DNA of 63,932 nucleotides, the filler included, from Neolecta irregularis DAH-3 (lineage: Eukaryota): NCBI GenBank assembly GCA_001929475.1. It is 11 parts of 11 records of this genome, joined end to end, with 100 filler letters (N's around TTAATTAATTAA, not from the genome) between each part and the next. Parts side by side here need not be neighbours in the genome. Positions count along the whole stretch, not along the records: positions 1 to 20,822 come from LXFE01003523.1; positions 20,923 to 27,038 come from LXFE01000385.1; positions 27,139 to 28,640 come from LXFE01003530.1; positions 28,741 to 31,026 come from LXFE01003534.1; positions 31,127 to 33,068 come from LXFE01003538.1; positions 33,169 to 45,920 come from LXFE01003554.1; positions 46,021 to 51,784 come from LXFE01000386.1; 4 more parts are not named here. One strand, written 5' to 3'. Both the position numbers and the translations under genes were made by a program. Positions 1 through 63,932 of this stretch are shown here, one piece after another (position 1 is the stretch's first letter; each line of letters starts with the position of its first letter). The notes under the pieces are model-generated. The model was given only the letters and a program-made list of their open reading frames with translations. It ran no database searches and was not told where the DNA came from.

Positions 1-3000
1 GGAACGACGCGATAGAGATGGTGAAACGTCAGAGGCTATGCTACAGAATTCTCTGACGAAATCTGTTAATGATGAAGCTACTTTCTGCATGCTGGACAAA
101 TGTACGAATGGGGATTTTCTCATCTTACACTTAGCCAAATCGGCATTCGAAAATTTGACTAATACTGTGGGAGCCAGTCAGATCTATTCTTCCCAAGAAG
201 GCCCTTCGTTGCCTCCTCTGCCTCTTTACCTTGATGAAGATTCGGGTGCATCGCCATCGAGATTAATGTCTAATTGTAAGATTCAGACTTTGGCTTGAAA
301 GCAATGCCCCAGGCGCCAGAGCAGACGCGTCATGATGCATTTGCTGTTAAAACGTCCACAGCACGAGCTCCAGGTGTGACGTTGATCGGCCCATCGCTAA
401 TCTGAGGTACCCAGATGGATCGTGCAAGATCGTTCCGGCACCGAACAGAACTCCAGTTACATCCATTCACGGCAGACTTGGCTCTCCACCGCCAACAATT
501 TAGGCAGCTAGGCATCAAGCCTGTGGCTTTCCATGGAATACCCGACAACACCCGTCCTGCTCATAAAAAAGGAAAAGACGATAGTCAGGCAGAGTTTCAG
601 GAAGATAATCATCGTGCTTCTTCCCCAGCTCGAGATATAGAAGACAGGATTCTGTTGCCCCCAGTTGGTGAGATTATGCTTCATCATTCCGCGAAAAAGA
701 GGAAACTTTCACATCCAAAAGGGTTCGACTCCCCACGACGAAATATGGTGATTAGAAATCACAGAGATATATCACAAACCAAGCAGATTATTATCGACCA
801 CAGTCCTTTTTCATATTCCTCATCATCCTTATCAGAGCCTGAATCAGACTCTGGCGGCTCAGAAGAATTACTCAAAGAGGAGAAACAAAAGTTGAAGAAG
901 AAGCTTCATGGCATTTTTCCTGGATCTTATATTTTCCAAAGTGTTGATCTTGAAGAACATCGACGTAAGGAATATAAACATCATCGTCAACTCGATGCTG
1001 CGAATCGAAAAGGTGTAGCCAAAAAGAAGAAGGGTAAAGCCAAAGACTTTAATCTTTTGAATTTTCCTGGAGACGATGAAAGTGACGTGGAAGATTCGAT
1101 GCAAATTATTGAAATCTCAGACACAGAAGAAAGTCTACGGGATCCAGATCCCATCGATCGCATGTATACCAGATCATCACCAAATGCTTCATACAAACCG
1201 AAAAAATCCGGCAAACAAATTAAACTGCCTTTCTCTTTTGTAAATTCTGCTCAAACTACTTTGAAGCGAAAATCGGGACCGTCGAATCCAAGATCTTGCG
1301 TTAGAAAAGTTCGTACGCTGCCAAGTATTGTCGATGTCTGTAATGTCCACCAAGCGTTAACAAACACGAGACCTCCAGATTTTCTTAGAATCGCCCGAAA
1401 GACAGCTCAAAAGTATCCCAATGCCGGGCAAAGAGCTCGGATTGGGAAAAGGCTTTTTTTTGAGGACGATGATGATAATCAACAAGTTCTACAAGTTATT
1501 CGAGAGTGGAAGAAGGGGAGAATATCAGGGATTAAACCAGCCAAAGCCAAGTCCAGAGCTCCCATCCAAAAGAATCATGCGAATGCTAAAGAACGAACGT
1601 CTCCTTCTATATCTAATGAGGATGTTTTGGGCATAGATGTTAGTCGACCTATGCCAAGAGCTCAATCACCCCAAAAAAAGTCGCCGCGAAAACCCTACTT
1701 CGTTCTCAGAACGCAAGCACAACCAATCAAACAACGTCCCCGATACCGTACTGCACAGCCTGAAGTTGAGACTGGAGAATACGTTCTTCGACCAGGATAC
1801 AAACGACTAGTTCGAACTAAAACAAGCCACGAAATCGAGCAGATACGTTCGTGTCTTGCTCAACAAGCACAAGGTCAGCAAGCACGAATAACAGAGCCTC
1901 ATAAATCTTCGAGACCTACAAATTCGACATCTAGGCTTCAAAGAAAACACAAATCCTCCAGAATCAACCGAGATCGATATGACGAGGTCTTTCGGGAAGA
2001 AATCAGAAAGTTACCTGAGAGCCACGAGTTTGGTGCTACAAATCGCGGTTCTTTGTCAACGTTTTCCCTTTCATCGGATAGACAAACAACTTCAAAGAGA
2101 CAGGTGCTGCTTACAGATTTCCTCGTGCCATCAAAGAGCTATACGCGATCCTTCAACGTTGTGCCTGTTTCCACAGGAACTAGATTTGATGCTAGTACGT
2201 TTATCGGGTCTGGAGGTCTCGCTGCAGTCCTATCTGGCGCGAAACAGAATTATGGATACGAAGCTAATTTTTGTGAGATATTTGGCATTGTTTTAGACAT
2301 ACAGGATGCCTCAAAGAATTTACCAGAGTATGCTTCGACTATTTTTAGCAAGATCATCGATGTTAGTCAAAGTTCTGGCGTTGGTCACGATATCTCGCCG
2401 TGTTATAATTTCTTCCGATGGCTGGTAAAATGCAACAATCATGTTATGGCGCGGTTAAATTTTGAAGAAACTGAAAATTTTATTCGTTCGATGCTTGCCA
2501 CCATTGAAACTTTGCTCGATGGTATGGTTTCTATCGTACAGGATGAGAATCTCGACTACCAAAATGGGTCTGTTAAATTATGCTTGCAAGCGTCAATGTT
2601 CGCCTCGATATGGGCGTATCAGTATGCAGATATGCTTCTCAAAATAAAGTCGGATTCACTGGGTCCACAGCATGCAATGATTCAAAATACAAAACGTCAG
2701 CTCCGGAATCTTATCAAAATTGGCTTGGAAGCAGTCGACGATGGTTTCCGAAAGCAACGAGCACATCTTGATAGAGCTATTACAACTGATTTGTATCAGA
2801 TTGAATTATGGGTCGTACTGCTTCATATCACCGATGGTTCAAACCTTAAATTCAAAAACACCACTCTTTTTTGGCCGCTGTTGAATTCGAGTTTTCTGAT
2901 TTTTCAAGAAAAAGATCGACTTATCACCTACGAACTGATTTGGTATCTCGTGATGAACATTTGTCGATTATACCAGTTCGATCAATACGGCGTTGCATTG

Positions 3001-6000
3001 GAACCTCATGGACCGGATAACTGGGCAATGCTCGAGAGACTCGTGAAGGTGGTTCTTATTTCTGCACCTCCCTTTAAAGCAGACTCTTCTTCCATTGAGG
3101 TGTCGACGTTTGCGGAATATCTCAAAACATTGATTGGCAGATGCCACAATCTAGTATATCATTGGGGTTGGGCAAATGCGAAGAATATAACAATTATGTT
3201 TTTTGAATTCTTTTCAAAGCGGAAATTCGAAAATATAGAAGTCGAAGAGCATCTTCATCCTCCGGAATTCTTGAGAAGTCTCGATAAGGAACCATCATTG
3301 GAAATTGAAACATCAGATACCGCATTTCATATTGTTCTCAAGCTAGCTGCGATGCTCTTGCGGGATACTGTGAAAGCTGGGAAGAAAGGTCCCACAAATA
3401 ATCTTGTTTCTCGGCTGAAGCCTCTTAATTCTCGGCAGTATCCCCGCCACCAACCTTTCGAAGTCATTCATTACGTATCACTCATGAACCATCATAGCAT
3501 CCTCATACTACTGTACTGGCTTACTCCTTCGTACTGTCGGCCAACTTTAGAGATGATTCGGGATACCGTCAAAGCATCTGAATCGCATGTGAAAACTCTT
3601 GAAATTAGTCTGCACGCATGGAAAAGCATTTCTCGTCTTGTTATTTCTAGGAATGAAAACGTTTTATGTCTTTCAGATTGGATGGTTACATTACTTGATG
3701 GCACGAGGACCGAGTACGTAAAGTTACATCGAGCGGCCAACTGGAAAGAACGCGATATGGAAGGAGATTTGACAAAACATGAAGAACAAGTGGAACATAA
3801 TTTAAAGCAATTTGCGGACGTGATTATGTTGGGACTGGAGGTTTTTGAGGACTTGTTGAAATCACAGGTTATTCGTGATGATCCTATGAAAGTTTTCGTT
3901 CTTCCACTACGGGGTATGATCATTTCATTTTGCTTTAGTGGCTTATACCTAGTTGCTCTTTTCAATGTTTTCACTACTGCTGTTGATTTATCTGAAGATA
4001 TCAAACTTCTTTCATTGCGCATATTAAGTTCTTTAATATCTCTGGATAATGAAAGTGGTGGAGTCCCTATCCAGCCTCTCCGAACGCCAGCTATAGAACG
4101 TTCGGGAGTAAGGGAAGAAAGTCAGGACTACGACGGGGATTTCTTTGATGATATCGATGTTGATGAAATTATGGGACTTCCTTCCAAAGCTACATTTGGG
4201 TCGCGACTAGCCCAGGTATAGTTTCTCCATGAGTTCATAATTTTGAGTTCTAGTTCATCAACGATGATGTCATTCAAGGTCTTGGTCAAATGGCAGCTAG
4301 CTGTCTCGCTAGGGATAATCGGTCTTCAGAGAAACTCATCCGTGAAACACTAACATTGTGGATTCGCTCAACTAAAGTCTTGGTCGTTCAAAAGTTTCGC
4401 GTAATTCTATCTATGTATTTTCTGCTGATAAAAGGACTTGTCTACTTTTTTCGGCCTTGGTCAAGAATCATGGGATCGACTTAGTCATACCCCGTTGAAG
4501 AAGAAGTGGAACACTTTCTTCCTCGTTGAAGTGGCTCGTCAAAATCCATCTATACTTTTGGTCCTCTGCAATTTTGCTGATTATACTTACCAATCAGGTA
4601 TGCAAGGATCAGTATCTGAGCGCCTGGTTTTCTGAAATTGTTCAACCAAAAGTCACGTCTCAGCATCATTTGACGAACTTTTTGTTGAATACATTTCCGC
4701 TGATAGACCCCATGTTCAACAATCCTCCCATAGCTCGGGAAATTGACCAACAGTTTCATGTAACTGCTCAAGACCTTTCTTCAGTAAGATCTGCAGTTAT
4801 TACTCGTATCCTCATCATCATCTCTTCGTTAACCTGCAGATATACTCTCGAATATTGGAGACGTTTTTGAGAGGGCACCAAACAACAATCAACACGACCA
4901 GTCAAAAATACAGGCCTTGAGAGACCAATACCGATCATATATTGGGGCTATGCTTCATACCATGCGAGAAAGTTTCCTGGATTCACAAGGCGCCGCTCGT
5001 GACAGATATATAAAGTTCGCCCAACCGCTAGTGGGAGCAGTCATTCGCTACTGTCCCTCGATGAAGAAGGGTGCTTTTGCCGAGGCGCTTGATTGGTTCC
5101 GTGATGCTTCCCAGTTCCCGCAGCCAGAGGAATCACTGAGTTATGCTGTCCATGACTTCCGATCGAGGGCTGGAAAACTTGATGTGAACTTTGAATCTCA
5201 GGCTCTGAGAACTTGGGTAAAGACAATTCTACTGAACGAAATTGAGCAGGGGGGAATTCCATATTCAAAATTCTTTGTTCAGGTCTTCCAGCAAGATATA
5301 CAATCAAAACGGTAAGAACAAATACGTACTTGATGATTCTAATATATAGTGATGACCAACTTACCAAACTGAGAGAATTCATTCTCCGCGATGTTTTCTT
5401 GCAATTTATCAGGTCTTCGCAAGCAAAAATGAATCACTGGGCCCTGCCTTTTGCCTCTAGAATCATTCAAACGCTTACTGCTGTGGCCCAAGTGGCATGG
5501 CACAGAGACGATACGATATCCGAAGATCTCGTCAAAATCCTCGGGGTCATAGTCGGCTTCGTACAAAGCCTTGATCTAGGCTTGCTCATTGGGCAGTGGT
5601 TCTATGCCATTGTCTACAACCTGGTTAATGCGTCTTTACGAATCTGGTCATGGACTGGACACAACGAGAGTACTCTCGAACGAGTAGATTGGTATTTCGA
5701 ATGTGTAGCGCAGTTACTTCATAAATCGGTTCCTCCACCCATCTTCAAAGTAGTCAGATCCCCTACAGGCTTTCTTGAATGGGGTGAAGCAATAATATCC
5801 AGTGGAAGAGCTGAATGGATCTGGGAAAAGCGTAGAAGGAAAATTAGATTGCCTCCGGAGGCTGTCAAGGACAACAAAGTACTAAATTACCTCTTTCAGC
5901 AACGGTTACTAATGCTCATAAGATTGTATATCTATTGCATGGGAGCATATTGGAGTTTTTGTTTCAAGCATACCACATTAATTCGGCATTTTCACATCGA

Positions 6001-6105
6001 GTTAGGGAGTTATTACCGGAAATAACATTTTTACAAAGTTTACCACAGGCGCAAATGTTGCTTGTCGAACTTGGTCAGGGAGAAGACCGAGAATATTTTG
6101 TATAA
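1..6105 (+). CDS. MMS22: Mus7/Mms22-family replication-fork repair protein, multi-exon, probably 5'-truncated at the window start
   Basis: A 1268-aa ORF (415-4221) has a low-complexity N-terminus (RSFRHRTELQLHPF) and a helical region (RCHNLVYHWGW, FHIVLKL, SRLKPLNSRQYPR, LMNHHSILILLYW) typical of fungal Mus7/Mms22. Downstream ORFs join through short GT-AG introns, with the last exon ending TAA at 6103-6105. The upstream frame is open from position 2. Confidence 0.8.
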
Positions 6106-6158
6106 TATGTAATAGAACCTCAATATCAGAAACCACTCCAAAGTACTTCTGTATAACA

Positions 6159-9100
6159 CTAAATGACAGCAATGTGATTGGAAGGATTGAAACTTCCAAT
6201 ATGCAGTGGAACTCGCCATGGTAAATTCTTCAACTTTTCAATCATGGTATTCTGCCGCGCCCTCAAGCATTCAAAGTTTTCCTGTTGTCGAAGATGCTTG
6301 TACTGCGGTAGTTTCTTTATTGATTTCCAGCCAGTACCAGGTTGAGGAGTCGACTTAAGATCAACCAATGTGCACGACGTCGTGAATTTTAATATATCCT
6401 ATGAGATTAGGCGAAATCATGACGAAGAAATCATACATCTACCAAGTGCCGACCATTTTCCAAGGTCTGTTGCCGAAGGGTTACAACTTCCTCGTCATAT
6501 TTTTTCAGTAATGGCTCTTGCAGCCATTGGAGATCTTCAGTGATACGTAAATGGTAATTATGCTCCTGCAAAAACCGGATAGCTTCTTTAAGGGTATGTA
6601 TCTCCTTCAAGAGAGCCTTGGAATCGTAAATCAAGCTTCTTCGATTAAGTGTTGAATCTTTATTATTGGTATCAAATTCGGAGGGCTTCGCTTCGCTGGC
6701 CATCTTCTTCCATTTTGCTGCCTCTTCTTCGAGATTTTGTATCTCAGAATTGAGGTTCTCGATCATCTCCTCATATTGTTTCGCTCGAGTAGCTGAATTA
6801 GCCAGATCGGCCTCAAGTTGAGTGAGTTGCTCAAATTGCTTTTTGGCGCCTCCCATTCGACTTTTAAGAAGGTCAATTTGGACCGAAGATTCTTCAAGGT
6901 ATTTATCCTGTAAAATGTCACTCTCCAAATGGCCATTGAAAAGCAAACCTTCAGTCGTAGCTGCATTATCAGCTCCTTGACTTCAGCTTGAGTTCTCGAG
7001 AGTTTCTCAGTTGTGTCGATATCTGTCACTTTGGCGTCTTTGACGTTTCTAGCCCGAAAAATCCAGGGGGCTACTTCTACTCCATCGACTTCACCGATTA
7101 GCCAAATTTTGGAGAAACCACATACATTCATGTGTTCTGTTGAGATCGTGAGCAATTGCATTCAGTTCGACCAATGATTCTGTCGTTATAACGACCCACT
7201 TGTCGAAGGCCAATAGTGGATTGCTTTGCTTATCAAGTGGTAGTTCCTTGCTACAATCCTGTATCGAACATTGTAAATCATAGAAACTGAACGATTTCCC
7301 CTCTTCGCGGGCATTCGCAAGGTATCGAACAACGGCTTTGCCGATCTATATTAGTCTGGAATATAAAATGAAATACCTCACGAGAAACAAAAGCAAGTTG
7401 GCGGCAACTACTGGCCGCGCTTTGAAATTTTTGGATTGACTCGGGTTCTAAGGCAAGCGATCGCACCTTGAGATCGTCGACGACTCGACCAAGTTTGCTC
7501 ATCAAGTCAGTTTAAGGTAAAAGGAAATATTTCATACGTTGCCTGTACTCGTGAAGTTTTAGCATGTGCTACCAGAGAAACCCAATGTTCAAGTTGCTCT
7601 TCACATTCCTCCACTTTTTCAGTACGCTTTCTAAGTTGCCGTTCACATAACTCAAGCGTGAAAGTAACGCTATCCATGTGGCCTTGCAAAATAGAGCATA
7701 ATGCCGTGTATTCTTCTGGCAAATCGATGGCCAATTGCATAACGTGATTTTCAGCCAAATGAGTCAAAATCGCCAGGGATCTTGGAAGTTATTCAAAGGA
7801 TATGTAAAAGAGCTTACCGACCCAATTCTTCGACAGCATGGGTTTCCTTGAAGTCATCTGTCTTTAGTTGATTGAGAAAACGACTTAATGTCTTTTCGAT
7901 AGGCTCAACTTCGTACTGAATCCCAGCACACGATGTAAACTCCTGTGCCGAGCAATTGCTGAAATGCACCACAAACCTCTTTGAAGTTCCTGAAATCCAT
8001 ACAAGTTTGTCGCATATGTCGGTTAAGGCAATTAAATCTTCGTCAGTTTTGCCAGGTGTTTCAGAAGAGTGTCGTTCGTGAAGGAAAGTCAACAGAAGAT
8101 TGGATTTGAATGAAATTCGCTTTAGGCGAAGGAGACCTTCAATCGACACTCGCTCATCCTCAAAGGAGCTAGGGAGGAACATCTGTGGGTATCAACCGGG
8201 TTTCGATCATACAAAAGATATGCCTGTATCATGGAAAGCTGATCCACGGCTTCAAGAGCCTCTAACTTGCGCATTTCGAGTTCAATGGCTTTAACTTGCG
8301 CCTTGTTGGAAGATTTCTGCAACTTTGAATTGAGTTCCATCATAGCTCGTGTCCGACTGCTGAGATCTTTTGTCTCTGTCTCGCTCGACTTTTGAGCCTG
8401 ACGAAGCTCTTCGATATCACTATCATTTAACAAGGCGGTCTCGATGGGAACAAAGTACCTCTGCAAAGACGCAACTAATTCTCTGAATTTTCCAATCATG
8501 TTTTCATAATCCAAGTTCATCTCCTCTGACTGTCGTATTCGTTTGGCTTGCTCCCGAATCAGTATATCCCGATGATCAAGTTCTTCAATCAATTGCTTCT
8601 CTGCTTCAACGTGATTAATATCTAGCTCATCGTTCACTTCTCGGAGGGCTTCAAGATCTTCGATATTAAGCTTCATCTCTTCAATCTTTTCGCTCATGGA
8701 CATGTTCTTTTCAGTGAGTTCTTCCAACATCTCCTCGGCACCGAGAGCAGCATCCAGTTGTACTCGAAGTTCATCGACTGTTCCCTCTAGCCGCTCAATC
8801 TTCTCACTTGCGCTAGAATAGCGGTCTATTTGTCAGCATAATATTGGTCTGATACTTGCCTCTAAACCCCTGAAGCTCAGAAACTTCCATTTCAAATTCT
8901 TTCAGATCTTCTTTGAGTTTATTCTCGTTAGCAGACGTAACGTCACGCAAACTATCTTGTCAATCAACTCAAGATGTTCAACGTACCGCATCAAAGCTTC
9001 CCGTAATCTCTCATTCTGCTTTTCCAACTGTAGCCACCCGGCTGAAGTTCTCTCTTCCGGAGGAACGTCTCTATTCATTTCACCATTCTCAGCTTTCAAG

Positions 9101-10342
9101 ATATCGTTTTCAATAGAAAGCTCCTCCATCCTCTCCTTTAAAGCAGCAAGTTCCATTTGAAGAACTTCCGAACGCTCCTCGGCCATTTCTCGATCCAATG
9201 TAGCCATTTCGACAACTTCGGTGTTTTCAGTGATTTTGGACTCGAGAACAGCCTTCATTTCTTCGGCAGAGTCAAGAGATTTACGAAGATCTTTTATTTC
9301 TGATTGCATTGATGCCATTTTAGCTAGTTATTAGATTCAAGTGAGATATCGCTGGTATTTACTTTGCAGTTTTGATCGGATACTTTCCCAGCTTTCACGA
9401 TCTGTCGCAGCCTGCTCTAGCTCTTTGATTTTCTTCCGGTCGTCCGCACGCTTCTGTTCAAAAATCCGGAGCTTGGCAGCAAGTTCTTCAACTTCCTTGG
9501 ACGTCTATATCTATCAGACTTGTCAAATTTGTGCCAAGTACGCTCGAAGGGTTGCGGTTCGCCACTGGACTGGTACTCCTGGTAATTGCAAGAGAGCTAG
9601 CCCTTTTGTTTTGGCCTACATTTTCAAAGGTTATCTCCTTTACTAACTCGTGGGATGCAACATCAACAGACGAAACGGATACATGCTCGACTTTAGGCCC
9701 ACTGATCGATAGAAGACCACGTAGACTTGATTGTGATCGACCAATGGATGACTGCGAGGATGCTGATCGTGTCTGTCCGGATTGGTTCAAGACAGCAGAA
9801 GTGTTGACTGACGCTGGAAGAGAAGCCCTCTGAACCTGACGAATTGGTGATGAAGTTTGATATTGAGATGTCTGCAGAATCGACTTTCTCGGAGACGGAC
9901 TGCGTAATCCGGAAGGCGTAGGACTTCGCAACTGACTGGTGCTCGTGTTCAATCTAGGCACAGGCATTGATCGAGGAACTGCCTGGTTTATTTAGAACCA
10001 TGATCACATTGAAACACCTACTTGTGGAGGTTTCATTTGACCCTCTGGCTGCAATGGCTGCTCGAGATTTAAGTCTGCAGCTTGAACTCCCTGGTCGATG
10101 ATTTTCGGAAGAGTGGGTCTCACAAAAATCCCATGGTTATGACGACATTCAAAATATTTCTTGTCTCCGACAAAGCCATTATTCTTTCCAGATGGAGTGT
10201 CGAGTTCGATTCCAACCCATTTACCAGCAGAAAAATCCGTTGTTCCGATGAATCGTACCGTGCCGATTGCGCCATTGACCAATACTCTGGTTCCGATATC
10301 TAATGACAGCTGTCGTTTCGACAGTGTTGACGATCTTTCCAT
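6159..10342 (-). CDS. NIP100: Dynactin p150(Glued) subunit (Nip100/Ssm4/RO-3), about 11 exons
   Basis: N-terminal CAP-Gly domain (GTVRFIGTTDFSAGKWVGIELDTPSGKNNG...GIFVRP), S/P-rich linker, coiled coils with EMATLDREMAEER, QLEKQNERLREALMRLRD and QLDAALGAEEMLEELTEKN. The exact 3' end is uncertain. Confidence 0.93.
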
Positions 10343-10525
10343 GGCTATTTACGATAAGCAAAAGAGCAATTGGACCTTTCGACCATTGAGCACAGATGAA
10401 GGTTAGATTCAGGAGTGTCTTAAGCCGAGTCTCACGTGGATCGATCACAACCAAGGTCCCTTCGCTTTTCGGGTTACATAAACAAATGGTATGTATCTCA
10501 AAGAGACAGCGAATACGACGTGCTA

Positions 10526-11620
10526 TCACCTAAGGGACAGAAAATCTACCAACTTGTACCACTCCTTAAATTCATCGTCTGCCTCTGTCAAAGTTTCATT
10601 TACAAACTTGAGCGCATCGCGAAATATATCGGCTTGTATCTTTACCAGCGATTGAGCTTCGCAACACCTGATCACATCAAGCAAGCCGGTTTGCGTGTTA
10701 CGAAACACTCTGTCAGCTCGCTTCAGTCTCGACATGCAGTTATTTACACGGCTGAACTGGACATGAAGAATGGCTCTGATTAATCTGACTGACTTAAATT
10801 CTGGATCATCGTTTCCAGTTAGAATGCCGGGGTTCTCAAAAGACGGAAGATATCGTAAATGTGATGATACTCGATAAATCAATATCGTGGCCTTTCGCAT
10901 CTCTAGTCTTATTCTGATTGCAATCTTTCTGAGTTCAAAGCCCTCCTTCGCCTCGAAAATCAATTCCATCACTATGGATTCCGCCATCCGAAACTTGTCG
11001 TTAATCGCTGCAAAATTCCCTGCGGTATCTCGTTGTTGGGAAAACACATGAGAGTCCTTCAAATACGTCCTCAACCTATACAACCCAGCTATTTCTTCTT
11101 GAATTTCTTCGAACTCATCGACTACTTCTTTCGCAGCATATAGTGCTTCGTCCACGAGCCTTCGATATGCTCTCACAGAGGGTGATTGTCCTTCAACTGC
11201 ATCGGAAAACATCTTATCGGCGAATTCTATCATATCTTGAATTTGTAATATTCTCCGCAAGATACTCTCGGTACGGTTGTCAACGTCTTCGATTATTCCA
11301 ATTGCTTCTTCGAGAGGCGTGTTGCCATACAATTCTACTAGTTCATTGATACCAGAATCAGGCTCATCACTTTCATAACTACACTCAAAGAAATTGACTG
11401 ATGTTTCTGTGTTAGATGAGAGTGGTGGAGTCAGGTCGATAAGCGAAAATTCTTTGATCATTGAATGGCATTTAAACCGCGAAACCCCCTCATGATAGCG
11501 ATAATGTCTGTCAATGGGAAGCACTTGATTCATGAACAAGTTGACAAAAATAACCCAAGCCAGTATCATAATCCTGCCAAGATTATCCACTAGTTCTGTT
11601 ATATTCAGATCCCACCACAT
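10526..11620 (-). CDS. Hypothetical intronless alpha-helical protein with an N-terminal hydrophobic segment
   Basis: Uninterrupted 364-codon ORF from ATG 11620. It has the hydrophobic stretch IMILAWVIFVNLFM and charged heptad-like helices. No recognisable family. Confidence 0.65.
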   Translation of the reverse strand: MWWDLNITELVDNLGRIMILAWVIFVNLFMNQVLPIDRHYRYHEGVSRFKCHSMIKEFSLIDLTPPLSSNTETSVNFFECSYESDEPDSGINELVELYGNTPLEEAIGIIEDVDNRTESILRRILQIQDMIEFADKMFSDAVEGQSPSVRAYRRLVDEALYAAKEVVDEFEEIQEEIAGLYRLRTYLKDSHVFSQQRDTAGNFAAINDKFRMAESIVMELIFEAKEGFELRKIAIRIRLEMRKATILIYRVSSHLRYLPSFENPGILTGNDDPEFKSVRLIRAILHVQFSRVNNCMSRLKRADRVFRNTQTGLLDVIRCCEAQSLVKIQADIFRDALKFVNETLTEADDEFKEWYKLVDFLSLR

Positions 11621-11811
11621 CACTTGTTCTAGAGGGAAGAATATCAGTACAAGAACTTGTTTGCAAAATATTCAATAATATGAATAGCATACATATTGGC
11701 CTTCAGGTTATATATCATAATACAAACCTACCTACACAATACCAGCACACAATAATGAGAATGCAATACATTTCAAAAAATCATGTAATTGGATTTGCAT
11801 GCCATGCATCC

Positions 11812-12192
11812 TCAATAACCCAACTGTATCTGACGACAGTATGCTGAACAGATGTGTTCCATATCACTTTGAGACAAACTTTGAGGAAGTGGCTGTTGTA
11901 TGTATCCTGGTGACTGCGCTTGCTGGGGTATTGCTTGATACATGGGAGTCTGGCCGTAGGAAGCCGCATATTGCGCTTGTTGATTGGGGTACTGCTCTTG
12001 CCCATAGTGGTTGTTAGGGTATTGTTCTTGTGCATGCTGTAGGTTGGAGTATTGTTGGTTGGAGTAATGGTTGGGGTACTGTTCTTGTCCAGGCTGGACC
12101 GCCGCGTAAGGGTATTGCCCCTGGCCGTAAGAATTTGGGGCATAAGTCGCTATGGCAGAAATGACCGCGGTGGATAGGAGCAGGTATTTCAT
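11812..12192 (-). CDS. Small secreted Q/Y/P-rich repeat protein (126 aa)
   Basis: Signal-peptide-like start MKYLLLSTAVISAIA, three QEQYPN repeats and a C-terminal CxxxC. Confidence 0.7.
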   Translation of the reverse strand: MKYLLLSTAVISAIATYAPNSYGQGQYPYAAVQPGQEQYPNHYSNQQYSNLQHAQEQYPNNHYGQEQYPNQQAQYAASYGQTPMYQAIPQQAQSPGYIQQPLPQSLSQSDMEHICSAYCRQIQLGY

Positions 12193-12911
12193 CCGTGGGA
12201 AGGACATATTTCCCTGACAAAAGATGTTCGAGCGACGAAGAGGCAGCTCTTGGGGTTTTACTAATTTCAAGTGTCACCGGAAAAGTTTCAAGTATAAGAT
12301 AGAGCGCCACTAGTGGATGACGTACGATAGACGGTTTGGATTGGGCGAAGTTTTTCGGCAGGCTCCGGGCCATCTCTCTGCCTTTTTCAGCGGAGAATGG
12401 CGCTGCTCCATGAAAGACTATAGCTGCAAGAAAAGAAGTATATTTCTTGCTATATATGTTGCTCGACGAGAGAAGTCAAAGCAGAGCAGTTGCATTCTCG
12501 CATGCATAAATCGATAAGCTCGTACACGTATCTCCGTTCAGGGATGCTCGCAGTAACCAAATATAGTAAAGAGGAGCGTTGCAGTGTGTAGGTTTGTTTC
12601 AAGCGTAGGCTCTGGAATCTGCTATGCGTTTAACGCGTGTCTCGGGTCAGTGATCACGCTGTTGCCTTGTGAGATATTTGATATTGATTAGCGAAGGTCC
12701 TCCTGACCTGCAAGAATGATATTTCTGTCGATATTCCGGGAATGACCCTTATTAGATGTTGTAAGCTCCATAACAGCTCCTTCATATGCAGTGCTGCAGC
12801 GGATATGAGCAAAAGAAAAATTTCCAGAAAAACTGCACAGAAAGAACGCAGAAGAGCAAGTGATAGATTCCAAAATGACTCCAGCTCTTTACAACCAACG
12901 CTTCCCACTAG

Positions 12912-14025
12912 CTAGGTAAGGTCGACTTCGCCATCGATATTGTTTTTAATTTTGAGAAGAATCGATGTCTTCCATTTATCAAGCTTGCTCAAAGAATCGT
13001 AATCGAAGAGTATATTGGAAAAGATTTCTTCGTCGCCGCTCTCAATAGCTCCTAGCAGGTCCTGTATGTAAGCATTATAAATAGCTACTTTGAACACTAC
13101 AAGCAACAAACGACATTCTCGGGTGGCCGTGAAGGTTGGATCCAGTTCTTGATATTTCTCCAGAGCGGCATGAGCTGATACGCGATCCTATGGGCGTTAA
13201 CAGAACTATATATATTGCCTATCCGTACGTTGGAAGCCAAGTGGCATAAACCAGCCTTTAGAAAATAATCCTTGGTGCTGTATTTAGTGAGGTTATTATT
13301 AACACTTTCTTTGCCGACTTTCTCAAAATTTTCAATAGCTTTTGGATAATCTTCTTGTGTGGCAGCAAGTTCGGCAACTTTAAGATAGGCTTTATTCGCA
13401 AGACTAGTGGATTGTCAGAAAACATTTAGTCAAAAATAGATAACTCACGCCTCTGCTTGGTCATTGGAAAACCAATTTCCTGCGACTTCATATGACTGCA
13501 CTGCTCGAGACAGGTCATTCAAATCATTCTCGTAAACTTCAGCTGCATTCATTTTATACTGAGCAGCACGACGGAAACCACCTCGTTGGGTAAAGATAAC
13601 GACGGCTTGTTCAAGAACTCGAATGGCATCTAAATCAGGTCAGCTAATTTACATCCTGAAGGGTTGATGGCACCTTCGGGGTCCGTTTTCCGATAACACT
13701 TGAAGGCATCGATAAGGGTATTAGCTGCATCATCTTTCTCGCCCGATTTGAGTTGCATATTCGTCGCTTTCTCTAATGCTTGTCCAGCTTCTCGGCCTGA
13801 ATTTGTGAGGGACGTCTGTCATGCTATGCATACCCAAGTTTGCCAGTCTGAATCCATTCGCGGCATCCTTGTATAACTCGGCAGCATCTTCATACTTATT
13901 TGAACCTCCGCCGAACAGAGACCATCCACCATCAGCGCTCGCAGCCTTTTTATCGGCCTTCAAATCAGTTATTCGACGCCGGACGGGTTAGATACCTTGG
14001 CTAGGAGCTCATGAGGGTTTCCCAT
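12912..14025 (-). CDS. SEC17: Alpha-SNAP (vesicle fusion protein Sec17), 6 exons
   Basis: KADKKA...GWSLFGGGSNKYEDAAELYKDAANGFRLA, RGGFRRAAQYKM and YDSLSKLDKWKTSILLKIKN; five canonical GT-AG introns traced. Confidence 0.95.
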
Positions 14026-14225
14026 GTTGAGAAGAACTGATGTTGAAGGTCACCTTAAAGGATTCTTGCTCAACATCACTCCTCGATGATCCGTGTGTAT
14101 ATGCGTAAACTTCTATAAGATGTTGTATGTATAGAATATAGAAGATCTATGTATTTATGGATTGCATCTGGTTTTTTCCATATGGCTCAAGATATTACTA
14201 CCCAAAACAACTCTCGAACTCTTCG

Positions 14226-14648
14226 ATGCTTCGGTCGCCCTTTCATACGTCTCGTCGATTTAATTCAATTATGGGAACACCTTTGTGGTCCGTAAAATCC
14301 CTTCTACCACCGCATGGCGGGCATCCAGTAGTCCAGAAAGACGAACTTCTCAACGTCCTCAAACTTTCAGCATTACCTCTTCCGAAATCTCCTGAGCACG
14401 ACTTAAAACTACTCCAGGACCTGTCAAATCAGCTTCATTTCGTAAGACATATTCAAAGCGTGGACACTGAAGACGTGGAACCGCTAGTCTGTGTGCGAGA
14501 TGAGGATCAAAAGTCTGTTGATTACGACGAGGCTATGGGACAGCTGGATTTGCCTATCGAAGCACAACACTGGGAAATTTTGAAGCTATCGAAGAGAAAG
14601 AATGGGCGTTTTTTGATGGTTGAGGGTGGGCTAGGTGACCAAAAGTGA
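14226..14648 (+). CDS. Mitochondrial glutamyl-tRNA(Gln) amidotransferase small subunit (GatC/GatF/Gta3-like)
   Basis: Presequence-like MLRSPFHTSRRF followed by WSVKSLLP, LKLSALP and DLSNQLHFVRHIQSVDTEDVEPL. An alternative ATG exists at 14157. Confidence 0.75.
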   Translation: MLRSPFHTSRRFNSIMGTPLWSVKSLLPPHGGHPVVQKDELLNVLKLSALPLPKSPEHDLKLLQDLSNQLHFVRHIQSVDTEDVEPLVCVRDEDQKSVDYDEAMGQLDLPIEAQHWEILKLSKRKNGRFLMVEGGLGDQK

Positions 14649-15689
14649 GGATACAGGAGTATCGCTCAATAGGTGCAAACAGATTTCTAAATACATGCTC
14701 TCTGTCTGGGAAATCATAGGCCCGAAACCCCTTTTCTATTGATGTAAGTTCCTAAGAACTGTGAGGTTGGCAGCAATCTCTTTCAGAAGTCCGATTTGCT
14801 CATTCTCGTCGGCATCGTTTTATCTTCAGCTTACTTTCCTACGAAGTTCGAATTTCTTTTGCCTACAAACCTCCTTCGTTTTTGCCATGTTTGGTCATTG
14901 CTTTTCGGGAAATTTCTAATAATACTTACACATTTCGAATCTAACTTTCACAACGGATGCTTCAGTACTGATCTCTTGCGCTAGTCAGAAAAAAAGTGTT
15001 GGTACTCGGAACAAATATAATAGAGAGAATTTCTCAAACAGCAGGTCGAAAATCAGTGAAAGGAATTTACCACTCGCTACAAAAACATTGGCGATTCGTA
15101 ATTCCGATAAAAGATACTAGAACGCGGGAAATCACTTTAATTTTTGTCAATTCGTTAATATGACGACCAGCTGGACACTGGGATTGCTTGACAGGGCAAA
15201 ATTCTCCAAGGCGTGTAATTCCATTGGAGATTACATTTAGTTGCCAACCAACTTCAGTAGAAATATATGGATCGTGTAGAATAAAATAATTCAGAATGCT
15301 TCAGTAATTGCGAATGTCTTTCAGATTTAGTTTCGACAGTTAAACAGATTCAGTGACTATGAACGATTATGGAAGCTTAATGTAAGGGTATACCCGGATA
15401 TTACCTGGATATACCCATACCAATAAAGTAGGTGGCGGATAAAGAAATAAGAGACATTGGATAGAATGTATATAAAGGCTATTCTCACACCCCTACAAGA
15501 TTAGATTAAGGAAATATAACCTGATCTTATTGTACTCGAGCTCCAACACTTACACTTAGGGAGTAACAACATATTTGATCATGCATGTTGCATGGAATAT
15601 AAATATCAAGCTGATTTAGCATTATAACCCTCCTTTTCCTACGAACACCTAGAATATTCTTCAGACAACCGATTACGCTTGAGATCGCT

Positions 15690-16853
15690 CTAAGCTTTTT
15701 CCAGTAGTTTGAATTGCTCTCTAACATCCCAAAAAGGTGACGAGGGAGTACAATATCGCCTCGACGTTCGAGAAAATATACCGCAACCTTGGATCATCTT
15801 CTTTAAGGACAGAATTGCGATTTTCTTCCATTCTTCTTGGGTTTCAACTTGGTGGCCAATTTCCTCGATTTCGGCCGCAGCATTGTTAAGCAGACTTATA
15901 GCGTACTCTAAACTCTCGTTCAATGTGCAACGGTTCTTGTGCATATGGAGTTTGACGAGATTCATGCTATTGGAATTGAACTCTTTTTCAAACGAGAATA
16001 TATCATTAGAAAATGAGATGAAGCGGTTTCCGAGGAGCCGAGCACGAGAAATCTCTGGAGAATCGTCCAAGTTGAAGTCATAAACAATTGCCATAAGTTC
16101 CTGGCAAGGATAAACACCGCTGGTTTCCATACGCAGGTCAATGTAGTCGGCAATACTGATTGAAGAATTTTGACGAATCATGTTAGTTTCAATCATACTT
16201 GCTTCAGCATAACTTTTGTAAGTTTTTCCGAAATGTTCAACCCAGGCTTCGTCGCGATGAAGGAGTAACCGATCTCTTACAGCAAGAGCATATTTCTGAA
16301 CCTCGGGCCAACGTAAATTCCGCTTTGCAGGAAGCTCTTTCATAAACGTCGTCGCCACACATGAGACAAGAGAGGAGGCTTCTTCCGAAGTCAATAGATG
16401 TTCATCGTCCAGTTTATCATCAACAAACCAAAGTAAATTGAGGAATGATAAAGCAGAAATCATAGTTTGTACTGAAGCTTGAGGATAGAAGAGAAGCGCT
16501 GCGGGGCAAAAAGCTTGAAAGGCTGCAACAGACCTTTTGTCATTCAGGTCGAGAATGCCGGCTGTGGTTGCCATCTCACGAACAGCACCAATGACTTCCT
16601 TGTCGAAAGAGGCTTCCCGTTTGTATATGCAGTCGTCGAAAAATTTGTCGTGGATGGTGGATAGGAAGGTGAGGGGAGCTCTGCGGGATCCATTCCAACG
16701 AGGTTTCGTTATGTGTATCTTTTCTAAAACCTGTCTACCGTCGATATCTTTGATATAATAATCATCGTATTGCTGACGGTGATTAACAAATATCCGAGCG
16801 AAAACCGAGAGTATTGTACTGAAGGTATACTGCAAAAAAGACCAGTTGAACAT
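15690..16853 (-). CDS. Class I terpene synthase/cyclase (microbial type), copy A, intronless
   Basis: 387-aa ORF with the Asp-rich motif WFVDDKLDD, sensor arginine LRMETSG, NSE motif NDIFSFEKE and a C-terminal RY pair. Confidence 0.92.
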   Translation of the reverse strand: MFNWSFLQYTFSTILSVFARIFVNHRQQYDDYYIKDIDGRQVLEKIHITKPRWNGSRRAPLTFLSTIHDKFFDDCIYKREASFDKEVIGAVREMATTAGILDLNDKRSVAAFQAFCPAALLFYPQASVQTMISALSFLNLLWFVDDKLDDEHLLTSEEASSLVSCVATTFMKELPAKRNLRWPEVQKYALAVRDRLLLHRDEAWVEHFGKTYKSYAEASMIETNMIRQNSSISIADYIDLRMETSGVYPCQELMAIVYDFNLDDSPEISRARLLGNRFISFSNDIFSFEKEFNSNSMNLVKLHMHKNRCTLNESLEYAISLLNNAAAEIEEIGHQVETQEEWKKIAILSLKKMIQGCGIFSRTSRRYCTPSSPFWDVREQFKLLEKA

Positions 16854-17921
16854 ATCTCCTTTGACAATTCTTAGCGATCATCATGCCTTTATAGAGATAG
16901 AGCGCCCGCCGGCGATACGGCTGTGGATCAAATTTATGACGCCATAGAGTTCAATTTTCACAGTGGCCTCCGGGTGACATCTGGGAAGCCTTGCCGTAAG
17001 GGCTTGAGATGTGGCATATTATCGCAACTGCCCAGCTGCCTCGCCAGGGGCAAAAGGACTCCGATTAGAGAACTACACGATCCTTGTAACTTTAGCGCTC
17101 GTGACGGAGAGCTTCCGAACTATGGGATTTCAATGGGGTGCTTTCCGCTATGAATGATATATTGAACCTCTGGTCCGATATGCAAAAGTATAGAATTGTG
17201 AACATGATTATGATTATGATGTATCAGTATCCACTGTGATGCCATCTGGCCGTAGTCAATACGACAAAACATTGCACTTGATGTGCATTGTAAGGGAGAT
17301 TGGCAACATGTGTACGTTGATTCGACGCCAAGCTCTAAGCATTCCTATCGGTCTGCGGAGATAGTAATTTTTAGCGTAAATGCGATCTAAAGCAGTTCTT
17401 GATTTGGAGAAATATCGGTTGCCGAAGATATTTGTCCGATTTCAGAAGGCTTTCAAAATTGCCCTGCCATGTTTTCAAATCGTATTCGCTTATTGTATTA
17501 AATACAAAGAACGAACATCTAGTGGAGAAACGAAATGATTGAAAGAGCACTGCCAAGAGCGACGTCGTGCATAGAGGGAACCCCCTTAAGCCGCTTAGCC
17601 GACACAATTTATTGTCTTCAGGTTGACGACGCATGTGACTTAAAACATGAATCAGGGCGCTGTTGTTAAAAAAATTAAAGTTTTCCAGACAAATAAAATC
17701 AGAAAAAGATTCTAGATAATAAAAAGAGCGTCTAAATTAATGATAATATACAAAATCTCACAATCATTACATATCTCATATCATACCATAAATACTGCTA
17801 TATAGGAAAAGAAGACCTATCAATCGGATGAATTCCAAACATCAAGCTTTTTTAAAAAAGCTCAACGAAGACTGATTGTGAAACGTGACAACTTCACAAT
17901 TCCTTCCCAACCTTCTGAAAT

Positions 17922-19094
17922 CTATGATAGCCTTTGCGAAATTTTGAGATATTGTTCTCTTAAATCAATAAATGGTGAAGAAGGACGACAATATCGTTTC
18001 GAATTTCGGGAGAAGATCGCGTTTCCTTGAATCATAAATTTCAGGCCAATCAGACAATCTTCGCTAAAATCTGAAGTACCTCGTACTTTTTTTTCGATTG
18101 AAAGTAGCTCCGCTATGTCTTTATTCAAAAGCTCAACGCAATATTCCAACGTCTGATCGAGCGTTGTTTTGTAGTGATGCATGATAAGTTTGACCAAATT
18201 CATGCTATTGGAATTAAATTCCTTTTCGAACGAAAATATATCATTTGAGAATGATATTATTCGATTATTGAGATGTCTTGCGCGCTTAGCCAAGGGTGTA
18301 TCAGGCATGTCGAAACCATAAATCATTGCCAAAAGCTCCTGGCAAGGGTAAACCGCACTTGTCAACATGCGAAGGTCTTGATACTGATCGACATTTATCT
18401 TCTTTCGTTGACGATTCATATTTGTTTCTTTTAAACTCGCGAAGGCATAATTGCGATAACTTTGTCCAAATCTAGCCACCCACTCGGCACTCATATGCAT
18501 TAATAGACGACCTCGAACAGCTAATGCGTATGACTCTATTTTTGGCCAATTGGTGCACGGGTTCGAAGGTCTGGCCTGGAAAATGAATGTATTTGCGACA
18601 CATGACACAAGTGAAACGGCTTCCCCCGTTGTCAAGAAGTATTTATCGTCTAGTATATCGTCCACAAACCAGAGGAGATTGATGAACGAGAGTGCCGATA
18701 CCATCTTATCGGCAGACGCATTTGGATAGAAAAGTAATCCAGCGGGACAGAATGCTTTGAAAGCAGCTACCTGACGAGAGTTTTCCAAATCGAGAATGCC
18801 TGAATTAACCGCGATGTTTCTGACTTGTGAAATAACTTGGTCGTCGTAAGCCTGAGTCCTATCAAACAACGAATCTGCGAAAAACGAGTCGTTGATATCC
18901 TTGAAAAATGTCAAGGGCGGGCGGATTGGGACACTCCGCGAAGTATCCATGTGTCGTACCGATTCGACAGCCTTGAGGACGGCTTTCCCGTCGACAATCG
19001 ATATAACATAATCTCGATATTCCAATGACTTTCTGGGGAGCGAATGTCTAGATTTATTGTAAGGTCTGGCAATTTTTGATTGTGGAAATAGCAT
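17922..19094 (-). CDS. Class I terpene synthase/cyclase (microbial type), copy B, intronless
   Basis: 390-aa ORF with WFVDDILDD, LRMLTSA, NDIFSFEKE and SKRY. Colinear paralog of copy A (shared SFSNDIFSFEKEFNSNSMNLVKL). Confidence 0.92.
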   Translation of the reverse strand: MLFPQSKIARPYNKSRHSLPRKSLEYRDYVISIVDGKAVLKAVESVRHMDTSRSVPIRPPLTFFKDINDSFFADSLFDRTQAYDDQVISQVRNIAVNSGILDLENSRQVAAFKAFCPAGLLFYPNASADKMVSALSFINLLWFVDDILDDKYFLTTGEAVSLVSCVANTFIFQARPSNPCTNWPKIESYALAVRGRLLMHMSAEWVARFGQSYRNYAFASLKETNMNRQRKKINVDQYQDLRMLTSAVYPCQELLAMIYGFDMPDTPLAKRARHLNNRIISFSNDIFSFEKEFNSNSMNLVKLIMHHYKTTLDQTLEYCVELLNKDIAELLSIEKKVRGTSDFSEDCLIGLKFMIQGNAIFSRNSKRYCRPSSPFIDLREQYLKISQRLS

Positions 19095-20470
19095 ACCAGT
19101 ACCTGGTTCTTTGGGGAGCCGTTGAGTTGCCTTTTTAAAACCATGTCTAAGGGGCTACGGAGCTTGCACTGACAATCATCATTAAGTGATCCGGCCCATA
19201 GATCAAATGAATCAAGTAAGCAAAAGATCGAGCGTCCAGGATGCTGGTCATAATTGCTAGAGATTCAAGCATTCTACTGAGTTGCTAAATCAAATTTGAA
19301 GGAGGAGCGAGGCAGGATTTAGGTAAGAGATACAAAAATTAGAAGAGTGATTCTTGCTATCTAAAAGGCTGTGACTCAAGCCCATCTGTATCGAGAAAAA
19401 AAGAAAAGGTCCATCACCTTTTCGCCTCGGAAGGTGGCTGGACAAAGAAATGCAAAACACAGAAGCGATCTAGTAAAGGAAGAACATGGAAGGTTGACAT
19501 GTGGTTAATAATCGCCATCGGATGACAAAATAGGCCCAAGAAAGTACAAAAATTAAACAAAATTTGCAGAACAAGGCCGTTTATCAAAATTTCCAGGGAG
19601 CAATCGTATTAGAGGTTGTTTAGCGGAGTTTTTGAGTACTGTCTAACTAGTCAGAGAATGACTGAACGAGCCTCTGCAATTCTCGTATTTTTAAAAATCG
19701 TACAAAGGCAAAGCAAAGTTTTTTCCACTGCCATTTCTTCAAGTTCCAAGTGGACCCTTTCGTATAATTTCAAAAAGAGAAATTTGAATGATTACACATG
19801 GTGATATCGAATTGTAATTTTGAGTGGTAGGTTATTCATACCAGACCACTAATTATGCGTGGACTGTTGGATCCTGATTCATGTTTAAACAGCTCTAAAG
19901 GATAATGCCGTTGGGGTACCGAATTTTTATTATTAAATTTATTATTTTGTCCGTTGGATATTCACATGGACTGTTTGTCGATCTAAGGGGACAAGAGAAA
20001 GTTGTTGAGACTACTTTGTCTTTACAAAAAAGGCCCTGTAATGATGTTCTGCAAACATGGCATGTTCTGGTTCATTCAATCAATGGGACGGCAGTGAAAT
20101 AGAAAAAAAGATTAAAGGAAGGGGTAAGGAGGCTAGGGGAGGAGCTAGTAAGGAGGAATGGAAGCTAGTTGTAAGGATATACCGTCCGGTATATAAGCGG
20201 AATGTTAGACATATCTACTCAAGCACGTGTACTTAAGCTAGTTATATTACTTGGTGGTATCGTACTTCATTAGAGTGCAGCTTACACAAATGTCCCAATC
20301 TAACAGGATGGAAAAGAAAAAGGATCTGTATTCTGATACATTCCCAAGTAGTTTCCTTCAAGATCTTCATAAAATACGTGGTACAGTGAGGATAGAAAAG
20401 GGGATAAATTGAAAATCCTCATGTAGATAGGCACCTTTTGTACGAGGGAGACGTCATCCTTTACTCATCC

Positions 20471-20662
20471 ATGTTTCAACTGAAAATAATCATCGAAAAT
20501 CCATCGTCATCCTCTGAGATTTTCACAAGAGATATCGCTGAACCCACAGACGAAGGAATTAGTTCGCGGAAAGAGTATTTGGGGACGTTGCTGGAGAAAG
20601 TAAATGAATTGAGAGATCAAGTCAACTCTTCATTAACGACACAAATGTCGGAATCGAAACAG
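20471..20662 (+). CDS. GON7: EKC/KEOPS complex subunit Gon7/Pcc2-like, truncated by an assembly gap
   Basis: KEYLGTLLEKVNELRDQVNSSLTTQM matches the Gon7 core pattern YL..L...V..LQD.IN..LT..M. Confidence 0.65.
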
Positions 20663-20673
20663 NNNNNNNNNNC

Positions 20674-20822
20674 AATGATGAAGCTACTTTCTGCATGCTG
20701 GACAAATGTACGAACGGAGATTTTCTCATCTTACACTTAGCCAAATCGGCATTCGGAAATTTGACTAATACTGTGGGAGCCAGTCAGATCTATTCTTCCC
20801 AAGAAGGCCCTTCGTTGCCTCC
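20674..20822 (+). repeat. Near-identical copy of positions 68-216 (MMS22 exon) appended after a 10-N gap
   Basis: 149-nt match with three substitutions. Confidence 0.9.
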
Positions 20823-20922
20823 NNNNNNNNNNNNNNNNNNNNNNNNNNNNNNNNNNNNNNNNNNNNTTAATTAATTAANNNNNNNNNNNNNNNNNNNNNN
20901 NNNNNNNNNNNNNNNNNNNNNN
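20823..20922. other. Artificial contig spacer N44-TTAATTAATTAA-N44 (also at 27039, 28641, 31027, 33069, 45921, 51785, 54547, 61499, 62717)
   Basis: Ten identical 100-nt spacers, each carrying stop codons in all six frames. Confidence 0.99.
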
Positions 20923-20933
20923 TTTTTTAACAG

Positions 20934-21446
20934 GATTTACGAAAGAACTTTTCAGCTCCCGAAACTGTGTTTGAATTGGTAATCTTTCTCAGAAAGAGGG
21001 AGCATGTGTAGGACTATCCGAATCGGATGACTCATTTCAACGAATCTTTTGCCACGATCGAAGCGAGATTGAGCATCCTAATACAACATACTCTTTGAGA
21101 GTGGAATTTTGCGGAATATATCGCTAAACTGGTTCTAAAGACCCGGGACTACGATTAAATATCATAAAAGATAAGAGACCGAGATATAAGAGGATATTAG
21201 CTACGAAGGGACGGTCGAGTATATTTCCGAAGAAAGAATTACAAGCGAATTGCGATGCCCCTGGTGAGGCAATATTCTTCTCGTAGAAAAGATCAGCAGT
21301 CAGGTGCTTTCATAATGGTTGGTGATACATTAATAGAAGAGTGTTCGCGCCGTGCACTCGGTTATATTACGATGCCTCGATGGAAAACTTACCGAACTTG
21401 TTTGCTGATACGAAAAATGTATATCTCAAAGGGCGAGCACCAATGA
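20934..21446 (+). CDS. Possible 3' part of an unknown multi-exon gene
   Basis: Several GT..AG intron-like segments separate open frames (for example DPGLRLNIIKDKRPRY...CDAP/GAFIMVGDTLIEECSRR). No homology recognised. Confidence 0.3.
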
Positions 21447-21743
21447 TTCTGCAGGAGGTTGCATCAGAAGTAACGTTTCCTGGATGATTATCAGGAGGAC
21501 AGTCAGTAGAGCAAAGTCTTTTGGTTAGTTAATTGACTGAAGCTCTAGCGACTCTTGGGCTGCTCTCAGTCAGAAATCTCATGTCTCGGCTTATACGGAT
21601 TGTGATACAGAATGATGCAAAAAGAAGTTTTGTTCGTTTTGCAAGCATAATTCGAGAGCGTGTTTACGAAGGCAATCGGTCAAGCAGCCAAGCCAAAAAG
21701 TTCATTGACAATAAGAGCAAGTGGCGCCTCGACCTAGAAATCA

Positions 21744-21831
21744 TCCGTCGTAGTACAGTGGCTAGTATACTTCGCTCTCATACCAAGGCTGTTGTCCCGA
21801 AGAGACCCGGGTTCAATTCCCGGCGACGGAA
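21744..21831 (+). tRNA. tRNA-Glu(CTC) with a 16-nt intron (21781-21796)
   Basis: Acceptor stem TCCGTCG/CGACGGA, anticodon stem CTTCG/CGAAG, CTC at 21777-21779, intron after base 37, T-arm CCGGG-TTCAATT-CCCGG. Confidence 0.95.
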
Positions 21832-22367
21832 ATATTATTCAGTTCTTCCAGAACTGTACTTCCACGTCCTTCGAATGTTTTGTTTTTGCTGTAGATTCGT
21901 TGTACGATTGAGCAGGTAGACTGAGTATAGATTCAAACTTGTGGACATTCCATATTATTTATTGTACATTCGATATTGTCGCTGCGATAGAGCTAAGCAA
22001 CAGATATGTGATACCGCATAAAAGATAAAGCGAGAGATGACTCAGAGTCAAAATTTGTGTTAGAGAAATCTATCTAAATGTTCAATGAAGTTGTATGGCC
22101 TTAACGCATTCACTTTATGATTTGCGCTGCTTCACGCAATGGTGACTTCCCAAAGAAATAATTCGAAACTCTAAATTTGAATTCCTATTTTTGAAAACGA
22201 CTTGTCGTTGACAAGCTATTACTCCCAAGGGAATCGAGTTAGCCAGACGAAACAAGTGGGATAAAAATGGGTTGGATTGTAATTATAGGGCCACAGTGAT
22301 ATAAAGAATGGGATATATTGTTATTAATGGAGACAATAAGATATGCAAGCTCCATCTCTGACATCAC

Positions 22368-23377
22368 TCAGGGATAGGCGAGTTTCTGGAGGATATCGTA
22401 TACGCTGTCGCATGTTCCGCATTGTTGGTTTATACTTAATGCATACGATTTCACCGACTGTACAGACGCTTGGAAGTAGGCAAGCAGAGTTGGATAACCA
22501 GCAATGCTGATGTTAGCGTCAAGGGAAGCTTTGAATTGACGACTGGGGTCCGTGAGTTGACTCAATGATGTTGCGAGGTCATAACCCAAACCTAGAGATT
22601 TAGAAAAATTTGATGAAAGATAACTGACTAATTCCCTGAAAGAAGGAAAGAAGAAAGTAGTGAAATTGGGCAGCATGGAATTGACACCCGACAACTTGAG
22701 GCAAGGCAGGAACAGCGAGAGGTATTTTTTCCTATTATGTCAGCGATGAAAGGTTGAACAATGGTACAATTAGGGTGTCACCCACAAGAGGTTGTTTTGA
22801 CTGCTGTTGCGTCAGTGATGGAGCGAAGATTGGATAGTGATACATTTGGGATTCCGATAGTCCCAACCGCTTGTTGACTTTGTGGCAAACTGGCCAGCTG
22901 TTTAGAGGCAAGATTTTCCTGCGTCGAAGATTTTTGCACAACAGAAGACAGACTGCTTGGCGTCTTCGTACTAGTTGGGTTGAGCTGTAGTTGTGCTTTC
23001 GGTGGTGGACTGACAATCGAAACTGCCTTATCTGGATTTTCCTTCGTTTTTGAAGACGAGGGGAACGTTGCCAAAGGTTGACCGGCGGCTGAAGCTGAAG
23101 GCAGTTTTGACGTCGTGGTCACGGGAAGGCTCTTTACTGTGGGAGGTAATGAAGCTGAAGACGGTTTTGCTAATGGAATGGACACGGGAGTGCTCGGTTC
23201 GTTCGTCTTCAAGGAGCCCGTATCAGCAATATCATCGTCAAAAGATTCCAAGTCAAAGTCATCATTATCAGCTGGCAAGGCGAGAGCTATTGTCAAGCAA
23301 TGGGTAAAGAAAGGCATACTCGACGTGAAGATGGAGAATAAAGCAAAGAGAGCCGCAGAAGTGGTAGAAAGTTTCAT
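22368..23377 (-). CDS. Secreted protein with an S/T/P-rich linker and a Cys-containing helical C-terminal domain, 3 exons
   Basis: Signal peptide MKLSTTSAALFALFSIFT. Two GT-AG introns join ORFs 22778-23377 and 22368-22694 in frame (TTSCG/KKYLSLFLPC...QQCGTC). Confidence 0.7.
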
Positions 23378-25104
23378 TGCAACGATCCAACGGTAGGGGA
23401 AAGAGAGGAATTGTCGTCCCCTTTATAGAAAAACGGTCTGGAGGCATTGGTGGGTATATTTTTGTCGCTCCGAGTCTAAGGAGAGAAACTCGGGAGGTGT
23501 GTGATCCGATGGGGTGGGCGGGGTGGAACGCTTGGATTCATTGTCAAGTGCGAATTATTTTTATATTCACACGCAATGCAAGCAGGAATGGTGGAGGTGA
23601 CGTCAGTAGTGCGGAAAATAACTTGGAGTAGAGTGCGGCCATTATTTTCCAGCAAGGCTACGGACAATCCCCTCCACCCAGTACAGGCGTGACTCTGCTG
23701 TTCAATTGCGGGCAGGCAATGCAAAATCAATGCGATGAGCGGTAAACTGTGAAGATTGACCTAGACATTAGTGAATCTAGTGGGCTCGCTCTACACGCCC
23801 AGTCATCACGATTACGACCAAGAAAAACAATACCCGAAAATAGCCCAACCAGTGAAACAATGCTCGCCTGAGTTCAGCTAAACCCTAAAAGCCCATAATA
23901 CCCTGTACTGCTTCTATTAAGAATTGCCTGTAAACCGAGAATAACATCTAGAAAAACAGGCAGCCCTTGAATCTAACATTAGCAAATCCGCATTTTGTCA
24001 CAAGATATCTATTGCCTGAAAAATGCGTCAAGGTCTTGGACGATATCAAGGATAAAACTTCCACTAAAACGAGAGATCTAGCTATTGATCTCGGACTGTT
24101 TTATTGTTGCCACAAGTCAATACCCTCCAAACACACACAGTCGGCCCTGTTTCGGAAATAAAACAAGCCATACCAACGAGAGCGTTGCTACTATGACTAG
24201 AAAAGGCATCCAATGGTGATACACGCCGGCAGGAAGGATAATTCTAGATTTATATATAGCTATCCGCTGCGCTAGCGGGACAGGTTTTCATCGAATTTCG
24301 AACAGTAAGCGGCACTTTACCATGCTCCCAACTAAAGTCTGAGTGAGTATTACACTCGCAAAGCCTACTACTCATACCGCCCTGATGTATGAATGGTTCG
24401 TTTTTGTGAGCGTTGGGTGTCCGGACCTACCGCTCAGGAGGCTTAGATTGAAGAATACGATGGTAGACCCTTTGATACAGGCAACTACGGATAGTATTGC
24501 TTCTGTTCCTGCCTGATCGCTAATCAATCTAGGCGCTACTTATCTACTATAAAGAATGGGCGATGCGCCTCCTCTGACTCCGGTGCCTCTCCCTCAGATA
24601 CCTTGGGTGGCAACGCTTTGACAGTCCCACTTTGCTTGTGGCACCGCCTGCCATCGTCGGTCCCCTTTGTCTGGAGTCTCGATCCCCGGGTCCTAACCCG
24701 ATGGGAGAGCCTTGGTGGTTTTGGCTGGGGTTTGGGGCACTATTGAGTCCTCACAGTTTTCTAGGATGATATACTTGGTCTGGCGATATTCATACTTGTC
24801 ATGTATTCAAATTGCAGATGGATAATAGCTGTCTAGGCAAAGCAAAATGGATTCGACTTTGGTATTCTTAGCTACTCCACTCCGCTCTATTGTGAAAAAA
24901 ACAATGGCGGAAAAGGCTTCACTGAAAGAAAAGCGGATAAAAACCAAAAACTCCTTATTTGAATATTACCATTTAACTCTCCTCCAGTAAGCTGGGAAAT
25001 GCTAGTCGGCTTACTTATTTTCATAAGACAAAACTGTCATTTCGTGAAACTTATTCGACCATATCGCAAAATTCATTTTCTTTCTAGTATACCAACGATT
25101 AAAC

Positions 25105-26043
25105 TCAACATCTCCATGGATCACGCCTTCCAGTTCTTCTGCCCAGTCTCTTCATATCGGCTACAGTATACTGTGAAACGATTTCGGGTGCAAACTCCTT
25201 CTCCGGCGATGGTAACCGTATCTCATCAATTGTGAGTTCTCTGGTAACTTCCGAAGAATCATCATCCAAACAGCTGGTAGAAGTTGATAATCGACGTTTT
25301 CTACGAATTAAATCTTGCTTTGCTTGAGCGTTCATTTTGTCAAAAATTGACATCGCCGCGGGCATTGACTGTGAGCATGACGAAGGAGTGCAAGTACCGA
25401 TATCCTCAATGCTCACCCGATGATAGGGTATTGACCGAGGAACAGATACATGCTGATGATGGCATCTTTGGTTTGGTGTGCTGTGAAGCGTAGACTTCGA
25501 TGAAGGTGTTGTCAATGTCAAATTGGAAGGCCTATGAGCAAATGATGATTGACAATTGCAAGAGCAAGACAAATTCCCAGTTGACGGAAGGTTTGACGAT
25601 AGGTTCTTCGGGCGCGGAATACGCGAAGGGAGGGATTTAGTTCTGGTGAGAGAGCCAGAATTCGAAAGAGGCAAGGTAGAGATACAGTTTCCTGCGATAG
25701 TTTGCAATGAATAATTCATTTTAGGGCTTCGAGAACTGAAGGAAATGTATCGTCCACCGCTTGGAGACCGTTTGTAAGTCATAGTGTTTCCACCATCTTG
25801 CGTTGTTGGGCTTTTCATAAACGGAGATACGTTTAGCGGAGAGAGACAACTTCGAGCGTGCTTACTAAGAAGGAAAGAACCAAACTGAGGGGAAATAGGA
25901 GAAGAAGAAACGGCATATGGTGAAACACAATGACTCCATCTATGCTGCTTTTGGATCTGTGAATCACTGTTTCTGCAAGAACGATGATGATGAACACATG
26001 GTGACTTTACAGGAGAAATACAAGCAGGTGAGTTAGAATGCAT
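25105..26043 (-). CDS. Hypothetical Ser/His/Cys-rich disordered protein
   Basis: 312-codon ORF with the basic cluster RRKRR and C-terminal MKRLGRRTGRRDPW. The upstream ORF 26033-26344 may belong to the same locus, but no in-frame splice was found. Confidence 0.55.
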   Translation of the reverse strand: MHSNSPACISPVKSPCVHHHRSCRNSDSQIQKQHRWSHCVSPYAVSSSPISPQFGSFLLSKHARSCLSPLNVSPFMKSPTTQDGGNTMTYKRSPSGGRYISFSSRSPKMNYSLQTIAGNCISTLPLSNSGSLTRTKSLPSRIPRPKNLSSNLPSTGNLSCSCNCQSSFAHRPSNLTLTTPSSKSTLHSTPNQRCHHQHVSVPRSIPYHRVSIEDIGTCTPSSCSQSMPAAMSIFDKMNAQAKQDLIRRKRRLSTSTSCLDDDSSEVTRELTIDEIRLPSPEKEFAPEIVSQYTVADMKRLGRRTGRRDPWRC

Positions 26044-26344
26044 TTGTGGAATAGAATTTTAGCATATATTCTTTAATCCAGAAAATACCTGCCAGAATCA
26101 CTCCATCCGCAGTAAACTGAATGTCCAGTTGGAGACATCCCGTCTGATTATTACTTATGATACTAATCTCTGGTTGCCTACATCTCTGGCTATGTTGCAT
26201 ACACAAAGTACGTCCAGATGAAGGCGTATATGGCGAGCCAGTCAGCTGTTCAAATTGAGAATGCAAATCGTCAAGTTTTTGAGCTATGAGTTTTGTCTCG
26301 TGTTGAATATCCAAGTAAGAAGACGCAGAATCATTATTACTCAT
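26033..26344 (-). CDS. Hypothetical short ORF with an N-terminal coiled-coil-like segment
   Basis: YLDIQHETKLIAQKLDDLHSQFEQL; overlaps the start of the next ORF. Confidence 0.35.
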   Translation of the reverse strand: MSNNDSASSYLDIQHETKLIAQKLDDLHSQFEQLTGSPYTPSSGRTLCMQHSQRCRQPEISIISNNQTGCLQLDIQFTADGVILAGIFWIKEYMLKFYSTNAF

Positions 26345-26849
26345 CTTAATTAAAGATAAAATGTTGCTAGAAAAGTGAGGTTGCTCAAGGTGGTGGTGAT
26401 GTTATTCACTAGAAACGAGATCCACGAGTTGCAATTCCTATTAATATAATAATTGAAATAGATAGGTATTGATCTTGTCGGATAAACCTGTAAGGACACT
26501 GCCGGATACTATCCTTCACTGTGACCTTCCCCTTACCTGCAAGCCTTAGATCGAGACAGAGACTTACTGGCACTTGCTCAGTTGCTGGATCAGATAGTTA
26601 AGGGAGGTTGTGGAATGGATATATAAAGGGGTGGATTAGATAGTGAAAGAAGATTTCGTGAATCTTGTTTGTACTCCTCAAACACTTTCAGAACCATTGT
26701 TAGTAAGTTATGTTCGCTCCTTTACCATGCCCTGCCTAGAATGGCCATAGGAAGTAGATAATCTTGAATTAAATTTTGTCCAAATTAACCTTCCATATGA
26801 TCATGTTTGTTCGAAATTCCTATTTTCCAACTTGGCGATGAAACCTGTC

Positions 26850-26950
26850 CAGCGTTCCTAACCGACTGGACCAGACCGGCCAAGCCCTCGGTCTGTCCGT
26901 CTGGACCGCTGGATTCCTTGGTCTGGTCTGTCTAAACCGCCGTCTAGACC
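26850..26950 (+). mobile_element. hAT-like TIR end with subterminal GGTCT/AGACC motif array (relic)
   Basis: Starts CAGCGTTCCTAACCGACTGGACCAGACCGG; similar to the reverse complement of 48013-48075. Confidence 0.5.
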
Positions 26951-27266
26951 ATCCTATACATTCAGAAAAATATTTCTACCAGATATATGTTGCTTGGTTA
27001 CAATGGGAATTTTTGTATTAACAATGATGTATCTGTTGNNNNNNNNNNNNNNNNNNNNNNNNNNNNNNNNNNNNNNNNNNNNTTAATTAATTAANNNNNN
27101 NNNNNNNNNNNNNNNNNNNNNNNNNNNNNNNNNNNNNNGGTTGGTGGTGACTGTGGCGACCCGGGGATTCGCGATCGTATGGGGACGTTCGAAGTCCCCA
27201 CATTTGGTTGGCAATATATCAATTCTTCCTCCAAATCTCTAGATTCAGTACGCTACCGTTACTTAG

Positions 27267-27713
27267 ATGCGGATTCCAAAGAACATTGCCAACCTACTCT
27301 GGATAACGTTCATTCGCTATTCCAGCAAAAGATTTCACATAACTGCATATTCGTCCACAAATCCTTTAGAAACTTACAACGACATCGAAGAAATGGACGG
27401 GGCTCTCTACTTGGCTACAGAAAAAAGTCCGCCGCCAAGTTTTTCATTTTGCCGAGGAACATTATATTATGATGGGATACCGTTGATGCCCCATCCACTG
27501 GTCGATGATGTTGGAGGAATCACAGCATCGACTCAGGCTGAATTGGGCGCTCCTCACAAATGGATTTTACATCGGAATGGGGAAATTAATTTGTTTAAAG
27601 ATGATGGAACAATCTTGAAGCTTATTCTGTGCGGGAGGCTATGGGGATACTATACGTCAACAGAGCGTCCAGTGGGATGCGAGGATATGAAATTACTGGT
27701 TGTTAGAAGCTAA
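27267..27713 (+). CDS. Small beta-rich protein resembling the PhiA/cell-wall-protein pattern
   Basis: Intronless 148 aa: FHITAYSS..P, DGALYL, F..GTLY, W...NGEI, a central Cys and a C-terminal GC..MKLLV. Confidence 0.55.
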   Translation: MRIPKNIANLLWITFIRYSSKRFHITAYSSTNPLETYNDIEEMDGALYLATEKSPPPSFSFCRGTLYYDGIPLMPHPLVDDVGGITASTQAELGAPHKWILHRNGEINLFKDDGTILKLILCGRLWGYYTSTERPVGCEDMKLLVVRS

Positions 27714-27860
27714 TGCCTGGATATGTTCAAGTCCAAGTAATCGATTAGTGGAAATTATCAGTTGCACAAATAACAAGGCTTATCATACAAATGCCGTTTA
27801 TCATTTCCATTCTATCTGTCTGCTACTAATGGAGGAAAAATAACACCCATCGACGACCCC

Positions 27861-28325
27861 TTAATCGCTTGGATTGACCCTCAATGAGACAAACTGGCAA
27901 TCCGCCACATGACACTTACCAGTGTCGTTGAAGTGAATTCGTTTATTTTGAAGCAAAAAAGTCGTCGACTGCTTATATCTCAAAACATAGTGGTCGCCCT
28001 TCTGAGCTATGAGAAATTGATCTTGGGCAGGGGCGCCAGGGCCTGGTTGTTTGAAAAGAAGCTGGTACGACTCTACAGGATCTTTCTTCCAGTAAGCCTG
28101 TAAGCTGGGGTTGTTCGTGGTGCGAAGTACTCCGTCTGCAATAAGGAATTCGGCACGTCGACCTTCTTGACTGCCGAATATGTTTTGGCCAAGTGAAAAT
28201 GCCCCTCCTGTATCGGATTCTTCATAAAAACCACACGAAGATCCCGGCTGTCCCGAATTCTGAAGGAATAGCGTCTCAAGAGTAAAATTGTGAACCCCGG
28301 GAGCGACAATAGCGGATGCATCCAT
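27861..28325 (-). CDS. Small beta-rich protein with a similar C-terminal C..V.L.V signature, convergent with the previous gene
   Basis: Intronless 154 aa: FTLET, AEFLIADGVL, F.I...GDHYVL.Y and DCQFVSLRV. Confidence 0.6.
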   Translation of the reverse strand: MDASAIVAPGVHNFTLETLFLQNSGQPGSSCGFYEESDTGGAFSLGQNIFGSQEGRRAEFLIADGVLRTTNNPSLQAYWKKDPVESYQLLFKQPGPGAPAQDQFLIAQKGDHYVLRYKQSTTFLLQNKRIHFNDTGKCHVADCQFVSLRVNPSD

Positions 28326-29150
28326 GTTTGAAATTTGAATGTCTGGGGGTAGCGAGAATACGGCGACGAGAGCTGGCTTTAACAGTAAATCACTGCCGGC
28401 GGTTTCATGCTAATGACAGGCGACGGGAACACTTCTCTTCCAGTGACGTATCCTGGTAGATTCGCTGCTAATTTGGCTCGACGCCATACTTTACTGGAGG
28501 GCAATGACTCATTTAGCGTTATCATTAATCGATCCAATATGTTCAAGGTATCTTTAAAACAGTCCCACTCCCCAGATGTTTTTCTTTCAAACTGCATTTC
28601 ATAGCTCTAAGCGGCATTCTTATCTGTTTTTATAGGTTTGNNNNNNNNNNNNNNNNNNNNNNNNNNNNNNNNNNNNNNNNNNNNTTAATTAATTAANNNN
28701 NNNNNNNNNNNNNNNNNNNNNNNNNNNNNNNNNNNNNNNNAGGTACAAGCTAGCTTTTCCATCAACATTATCATCCAGTGGTACATGTATGTAGAAACAA
28801 GAATCACAAACTATATTTCATTCAGTTGAGGGAATCTTGTTCACTGACTTTTCCATCATCGTAAAGTAGCTGTAAATATTGTAAGAGACACAATGTCTAT
28901 TGAGGCATGTTTTTTGAAAAAGAAATTCTTTAATATCATTAATATTCACCGTTTCCTTTATTATATATATCTAAAGCTCTACAAACAGGCCTTTTTTAAC
29001 AGGTTTTCAACATTACGCCATATTAAAAAACTGAAACTTCATCAACAGAAAGAGAAATACACCTGTAGAAATACTGGTAGTGATACGCTTATTATTGAAG
29101 CTTGAAAAGCGAAATTCAAAAGAATATCCTCCAGTTCAAGTATTTTCACT

Positions 29151-31026
29151 TTACTCTCCATTGATTGTACCATTTTGTATATTAAGATATAGCAATTCCA
29201 AATTTTCTGCTGTGGACGGCTTGAAAAGATCAGAGAAGAACCCAAAATTTTCAGAATCGTCGCAATCGTCGAAATCGAGTAATTGGTTCTTGTTTTGCTC
29301 CTCATCATCGCGTTGTTCTGGGACCACAACCATACTCGGAGAACTACTCTCGATCATATTCGTCAACCAGTCAGCGNNNNNNNNNNGATTGGCTCTTGTT
29401 TTTCTCCTCATCATCACGTTGTTCTGGGACCACAACCATACTCGGAGAACTACTCTCGATCATATTCGTCAACCAGTCAGCGTCCCCAATGTCAAGGTCC
29501 TCAGAAAAACTTGCAAAGGCCGCTACTAGCTGTTCAGAATCTAATGACTGTCCGGGGTTGTCATTATCGACCGAAGTGATAGGATCGCGTATTTTCTCTT
29601 GTTGTGGTAAAGGGGAAGGGGAAGGAGAAGGAGTGAACAAGGAGCTGGGGGGTGTCCCTTCTGCTGACGCAGCAATGCCGACTGACTCGTTGCTGTTTTG
29701 TGTAAGAGGAGAGGACTGTGTGAATACAAGGGGATTATTGGCTGAAGGTTGATATATGTCCGCTGGAACTGCAACCACCGTCGCAGGATATGGAGCGAAT
29801 GGAACTTGGTAGTTGGATCCGAGTGCGGCAGTGTAACCTTGCTTTCCGTATTGAGCCAGCTCGTGTGATCTATTTGTCTTTTGAAAGGTGTGCAGGTCGG
29901 CATCGTAGGTGACGTTGACTTGATTTTTAGGGGCGTGTGTAATCATTTGTGAGTTTGGAGAGACGTTGGAATGATTTTGAGGGGCGTGTGGAATCATTTG
30001 TGAGTTTTGAGAGGCGTTTGATTGATTTTGAGGGGCGTGTGTAATCATTTGTGAGTTTTGAGAGACGTTTGATTGGTTTTGAGAGGCGTGTGGAATCATT
30101 TGTGAGTTTGGAGAGACGTTGGAATGATTTTGAGGGGCGTGTGGAATCATTTGTGAGTATGGAGAGACGTTAGATTGGTTTTGAGGGGCGTGTGGAACTC
30201 GTGAGTTTTGAGAGAAGTTGAATTGATTTTGAGTAGCATGCGGAATCATTTGTGGCGGAATCATTCGTGAGCTTGGAGAGCCGTTGAAATGATTTTGAGT
30301 GGCAGGCGGAATGACTCGTGAGGTTGAAGAGCCATTGAATTGATTTTGAGTGGCAGGCGGAATTACTCGTGAGGTTGAAGAACCATTGAATTGATTATGA
30401 GTGACAGGTGGAATTACTCGTGAGGTTGAAGAGCCGTTGAATTGATTTTGAGTGGCAGGCGGAATTGCTCGCGGGGTTGAAGAGTAGTTTGTAGGCCCAT
30501 CGAGTTTATGAGCTAGCGGAGCTTCTTGTCCTTGAGAAACAAAACCTGCTTTGCTATGACGTAGATATGGGTGGGTTGCGAAAGGCCATGCAGCAGTGAC
30601 ACGAGTTCTTGTAAGTCGAACGCGCTGATTAGTCTGTGGGACAACTTGTCGAACTGGTTGTTGAGAAACCATCCCATTGTTGAGGCACCCACTTGTATTG
30701 GCTTGTACTGAGTTTTGTTGTAACGAATTTTGGTGTAGTGCGTATGGTTGTACCAAATTTTGATATACAGCATCTGGTTGTAATGAATTTTGTTGCCCCA
30801 GGTTTTTATGTACTGGGTTTTGTTGTAATGAATTTTGTTGTACCAAGTTTTGATATACTGCGTTTTGTTGTGATGAATTTTGCTGAAATGAATATCGCTG
30901 TACCAAGTTTTGTTGCAATGGATTTTGTTGTATCAAGTCTTGCTGTACTGGATTTTGTTGTACAGAGTCCTGCTGTACATACTCCTGTTGTACAGAATCC
31001 TGCTGTACAGAATCCTGCTGTACAGA
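29151..31026 (-). CDS. Q/N-rich tandem-repeat protein, 5'-truncated
   Basis: The frame is open from the contig end (SVQQDSVQQD...) through 5-aa and 17-aa repeats to an acidic tail. A duplicated segment around the 10-N gap (29377-29386) interrupts the 3' end. Confidence 0.75.
29930..30485 (-). repeat. Coding minisatellite, 51-nt unit (17 aa), about 11 copies in two subtypes
   Basis: PPATQNQFNGSSTSRVI x4, then PHAPQNxSNVSxNSQMI-type x6-7. Confidence 0.9.
30700..31026 (-). repeat. Coding 15-nt (5-aa xxQQN/D) degenerate tandem repeat
   Basis: TGTACAGAATCCTGC units at the contig end grade into QQNSL/QQNPV/YQNLV. Confidence 0.85.
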
Positions 31027-31126
31027 NNNNNNNNNNNNNNNNNNNNNNNNNNNNNNNNNNNNNNNNNNNNTTAATTAATTAANNNNNNNNNNNNNNNNNN
31101 NNNNNNNNNNNNNNNNNNNNNNNNNN

Positions 31127-31752
31127 GAGACATGCTGAAGCAAAGGTATTGGGATCCTTGAGATTGATAGCAAGACCCATGACGTAGTGGCTGTGACCTT
31201 CAAAGGTCATTGTACATTTCCAATCAAGGTCCCAGTTCCATAGTTTGATAGTCATATCATCTGAGCCGGACAGGACAAAGGGAAGTGTTGGGTGAACGGC
31301 CACGCAGCGAATGTAGTCAGGATGAGCTTCGAATTGGGCGACTTTGTCATGGGTATTGTAATTGTAAACGCGGATATGGTAATCATCGCTCCCACTAACG
31401 AACCAGGATTTCCGAGCGATAAATTTCCCAGCGCGAACAGGCACATCTAGTGTTGATTAGCACTGAACGAAAATATATGAGTGGAAACTCGTGGACGAAA
31501 TTCCGGAGGATGGGATGCACCTGTAACTTCGAATTGCTTGACTAGAGCACTTGTTTCATAATTCCAAATATACACGTGGCCACTATACAGAGTAGCCAGT
31601 ATCCAAGGCTCTGTTGGATGGATGTCGATGGCTTTTACGCGGTCGGATCTTGCAAGGAGACACCTCTAGGGATAGTCAGCTCTGAATGAACGAGTGAGTC
31701 CAAGCCATGACGGCTAAGTTGAACTGAGAAATACCTTTATGCGCAGTGTCAT
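31127..31752 (-). CDS. SEC27: Coatomer beta' subunit, 5' part only
   Basis: [45 protein letters not shown] and FEGHSHYVM...[10 protein letters not shown]; two introns. Confidence 0.96.
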
Positions 31753-32133
31753 GAGGGGAAAATGGTGGTTATAGGAACAAGGCATTTCCTGCCCTGTTCT
31801 TTGCGGTTCACAGATTGCTATTTTTAGGGTGTTTTGGATACATGGACTGCAAGATATAACGAACAACTAGTGTTTGNNNNNNNNNNGAAATGGTGGTTAT
31901 AGGAGAAAGGCATTTCCTGCCCTGTTCTTTGCGGTTCGCAGATTGCTATTTTTAGGGTGTTTTGGATACATGGACTGCAAGATATAACGAACAACTAGTG
32001 TTTGCAGGTGCATATATGTATATTTAGACTGATCTGTCTCTGCGTAAGGTTACTCACTCTCTTTCATAAGTTTACTATACCAGAGTCAGTGCTCGGACCC
32101 GCAAAGTTGCCCGGCGCGCTCTCCACCACCGCG

Positions 32134-32808
32134 ATGCAGGCGTCTGCGCTCGAACGAAGTCGCGAACGAGTGCTTGCGCGACTGATTTCTCGGTTGGAAG
32201 AGCGGGTCATGGCAGATCCGCCGCCCTCGCAGTGGCAGGCGCGCAAACTCGCAGCGGTATTTCGCTGTTTTTGCCAGAATACGATTTGCTGATGCCTGTA
32301 GAACATCGACTATGCTCGCGCCCTGGTCTTTTCTGCAGCTGTAGAGCCGCAAGATGCCCGCAAACGCATCCGCGCCCTGGCGGAGCGCGTCTCGCTGCTC
32401 CAGCACGACGACGATGACTGTTCCACCGACGATGACGGCGAAATCCACAAACACGAAACCCGCAGCAGTCCTACGCGCACTCTCGCTTCTCCTCCGGCTG
32501 ATGTCTCGGCTCTTCTCGACCATCATCGTGCAGAACAGGCCAACCTCACAGACTCCCTCCTCCACATGTCCCAGCAGCTCAAGTCCAATACCGTCTCCTT
32601 CCAGTCCTCTCTCGAACGAGATGCGGAGCTCATCGACCAAGCTGCTCATGCCCTCGAGCGCAGCACTACCAACATGAAATCTGCAGGCAGGAAACTCGGC
32701 GCCTACTCCAAACAAGCCGGATTCAGTCGATGGATGACTTACGGTGCTTGGCTTGCAGGTGTTCTGGCTTTGATCATCATGCTAATCACCATGTGGTTGA
32801 TCAAATAA
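32134..32808 (+). CDS. USE1: ER Qc-SNARE Use1/Slt1, 2 exons (intron 32257-32301)
   Basis: LARLISRLE.../NIDYAR, SNARE helix HHRAEQANLTDSLLHMSQQLK...SLERD and a C-terminal TM anchor. Confidence 0.85.
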
Positions 32809-33168
32809 TATCTAAAGAACTGTCCGTGTTATTTTATTACTCTCGATTCCTCTACTTTAACTTATAATCCCAACCAAAACCTTCTCAATACAAATACAAG
32901 AAAAGCATGACGTATATACAATGAGCTTTAATTATTCTGCTTGTCGAGATCTAGGTGATGGTTCTTATGACGGTCAATGACAAATATGACATGGTATCAC
33001 CGGTTCTTTTTTCACTGGCGTAACTCCCTGCGGATATACATATTCGTCCGAGAGATATCAATTGATAANNNNNNNNNNNNNNNNNNNNNNNNNNNNNNNN
33101 NNNNNNNNNNNNTTAATTAATTAANNNNNNNNNNNNNNNNNNNNNNNNNNNNNNNNNNNNNNNNNNNN

Positions 33169-33346
33169 GATTGGAAATCTTTATTCTCGAATTGGCCACG
33201 GTCTTGCCTTTACTGCCGTTCTTCCTGCAGTTTTGGTTCTCGTTCCATCTGGTCTTGCAGCACAAGGCGGTCTTCTCTCTGGTCTTCATGAAGCTCAATC
33301 GATTGTCAAGAATAGTACGACTTTAACGGTGTCGGATTCCATTTTT
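33169..33346 (+). repeat. Near-identical copy of PRM10 exon 43967-44144 placed before a 10-N gap
   Basis: About 178-nt match with two synonymous differences. Confidence 0.9.
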
Positions 33347-33501
33347 NNNNNNNNNNTGGTGGCGGATTTGGTGGTGTGGCTGTGCGATTCCACAGGTGGG
33401 ACGATTCCACAGGTGGGACAGAGCAAATGTATATCTTGAAACCACCCACCTTAATTTTCACCCTTTAACTGCCAGTTCGAGAAAGTGCTCGTCGAGTGAA
33501 T

Positions 33502-35545
33502 ATGCATTTCGCAGAATCAGCCCCGACGATTCAAAAGACTGGAGATATCCCGAACCATTGTATTTCTCTATATGATATTTGCACATATTAAAGGAGTAGA
33601 TCCATTTCATAATAGTATCGGTCGAAAAATTGGCTCGTTTGAGATTCCCTCTTACACTTCCCCAATCTTTCAAGTTATACTCGTAATAATTCGAGGATTG
33701 TTGTGCAATGTTTTAATTCATAGGTTGGTTTTGTATGGTTCGCTAAATTTCGTCGGTCTGTGTTCACTCCGCAGCTTCCTTGGTCCAGGAATGTTCAATG
33801 CACTATCTGGGCTTGGAGGAGATATGCCATGAACGATTGATAAATCTAATCTTCAGGCGGTCAAATCAACGGGAAAGCAGCAGATAATGCCAACGTCGGT
33901 ATGCAATCAAGCCATTTAAATATCCTACTGTTATAGCCTTGTATACGACATTCGCAGTCACTGGATATTTTGGTGGGGTATAGCTGCCCAACGTCGACTT
34001 GTTGATATGAAGCAACTAGGCTATCTGTAATTATCTGGGCCCTCGAAAAACACTGGCGTTCGGCACAACAGGTTATTGTTTATATACCGCCTCATTTCTA
34101 GCTTATAACCACATGTATACTACCCTATCGGAAAGCCGCTGATCAGACAGTCAAAGTAATGTTTTCGTGATCGTCGCTGGGGCATTCTTGGGAGTCGCGG
34201 CTGGATGCTTGTGGAGCGCCCAAGGACTCGTTCTACTATCCTATCCCTCGGAGCAGAACAAGGGCAGATACATTGGTGTGGCTTTATTCTTGAATTAATG
34301 ACTAACGCTTAGGGTATTTTTGGTATCAGAAACCATTATGACGTCATTTGTTTACTATTGCAGGGCAATTTTCAATACTGGAGCTTTCATTGGCTCAGCC
34401 ATTCCTTTAGGGCAGAATTTCCATGCGAAGGAGATGAAAAAGGTTAATGACGGAAGTTACATTATTATTCTTGTTCTTATGACTCTTGGATTCGTTTTAG
34501 CTTTGTTTTTAGCTCCCCCCGAGAAAGTTATACGAAATGATGGCACGAGAGTTACGAAAGTCTACTTTCCAAGTGTTAGGTTTGGCTCTTAATAAATTCT
34601 TATTGATCACAGACATGAACTGATGGGACTTGTGAATACCATGCGCTACGAACCATTCATATTCAGCTTATTTCCGTTCTTTTGGGCGAGTAATTGGTTC
34701 TACACTTACCAATTCAACGATATGAATGCTTACTACTTCAACATTCGGACTCGAGCTCTCAACAATCTCATGTATGTTCGAATGATTTGACCTCTGACTC
34801 GAGAAGGTATTGGTTTATGCAAATATTTGGAGCACTCACTTTTGGATCATTTCTTGACGTTCAAAGTTTATCAAGAAGATCGAGAGGAGCTGCCGGATGG
34901 GTTATCTTGTTTGTCCTAGTCAATGTTATCTGGGGCGGTGGTGTTCCTTTTTTACAAACGACTGCCCGAAAAATGCCGAGCCCAAATATGGATTTATATG
35001 ATGATGGATATGCTGCGAAATTATGGTTATATATGGTATGAACTGAACAAGATCAATCTCAAACCAACCATTAGTTTTTCGGATTTCTAGACGCAATGTG
35101 GCAAACTTTTGCCTATTGGGTAAATCTTGCCCTGCTTCATTATGTCAATACTGGATAGATGATGGGAGCTCTCAGTAACAATCCACAGAAGCTAGCCTAC
35201 TATTCTGGTTTCTACAAAGGCCAAATGCTTTTCATTGTATTGACTAATTATTTAGGTATACAGTCTGCCGGTGCAGCGGTGGTTTGGAGACTTGATGGGA
35301 TCGGTGTATCATTCGCCGCTTTGTACTACAGCTCATGGGGACTGTGTGCCGGCTCTATGCTCCTCACGGCACTGGTCTTAGCTTTTAAGATCACGGAAAC
35401 AAATATAACCCAAGATGATTATCTGACAGAAGAAACAAACAATGCTCAGTCTTTGACAGTAGAATGTCCTCTTGGCACCGTTAAAGAACAATCCCCTCAG
35501 ACAAAGGTCATGGAGCAATTTGATCAGAATACGAAAGCTTTTTAG
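33502..35545 (+). CDS. UNC-93-like MFS transporter, many short exons
   Basis: VGFVCFLGPGMFNALSGLGGGG, LWSAQG...YPSEQNKGRYI, FWASNWFYTYQFN, FNIRTRALNN and GFYKGIQSAGAAV. The start is tentative. Confidence 0.9.
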
Positions 35546-35938
35546 AAAATATCTGTATTAATTGAAAGTTTTAACGGTGCTATAGCTATATCTAGAGCTA
35601 TTAGTTGGACGAAGATTATGGAATAACACCACATCTGTACCTCGCCTGCAGGTTAGGTTTCGAAACCTAATAAAATTTCTAAAAAATCGTTCCTCATACT
35701 GATTCTTTAAACATCATAGTAGCACGTGGTTGCCCGGTTACCACTCTTAAAGGCAATGTTAGATATCGGCTGACACTACCTGTGATTTGCTGATCTTTCA
35801 AAGAATCCGATACTTCACTTAAGTGCTTAAAGTAACAAATACATATAGGACTTGCAGAGTAATCCCACGCTATCAATTCGTATACCAGTATCAAAGAAGT
35901 GGTTTAGTCTATCCACCACGATCATAAATAGATGAAGC

Positions 35939-37496
35939 TCATGCAAATGTAACATAATTTCCCGGAAAAATTCCTGTGACTCCGTTCAACCTTCCTGTCC
36001 ACCATTCCTATCACATAAGCTTCAAAGTATCTTCATAACATTTACGTTGACGTCATTTGTCTTCTTTATCACTTCGATTTTATCTCCGGCCGAGAATGAG
36101 AGATCTCCAGAAGCCTGCACGTGAGAGGAATATTGAAATTACATACCTGTGCGACATAGTCGTAAAGAGCAGTAACATACTCTTTCGATCCCGAAAGTGG
36201 TTTCGGTTTAATTGGAGGAAGAGGAGGAATCTTTTTCCCATTCTCAACTGCGACTCCCGAGCTAGCGAACCTACCGCCGGTAGAATGAGCCCTACTAAGA
36301 CCTGATGGATTCTCGGAAGTCTCAGCGCTGTAAGGTGGAGGAACATCGAGAGATTGTGAGGTTTTCATTCCATAATTATCGCTGCTTGCTCGTTTCGCGT
36401 CGCGTGTGTTGAGACTCAACCCTTCAGGGGTTTTGCGGGTTTGGAGGGTGGACGCTTCGGTATTAGAATATAATGGAGAGAATAGTTGACAACCTGTACG
36501 CTGAATCCTGAATTTTGTTATAGCCAGAGCTTCAGCCCGCTCTTGAACATCTCCTCTCTTGCCCTCAAACGCTTTCTCGATGTCTGCTGACAGGTCGAAG
36601 TAACCGATATCGCAGTTCTTCATCTTTTCGTATAGAGTATAAAAAATGTTGAGTTGCATAAAGTAGAAACTCCGAAAGAGAGGTTTGATAAATTCTGACT
36701 CGAGCTTGAAAAGCAAAGGTAGCTCATTTTTAAGCGCCTCGTTATAATATTCGAACTCTTGGGTGGCCATGGAAAGATTATTTTCTGTTTCATACATTGA
36801 CTTTTCATCTTTCAGAGATTTTTCCTTCTTATCTTGCAGCTTCTTATGTGCACTCCTATGGCGATCATAATCCAATCGTTTCCGTTCCCGTTTCTCGGCA
36901 GTTTTGTGGATAACTTTCAGGATTGACAAAAGTTCTTCGGCAGGTTGGATGACCCTTGTATCAAGCATTTGAATTTCTGGCTCGAGCGTGTCCCGGATGT
37001 CCTTGACTACTGATTCATACTCTGCGCATGCGCGGATTCCTTCGGGGTTGCCCTCAGGTAAGGCGGTATCAGGGTTCGAAACCTGCCCGCTGATAGGCTG
37101 GTAGATTTCGGCAATGCCTTTGGAGAATTCGATTTGGAAAGTGAACATATCTATCATGTCAAGCCAGCTTTCTTGAAAATCATCGCAACACACCATTGAT
37201 AGCTTGAGCATATTTCTTCGAATCAACATGGAGCTTCTTGGTTTGAACGACGAGCTCGTTGAATCGTCGTTCGGCATCTACATATACTGGATCTTTGGTG
37301 TTGTCTCCCTAGAGAGTTACAACTGTCAATGATTTCTGTAGCGGTACCATATTGAAAGATCCCTTCATCTTCTGGGGTGCCTATATTATAATCAACTCTG
37401 TCCGCGGAACAATGTTGGTACCCGAACTATAGCTTTTTGAAACCCCTTCCTATGCTTTTAGCGATGCTTACAGGTGAATATTGCATACCAGCTCAT
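35939..37496 (-). CDS. RVS167: Amphiphysin BAR-SH3 protein Rvs167/Hob1, 8 exons
   Basis: MSWKGFQKAIVRAPQ...TKDPVYVDAERRF, SFYFMQLNIFYTLY and SH3 ALYDY...WWTGRLNGVTGIFPGNYV. Confidence 0.95.
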
Positions 37497-37642
37497 ATTG
37501 AGGTTTCCGTGTTGTGCAACTGCCTGGGGGTGGTAATCTTGTCGTTTCTAGGCAGGGCTACCACTTGTGATGATGACGGAAGTAGGGTGGGGGCGCGGCC
37601 GATTCGTCTAACGACGCAACACCGAATCCATCTCTATATCAA

Positions 37643-38368
37643 ATGGTAGCCAACAACTCGGAAGAATTACAAAGAGTATGGGGAATGGTAGAAGAGCTCT
37701 GCCAGCAGCTTTCTCTCAATAGAGAATACTCGGCACAGCTCGCTCGCCAGGCCAACAATTTAAAAGTAAGACAACCCCCGGATTTAAACGGGCCTGACTT
37801 GTATGTAGGCTCAAATTGGTAACGGCGTGGGACAAAGCCTAGTGTCTGCAGGTCTATCGCCTGGTTTGTTATTCTCGCGAGGAATCTATTGATCAACCTA
37901 GAGGCCTTTGAATCGGAAGTGGTGCAGAAGAATACACAGCTACTCGAAACTAACAAATCTCTACGCGAAGAAAATGAAGAATTGACGAAACTCATCGCAC
38001 ACTACGAAAGGGGCATGGAAAATGTTGTCGCAAAAATGAGAAATTACGCTGCAAGGCCATTCCGCAAAATGTATGTTGATGTCTAGCACGAACAAACCAC
38101 GAATTCAGTCAGGATTCATAAGGAATATTCTGCTCAACTCGAGAGAGAGCAAGCATGCAATGAACAATTACGAAAGCTCGCTCTAGACCGCGAAGAACAA
38201 CTAAAACGTGTATCTGCGCTCATTAGAGAAGCATACAAAGCTGAGACAGAGCTTGAACCTGACATTCTCTCTGAGACACTGAGTATCGAGAACCGAGGCT
38301 TGAAAGAAATGCTAGGTATTTTTGATGCAGAGGATGAGATTGAAAGTTGCCACAATGCTAGTTCATGA
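37643..38368 (+). CDS. Small coiled-coil protein, SIKE/Far3/Csc4-like STRIPAK subunit candidate, 4 exons
   Basis: ELQRVWGMVEELCQQLSLNR...LARQA, LREENEELTKLIAHYERGMENVVAKMRNYA and LSIENRGLKEML. Confidence 0.6.
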
Positions 38369-39041
38369 GGGGCATTCAGGGGTGTTTGGAGTTTGTACAT
38401 ACAACGGGCATAACTTGTATATCGTTTTTCCAGGATTAAGGGAGTGTTTCATTGATATTATTGTTTTTGATTACTGATAATATATATACTCTGAATGTGT
38501 ATTCCCTGGTGGGCTTGAAATACGTAGGTTATAATGTAGCATGTTAGACGAGCTAAAGACTATGCTGACTGTCTAAGAATGTCTCAGTCAGCTCTCAAGA
38601 AACCGAGATATGGAGTTAAAGCTAGCGAGAGTCGATGAAGGTGGATACAGCTAAAGAACATGTTGATGAGGTTGAGCAAGAGGATTGGAAAGGAAGAAAG
38701 AATTGAGTAGTTATCAAAAGGATGGACGAGACTCGCGGTCGCATTCCCAGCAGAAAGCCTTGTTTTGACGCGACGGCGTATAAAGGAACACCGGTCCGTC
38801 CCTGACAATCGTCCATCGCTTTGCTCACCAACCACCATCTCCCACTCGGCTCCCCTCCATCGACTGACGGCTTTCTTCGTATTTTGCCCTTCTTTAGTTT
38901 ATTCCCGCTTGTCGTGATATCTTCCTTTTGCTTCGTCCCTGGAGGTCCTACAGAAGCTCGTTTTATCGTTTCATTAACTAATCGACTCTTTTATATCAAC
39001 AACCCGTTGTCGCGGTCCCGTTCAATAGAACAATTCTCAGC

Positions 39042-40132
39042 ATGCAACCAGGCAGTATGGTCCATCTTCATTATAACATCGATGCACTCTCGTTGACCCC
39101 TGAACGTAAAAATGTCAACACCAATGGGCCGAAGTTGGCCACTCCCCGCGCCCAGCTTTTATCGGGCTTACGAACAGCAAAGTCTAGTGGACTTCCTTCT
39201 ATTTCTCAAGTTCTTCGAACTCCAGAGGTACATGCTTGCCCTCTTTCTGTCGCTCGTGGAATTTGACCAAACGTTTATAGGTTGACACACCGGATTTGAC
39301 ATACAACATCACCCCGCCCAGCAGCGTCACCTCTCCACGCCTCAGGGCTGATAATACCCCCACAAAGGGGCTTGTCTCTCGTCCACGACCGTTAGACCTT
39401 TCCAAGGCTGCGTCAGTTGATAACTATCCGCTTACCGCAACGTTGCCACCAAAGACTGCTCGATGCCTCGGATTTAACTCGCCACGACTTCCAAACTACA
39501 ATACTTCGCAAAGCCCACGGCAAATTCCGGATCCACGACTTATAGCCTCTCTCCAACAGACGCAACAGATCGCGGCTGCCAATCTGTATATGGCTCAGCA
39601 ACAGGCAATGGCCGCCCAACAACAGCATTACGGGTACAGCGGGCTTGTGACTCCACCTCACTCCCCAGCATTCGCACCATCATCAGCCATGACAAATCCT
39701 ATTTCGGTATACAATCCGACGACCGGCCAATACATGATCTATTATGCTCAACCTTCTCCAGTGCCGTCCTATGAAAGGCCGCAACCAATTCCATTACCTC
39801 AAACTCCTCGTTCCGTCTCACCGCCGAGGACTAATCACAGAACTCGAGTTAGCAGCCCAGGATTTGGCCTTGGAATTAGTTTATCAAAGGGAGGACATCC
39901 GTGCAGACAGCCTTTTGGTCCTCCACCAATAGATGAGCTTGTAGCAGCACTCAATACTTTGGAGAATAAAAACTTTGCTACTCGTGTACGACGACAAGCC
40001 GTCAATCGATTGGTTCAGGCTGGTATGGACCGACAACGAGGTAGTGCGAATTCCTCACCAACTCTCTCGATTCTTTCTTCACTGGAGGAAACCAAAAAAT
40101 ATGCAGAAAAGAGAAAGAGTGCATTGTTTTGA
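39042..40132 (+). CDS. Conserved-looking fungal P/S/Q-rich protein of unknown function, 2 exons
   Basis: TPRAQLLSGLRTA N-terminal motif and RQPFGPPPIDEL...NFATRVRRQAVNRLV C-terminal motif; one GT-AG intron. Confidence 0.7.
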
Positions 40133-41730
40133 ATGGGGATATCTTTTTCCTAGTCGCGCCTTTTCCCTTTTCTTCCTCGATATATCTGTTCGTGTGAGAG
40201 ACTGGTCGTCATCCGCACGTTTATTTGTCCTTAAATTTCTATATGGCCTCTTACGTATTTAAGCATTTGTAGTTTGGTTTCAGGCCTGCGAAAGTCGTAC
40301 GTATCAATATATAGTTACATGGTTTCGATTAAGAGGGCATCAAATATGAAGTCATGGTTATTCCTGGTGGAGCCTATTAGCATTAAGCTTGGTGAACAAC
40401 CAAAAAACGTATAGGCTTAGTTTGTGGCTCGGTTGCGAAATGTGGTGAAAAACAAGAGGTATTACGTAGTCAAACTATCGCAAAACGCAACATGAAACGA
40501 AATGGGGGTTACAAACCAACAAGTCAACCAAATATATTCCCAGGTTGAGATAGCCATGACTTCTAGCTTGGACAAGGCTGCGATTGGCAACGCGTGGGTT
40601 GTTAGATTAGGGTGAGTGCATTTGTGGGCACGCGAACTTGGGTTTGGTGCTTATTTGCACTTCGGTTTGATGGTTGCGCGGACGTAATCACTTGGAGTAA
40701 AAGTAACTACTTGGGCTGAATATCAGGTTAAATTGTAGTCTGCTAGTCAGAATAGGCATTCGCACACTACCTTCATTTGCCTGTCAGCCTCCCCACTTAC
40801 GAAGTTAGAAGTGATCGCCCAGAAACGAGAGATTAGAGAAGATGCGAGGGAGGCAACAAAATCAAATCGGTTGATAGATCGTTGGACGGATTCCACTAGA
40901 GCGATATATAAGCCACTGATACTTGTCTGACTAATATTGTGAGGGTAAAGCGCGTCTTAAAAGCCTTTAGTGGCGCTCTCCTTTTAATTTCGACACGATT
41001 GTTCCCTGGGAACAATCATGCAGCTCAAAGGATTGTTGGATGAAACCTTTTGACTACCCCCGGTATGAAGAACCAACCGGAGTTTTGCGCAGATTTGCTG
41101 GTTACAGGAAGAATAATAAAAACAACAGGCGTATGGTGATGACTATCTATACCGGTTGAATAAGTGGCTGTAAATCATCAACTTCATCCGTAATTATTGC
41201 AAGAAAATATCGACATTGTTTGCATTTCTCATTTTTTCAAGACACATCTTGAGCAAGGAACTAATAGAATATTTACACGAGTTATTTTGAAAGATTTTTA
41301 AGACTGATAGTGATAATTCTAGAAATGCTCAGGCCCTACCTATTGAATTAGATTCAAAGTATCCCCAGGGATTGAGGCTAATCGCTCTAGGGCAGCACTT
41401 GTAAATGAATAGCTATGAGCTTCATTTTAGACTGGATGTTCATCCTAGTCTTTTATTGAAGCCATCTAGACCTGCCTGTGAACAGCACATAGCTTAGATA
41501 AATACCAGGCTACTATAGTCTTCCTGCTGCTCCCGTCGGGAGAGTTTATTTGATAGTCTCGGCTTTGGGACGGCTGAGACATCTACCCAATCCTCGTCTG
41601 CCGTTCCCTTTGCAAAGCATTTGTTTCATATTGTGTCTGTGTTACTACACTGCACTCTGCAAAAACCCCTTTATATTCCCCTAGATCACCAGTATCCGAG
41701 AACTCGGGTCCCTAAGCGTTGTTCATAGCA

Positions 41731-44311
41731 ATGGTCATGCGGAAGGATCCACAGCAACACCGCACTTCCAACAGAGTCTGCTTCGATCCATTAGGTCCTC
41801 AAGACGCAGACGAGGAACAGATCCTCGAAGGAGCTAGTTCTCATGTTCCCCAGATGACTCAACAAGGTCGTCCACTACCCATCCTTGTGACGTCTGATTC
41901 TACTCCACCAGGTGGAAATAATTCCCACAAGTTCTACATACCACAGGATGAGTCATACGATAATGAAGAAATTTTGATAAAACAATCTACAACAAAGGAG
42001 ACTTTTCTCTCCTCTGATTTATTCTCAGAAAGTTCACCAGAAATCTCTCGTCCACCTAGTGCCAATGGATTGGTTTCAGCAAGACCTTTCTCATTTACCG
42101 AAATCAACGACCGATTTGCTCTTCCTCAGAAGATCGTAACTCATTCGGGGTTTGGAAGACTGGAATCAAATCCTCCCTCTTTCGACATCAGAGCTACACA
42201 AAGCACGGTTGCCATTCCAGGCCCACCTATCGCCCCGTCTCACGGAATTGTTAGCCCTCAAGAGCCTAGTGCTAGCGAAGCATACAAACTAGTCAGGGCA
42301 CATACAATCAAACAAACACCCTCGGGGCTTAATCGACGGACAGGCAGCACACCGGATATCAGAAGTTCTGCGGCCAATGCTACCCTTCTTCAGCAAAATA
42401 AAGGCGGAGTGCTTGGTCAGTTGATGCAATTGCATGCATCTCCTCGTGTAGCATTTATATTGACTCTAGTAGATATGGCAATCAGGCCCTTTCAAACGAA
42501 TTCTCTCAACCCACTGCTCGGGAGAAATGGTACAAAGGTTCCAAAAGTGCAACTAGTTCGACAACATCGATACAAGCGATGCTTGCCCCGACGGGTTCTC
42601 GTTCGGAGACTTCTTCGCCTGTTAATGGAATGTCGGCCTCACATCGAGCAACATGTTCTGGCCCTGGTGATATTTCTCCGTTTGGATTTGCGAAACGACA
42701 AAGCGGTGGAATCGTTAAAGCTGCCCAAAGTGCCGCTCATAAAGTAAAAATGGGATGGATCCACCCCAAGGAAACTGAGATTACATTCAATGTTGCAGAT
42801 ATTCTGACGCGGCAGAGGTTCATTCTTAAGGCATGTTGACCTGAAAAGATAATAATAATCTCCAGTTTGCAGAGGCGCTGATCATCTTTGGAGCTCCCAC
42901 TCATCGGATTGAAGATTATCTTTCCACGATATCTCACTGCCTAATGATTGAGAGTACCATTCCTCTTGCAAAGATACTGACAACACAGGTCAGTTTGTGT
43001 ATCTCCCCGGCACTATTGTAATCTCATTCGACGATTCAGTAACACATACCTCGCATGTCAAGATTGTCCGCGCTCCCGCAGGAATCGATCTCAGCAAACT
43101 GGGGATAACACATGACATTTACAAAGAAGTCAAAATGGACCAAATTAGCGCTGGTGACGGTCTTGGACGGATCACTGAACTTATCAATGGTCCCCCTCTA
43201 TACCGCACTTGGGTTAAAATTGTTGCATACGGATTTGCTAGTGCTTTTGTTGGACCATTTGCATTTGGGACCAGGTTTATAGATATGCCCATATGTTTCT
43301 GTTTGGGGGTTATGATTGGAATCTTGCAAACCTTTGTCGCTTCCCGATTTATCAGTTTCGTATGTATCCTTTTGATGAATCTTTTGATTTTCCAGAGTAA
43401 AATATTCGAGGTTATAGCGCCTATGCTTACTGCATTTTTGGCTCGGGCATTTGGTTCGATTCAGCCGCAGGGTTTATTTTGCTATTCCGGGATAGCCCAG
43501 TCTGCTATTGTTTTTGTTTTACCTGGTTATATTCTTGTTTGCGGTGCTCTGGAGCTCCAAGCGAAGAATCTTGTCGCCGGCTCTGTTCGCATGTTTCAAG
43601 CAATAATGTATTCACGTATGAGCCTGCTTCGTTCCGGCTACTTATTCTAGTCTTTTTAGCATTCGGAACTACTCTTGGTTCGGCGCTGTATGCACTTGTA
43701 GATAAAAACGCTACAAACCAGCCTACATGTAACGGTTCTGTATCGGATTACCACCGGCTTTGGATTGTTCCAATATTTTCGTTATGTCTCGTCGTTGTTT
43801 TTCAAGCGCACTACCGGCAAGCTCCGGCAATGATTATAATCGCCTCTATCGGCTACTTGGTGAATTATTCGGCTTCTAGGTATACCTCTCAAGTTTCGCT
43901 TGTCAATGCTTTGAGGTTGCCCCCCTTTTATCATGTCTGATGGTACAGCTCGTTTGTTATTGCAACGATTGGAAATCTTTATTCTCGAATTGGCCACGGT
44001 CTTGCCTTTACTGCCGTTCTTCCTGCAGTTTTAGTTCTCGTTCCATCTGGTCTTGCAGCACAAGGCGGTCTTCTCTCGGGTCTTCATGAAGCTCAATCGA
44101 TTGTCAAGAATAGTACGACTTTAACGGTGTCGGATTCCATTTTTAGCATTAGTGATACCAATATGCTTTATTTTGTTTTTCAAATGATTAAAGTTAGTAT
44201 CGGTATTACAGTTGGGTTGTTCTTGTCTGCTGTTTTTATCTATCCGGTATGTCATTACGAGTATGATCTTATTCCTAGATTCCATGGAAACGGTCGATAT
44301 GGAATTTTTAG
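41731..44311 (+). CDS. PRM10: Pheromone-regulated membrane protein 10 (DUF1212/ThrE-family exporter)
   Basis: RQRFILK/FAEALIIFGAPTHRIEDY, YLPGTIVISFDD, LPGYILVCGALELQAKNLVAGSVRM, VLVPSGLA and IGITVGLF. Confidence 0.9.
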
Positions 44312-44410
44312 GTAGAGATGGAGGGGTGGTCCACCAACAGGTAGAGGTTGGATTAGGGAAGATTGGTAGTTGTTATTTCACTAGATGTTTCAGGACTGAT
44401 CATTCATATC

Positions 44411-45837
44411 CTAGGTTTTCATGAGAACCTGTTCTAGGTATCCATTACCCTCTTCATTGTAACCAACGCAACAATGCCACTTTACGAGAGAGTTTTCAGC
44501 AATAATAGTTTTTTTCTCGTCGTGTGATAATCTTGAGAATTCGAGAGCATTTCTTTTCAAGATCTGTTCGGAAACACCCCAGAATGCGGACAGGATAGCG
44601 TGATTTCCTGCGGAATCTACTAGTTTCCAATTTCCCTGCAACATCAAAACGCTATCGTCAAGGATCTTTTCGATATGGCAAAACTGACATTGAAGGGATG
44701 TTAATGGTTGTTTGCAAATAGAGTCTTGGCGTCAACTGGATCACCAGGATTTTATACGGTGCCAGACAGCGTCCAGGTTATCAAAGCCGACAACAGTACA
44801 TGTGGAGTGTCCTGATTTTGTGATTGGCTGTGGATTCCAGAGGTATGGCGAGAAAAGCTGGCATGAGGATGTCGACACTTGAATTAGTAGGATAAACAGC
44901 CACGTACCTGAATAGATTTTACAAGCGGGCGTTGACAAGTAGCGATCGTTTATACCTGTGTCGTTTATAGGGGATAACCCTGTGTCGTTTAAAGGGGATA
45001 ACCCTGTGTCGTTTATAGGGGATAACCCTGTGATCAAGATTAAACAAGGCGGGTGAATGGAGACCAGGATATTCTGTTGAATAGATAGATGACGTGTTCC
45101 ATCCTGTGTAGAAAGCACGATATTAACGAAATCTTGATTACGTGAGATTTCCCGTACGCGACCGATGAGACAACTTTGTGATTGAATCTGGGGTAATCTA
45201 TTCTGGGGTAATCTAATAGCTGCAAATGTGGAGAAATTCCAATCGTTTGCGCCCGACCAGTTTGGTACGACCAGCGATTCGCCAATGTTGAGTAAACTGG
45301 AGGAGTGATCGGGAAAGAAAACGCGCCATTCTTTTCCGTCGATGCTGAAATTTACAGAGTGTGTGTCGAGGGAGAGGACGACCATTTGTGTTCCGTTTAG
45401 AAGTTCGTCTTGTGCTAGGATGGGAAATAGGAATTGTGTAGGAAGCAACAGTCTGCCTGTGCGGCCTATTTGTTTTGTCATTGTGAACCGGAGTGTGTGA
45501 TTTTTGAGAAATGTGGGATCTTGCGATTGGAGTAGGAGTAGGGTGTGTCCGTCTGACAGGACGAGTCGCGAACGATCGGGGGAGACCAGAGTACATGAGA
45601 GCTGATAAATATGGCGAAACGAGTGTTTATAGAGTGGCTTGAGTAACTGCGGGTCAACGTGGGGCGTAAGAGCGAGACCTCTGATTCTAATTCGGAGAGA
45701 ATGATTGCTTTTGTGAGACCCAAGGGATATTGATGCATGAGTTTGACGAGATGCAGGGCAACCCAATTTGCCGAGCAGACCAAGGAGCAAGCGGAAAGGG
45801 CAGCTAGTAAATTTGTGGAAACTGAAGTGATGTCCAT
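44411..45837 (-). CDS. Multi-OB-fold protein with a zinc ribbon, S. pombe Cdc24 OB-domain-like, 4 exons
   Basis: Spliced model: N-terminal W..LHLVKLMHQYPLGLTKAIILSEL, intron 45647-45678, OB-like strands (LIGRVREI), HSIC..CQFC, and an RPA70C-like tail WKLVDSAG...SEQILKRNALEFSRLSHDEK. Confidence 0.6.
44955..45032. repeat. In-frame 24-nt tandem repeat x3 (TGLSPIND)
   Basis: CCTGTGTCGTTTATAGGGGATAAC repeated three times with one substitution. Confidence 0.95.
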
Positions 45838-45855
45838 GAATTGAATGCGGTAATT

Positions 45856-45920
45856 GATATATGAGTGATATATGAGTGATATGAGTGATATATGAGTGAT
45901 ATATGAGTGATATATGAGTG
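45856..45920. repeat. 11-nt tandem repeat (TGATATATGAG)n running into the contig end
   Basis: About 6 units, one of them 2 nt shorter. Confidence 0.95.
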
Positions 45921-46099
45921 NNNNNNNNNNNNNNNNNNNNNNNNNNNNNNNNNNNNNNNNNNNNTTAATTAATTAANNNNNNNNNNNNNNNNNNNNNNNN
46001 NNNNNNNNNNNNNNNNNNNNGGAGGCGGGACGGCCATGCGGCGGTGTCTGGCGGCAGTGGGAGGGCCGTGCGGGGGCAGCTCGGCCCGCCTGCGTTGCC

Positions 46100-46105
46100 T
46101 ATAAA
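46100..46105 (+). promoter_or_regulatory. Candidate TATA box of the xylose reductase gene
   Basis: TATAAA inside GC-rich sequence, 138 nt upstream of the ATG. Confidence 0.5.
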
Positions 46106-46127
46106 GCTTGTCTGTTGCCTGTATTGT

Positions 46128-46237
46128 CGTCTATCTCATCCTCGCCGTCTATCTCATCCTCGCCGTCTATCAGCCGTCTATCAGCCGTCTATCAGCCGTC
46201 TATCAGCCGTCTATCAGCCGTCTATCAGCCGTCTATC
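46128..46237 (+). repeat. Tandem array: 18-mer x2 plus CGTCTATCAGC x6, abutting the start codon
   Basis: Read directly; the last partial unit CGTCTATC runs into ATG 46238. Confidence 0.95.
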
Positions 46238-47301
46238 ATGTCTGTCACTCTCGCGCCCTCTGGCCAGAAAATGCCTCTGGTACGCCCCTCCCGCGCTGCG
46301 CTGACCCCAGGTCGGCTTTGGTCTCTGGAAGATCGACACCCGCTCCTGCGCCGACCAGGTCTACGCCGCCCTCAAGACCGGCTACCGCCTCCTCGACGGC
46401 GCCTGCGACTATGGAAACGAAAAAGAGGCCGGCATCGGCATCAGGCGCGCCATCGACCACCGCATCGTCGCCAGAGCAGACATCTTTCTCACCAGCAAGC
46501 TCTGGAACACCTTCCACAACCCGTACCCGGCCCCCGCCAGCTGCCCCCCGCTGACTCCAGCAATGTCGTCAAGACTATTGCAAAGAGGCAGCTCGCAGAC
46601 TACGGCCTCGAGTACTTTGACCTCTTCCTCATCCACTTCCCCATCGCCCTGAAATACGTCGATCCCCAAGACCGCTACCCGCCAGGCTTTTACGCCGACG
46701 GCAAAAGCACTATCGAATACGAAAACATCCCAATCCAGGACACCTGGAAGGTGCCCGCCTCTCCCAATCCTCGCTGACCCCGCAGGCCATGGAAGACCTC
46801 GTCGACTGCGGCATCGCTAGAAATATCGGAATCTCAAACTTTCAATCAAGCCTAATCCTCGATTTGCTTCGCTACGCCCGTATTCGGCCCGCTGTCCTCC
46901 AGATAGAACATCACCCCTACCTAGTCCAGCAACCCCTCCTCGACCTCTGCGCTCAGGAAAATATCGCAGTCACCGCATACTCTTCATTCGGCCCCCAATC
47001 CTTTCTTGAACTGAAAATGAACAAGGCCGAGCAAGTCGTCTCCCTGCTCCAGCACGACACAATCTCGTCCATCGCCAGAAAACTAAACAAGACAAATGCC
47101 CAGGTCCTGCTTGCCTGGTCGACCCTCCGTCACATAGCCGTCATTCCAAAAAGCAATAAACAGGCCCGCCTTGAAGAGAATTTAAATTGTTTGGACTTGC
47201 ACATTGACAGCGAGGATATGAAGGCCATTACCGCTTTGGACAAGGGTTTGCGTTTCAACGATCCCCACAATTATGGAATTCCTATCACTATATTTGCATA
47301 G
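46238..47301 (+). CDS. GRE3: NAD(P)H-dependent D-xylose/aldose reductase (AKR2B type), 4 exons
   Basis: [69 protein letters not shown] and LRFNDP. Confidence 0.93.
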
Positions 47302-48012
47302 CTTGTTTTCTGTCATCGTTATCCTATATCCATCTTCATAAGGTCATTATCATTCAATCGTCATCTCATTCAATCGTCATCTCTACGCCACAAGACTGCC
47401 CATACATGACGACAAACCACGTCATTACAAGTATATAACCCCCCCTCCTCGTATCCCACTCTACAAAATGACCTCGTACAAAGTATCTTCTCTTCCCTTC
47501 TCGTCTAATAAATAGAAAGGAGATCACGTTGAATACAGACCAATCGGAGGAGACAACCAGAACGTTTCTCATTCAACTGGCATCATCGAAAAAGTAACCG
47601 GAGATGCACAGAATGCTAAATTCGCAATAAAGGTTGCTTGTCTTGTATCCTACTGATCTTTAGAATGACAATACCGGGAAAATCACTCATTACGAGGAAA
47701 TGAATATCGTCAAGAAAATTGATTCTTAGTTGGTAATGGAGATCAATATTGTCAAGAAATTGTTTCGTTTGATGTGTAGTGAGATGAATAAAATGTGCGT
47801 GTATTGAAATGTCCGCGCGAAACGTCAAATCCGCGACTAACCCCTCTTCCCGCCTGTCTGTTTGGCCTGCCTGCCTTGCCCACCTGCCTGTCTGTTCCTT
47901 GCCAATATTTACGTAAACATAAAGAATCATATACATAATATAATAATTTATATTGCTTTATATACATCTTAAGCCCAACTTGGCACATCCCCAACAGTGC
48001 AAATACATTGTT

Positions 48013-48075
48013 GGTCTAGTCAATATAGACGGTCTAGACCGACCGTCGATTTGGTCCAGTAGATTGAGAACACTG
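48013..48075 (-). mobile_element. hAT-like TIR end (relic), related to 26850
   Basis: The reverse complement starts CAGTGTTCTCAATCTACTGGACCAAATCGACGG and carries repeated TAGACC motifs. Confidence 0.5.
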
Positions 48076-48389
48076 CATAGTTCCCCAGGTAAAATGCTTT
48101 AATAGTCTTGTCTGTGAATAGTGTTGCTGGTTCTCTTAGAACGGAAAACAGGCATCTAGGTGGATTAAGTGGAGTGGTGGCGGTGGTTATTCCCTTTACG
48201 TTTCGCGGATTTGACGTTTGGCGCGGAACAAATGTGAGTTGAGATTGATTTTGAATGCGTGTATGAGATGAATATTGACTTTGAATGCGTGTATGAGATG
48301 AATATTGAGATGAATATATATGAAATAACACCATAGTAAACCTGTTATTTCTATTTTTGAGGTTACAAGTCACCTTGTTCCCGACTCCT

Positions 48390-50157
48390 ATGGCATCTTC
48401 GTTCCCATGGATGAACAAGGAAATCGGAGAAGACACAATACAATACTGGCTATATCTTCGACAGTCTACTTCGGAAACGATTACTCGACTACATCAACTC
48501 GAGAAAGAAATAACGCACCAAATATCTTGCTTGACGGATACTCGTATCTGGCAAAAAGAAGAATTTCATCTCGAACTGATTAAAGATTCTGGCATGTGAG
48601 GATATTTTCAAGATCATGTTATTCTGACTACCCTCAGCTGATCGATCTTGTTTATTTGGAACTAGCTGTTTTGGAGATTGTATTCAAGATGAATGGTTCA
48701 TCGTATATTTATTACGCACAATCTCTGAAATCAACAAAGATATTATTATCCGGTAATCAAGTACAACGGAGAGACTAATATACAGAACCACCGATTCAGA
48801 CGGACATTTTCTCCTTATTGAAGCTGCTTTTGAATTACCCAATTGGATCGATCCTGACGTTGCCGATAATAGAGTACTTATCCCCGCCATTCTTGTTAAA
48901 TATTAGCTTTGGATTAATGATGGAAAGCTCTTGTTGATTCCGCCCGCGTATGATAAACAAGAGTCGGCGCTATTATCAAGGGAGGATGCATTAAGTATAC
49001 TTGAAAATGAACCTATTGACAATTTCGTCGTCTCTGAGAAACTGCAAATGGCGGCTTTCAAGGCAATCGAAGGGTACATTTCCTCCCTCAGAGTATACTA
49101 AAAAGATTACCTCGTACCATTGACGAGAATTGTCATCATGCACTCGTGTATCTTCCACGCTCTGTAGCTGCTATTCTGCATCAAGACCGAAAACTTATTT
49201 CACCAGCGGTAGATGCTTTTTATCTACGCGATTCATCGTCTTTAAAGGCATTTTACAAGTTTGTCCAGAATTAATTTTCCTAGGCCTGCGAATCAATGTC
49301 GAGATTCCCCCCAATAGATATAATTGCCACATCCATCGAGTTTACAAAAACCCTGTATGCGCAAGTAAAGGGTCAAATGTTTCATGCACCACCAGTTTAT
49401 CCGCTTCCTCTTTCTACAAATCCAGATTACGCGAAATATGTCACTGGGATGAAAATTGCTTGTGGAATGGAAATGCTTTATGCTCGGGAGGGTACCAGTA
49501 GTCTAATTCGAAAACGTATCGATGAGATGTTCACGGTCCCCACCGACGAAGAAGTCGCAAGGTGGGGAAATAAACAAGATGACGAAAGTTGGCTCTTGGT
49601 TAATTTCAGCGATCTTGATCAACATTCCCATCCCGGAAGAACGCCTAATAGACCCGATGAGATGCAGGATACAGTAAAAGATATGTTGGACAAACTGCAA
49701 GAATTCATGGGCGAAGAAGGAGGATTGGATGGAGTCGAGCTTGATGGGTAATCTTTTTGCTTCCATCTTTAATTATTTAGCGAGAGTGAATCATCCGAAG
49801 AGGATCAAGTCACTTTTGATGATCAAGATTTTCTAACATTGTTGCGTCAGGAATTAGGTTTCCATTTGCATTTTCATATTTATTAAACTTTTAGATGTTC
49901 AACTTCCAAACAATGAACCCTCAGATTCTGAAAGTGACGGGTCAGATCTCGCTGCAATGGACGCGGAATTCGCCGAGTTAATGGTCCAAGATGAAAACGA
50001 ACAGACGGTCGAACAAGATAAATCTGATTACGAAATAGCTACAAACATCTTGGAAAGTTTCAAAGGCCAGGCTGGATTACCTGGCCCTGCAGGAAACATG
50101 CTTTCCAGAATGGGACTTCAGTTACCTCGTGACGACACGGAGGAACCCGATGAATAA
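48390..50157 (+). CDS. ECD: Ecdysoneless/hSGT1 family protein, multi-exon
   Basis: IWQKEEF, FGDCIQDEWFIVYLL, DSDGHFLLIEAA..LPNWIDP, AFYLRD, GMKIACGMEML and NILESFKGQAGLPGPAGNML. Confidence 0.92.
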
Positions 50158-50219
50158 GGTAACTTGTCTTTTATTCTTTCTTATCTAGTAAAAAGCACTT
50201 TTTAGAAAATATCTCTCAT

Positions 50220-50885
50220 CTAATCTTGAACCATGACGAGTCCAAGCGTTGGATTAGCCAATTCGAACCATTCGGCCTTGGTCGTCAGCATCATTGAAGC
50301 AAATCACGTACGTAGTCATTACCACCATAAGGCGCTATTTCAATTTCTCCATAGGGAAATCGGCAAGGAAAATGAAGAATGTTGCTCTCTCCAGTAACTT
50401 TAATTTGAATTACACCTCGACTGACTCCTCTTGCAGGTCGATTGTTCCATGTGGTTGATTGGTAATTAAATGGAGCAACGTCATAGATCTCAATTTGTTT
50501 GGACCCATAAAAGTTGTAATTTGCGGATTCTCCATCCGGAACAACAAACTTCAAATGGCAGTGAGGACGACTGGCATCTAGACCAAACGATGCAATGGTT
50601 GAAATCTTGTTCGCATTGTTGAATTGGGCAGCATATCCTCTGTATTGGGTTCCAAACGCCGTATTCGGCTCGTTTTCCTTGATTGGGACAAGAAGCTTAC
50701 CTTAAATGGAATTATCAAATAAAATATACCCCAGGTAAGACAGTTGATTCACCACATTTTTCACCACAATGTACAGTTGGTGTTGTCAAGACTTTTGTCG
50801 GTATTTCTTCCGAGTCTTGCGAAGTTGGGGAAGCAAAAACTGAAATTGCCAAGAAGGATACGAGAGCGGAAGTAGTGAATTGCAT
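50220..50885 (-). CDS. Secreted But2 C-terminal-domain protein, 3 exons
   Basis: Signal peptide, LLVPIKENEPNTAFGT, CHLKF, TTWNNRPARG, FPC and WFE...P..GL, matching the But2-type pattern. Confidence 0.75.
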
Positions 50886-51669
50886 GATGATGGTCGATAA
50901 GACAAAATTGAGAAGAATAGCCAGGCTTTATAGAATTTTTGTCGAGAGAAATGACATGGTTGTTCTAAGAAAAGGCATTATCTAAGGTAGGGCAAATCCC
51001 TTATTTTCAGACGCATCACCGAGGTCACATTCACAGAATTTGTGAACGAGGCACCCACATGATTCGGGTAATGGAGATACGATGGGGTTCCAAGACGAAA
51101 TTGCAAATGTAGAGAAAGAAAGAGAGGATATCTGCTTCATAACCTGCAACTAACATGAAACAGAGACTGCAAAAAATTGTATACCAATTGGAGATTACGC
51201 AGAAAGAGGCGCCTGGGGTAGAGACTCTGCCACATTTCATGCAGGCCCCAAAGAACTCGCAGACCATGAAATCCTGGTAGCTTTAAACTAGTGGGTTATT
51301 TATAGCATATTTGGTAAAACTTTAAGGTTTTACAGGTGACTAAAATTAGAGACGAATTCACATGAACTCGGTGAGTTATGACAAAAATGTAAGAGATCGT
51401 AGTGAAAGCTCTGAATCAAGGCTGAATAACGGGGGCTTGGGTAGGCTTTAATTGTGTATTGGAATAGGAATTGTTATTTTTTCACTTCGCGGATACGCAA
51501 TCTACACGAGTGGCGGTGAACCCAAATTAGAAATTAGAACAATAGTGTAAAGTTCAGACAAACTTGTTTTGTATTCTATGTTTTAGGCATTATCGAGACT
51601 CGTAGCGCAAAATCTCGATTCTGTTCCTCCTTTGTCTTTTTCGAGATCCATTTCAAATCAACGGCAGTC

Positions 51670-51784
51670 AGACTTGCTAACAAGTAAGCAAGTCCAATTC
51701 TGGACTTTGGACTTGCTCGCTTGCATATTTCAGGCCTTTGGACTTGCTTGCTTGGACTTGCTTGCTATTTTACTTGCAATTCTG
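51670..51784. repeat. GACTTGCT motif array with one inverted copy at the contig end
   Basis: About 5 direct copies plus AGCAAGTC. Confidence 0.6.
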
Positions 51785-51884
51785 NNNNNNNNNNNNNNNN
51801 NNNNNNNNNNNNNNNNNNNNNNNNNNNNTTAATTAATTAANNNNNNNNNNNNNNNNNNNNNNNNNNNNNNNNNNNNNNNNNNNN

Positions 51885-52350
51885 TGATGGCATCGGATCA
51901 TTCTATGAATGCAATTATTCCAATATCATATCGGTAACCTGGTCGCGAGACTGTCCAACATGGGGTACGATTAAAATGATTGATGGTATGTGCACAACCC
52001 CGACTTTGAACTAACAGAAAGTAAAGTAGTAGTTTGCACAGATGGAGATAATTATAGTATACATGTCGTCAGGGATACATTGATCTCAATATTCATGTAA
52101 TTGATTCTAACCTTTCCAAGCATTATATGGAGTACCACACAAATATGTTACGTAAATCTTTATCCGCAATAAATTATACCTCCGGAATTGTGTCAGTCCT
52201 CTTATGAACAAAGGGGAGTGTTTGTAGGTACAAAGGCTGCATGCAAATATCCCGAAGTCACATTCAATAGTCACTCTTGGGGAAATGTAGCGGATAACAT
52301 AGCCATGAGGAAACGTATAGGATCACTGTCATGCCTACCTAATCTATAAT
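51885..52350 (+). CDS. Possible 3' part of an unknown Cys-containing multi-exon gene
   Basis: Open frames (DGIGSFYECNYS...CPTWGTIKMID; VFVGTKAACKYPEVTF) separated by a clear GTATGT..CTAACAG intron. Confidence 0.3.
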
Positions 52351-53030
52351 CGATGAATTTACTCGCTATCCTCGCCGGCTTTCCCTTTGACGCTCTGTGT
52401 TGCACAATCTGCATCTGGATCTTCAAACTAAATCTTGCGGTTTAAAAACACCAGTGGAGGAATTTTCAACTTGAATCTGGATGCTCATAATTTTGTCGTA
52501 GCTCAGTCCTCATATCAAATCTCCTCAGTTTGTCACCGAGGCTGTAAGCATATACCCTCGGGTAGAGCTTATCATTACGGAAGGAAGGCTAGCAATAATA
52601 TTGCGGCAATTTAATTTGTATTATATAAAGTAGATAGCCAAGTTCAGTCACTCAGGCTAGTATAATAAACCTGGTCTTATTCGAACTGAGCTTCAACACT
52701 TACAGAGGCATTCAAACAGTTCTCTGATATCTGCGCTTATAGTATCTAAATAATTCCAGACTGAAATTCTTTTTTTCAACGGCATGAGACCAGGCTTGGC
52801 TGTGACTCAGCAAATCTAACAAACAAATTCTTAGTTCTCGGGGAACAATTTCCACCATTCTAGACAACGGTTAGGATGGTTGTGTTGTACATATGTGACA
52901 AGCTATCTTCGTGAACCTTTACCTAGCACAGTCTTGCATTCACTAAAACCCGTTCAATCTTCTCCAAGTCAAATATTATTTCGAATAACTATCCTTCAAT
53001 ACTTGTCCACGGTTTCCCTCAGGTTCAGCG

Positions 53031-53137
53031 TGTCACACGCAGGTTGTAGTTGTAGCGTCTTTGAGGTTTAGGTTTCTGGAAACAGAGAAAAAGGAGGAAC
53101 ACGATTCTTTGATTCTTAGCGAGATGGTCTTGTGACA
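53031..53137. mobile_element. Solo-LTR-like 107-bp element
   Basis: Termini TGTCACA...TGTGACA, flanked by direct repeat AGCG (53027-53030 and 53138-53141). The first 19 nt recur at 62598. Confidence 0.65.
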
Positions 53138-53723
53138 AGCGCCTGCAGAATCCCTGTAATCATTTACAGGTGGATGGAAAGACGGTTTCATTTTTTAGTA
53201 TCGTCTGTCATTAAGTATCCTCAACAATCGGTGGTATGCGGAGCACTAGGTAGTCGCTAGGTGAATCCCGGAGGTTTGGACAGGTGGTTTCTTCCTTTTT
53301 TATTTTCAGTTTCTTGTCAATGTGGAGAATATTTCGTCTCTGATGCTGGGATTGATCTAGGCAGCTTTCCCATTTATTTGACTGAAAGAGTATTATAACC
53401 TGCCTCTTTTCTTATTACTACGGATATCTCCAAAGGCAATAGCCTGGCTTTTCATAAGTAGCAAGCTGCATGTGACAACTGAAAAAGCTATTCTACAATA
53501 AGATTCTTTTGTGTCAAGTAGCAGGGGTCTGTTTCACGATTTTCACGATTGTAGACCAGGATTGGGATGGTAAGGGATAAAAGACTAAGCTCCCCATCGA
53601 AAGTAGCATGGGATCTGTTTCACCATTTTCTCCAGGACAATAAATACACGACGTTCACTTTGGTATCTACTTTAACAATTCGCTATTTGTTTTGCCATTC
53701 GTTTCCTACCATTCAATACTCAT

Positions 53724-54091
53724 ATGAATCGCTTCTATGCCGTGTTTACCATATTGGTTTTGTTCTGTCCTTTTGGATTGTCGATGCCACTTGATGTGAG
53801 CGCGTCATTGGCCAAACGTGACAACCAACCTGATGGTATGACGACAATTGGATCTAGCTTTGTGCTGACATTTTCCAGGCAGTCGAATAGTTCGGCGGGA
53901 GGGTTGTTTTCTTGCAGAGCAGAGATGATTGATTAAATATAGCTAGGGGATGGTTCCAAAATTGGACTACGAATTTTGTGGCACCTGGGGGAGTTTCTAA
54001 AATTGATCCCAAGGTTGACAATACTTGTCTTGTACTGAAACGATAGGCCGTCCAAAATTACAGTATCCTCGAAGAAATGGGGTTAAAGTAG
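53724..54091 (+). CDS. Small secreted peptide precursor candidate, 3-4 exons
   Basis: Signal peptide MNRFYAVFTILVLFCPFGLS, dibasic KR and RR sites, and a clear first intron 53836-53878. Later exons are tentative. Confidence 0.5.
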
Positions 54092-54187
54092 ATGAAGTCT
54101 GAATCCTCTTGAAGGTTGAGTTTGTATTGTGTTCTGCAGTCTTTGGTCGAGTGGTTGTTTAACAGAGAATTTTATTGTTTCTTTAAA

Positions 54188-54331
54188 ACATACCCCTTTT
54201 CCCCCATCATGTGCTGCAATCTGTGGGAGCACGCCTGGCTCGCCGACATCGACGGCAAGAAGGACTATGTAGCTAATTTCATAAAGGTCCTCGATTGGCA
54301 CAGGTGCCATGACAGGTTGTATGTGTCGTAA
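54188..54331 (+). pseudogene. Isolated C-terminal fragment of an Fe/Mn-SOD-fold gene (Rsm26/Mrp1-like mitoribosomal type)
   Basis: PIMCCNLWEHAWLAD-IDGKKDYVANFIKVLDW; no upstream exons of this gene found. Confidence 0.6.
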
Positions 54332-55067
54332 AGAAATACTAAACTGAGAACTTACGCCTAACACGTCAATATCGGGACACCTCACTCAAGCTCCCTCCTC
54401 CCCTCTTCCTCCACGATTTTTACTATCGTCTATCTCACTCGCGATTCACTATCCCATCTGCTTGGTACGGTTCTGCTTCCGACGTCGGTCCTCTGTTTTC
54501 TTAAGAGTATCTTCGTACCGGGAGTATGGGGCGTGCTGACGAGTCANNNNNNNNNNNNNNNNNNNNNNNNNNNNNNNNNNNNNNNNNNNNTTAATTAATT
54601 AANNNNNNNNNNNNNNNNNNNNNNNNNNNNNNNNNNNNNNNNNNNNGGGAAGCATTACAGTAAGACTTGTTTCCTGTTGCTATAAATAGGTGCCTTTTAG
54701 GACAGCGAGTTACGTCAAAGTGTCTCCTATTATATTGGCCAAAAGACTCTCTCAAAGAGGCACAGGTCTCACAACAGGAGAGACAAAATAACGCCTCTGA
54801 GTCTTATCTGTACCCTCACTTTGTGTTGTCTGACAAGGCAGGCTGTCCCACTTGAAGATATAGACTTGCGGTCTTCCCACAGGCAACAAGCGGGCTTAAG
54901 CTATCTGAACTATCAGCGTGTACATTTAGCACTTTCTGATCATCATCGAATAGATTCTCAAAAATAAAGCATTCGTGTTGAAAAAAGTCCGCCATTTGCT
55001 CTTTCATGTGATGTGCTTTTTTATTTTAATTATTAAACAGCGTGATGCCCGAAACTTATCACAAACC

Positions 55068-56409
55068 ATGCTGTCGATCTTGTTTTTCATCGCCTTGTGC
55101 AGAAAGCTTTCCTTTGCAACCTCATATCTGGATCAATTCAAAAAGGTCGATGAGATTGCAAAGCCTAGGTTTTTGTTCAGATCAACTCTCCATAGCTTGT
55201 CGTGGGCCGTCGAGGTTAGTTCTATCTGCGATGAGCGGGATCGGGAAACCTTGAAATCCAAAACTCCAGAAGAAACTTGTGCTGAAAAATGCTGCAATGC
55301 ATCTTATTTCTGCCACTCTTTCCTGGTGGCATTTGATACAAACAAGAAACTCAACTGCTACACGTTTGCTTTTGGATCTTCAAATGTCCTTCCTGAGTCA
55401 GGGGTTTCTCAACAGTTCTTCACCAATTGTCGCATCCGGTCGCTATATGAGTATGAAGGTGGCATTTATCATCTGATGTTCTAGTCTCGCCACTCAATCA
55501 GATTTTGTAACCCCCGTTCGCGAAATGTCCCGTGATCTCATCCGTTTTGGTCCATCTACAAATATATCTGGTGAACTCTTGAGATCCTGCAAGAGTACCC
55601 CAAAACTCAATAGTTTTGCAAGTCACATTCTACAGCAGTGCAGATACGCTGCATTGGCCGACTTCCATTTACCCTCCGATTCTGAACAGCAAACTTCGCC
55701 ATCCGGTTATCTCGATCAAAAGTCCCTCATTTACGCACTAAAGTCTTGGAGTTTTCCAAAGCCTAAATATTCGACTCACTTTGAGCGGCTCGTAATAATG
55801 TTTCTCAAGCTTTACGGACCCAAAAAACATACATATCATGCCCAGTCGTATTACTATGCTTTACAGAAATTCAGTGATGGGAGTTTTAACTCTCGTGTAC
55901 TCGTCGTTTCGTTTGGGTTAGGTCACTATATTACAATAACTACAACAAACACTGATTTTGACGAGATCACATACATATCTGCAGATGGTAACTTTAACCA
56001 AACCTACAGTAGAGTAAAGGTCGCTGTTTCCATATATCTAAGAAAGATAGACCGAATATCCGGTCTTGAGGATGGAACCACGAAGCTTAACCAGACAAGC
56101 AAACAAGGAATTCAGATCAACTTTGTTGATTTAAAGCGAGACGGTTTCTCTGAGCCCGAGCTCCAGCAACAAGCAGCGATCACAGTGCTCGAGTACATTA
56201 CATGCGCGCTCACCCGTCGATCATATGGATCATATCCAAGCTCCCTTGGGCCAAACTGGATTCGCGATTTGGTTACATTCGTGTTATCTTGGGTTTACAA
56301 GGTTCGTCAGAGTGATTTCGAAATTGATAATCGTGGCTCTCGAATGTTGGACAGTTTAAGCAATAATTTTTCGCAACAATCTATAATTGATGTCATTACT
56401 CAACACTAA
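55068..56409 (+). CDS. Secreted protein: PAN/apple-like Cys domain plus an unrecognised C-terminal domain (435 aa, intron 55451-55484)
   Basis: Signal peptide MLSILFFIALCRKLSFA, then CAEKCC...CHSF...CY. A phase-2 GTATGA..CTGAT..CTAG intron joins the two ORFs in frame. Confidence 0.72.
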
Positions 56410-56842
56410 TGCTACACTAGATGTAATTCAATAGACAATTGTTGTATTTCAGTTATCACCTTTCATACAAATCAAGAAATAACACTCGAGTTGGAGAATC
56501 TGGTTCCATATTCGTTGTTTGTGTAAGTTTTGAATTAGATTTTTGTTCAATATATCTTCGTTACCCAGGTACTAAGCAATGTTCCCTTGTGGAGCAGCAA
56601 ATTGGAACCATCCTTGCAAGACTTTAGATTGTAGAATGAGATGAAGGCATGGTATGAATAGGTCCAATTAGAAATTTTAAATCCCCGCGCTTCTTTTTGT
56701 CGCTACATGCAAAAAGTTTTGTCTACTTACCAATTTTCACCTTAATCTCTGAGACATCTCCACTTTTTCATTCTCTCAAGATAATCAATTCCGAGGATCA
56801 GCTATCACATCTGAGCTTATATTGTCTCCAGGGTTAACGAGA

Positions 56843-58617
56843 ATGTCTAGTGAGAATGAAAAACATCTCGCCTCACCAAAGTTGTCGTCACAAGAAACCG
56901 GCCAACCTCTTGAACGTGGTCTACGTCGTCGCTTGAATGCTCGACAAATATTTATGGTCAGTGTAGGAAGTAGCATTGGTCAAGGATTATGGGTCAGTTT
57001 TCTCGGATCGAATCAAACCTAAGGAACAGGTCGGATCAGGGGCATCGTTAGCCCAAGGTGGACCAGCAAGTCTTTTACTGGGCTTTGTGTTTACATGCAT
57101 CATCGTGTTCCTCATGATGCAATCTGTGGGAGAACTGTCTACTGCATTTCCCGTGGCTTCTGCCTTCTCCACTTGGGCTTCCCAATTTGTTGATGAAGCT
57201 TTGGGATTTGCCTTGGTATAATGCACTAGTTGACGATTGACCAATTCTATAGGGCTGGATATACTGCTTTCTCTGGATGACGATAATCGCAGCTGAGCTT
57301 ACTGGTGCAAATACAATGTAACCACCCCCGTTGACCCCCCAACTGATCAGCTCAGTATCAGATATTGGACGACCGCTGTTCCTGTTGCAGTATGGATATC
57401 ACTATTTATGCTTGTTTTCATTGGAATCAATTTTCTCGGTGTGAAAGGCTTCGGGGACGCAGAAACGGTATTCACTACTGTGAAACTAACTTTTATGTTT
57501 ATCGTGATCATTTCCTGTATTATTATATCAACCGGTGCAGCACCCAAGGGCGATCCCATCGGGTGTACTTTTCCCGTTATCCATCCTTTAACATATTTTC
57601 AGTCAAATACTGGTCCAACCCTGGCCCCTTCAAAAACGGCATCAAAGGATTTTTCTCGACCTTCTCTACTAGTATATTTGCGCTCACTGGTGCGGAATTA
57701 ACTGGCATTATTGCCGGTGAATCTGCAAATCCAAAGCAAGCCGTCCCTAGAGCCGCAAACAGTGTATGGATTCGTCTCTGTTTCTTCTATATTCTTGGCT
57801 CCTGGATGGTTACTATGGTTGTGTCATCCTCAAATGATCAGTTACTCGGTGGAAGCGGAGTAAACGCTTCCCCCTTTGTTATCGCTTTGAAAGCGGGTGG
57901 TCTTGGTGGTCTCGCTCACATCATGAACGCAGTCATTCTCATCTCCGTACTATCGTGCGGAAATTCTGCACTGTACGCGGGAAGTCGGACGCTTGTTGGC
58001 TTAGCAAATGTAGGACTCGCACCCAAGTTTTTTGCGAAATGCGATAAATCTGGACGCCCCAATTTTGCTACATTATTCACTGCCGTGTTAGGGGGCGCTA
58101 TGGGTTATCTAAACGTCTCAAATAGTGGTGCAACGGTATTCATGTGGTTCTCTTCATTAGCTACACTTGCTACAATTTGGGCGGTATGAAATTTGACTTT
58201 TGTTCTACTAACTTGAATTAGTGGTGGTGCATTTTCCTCGCCCACATTAGGTTTCGAAGAGCCATGCGCCTTCAAGGCCGGTCTCTCGATTCTCTTGCCT
58301 GGAAAACATCATTGTATCCTTGGGGTGCATATTTTGGAATAGCAGCATGCACATCAATTTTTTTCATTCAGTTCTATCTCGCCGTGTGGCCTCTGAAGAA
58401 AATCTCCAGCGCCTCCAATTTTTTCACTACTTTCCTGAGTTTTCCGTTGTTTCTCGTATTGTACTTTTCTTATAGACTTTGGTTTAGAACAAGTTTCGTC
58501 AAGTTAGATAAGATGGATTTAGACACAGGCCGATTGATGCATTTTCAAGATGAAGAGGTCGTTGAGAAGGAAAAGGCGACTGGATTTGGAAAAATTGGCG
58601 AATTTATTTGGGGTTAA
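56843..58617 (+). CDS. Amino-acid permease (APC/YAT family), copy A
   Basis: LRRRLNARQIFMVSVGSSIGQGL, GGPASLL, YWSNPG, GESANP, SPFVIA, LSCGNSALYAGSRTL and MDLDTG. Confidence 0.93.
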
Positions 58618-58702
58618 ATGTCGTTAGATATATACAACGAATAGATCCTCTAGACCACTTGTCTAGTATCGCGGTTTTGTAACTATCCTCTGTTGACATA
58701 CA

Positions 58703-59152
58703 CAGTGGGCCGTGGGCTTAGCCCGGCCCATGAAAAGCCCGCGGGCTTACGAGGTCGTTGGCATCACTACAATTTGTATGCTTTCAAACCGAAGAGATGG
58801 GTCATCCTGCCAGGCGACATAATGGCGACATTGTTTCAATGCGAGGTCATGAATATATATCTCTCCTCATCCGTTATCGCCTGCCGTCCTCACCAATTAT
58901 TTCCTGCCGTCCTCGCCTGTTATCGCCCCGCCCACCTCGCCTGTTACCGCTCCTCCTCGCCCTTTATTGCCCGCCCTGCTTGCCCATTACCGTCTGGCCT
59001 CCTCAACCCGCCCACCTTCCTTGCCCGTTATCGCCGCGGGAAGAGCACTCCGCAATTGTCATTAGTATATAAACCTGTCGCAGTACACCAGTGTTGCGGA
59101 TGGACCAAAGTCCGGCTCATGGACTTTTCTGAGGGTCATGTCCAGTCCATGC
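58703..59152 (+). mobile_element. GC-rich dispersed repeat between the permeases, related to 62162-62448
   Basis: Shares GGGCCGTGGGCTTAGCCC at the left and CATGGACTTTTCTGAGGGTCA.GTCCAGTC at the right with the second copy; internal CAGTGTTG at 59089. Confidence 0.65.
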
Positions 59153-59178
59153 ATATCATGTGACTAGCGTCCATAAAT

Positions 59179-61068
59179 TTAACCCCAGACAAGCCTGCCA
59201 AGCCCTCCTAATCCAGCAGCATTCTCCTTCTCAACTATTTCATCCTCTAAATGCAATCTTCCTGTATCCAAATCTATTTTTTTCAGCCTCACAATGCTCG
59301 TTTTAAACCAGAGTTTATAAAAGATATACAAGACGACAAACAAGGGGAAGCTCATGAATGTACCGAAAAAGTCAATGACATTGGAGTGTTTTTTTAACGG
59401 CCAAGCAGCGAGATAACATTGAATGACGAAAATCATTGTGCATGCTGTTATTCCTATGTATGCGTTCCAGGGGTAATAGGATGTTGTCCAGGCTAGAGAA
59501 TCAAAGGATCGGCCTTGAACCTGCATGGCTCTTCGAAAGCGAATATGGCACAGAAAAATACACCACCACTTATAAAATTAGAAATTCAAAGGAAAGCAGG
59601 AAAGAGAAAAGGGGTTCGTACTGCCCAGATGCCGGCTAACGCAGCCAATGAAGAGAACCACGCGAATACCACTGCCCCGTTATTCGAGATGTTTAGTAAA
59701 CTCAGGGCATAGCCTGCCAATGCGATAAAAATCGTAGCATAAGACGGTCGTCCGTATTTATCGCATTTTGCAAAAACCCTGGGTGCAAGTTTTATATGTG
59801 CTAAGCCAACAAGCGTCCGACTTCCCGCGTACAGCGCAGAATTTCCGCACGATAATACAGAGATAAGAATGATTGCATTCATCATGTGAGCCAGAGGGTC
59901 GAGACCACCTGCTTTCAAGGCGATTACAAATGGGGAAGCATTCACTCCGCTTCCTCCGAGTAACTGGTCATTGGTAGATGGTACGACCATGGTCACCATC
60001 CAGGAACCGACGATGTAGAAGAAGCCAAGACGAATCCAGATACTGTTTGCGGCTCGAGGGACAGATTCTTTGGGATTTGCAGATTCTCCAGCAGTAATTC
60101 CAGTCAACTCTGTGCCTGTGAGGGCAAATATACTAGTCGAAAAGGTTGAGAGAAAGCCTTTGAAACCATTGTTAAACGGACCAGGATTGGACCAGAATTT
60201 GACTAGAAAGAATTTTAGAGAGCGCTTATGTAAGAGACGTGTACATCCGATAGTATCGCCTTTGGGAGCTGCACCCGCGGATATGATGATACAGGATATA
60301 ATGACGATAAACACAAATGCGAATTTGATAGAAGTGAACACAGTTTCTGTGTCTGCAAATCCTTTCACACCGAGAAAATTGATTCCAATGAAAACAAGCA
60401 TAAATAGTGATATCCATACCGCAACAGGAACAGCGGTCGTCCAATATCTGATACTGCTGATTAGTTGTGGGTGTTAACGGGATGGGATTACATTGTATTT
60501 GCACCCGAAAGTTCAGCTGCTATGATTGTTATTACGAGGAAGCAGTATATCCAACCCTGCAAATCAACGCCGGTTTCATCAACAATAGAAACCAATGCGA
60601 AGCCTAAAGCCTCGTCAACAAACTGTGAGGCCCATGTCGAAAATGCCGAAGGTGTGGGGAATGCAGTAGACAATTCTCCCACTGATTGCATCATGAGGAA
60701 TACAATCACACATNNNNNNNNNNTTCGTCAACAAACTGTGAGGCCCATGTCGAAAATGCGGAAGGTGTGGGGAATGCAGTAGACAATTCTCCCACTGATT
60801 GCATCATGAGGAATACAATCACACATGTCGAGAAGAAACCAAGTAACAAGCTCGCTGGTCCGCCTCTTGCTAGAGATCCACCTGATCCCATCTACTTGAG
60901 TGAATTCGATTCGGACAAGGAGAGAATAACCCATAAACCCTGGCCAATGCTGCTTCCCATGCTGACCATGAAGATCTGCCGAGCATTCAAACGACGACGT
61001 AGTCCATGCTCATGGAGATTGTTGGTCGAATGGGCAGACGATGTTTGTTCTTTATTTCTGGAATACAT
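59179..61068 (-). CDS. Amino-acid permease (APC/YAT family), copy B, inverted paralog
   Basis: Same motifs and intron positions as copy A. An assembly duplication surrounds the gap at 60714-60723. Confidence 0.92.
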
Positions 61069-61260
61069 TTCAACTTAACGGTGATATGTCTAGGGCACAG
61101 CATATGGAAAATGAATAAATATTAATATTAACTAGCCGATTTATGACAGATGATAAAGATTGCGGCGTTGATAACGAATAGTTTATTTTTCTTTTTTCCA
61201 TCATTCGCAATAGGTCTCACGTGAATATTCTTTTCTTGTTTTTCGTGACACCATCACAGC

Positions 61261-61498
61261 ATGCGGCAATTAAAACACCATGAACAAAAAGCAAGAAGGT
61301 CGATTTCTTCGATTGGAAACAAGACAACCATAATCGCATCGCTGTCATTCGGCGGTACAATCTTCAAAAACCTGACGACTATACTAAATATAATAAAATT
61401 GTTGGAGACTTAAAGGATTTTGCACGGCGACTATTAAACCAGACGATCCAGTCAGGAAGAAGCACGAAGATTTGTTGCTGGAAAAATTATATGACATG
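61261..61498 (+). pseudogene. IMP3: IMP3 (U3 snoRNP) 5' part with two frameshifts, cut by the contig end
   Basis: MRQLKHHEQK / KKVDFFDWKQD...DDYTKYNKIVG...ARRL / KPDDPVRKKHEDLLLEKLYDM, read in three different frames. Confidence 0.8.
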
Positions 61499-61944
61499 NN
61501 NNNNNNNNNNNNNNNNNNNNNNNNNNNNNNNNNNNNNNNNNNTTAATTAATTAANNNNNNNNNNNNNNNNNNNNNNNNNNNNNNNNNNNNNNNNNNNNGC
61601 TTCTGGTTGTTTCCTTTTAAATAAAAGATGCTTTCTAGGGCCCAATGTATCTCGGTTAACACAGTCGAGGGCGACCGTGAAACATGTAAGGAAAGGGAGA
61701 AAATAAAACAGCATTGAAAGTGATGGCTACCAAATCAGAGGAAGGCTAGTAAGAACTGAAGTAGTAAGCAGCTAGAAAGCTACTAAGTAGGAGCTTTTTA
61801 TAAAGTTTTTGTGCTTGTGGGGCTGAGTCATTCATCCTTCAAACTGTCTTGCACAAAACATTTTGTCTTGGCGGTCATTTCATACTAAGTGTAGCTATAT
61901 TTTATAAAGCTTTCTTTGTTTGATATCGAGCAGAATCTTTTCTT

Positions 61945-62142
61945 TTCAGAAATAGAATTGACAAGGCTTCAAGAAGGGTTGCTTAACCTACAGCTGTGTG
62001 AAGTGTGTAGCGGGGATGGTGCAATTCTTTTTTCACTCACATTCGAGTCTCAGTTTAGAGTCTCACTAGAAATAGAATTTGCGGACTCCAAGAAGGCGAG
62101 TCTCAGTTCACTAGAAATAGAATTGGCGGGACTTCAAGAAGG
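61945..62142 (+). repeat. Three diverged direct repeats AGAAATAGAATT..G.CT.CAAGAAGG
   Basis: Copies near 61948, 62068 and 62113. Confidence 0.75.
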
Positions 62143-62161
62143 CATGGACCACCCCTACAGC

Positions 62162-62448
62162 CAGTGTTGGAGACGGGCCGTGGGCTTAGCCCAGAACGGC
62201 GACAACACGCTCGTCGAGACCCCCTTCGCCCCCTCATCCTCGCCGCCTCCTGCGCGCTGCCGCCCGCACCCTCCGCGGCAACATCATCCCCGACAACATC
62301 CACGCCGACCCAATCTCTGCGTCACCGCGTTCTTTGCGCGCTTCCCGCTTTACTGCCTGCCCGCAGAGGCGGCGGCCCCAGGCCCGACAGCGCCGCCCCC
62401 TGCGCGCGCTCGCCGCCCATGGACTTTTCTGAGGGTCAGGTCCAGTCT
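62162..62448 (+). mobile_element. GC-rich dispersed repeat starting CAGTGTTG, second copy of the 58703 family
   Basis: Same conserved left and right blocks with a divergent GC-rich middle. Confidence 0.65.
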
Positions 62449-62816
62449 GTTGCAGAGCCGGTGAAATTGTCACTTGTTCTGAACACTTTTCTAATCTGTG
62501 TCTCACTTTCAACCCCATAGATTTATGCAGCCACTATTTTCATCTAAATATAACTGCATTCGCAAAAGTTTGGCCAATATAAATATCTCGTTGTGCTTGT
62601 CACACGCAGGTTGTAGCTTAAGGTCGATAGCGGTTTGGTAGTTGTGGTAGTTGTTGTAATAGATTGGGTGTATATTGGTGAGCACGGTGATATTGGTCTT
62701 CGGGATCTTTGGAGATNNNNNNNNNNNNNNNNNNNNNNNNNNNNNNNNNNNNNNNNNNNNTTAATTAATTAANNNNNNNNNNNNNNNNNNNNNNNNNNNN
62801 NNNNNNNNNNNNNNNN

Positions 62817-63932
62817 CTCGGTGCCATGGGATACGGAATCAAAGGACTGAAAGGTGTTGGCACAGTTGCAGTTGAAGATGCCCTGAAAATCATCCTGCCT
62901 GGATCTATTACTACAACAAGGGAATCACAAGGTGATAACGATGAAGATCGCTATGAGGAAGGTCGTTTCTTGCTCAATACAATTAAAAATGGCATTCGTG
63001 ACCTTGTCCAGCCTGGGCTATCAGTGGCATCGCCAATGCCATCACAAAAATTTAATTCAATAGATTTTTCTCACAACATGAGAATTAAATCTGGAGAAGA
63101 GTGGTCCAGGGATATTTTAGAAAAATATGGGGGATCACAAGTATTCGATCGACCAGACTCTGATCTCCTCAACGAACTCTACCTACCTCTTTTACTCGAA
63201 TGCAAGAACATTGTGATGCATGCTGGACCCCCAAATTTAACTTTTGAGAACTGGCGTGCTGAGAGATTGATTACTGGAGAGTCAGAGCCCAAACGTCGCG
63301 GAATAACTCCGGAAGCTCAAGAAACTCCGCTTGATCAAATGATTAGCAAAGCTCAAGAAATGCCGCTTATTCCAATGATTAGAACAAGCCCAGATTCATG
63401 GATAGTACCTCCGAATAAGTACTCTTCTCCAAAATTCTTTGAGACTCAGGCGTTGACCTTTCTCCAAATACTCGGCGGGAATATTCGTGCAGATGTTAGC
63501 ACTCATTTTAATGCTGAGGATCAGTATTTATATTTTGAAGGAAAGGATCTGCACCTACTCATTGGTTTCCCTCTCACCGGAGCGTACATTATGATACAGG
63601 AAAATGATGTTGAACCATCCATATACGAAATCTATCCGCAGAATATTACGCCTGATTATATGAATTCTGCTAGCCACAAATATTCAGAAATCTATTCAAA
63701 TTTCGATGACACCTTTAAACCAAATCCTGATGCTCCTCCTGATGATCGTTTCAGACATGCAAATGTGGAAATGTTGACGGCAAAACTTGTTCTTGCTGTG
63801 GCAGACATACTTATCTCGCCTACTGAATATGATGGCTATAGGTTTTCTGACCCAATACGTACTACGCCATTCGTTCGCGATCTCGTTGCATTCGTGGTCT
63901 CTAGTGTATATGAGAAGAACATGAAATCCAGT
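62817..63932 (+). CDS. Partial 372-codon ORF (open at both ends, absent from the ORF track), homologous to the C-terminal domain of 55068-56409
   Basis: Stop-free frame LGAMGYGIKGLKGVG...PPNKYSSPKFFETQALTFLQILGG...PFVRDLVAFVVSSVYEKNMKSS. Confidence 0.8.

Follow-up and report, generated by a model that had tools for sequence, protein, structure and literature searches.

The window analysed here, 63,932 nucleotides with filler included, comes from the genome of Neolecta irregularis DAH-3. Introns start almost universally with GT, and an earlier note had claimed that seven introns in this window start instead with GC and end with AG. The host genes and these introns are as follows.

6159..10342, minus strand: dynactin p150 gene; 12 introns, 2 of them GC
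8183..8223, minus strand: GC-AG intron in dynactin p150, 41 nt, donor GCATAT; profile, posterior 0.99
8826..8859, minus strand: GC-AG intron in dynactin p150, 34 nt, donor GCAAGT; profile, posterior 1.0
33502..35545, plus strand: UNC-93-like transporter gene; 14 predicted introns (1 AT, 1 GC)
35220..35255, plus strand: GC-AG intron in the UNC-93-like gene, 36 nt, donor GCCAAA; profile, posterior 0.68
37643..38368, plus strand: coiled-coil protein gene; 3 introns
38051..38086, plus strand: probable GC-AG intron in the coiled-coil gene, 36 nt, donor GCAAGG; posterior 0.98, model only
41731..44311, plus strand: PRM10/ThrE-domain protein gene; 7 predicted introns
42831..42865, plus strand: GC-AG intron in the PRM10/ThrE gene, 35 nt, donor GCATGT; posterior 0.98, model only
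48390..50157, plus strand: ECD/SGT1 gene; 7 introns, 2 of them GC
48592..48637, plus strand: GC-AG intron in ECD/SGT1, 46 nt, donor GCATGT; posterior 1.0
49248..49283, plus strand: GC-AG intron in ECD/SGT1, 36 nt, donor GCATTT; posterior 0.99

All seven intervals, read on the strand of the gene, begin with GC and end with AG, and the positions and hexamers of the earlier note were exact. A self-trained splice model called all seven unprompted, with posteriors of 0.98-1.0 for six and 0.68 for the UNC-93 intron. On sequence grounds the seven are confirmed as real, with support that appears graded: three beat every rival donor on homologue profiles, two have Pfam register, and two depend mainly on the gene model. 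In the profile comparisons the GC splice ranked first at all three sites tested, over donors of any dinucleotide. At dynactin 8223-8183 it scored 180.4 bits against 166.1 for the best GT (95 candidates), at dynactin 8859-8826 168.7 against 155.5 (122 candidates, one of them non-GY at 168.4), and at UNC-93 35220..35255 68.5 against 52.2 for GT and 51.6 for retention (80 candidates); the last intron is in frame and stop-free, and its GCCAAA is the weakest intronic donor. The PF07093 register is exact (230 to 231) at ECD 49248..49283, where a GT alternative would drop three residues, and off by one at 48592..48637, where no GT intron of up to 50 nt is available. The PRM10 intron likewise lacks a GT alternative of that size and alters the frame, and the ThrE domain begins with the next exon. 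For the coiled-coil intron Pfam is uninformative and a GTATGT alternative is present at 38071-38112.

The self-trained model was run on 800 kb of the Neolecta genome, giving a GC-AG share of 6-7% (117 of 1679 introns). The share was 6.3% with stops, frameshifts and odd acceptors admitted as competitors, and 7.1% in the subset of introns that cannot be retained. The earlier estimate of one in ten describes the window (10 GC among 90 introns at p≥0.5) but is high relative to the wider sample, where the value is 6.7% (bootstrap 6-8%). Further candidates in the window are:

42432..42472, plus strand: candidate GC-AG intron in the PRM10 gene; posterior 0.83, model only
31666..31705, minus strand: candidate GC-AG intron; posterior 0.77, model only, with a 69-nt GT rival at 0.21
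5968..6005, plus strand: candidate GC-AG intron; posterior 0.66, model only

Model controls gave 0 false GC in 1560 and recovered 62 of 63, and in a real-sequence spiked control 18 posterior units of GC remained on unspiked sites. The model miscalls in-frame stop-free stretches as introns, as in a false GC call at 0.79 within a continuous Prp8 exon. The Pfam check began with 56 GC introns, and in 13 of these both flanking exons matched a single family: eight were exact in register, one was off by one, one was off by three, and three were unaligned near the junction. Removing the GC introns thus restored the conserved frame in 3/3 cases by homologue profile and to within one residue in 9/13 by Pfam.

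Genome-wide motif counts provide a model-free estimate. The first patterns were uninformative (GCAWGT 136 and GTAWGT 228, against reversed controls of 90 and 226), and the reversed controls were replaced by displaced-distance ones. AG/GCA then occurs 340 times at intron distance versus 152 displaced, AG/GTA 740 versus 125, and AG/GRA 355 versus 465. These counts imply a GC-AG share of 5-8%.

Among 1310 confident introns 97.6% are 32-46 nt long, typically about 37 nt, and GC introns equal GT introns in length. The learned branch motif, (C/T)T(A/G)A(C/T), is U2-type and near the 3′ end; the branch A lies mostly 8-11 nt from that end, with about 28 nt between it and the donor. GT donors, called weak in the earlier note, are very weak. 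Only 9% of donors are GTAAGT or GTATGT, and 201 distinct hexamers are used. GC donors, several of which the note described as off-consensus, are indeed weak in absolute terms, but they are better than GT donors (+3A in 69/74 versus 936/1236, +5G in 46/74 versus 493/1236, −2A in 47/74 versus 571/1236) and better than spiked controls, in which GT donors were artificially changed to GC (−3A.51 versus.37, −2A.55 versus.41, +5G.55 versus.39). Since GC donors are the stronger, compensation persists. GT dinucleotides near GC donors are not depleted (0.30 versus 0.32 per intron), which disposes of the idea that GC is chosen only where no GT is nearby and indicates that the rule is not one of geometry alone.

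The short length and the branch position suggest positional intron definition, and the narrow length range and degenerate donors fit the earlier proposal of relaxed 5′ recognition in tiny introns defined by length and branch point. We consider it probable that the GC-AG introns are U2-type introns with C at +2, making up some 6-7% of the total, in a genome whose ~37-nt introns are found mostly by geometry; the basis is near-constant length, the distances of the branch motif from the two intron ends, donors that carry very little information, and U1, U5 and U6 whose pairing sequences are normal. A tiny intron would bring the branch-point/3′ complex and U1 together, it would be enough for the donor to lie somewhere within a stretch of about 10 nt, and a T-to-C change at +2 would then cost little. 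GC would be kept where the flanks (−3A, −2A, −1G, +3A, +5G) and branch site are somewhat above average, and the same low stringency could let about 0.5% of other donors and about 1% of non-AG acceptors persist.

Such odder ends include the following intron.

33822..33856, plus strand: AT-AG intron in the UNC-93-like gene, 35 nt; homologue profile, posterior 0.77

This splice scores 33.4 bits against −0.4 for the sole GT option (best of 59 candidates) and restores a conserved glycine run; the public model, P0121, begins downstream. A further AT-AG call, in an NPR2 gene, is questionable, being off by two in Pfam and absent from the joint model. CT, GA and GG donors also occur at low frequency, and donors other than GT and GC amount to about 0.5%. 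Predicted non-AG acceptors make up about 1% of introns, most often CG, GG and TG, with about 26 calls versus about 7 in the negative control; three could be tested by Pfam, of which one is exact in register, one off by one and one uninformative. The laxity thus appears to reach beyond GC donors and also to the 3′ end.

A candidate for the 3′ part is Prp18. The single gene is present and intact, and its conserved loop is substituted at residues otherwise near-invariant: 8 of 19 free conserved columns, in and beside the loop, are changed, versus none in 56 of 77 other peptides, a contrast drawn for this one genome. Used as homologue queries, single exons of Prp18 and of UNC-93 matched no protein but the organism's own. 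In yeast, BG, GAG and HAU acceptors become active once Prp18 or its loop is lost, and the protein can be dispensed with where the branch point lies near the 3′ end (PMC10711555). Of the 1310 confident Neolecta introns, 227 carry A at acceptor position −3 and 40 carry G. The altered loop fits the 3′ laxity and would be the best candidate for its cause; we infer that it may also bear on GC donors. It is possible, and we put it forward tentatively, that Neolecta has a natural low-fidelity major spliceosome, in which the shrinkage of introns to ~37 nt made the Prp18 loop dispensable and its decay relaxed the checks at exon ligation, admitting odd ends. Conserved genes would then rely on GC (6-7%), AT, CT, GA and GG donors and on CG, GG and TG acceptors, with ends set by distance from the branch point. 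That weakened second-step checking is itself the source of the GC introns, a degenerate Prp18 loop passing imperfect ends on both sides, draws on the same observations and seems to us rather unlikely: the yeast data concern 3′ sites only, with no tie to C at +2, and the loop may have decayed as a companion, once a short branch-to-3′ distance had made it dispensable.

The GC share would be ordinary if the true products were the GT introns of the public models, or retained introns. The earlier note had held that GT options fail by phase, stops or length. At five of the seven sites this does not hold, for there a GT intron of 42-48 nt exists that keeps the frame and contains no stop; these alternatives are rejected because homology or branch-point fit disfavours them, not phase. 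Public models choose GT at all three sites compared, taking three of these five alternatives: P0001 has 8212-8169 and 8855-8813 in dynactin, and P0121 uses the GT at 35208, with loss of four conserved residues. The annotation pipeline, as its published description has it (PMC5309816), took transcript input. However, the GT models cost 13-16 bits and conserved residues relative to the GC splice, 48 of the 74 confident GC introns lack any GT alternative up to 50 nt long, and the genome-wide positional excess of AG/GCA owes nothing to a model; we regard this explanation as very unlikely.

A burst of introner-like elements has reportedly been proposed as the source of GC-donor introns in Aureococcus and Micromonas. 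These algae have the top GC-AG shares among the values given in PMC3033335 (Aureococcus 39.6%, Micromonas pusilla 22.2%). In Neolecta, however, only three paralogues are alike among 74 GC introns (3/2701 pairs at ≥65%), terminal inverted repeats of at least 5 nt are found in 0/74, and the equal lengths of GC and GT introns argue against such an origin, which we think highly improbable, although old, fully decayed insertions are conceivable.

That GC donors are read by a minor spliceosome, or by a variant form of the U1 or U6 snRNA, is equally hard to credit. The U1 body is divergent (43.7 bits, below the Rfam cut-off of 69.5), but the U1 5′ end, U6 ACAGAGA box and U5 loop 1 of the one U1, one U6 and one U5 found agree with the Rfam consensus, contrary to the altered pairing suggested earlier, and U1C is ordinary in appearance. 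A genome search for U6atac, weak in having no positive control, gave no match; the U12-type donor RTATCCTT is found in 0/7 GC introns, and ATCCTT in only 5 confident donors of the sample. Loss of METTL16, SNRNP27, U1C, Luc7, U2AF35, Cwc24, Slu7 or Fyv6 was also considered and rejected, as the genes are present; the sequences inspected appear intact, the Luc7 model lacks a start, and SNRNP27 was scored by presence alone. Prp8 is close to human in the two regions compared (RNase H core 102/104 identical), with the Q1594 position conserved.

Base-call errors or pseudogene decay, for which one might cite the fragmented assembly (4542 contigs) and the decayed Prp8 copies in the genome, can be set aside almost entirely: GC outnumbers all other non-GT donors combined by about 10:1, with 0.3% random substitutions the confident calls of the model were 50 premature stops and 4 odd introns, where the real data have 1 and 13, and one GC donor common to three diverged paralogues argues against base-call error. 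A-to-I editing could make GT from AT, but by the same reasoning leaves GC, CT and BG ends unexplained.

With about 4.3 introns per gene, a share of 6-7% means by our own arithmetic that roughly a quarter of genes have a GC-AG intron. The share is the highest for an intron-rich fungus among the published values compared, and since the genome is not G+C-rich the usual explanation by base composition fails. Neolecta offers a natural test bed for sequence versus geometry in splice-site choice, and the Prp18 loop is a specific, swappable candidate for fidelity differences between species. The public models of this key early-diverging ascomycete are apparently wrong at the sites compared.

Fungal U2-type GC-AG introns elsewhere resemble those of Neolecta in their CURAY-like branch, flanks stronger than those of GT donors, and ordinary snRNAs; the Neolecta flanks are nevertheless weak in absolute terms, and the introns are only ~37 nt. 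By the counts given in PMC7072748, S. pombe has 7 GC versus 5031 GT introns (0.14%) and C. neoformans 784 versus 34983 (about 2%), and the value given for Ganoderma lingzhi is 1.85% (PMC11590231); on these figures the Neolecta share is about 3 times that of the best-curated basidiomycetes and about 45 times that of S. pombe. Among the 61 species compared in PMC3033335 Chlorella ranks third, at 7.7%, and the GC-AG-rich algae, as described there, likewise have both a high share and a U1 5′ end of normal sequence. Their genomes are ~65-70% G+C, whereas the Neolecta sample is 43.6%, and unlike theirs the Neolecta GC introns have no shared sequence or repeats.

At the 3′ end the nearest likeness is S. 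cerevisiae without Prp18 or its loop (PMC10711555), to which Neolecta would be similar in its predicted CG, GG, TG, GAG and AAG acceptors, its short branch-to-3′ distance and its loop of changed sequence. Neolecta differs from the deletion in that Prp18 is present and from the mutant in that the non-AG ends are apparently the sole usable sites in genes that are intact, and the organism is a wild one; the yeast case does not bear directly on donors. Were its spliceosome of low fidelity, Neolecta would show in the wild, and across a whole genome, what the prp18 loop mutant shows in yeast. Prp8 Q1594A, according to the results given in PMC12707134, activates non-YAG acceptors in S. cerevisiae, whereas Neolecta keeps that position. 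The GA-AG introns of Eurytemora and Oikopleura, as presented in PMC7072748, show a similar tolerance at +2 throughout a lineage, and as in Neolecta the dinucleotide is preceded by AG and followed by A; there the +2 base is A, whereas in Neolecta C dominates, with about 100 GC versus 3 GA donors among 1587 introns.

The seven introns singled out in the earlier note were checked on the window DNA, and all begin with GC and end with AG as claimed:

8183-8223, minus strand, dynactin gene
8826-8859, minus strand, dynactin gene
35220-35255, plus strand, UNC-93-like gene
38051-38086, plus strand, coiled-coil gene
42831-42865, plus strand, PRM10 gene
48592-48637, plus strand, ECD gene
49248-49283, plus strand, ECD gene

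At three of these sites, all nearby frame-preserving, stop-free donor/AG pairs were enumerated with any donor dinucleotide, and their products were scored against homologue profiles built without the organism's own protein (119 dynactins; for UNC-93, the 61 of 150 proteins kept at 380–600 aa). The GC splice ranked top at all three, with 180.4 bits versus 166.1 for the best GT splice at dynactin 8183-8223, 168.7 versus 155.5 at 8826-8859 (one non-GY candidate reaches 168.4), and 68.5 versus 52.2 for GT and 51.6 for retention at the UNC-93 site. Public models at the three checked sites splice at GT instead, losing conserved residues. A dynactin exon has as its best match the public dynactin P0001, labelled Neolecta irregularis, whose exons are identical letter for letter to the window; public proteins for two further genes (UNC-93 and Prp18) bear that species label as well. 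Against PF07093 one ECD intron is in exact register and the other is off by one, a search for a GT alternative of up to 50 nt at the PRM10 site found none, and at the coiled-coil site, where the GC call comes from the model, GTATGT competes as a donor. The accompanying statement that nearby GT options fail did not hold throughout, as five of the seven sites have feasible GT introns of 42–48 nt. Judged by comparing DNA and protein sequences, the GC-AG observation is real and extends genome-wide, at a rate somewhat below that of the window.

This rate was estimated from 80 stretches (800 kb, ~6% of the genome) taken from long contigs in genome pattern-match lists, with contigs listed as GC-pattern matches excluded. 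A generalized HMM was trained on these and the window, initially restricted to GT donors and afterwards open to all 16 dinucleotides. At convergence it called 1679 introns (GT 1548, GC 117, AT 5, GA 3, GG 3, and three other donors once each) and recovered all seven sites. The GC-AG share without the window is 6.7% (bootstrap 6–8%), 59 of the 80 stretches each contributing half a GC intron or more, and it is 7.1% when the count is limited to introns whose retention is impossible. A joint model, in which premature stops, frameshifts and odd acceptors compete, gives 100.5 GC of 1587 (6.3%). The window itself holds 10 GC introns and one AT intron among 90, so the "one in ten" originally noted describes the window and overstates the genome sample; its GC share is high yet compatible with 6.7% (Poisson P ~0.09 by our arithmetic).

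All-GT synthetic data yielded 0 GC calls in 1560, a set of 764 introns with 63 spiked GC introns among them was returned as 62 GC in 748, and the joint model estimated 79.4 for 79 true GC introns. In a control on real sequence, 101 of 136 spiked donors were recovered and 18 units of GC were placed elsewhere, so that missed and false GC calls partly cancel; one false call (posterior 0.79) lies inside a continuous Prp8 exon. Fifty-six GC introns were submitted to Pfam, and 13 had both flanking exons on one family: eight in exact register, one off by one, one off by three, and three unaligned near the junction. A model-free test compared whole-genome motif counts at intron distance with counts displaced by 36 nt: AG|GCA occurs 340 versus 152 times, AG|GTA 740 versus 125, and the decoy AG|GRA 355 versus 465. 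Scaled by context frequencies, these counts correspond by our arithmetic to ~5–8% GC-AG. Three paralogous permease genes (on stretches L087 and L090, outside the window) have one GC donor in common, with intron interiors diverged to 74–84% identity.

The window contains two or three amino-acid-permease-like paralogues at 56843-61114, in opposite orientation and with common intron positions, one being broken by a gap. The same short coding-like stretch occurs at 1-295 and, across the first assembly gap, at 20608-20871, possibly through scaffolding overlap or local duplication. An 88-nt tRNA gene at 21744-21831, with an ambiguous ARAGORN anticodon, probably contains an intron.

Introns are short and uniform: 97.6% of 1310 confident introns measure 32–46 nt, the branch A is mostly 8–11 nt from the intron end (8 being the model minimum), and the median donor-to-branch A distance is 28 nt. 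GT donors, already noted as weak, are very weak (+3A.76, +4T.51, +5G.40, +6T.43, -1G.61), with GTAAGT or GTATGT making up 9% of donors. Their -1G and +5G are anti-correlated (odds 0.58), the known U5/U6 two-class pattern (PMC11732430). GC donors are closer to consensus than GT donors (+3A 69/74, +5G 46/74, -2A 47/74), and their flanks exceed those of a spiked selection control (real/spiked: -3A.51/.37, -2A.55/.41, +5G.55/.39). Branch-site scores are also higher in GC than in GT introns (p 0.006), to which selection bias may contribute. No GT dinucleotide depletion was found near GC donors.

Odder intron ends were also encountered (L numbers denote stretches of the same genome outside the window):

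Window 33822-33856, plus strand, AT-AG intron in the UNC-93-like gene; 33.4 bits versus -0.4 for the sole GT option
L095, minus strand, CT-AG intron in a GTP_EFTU-domain translation GTPase gene; exact Pfam register
L097 7252-7289, plus strand, GA-AG intron in a class I tRNA synthetase gene; exact Pfam register
L078 5889-5923, minus strand, apparent GT-TG intron in an ABC transporter gene; no AG within the intron
L079 5253-5288, minus strand, apparent GT-TG intron in a presumably telomerase-like gene; gene type judged by motifs
L093 7069-7106, minus strand, apparent GT-GG intron in a presumably ribokinase-like gene; gene type judged by motifs

The public UNC-93 model (P0121) begins downstream of the AT-AG intron. 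Of nine introns with non-GY donors sent to Pfam, three were testable: the two of L095 and L097 are exact and the third is off by two. The joint model finds ~9 non-GY donors versus 0.3 in its control. It also finds ~26 non-AG acceptors versus ~7 in the control (CG 6.5, GG 4.3, TG 3.9 leading), with three of 13 testable in Pfam (one exact, one off by one, one uninformative). The non-AG introns of L078, L079 and L093 look compelling by protein motifs; because the synthetic floor is idealised, the excess of odd acceptors deserves less confidence than that of GC donors. Of the 1310 confident introns, 227 have A and 40 have G at acceptor position -3. Random base errors fail to explain the odd ends, since simulated errors at 0.3% produced 50 confident premature stops and 4 confident odd introns, the opposite balance to the real 1 and 13.

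The U1, U5 and U6 snRNAs were each located once in the genome, and the U1 5' end, U6 ACAGAGA box and U5 loop 1 agree with consensus. The genes for U1C, METTL16, U2AF35, Cwc24, Slu7 and Fyv6 read intact, those for Luc7 and SNRNP27 are present, and the Prp8 regions examined are near-human, including the yeast Q1594 position. The proposal that U1/U6 pairing differs is thus unsupported.

The U1 snRNA (L001 1501-1646), canonical at its 5' end, is a short molecule of 146 nt; its last stem is reduced, and its score falls short of the Rfam cut-off. The U6 gene (L002 269-417, minus strand) is interrupted by an mRNA-type intron of 50 nt whose donor is a perfect GTAAGT, exceeding most introns here in length and donor strength; the U6 of S. 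pombe likewise carries an intron. The intact Prp8 gene is divided among short contigs (L113, L118), and several decayed, frameshifted Prp8 fragment copies occur on L114, L115 and L119-L123.

A single Prp18 locus was found (L128, G000:C702, 1123-2310, minus strand), and P0272, the corresponding public protein, shows the same loop as the gene model built here. A metagenome pattern scan (seven loop residues fixed, two partly fixed, others free) gave at least 118 matches, 97 of those listed being Prp18 by their flanks; genes whose motif is interrupted by an intron escape such a scan, and the taxon sample is unbalanced, with no close relatives of Neolecta recognised among the matches. Among the listed Prp18 loci the strongly conserved residues include tryptophan (97/97), last valine (97/97), histidine (96/96), first valine (94/97), threonine (92/97) and arginine (93/96); at these positions Neolecta carries N, A, K, I, A and K, respectively, substitutions that no listed Prp18 match shows. 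It deviates at 8 of the 19 free columns conserved at ≥90%, all within the loop or the loop/helix 5 junction; among other Prp18, 56 of 77 distinct listed peptides have zero deviations and the maximum is 6. In yeast, this loop is reported to reach into the active site, its deletion to favour acceptors differing at -2 and -1, Prp18 loss to raise GAG and BG sites most, and Prp18 to be dispensable with a branch point close to the 3' site (PMC10711555).

A mechanism can be proposed from what the sequence shows: the geometry of the introns, the weakness of their donors, a compensation that is partial, snRNAs of the ordinary kind, and a Prp18 loop that is altered. Intron definition over ~37 nt would confine the donor search to ~10 nt, so that little donor sequence would be needed; C at +2 would then cost little and could build up where flanks exceed average. 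The short branch-to-3' distance may have released the Prp18 loop from need, its decay loosening the 3' end. Loop decay alone does not account for GC donors. A naturally low-fidelity major spliceosome in Neolecta, following that decay, is a tentative and somewhat doubtful reading, and relaxed exon-ligation checks as a common cause of the 3' laxity and the GC donors seem unlikely. The best explanation, a probable one on present sequence data, is that these are U2-type introns with C at +2, ~6–7% of the total, placed mostly by geometry.

No published report of a GC-AG excess in Neolecta was found in the mostly open-access literature. In the species genome paper (PMC5309816) the main text contains neither "intron" nor "splic", and "GC-AG" does not occur in the supplements; Neolecta is absent from the PMC7072748 supplement. 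Supplements of large intron surveys may hold a Neolecta value, and a survey built on public gene models would undercount GC-AG. PMC7072748 gives a fungal mean of 98.7% GT-AG, 7 GC versus 5031 GT introns in S. pombe, 784 versus 34983 in C. neoformans, and one high GC-AG outlier, Meyerozyma at 6.67%, a value that probably reflects a very small number of counted introns. In curated Ganoderma, GC-AG is 1.85%, GT-GG 0.04% and GT-TG 0.02% (PMC11590231), and among 61 species GC-AG at ≥7.7% is reported only for three G+C-rich algae (PMC3033335).
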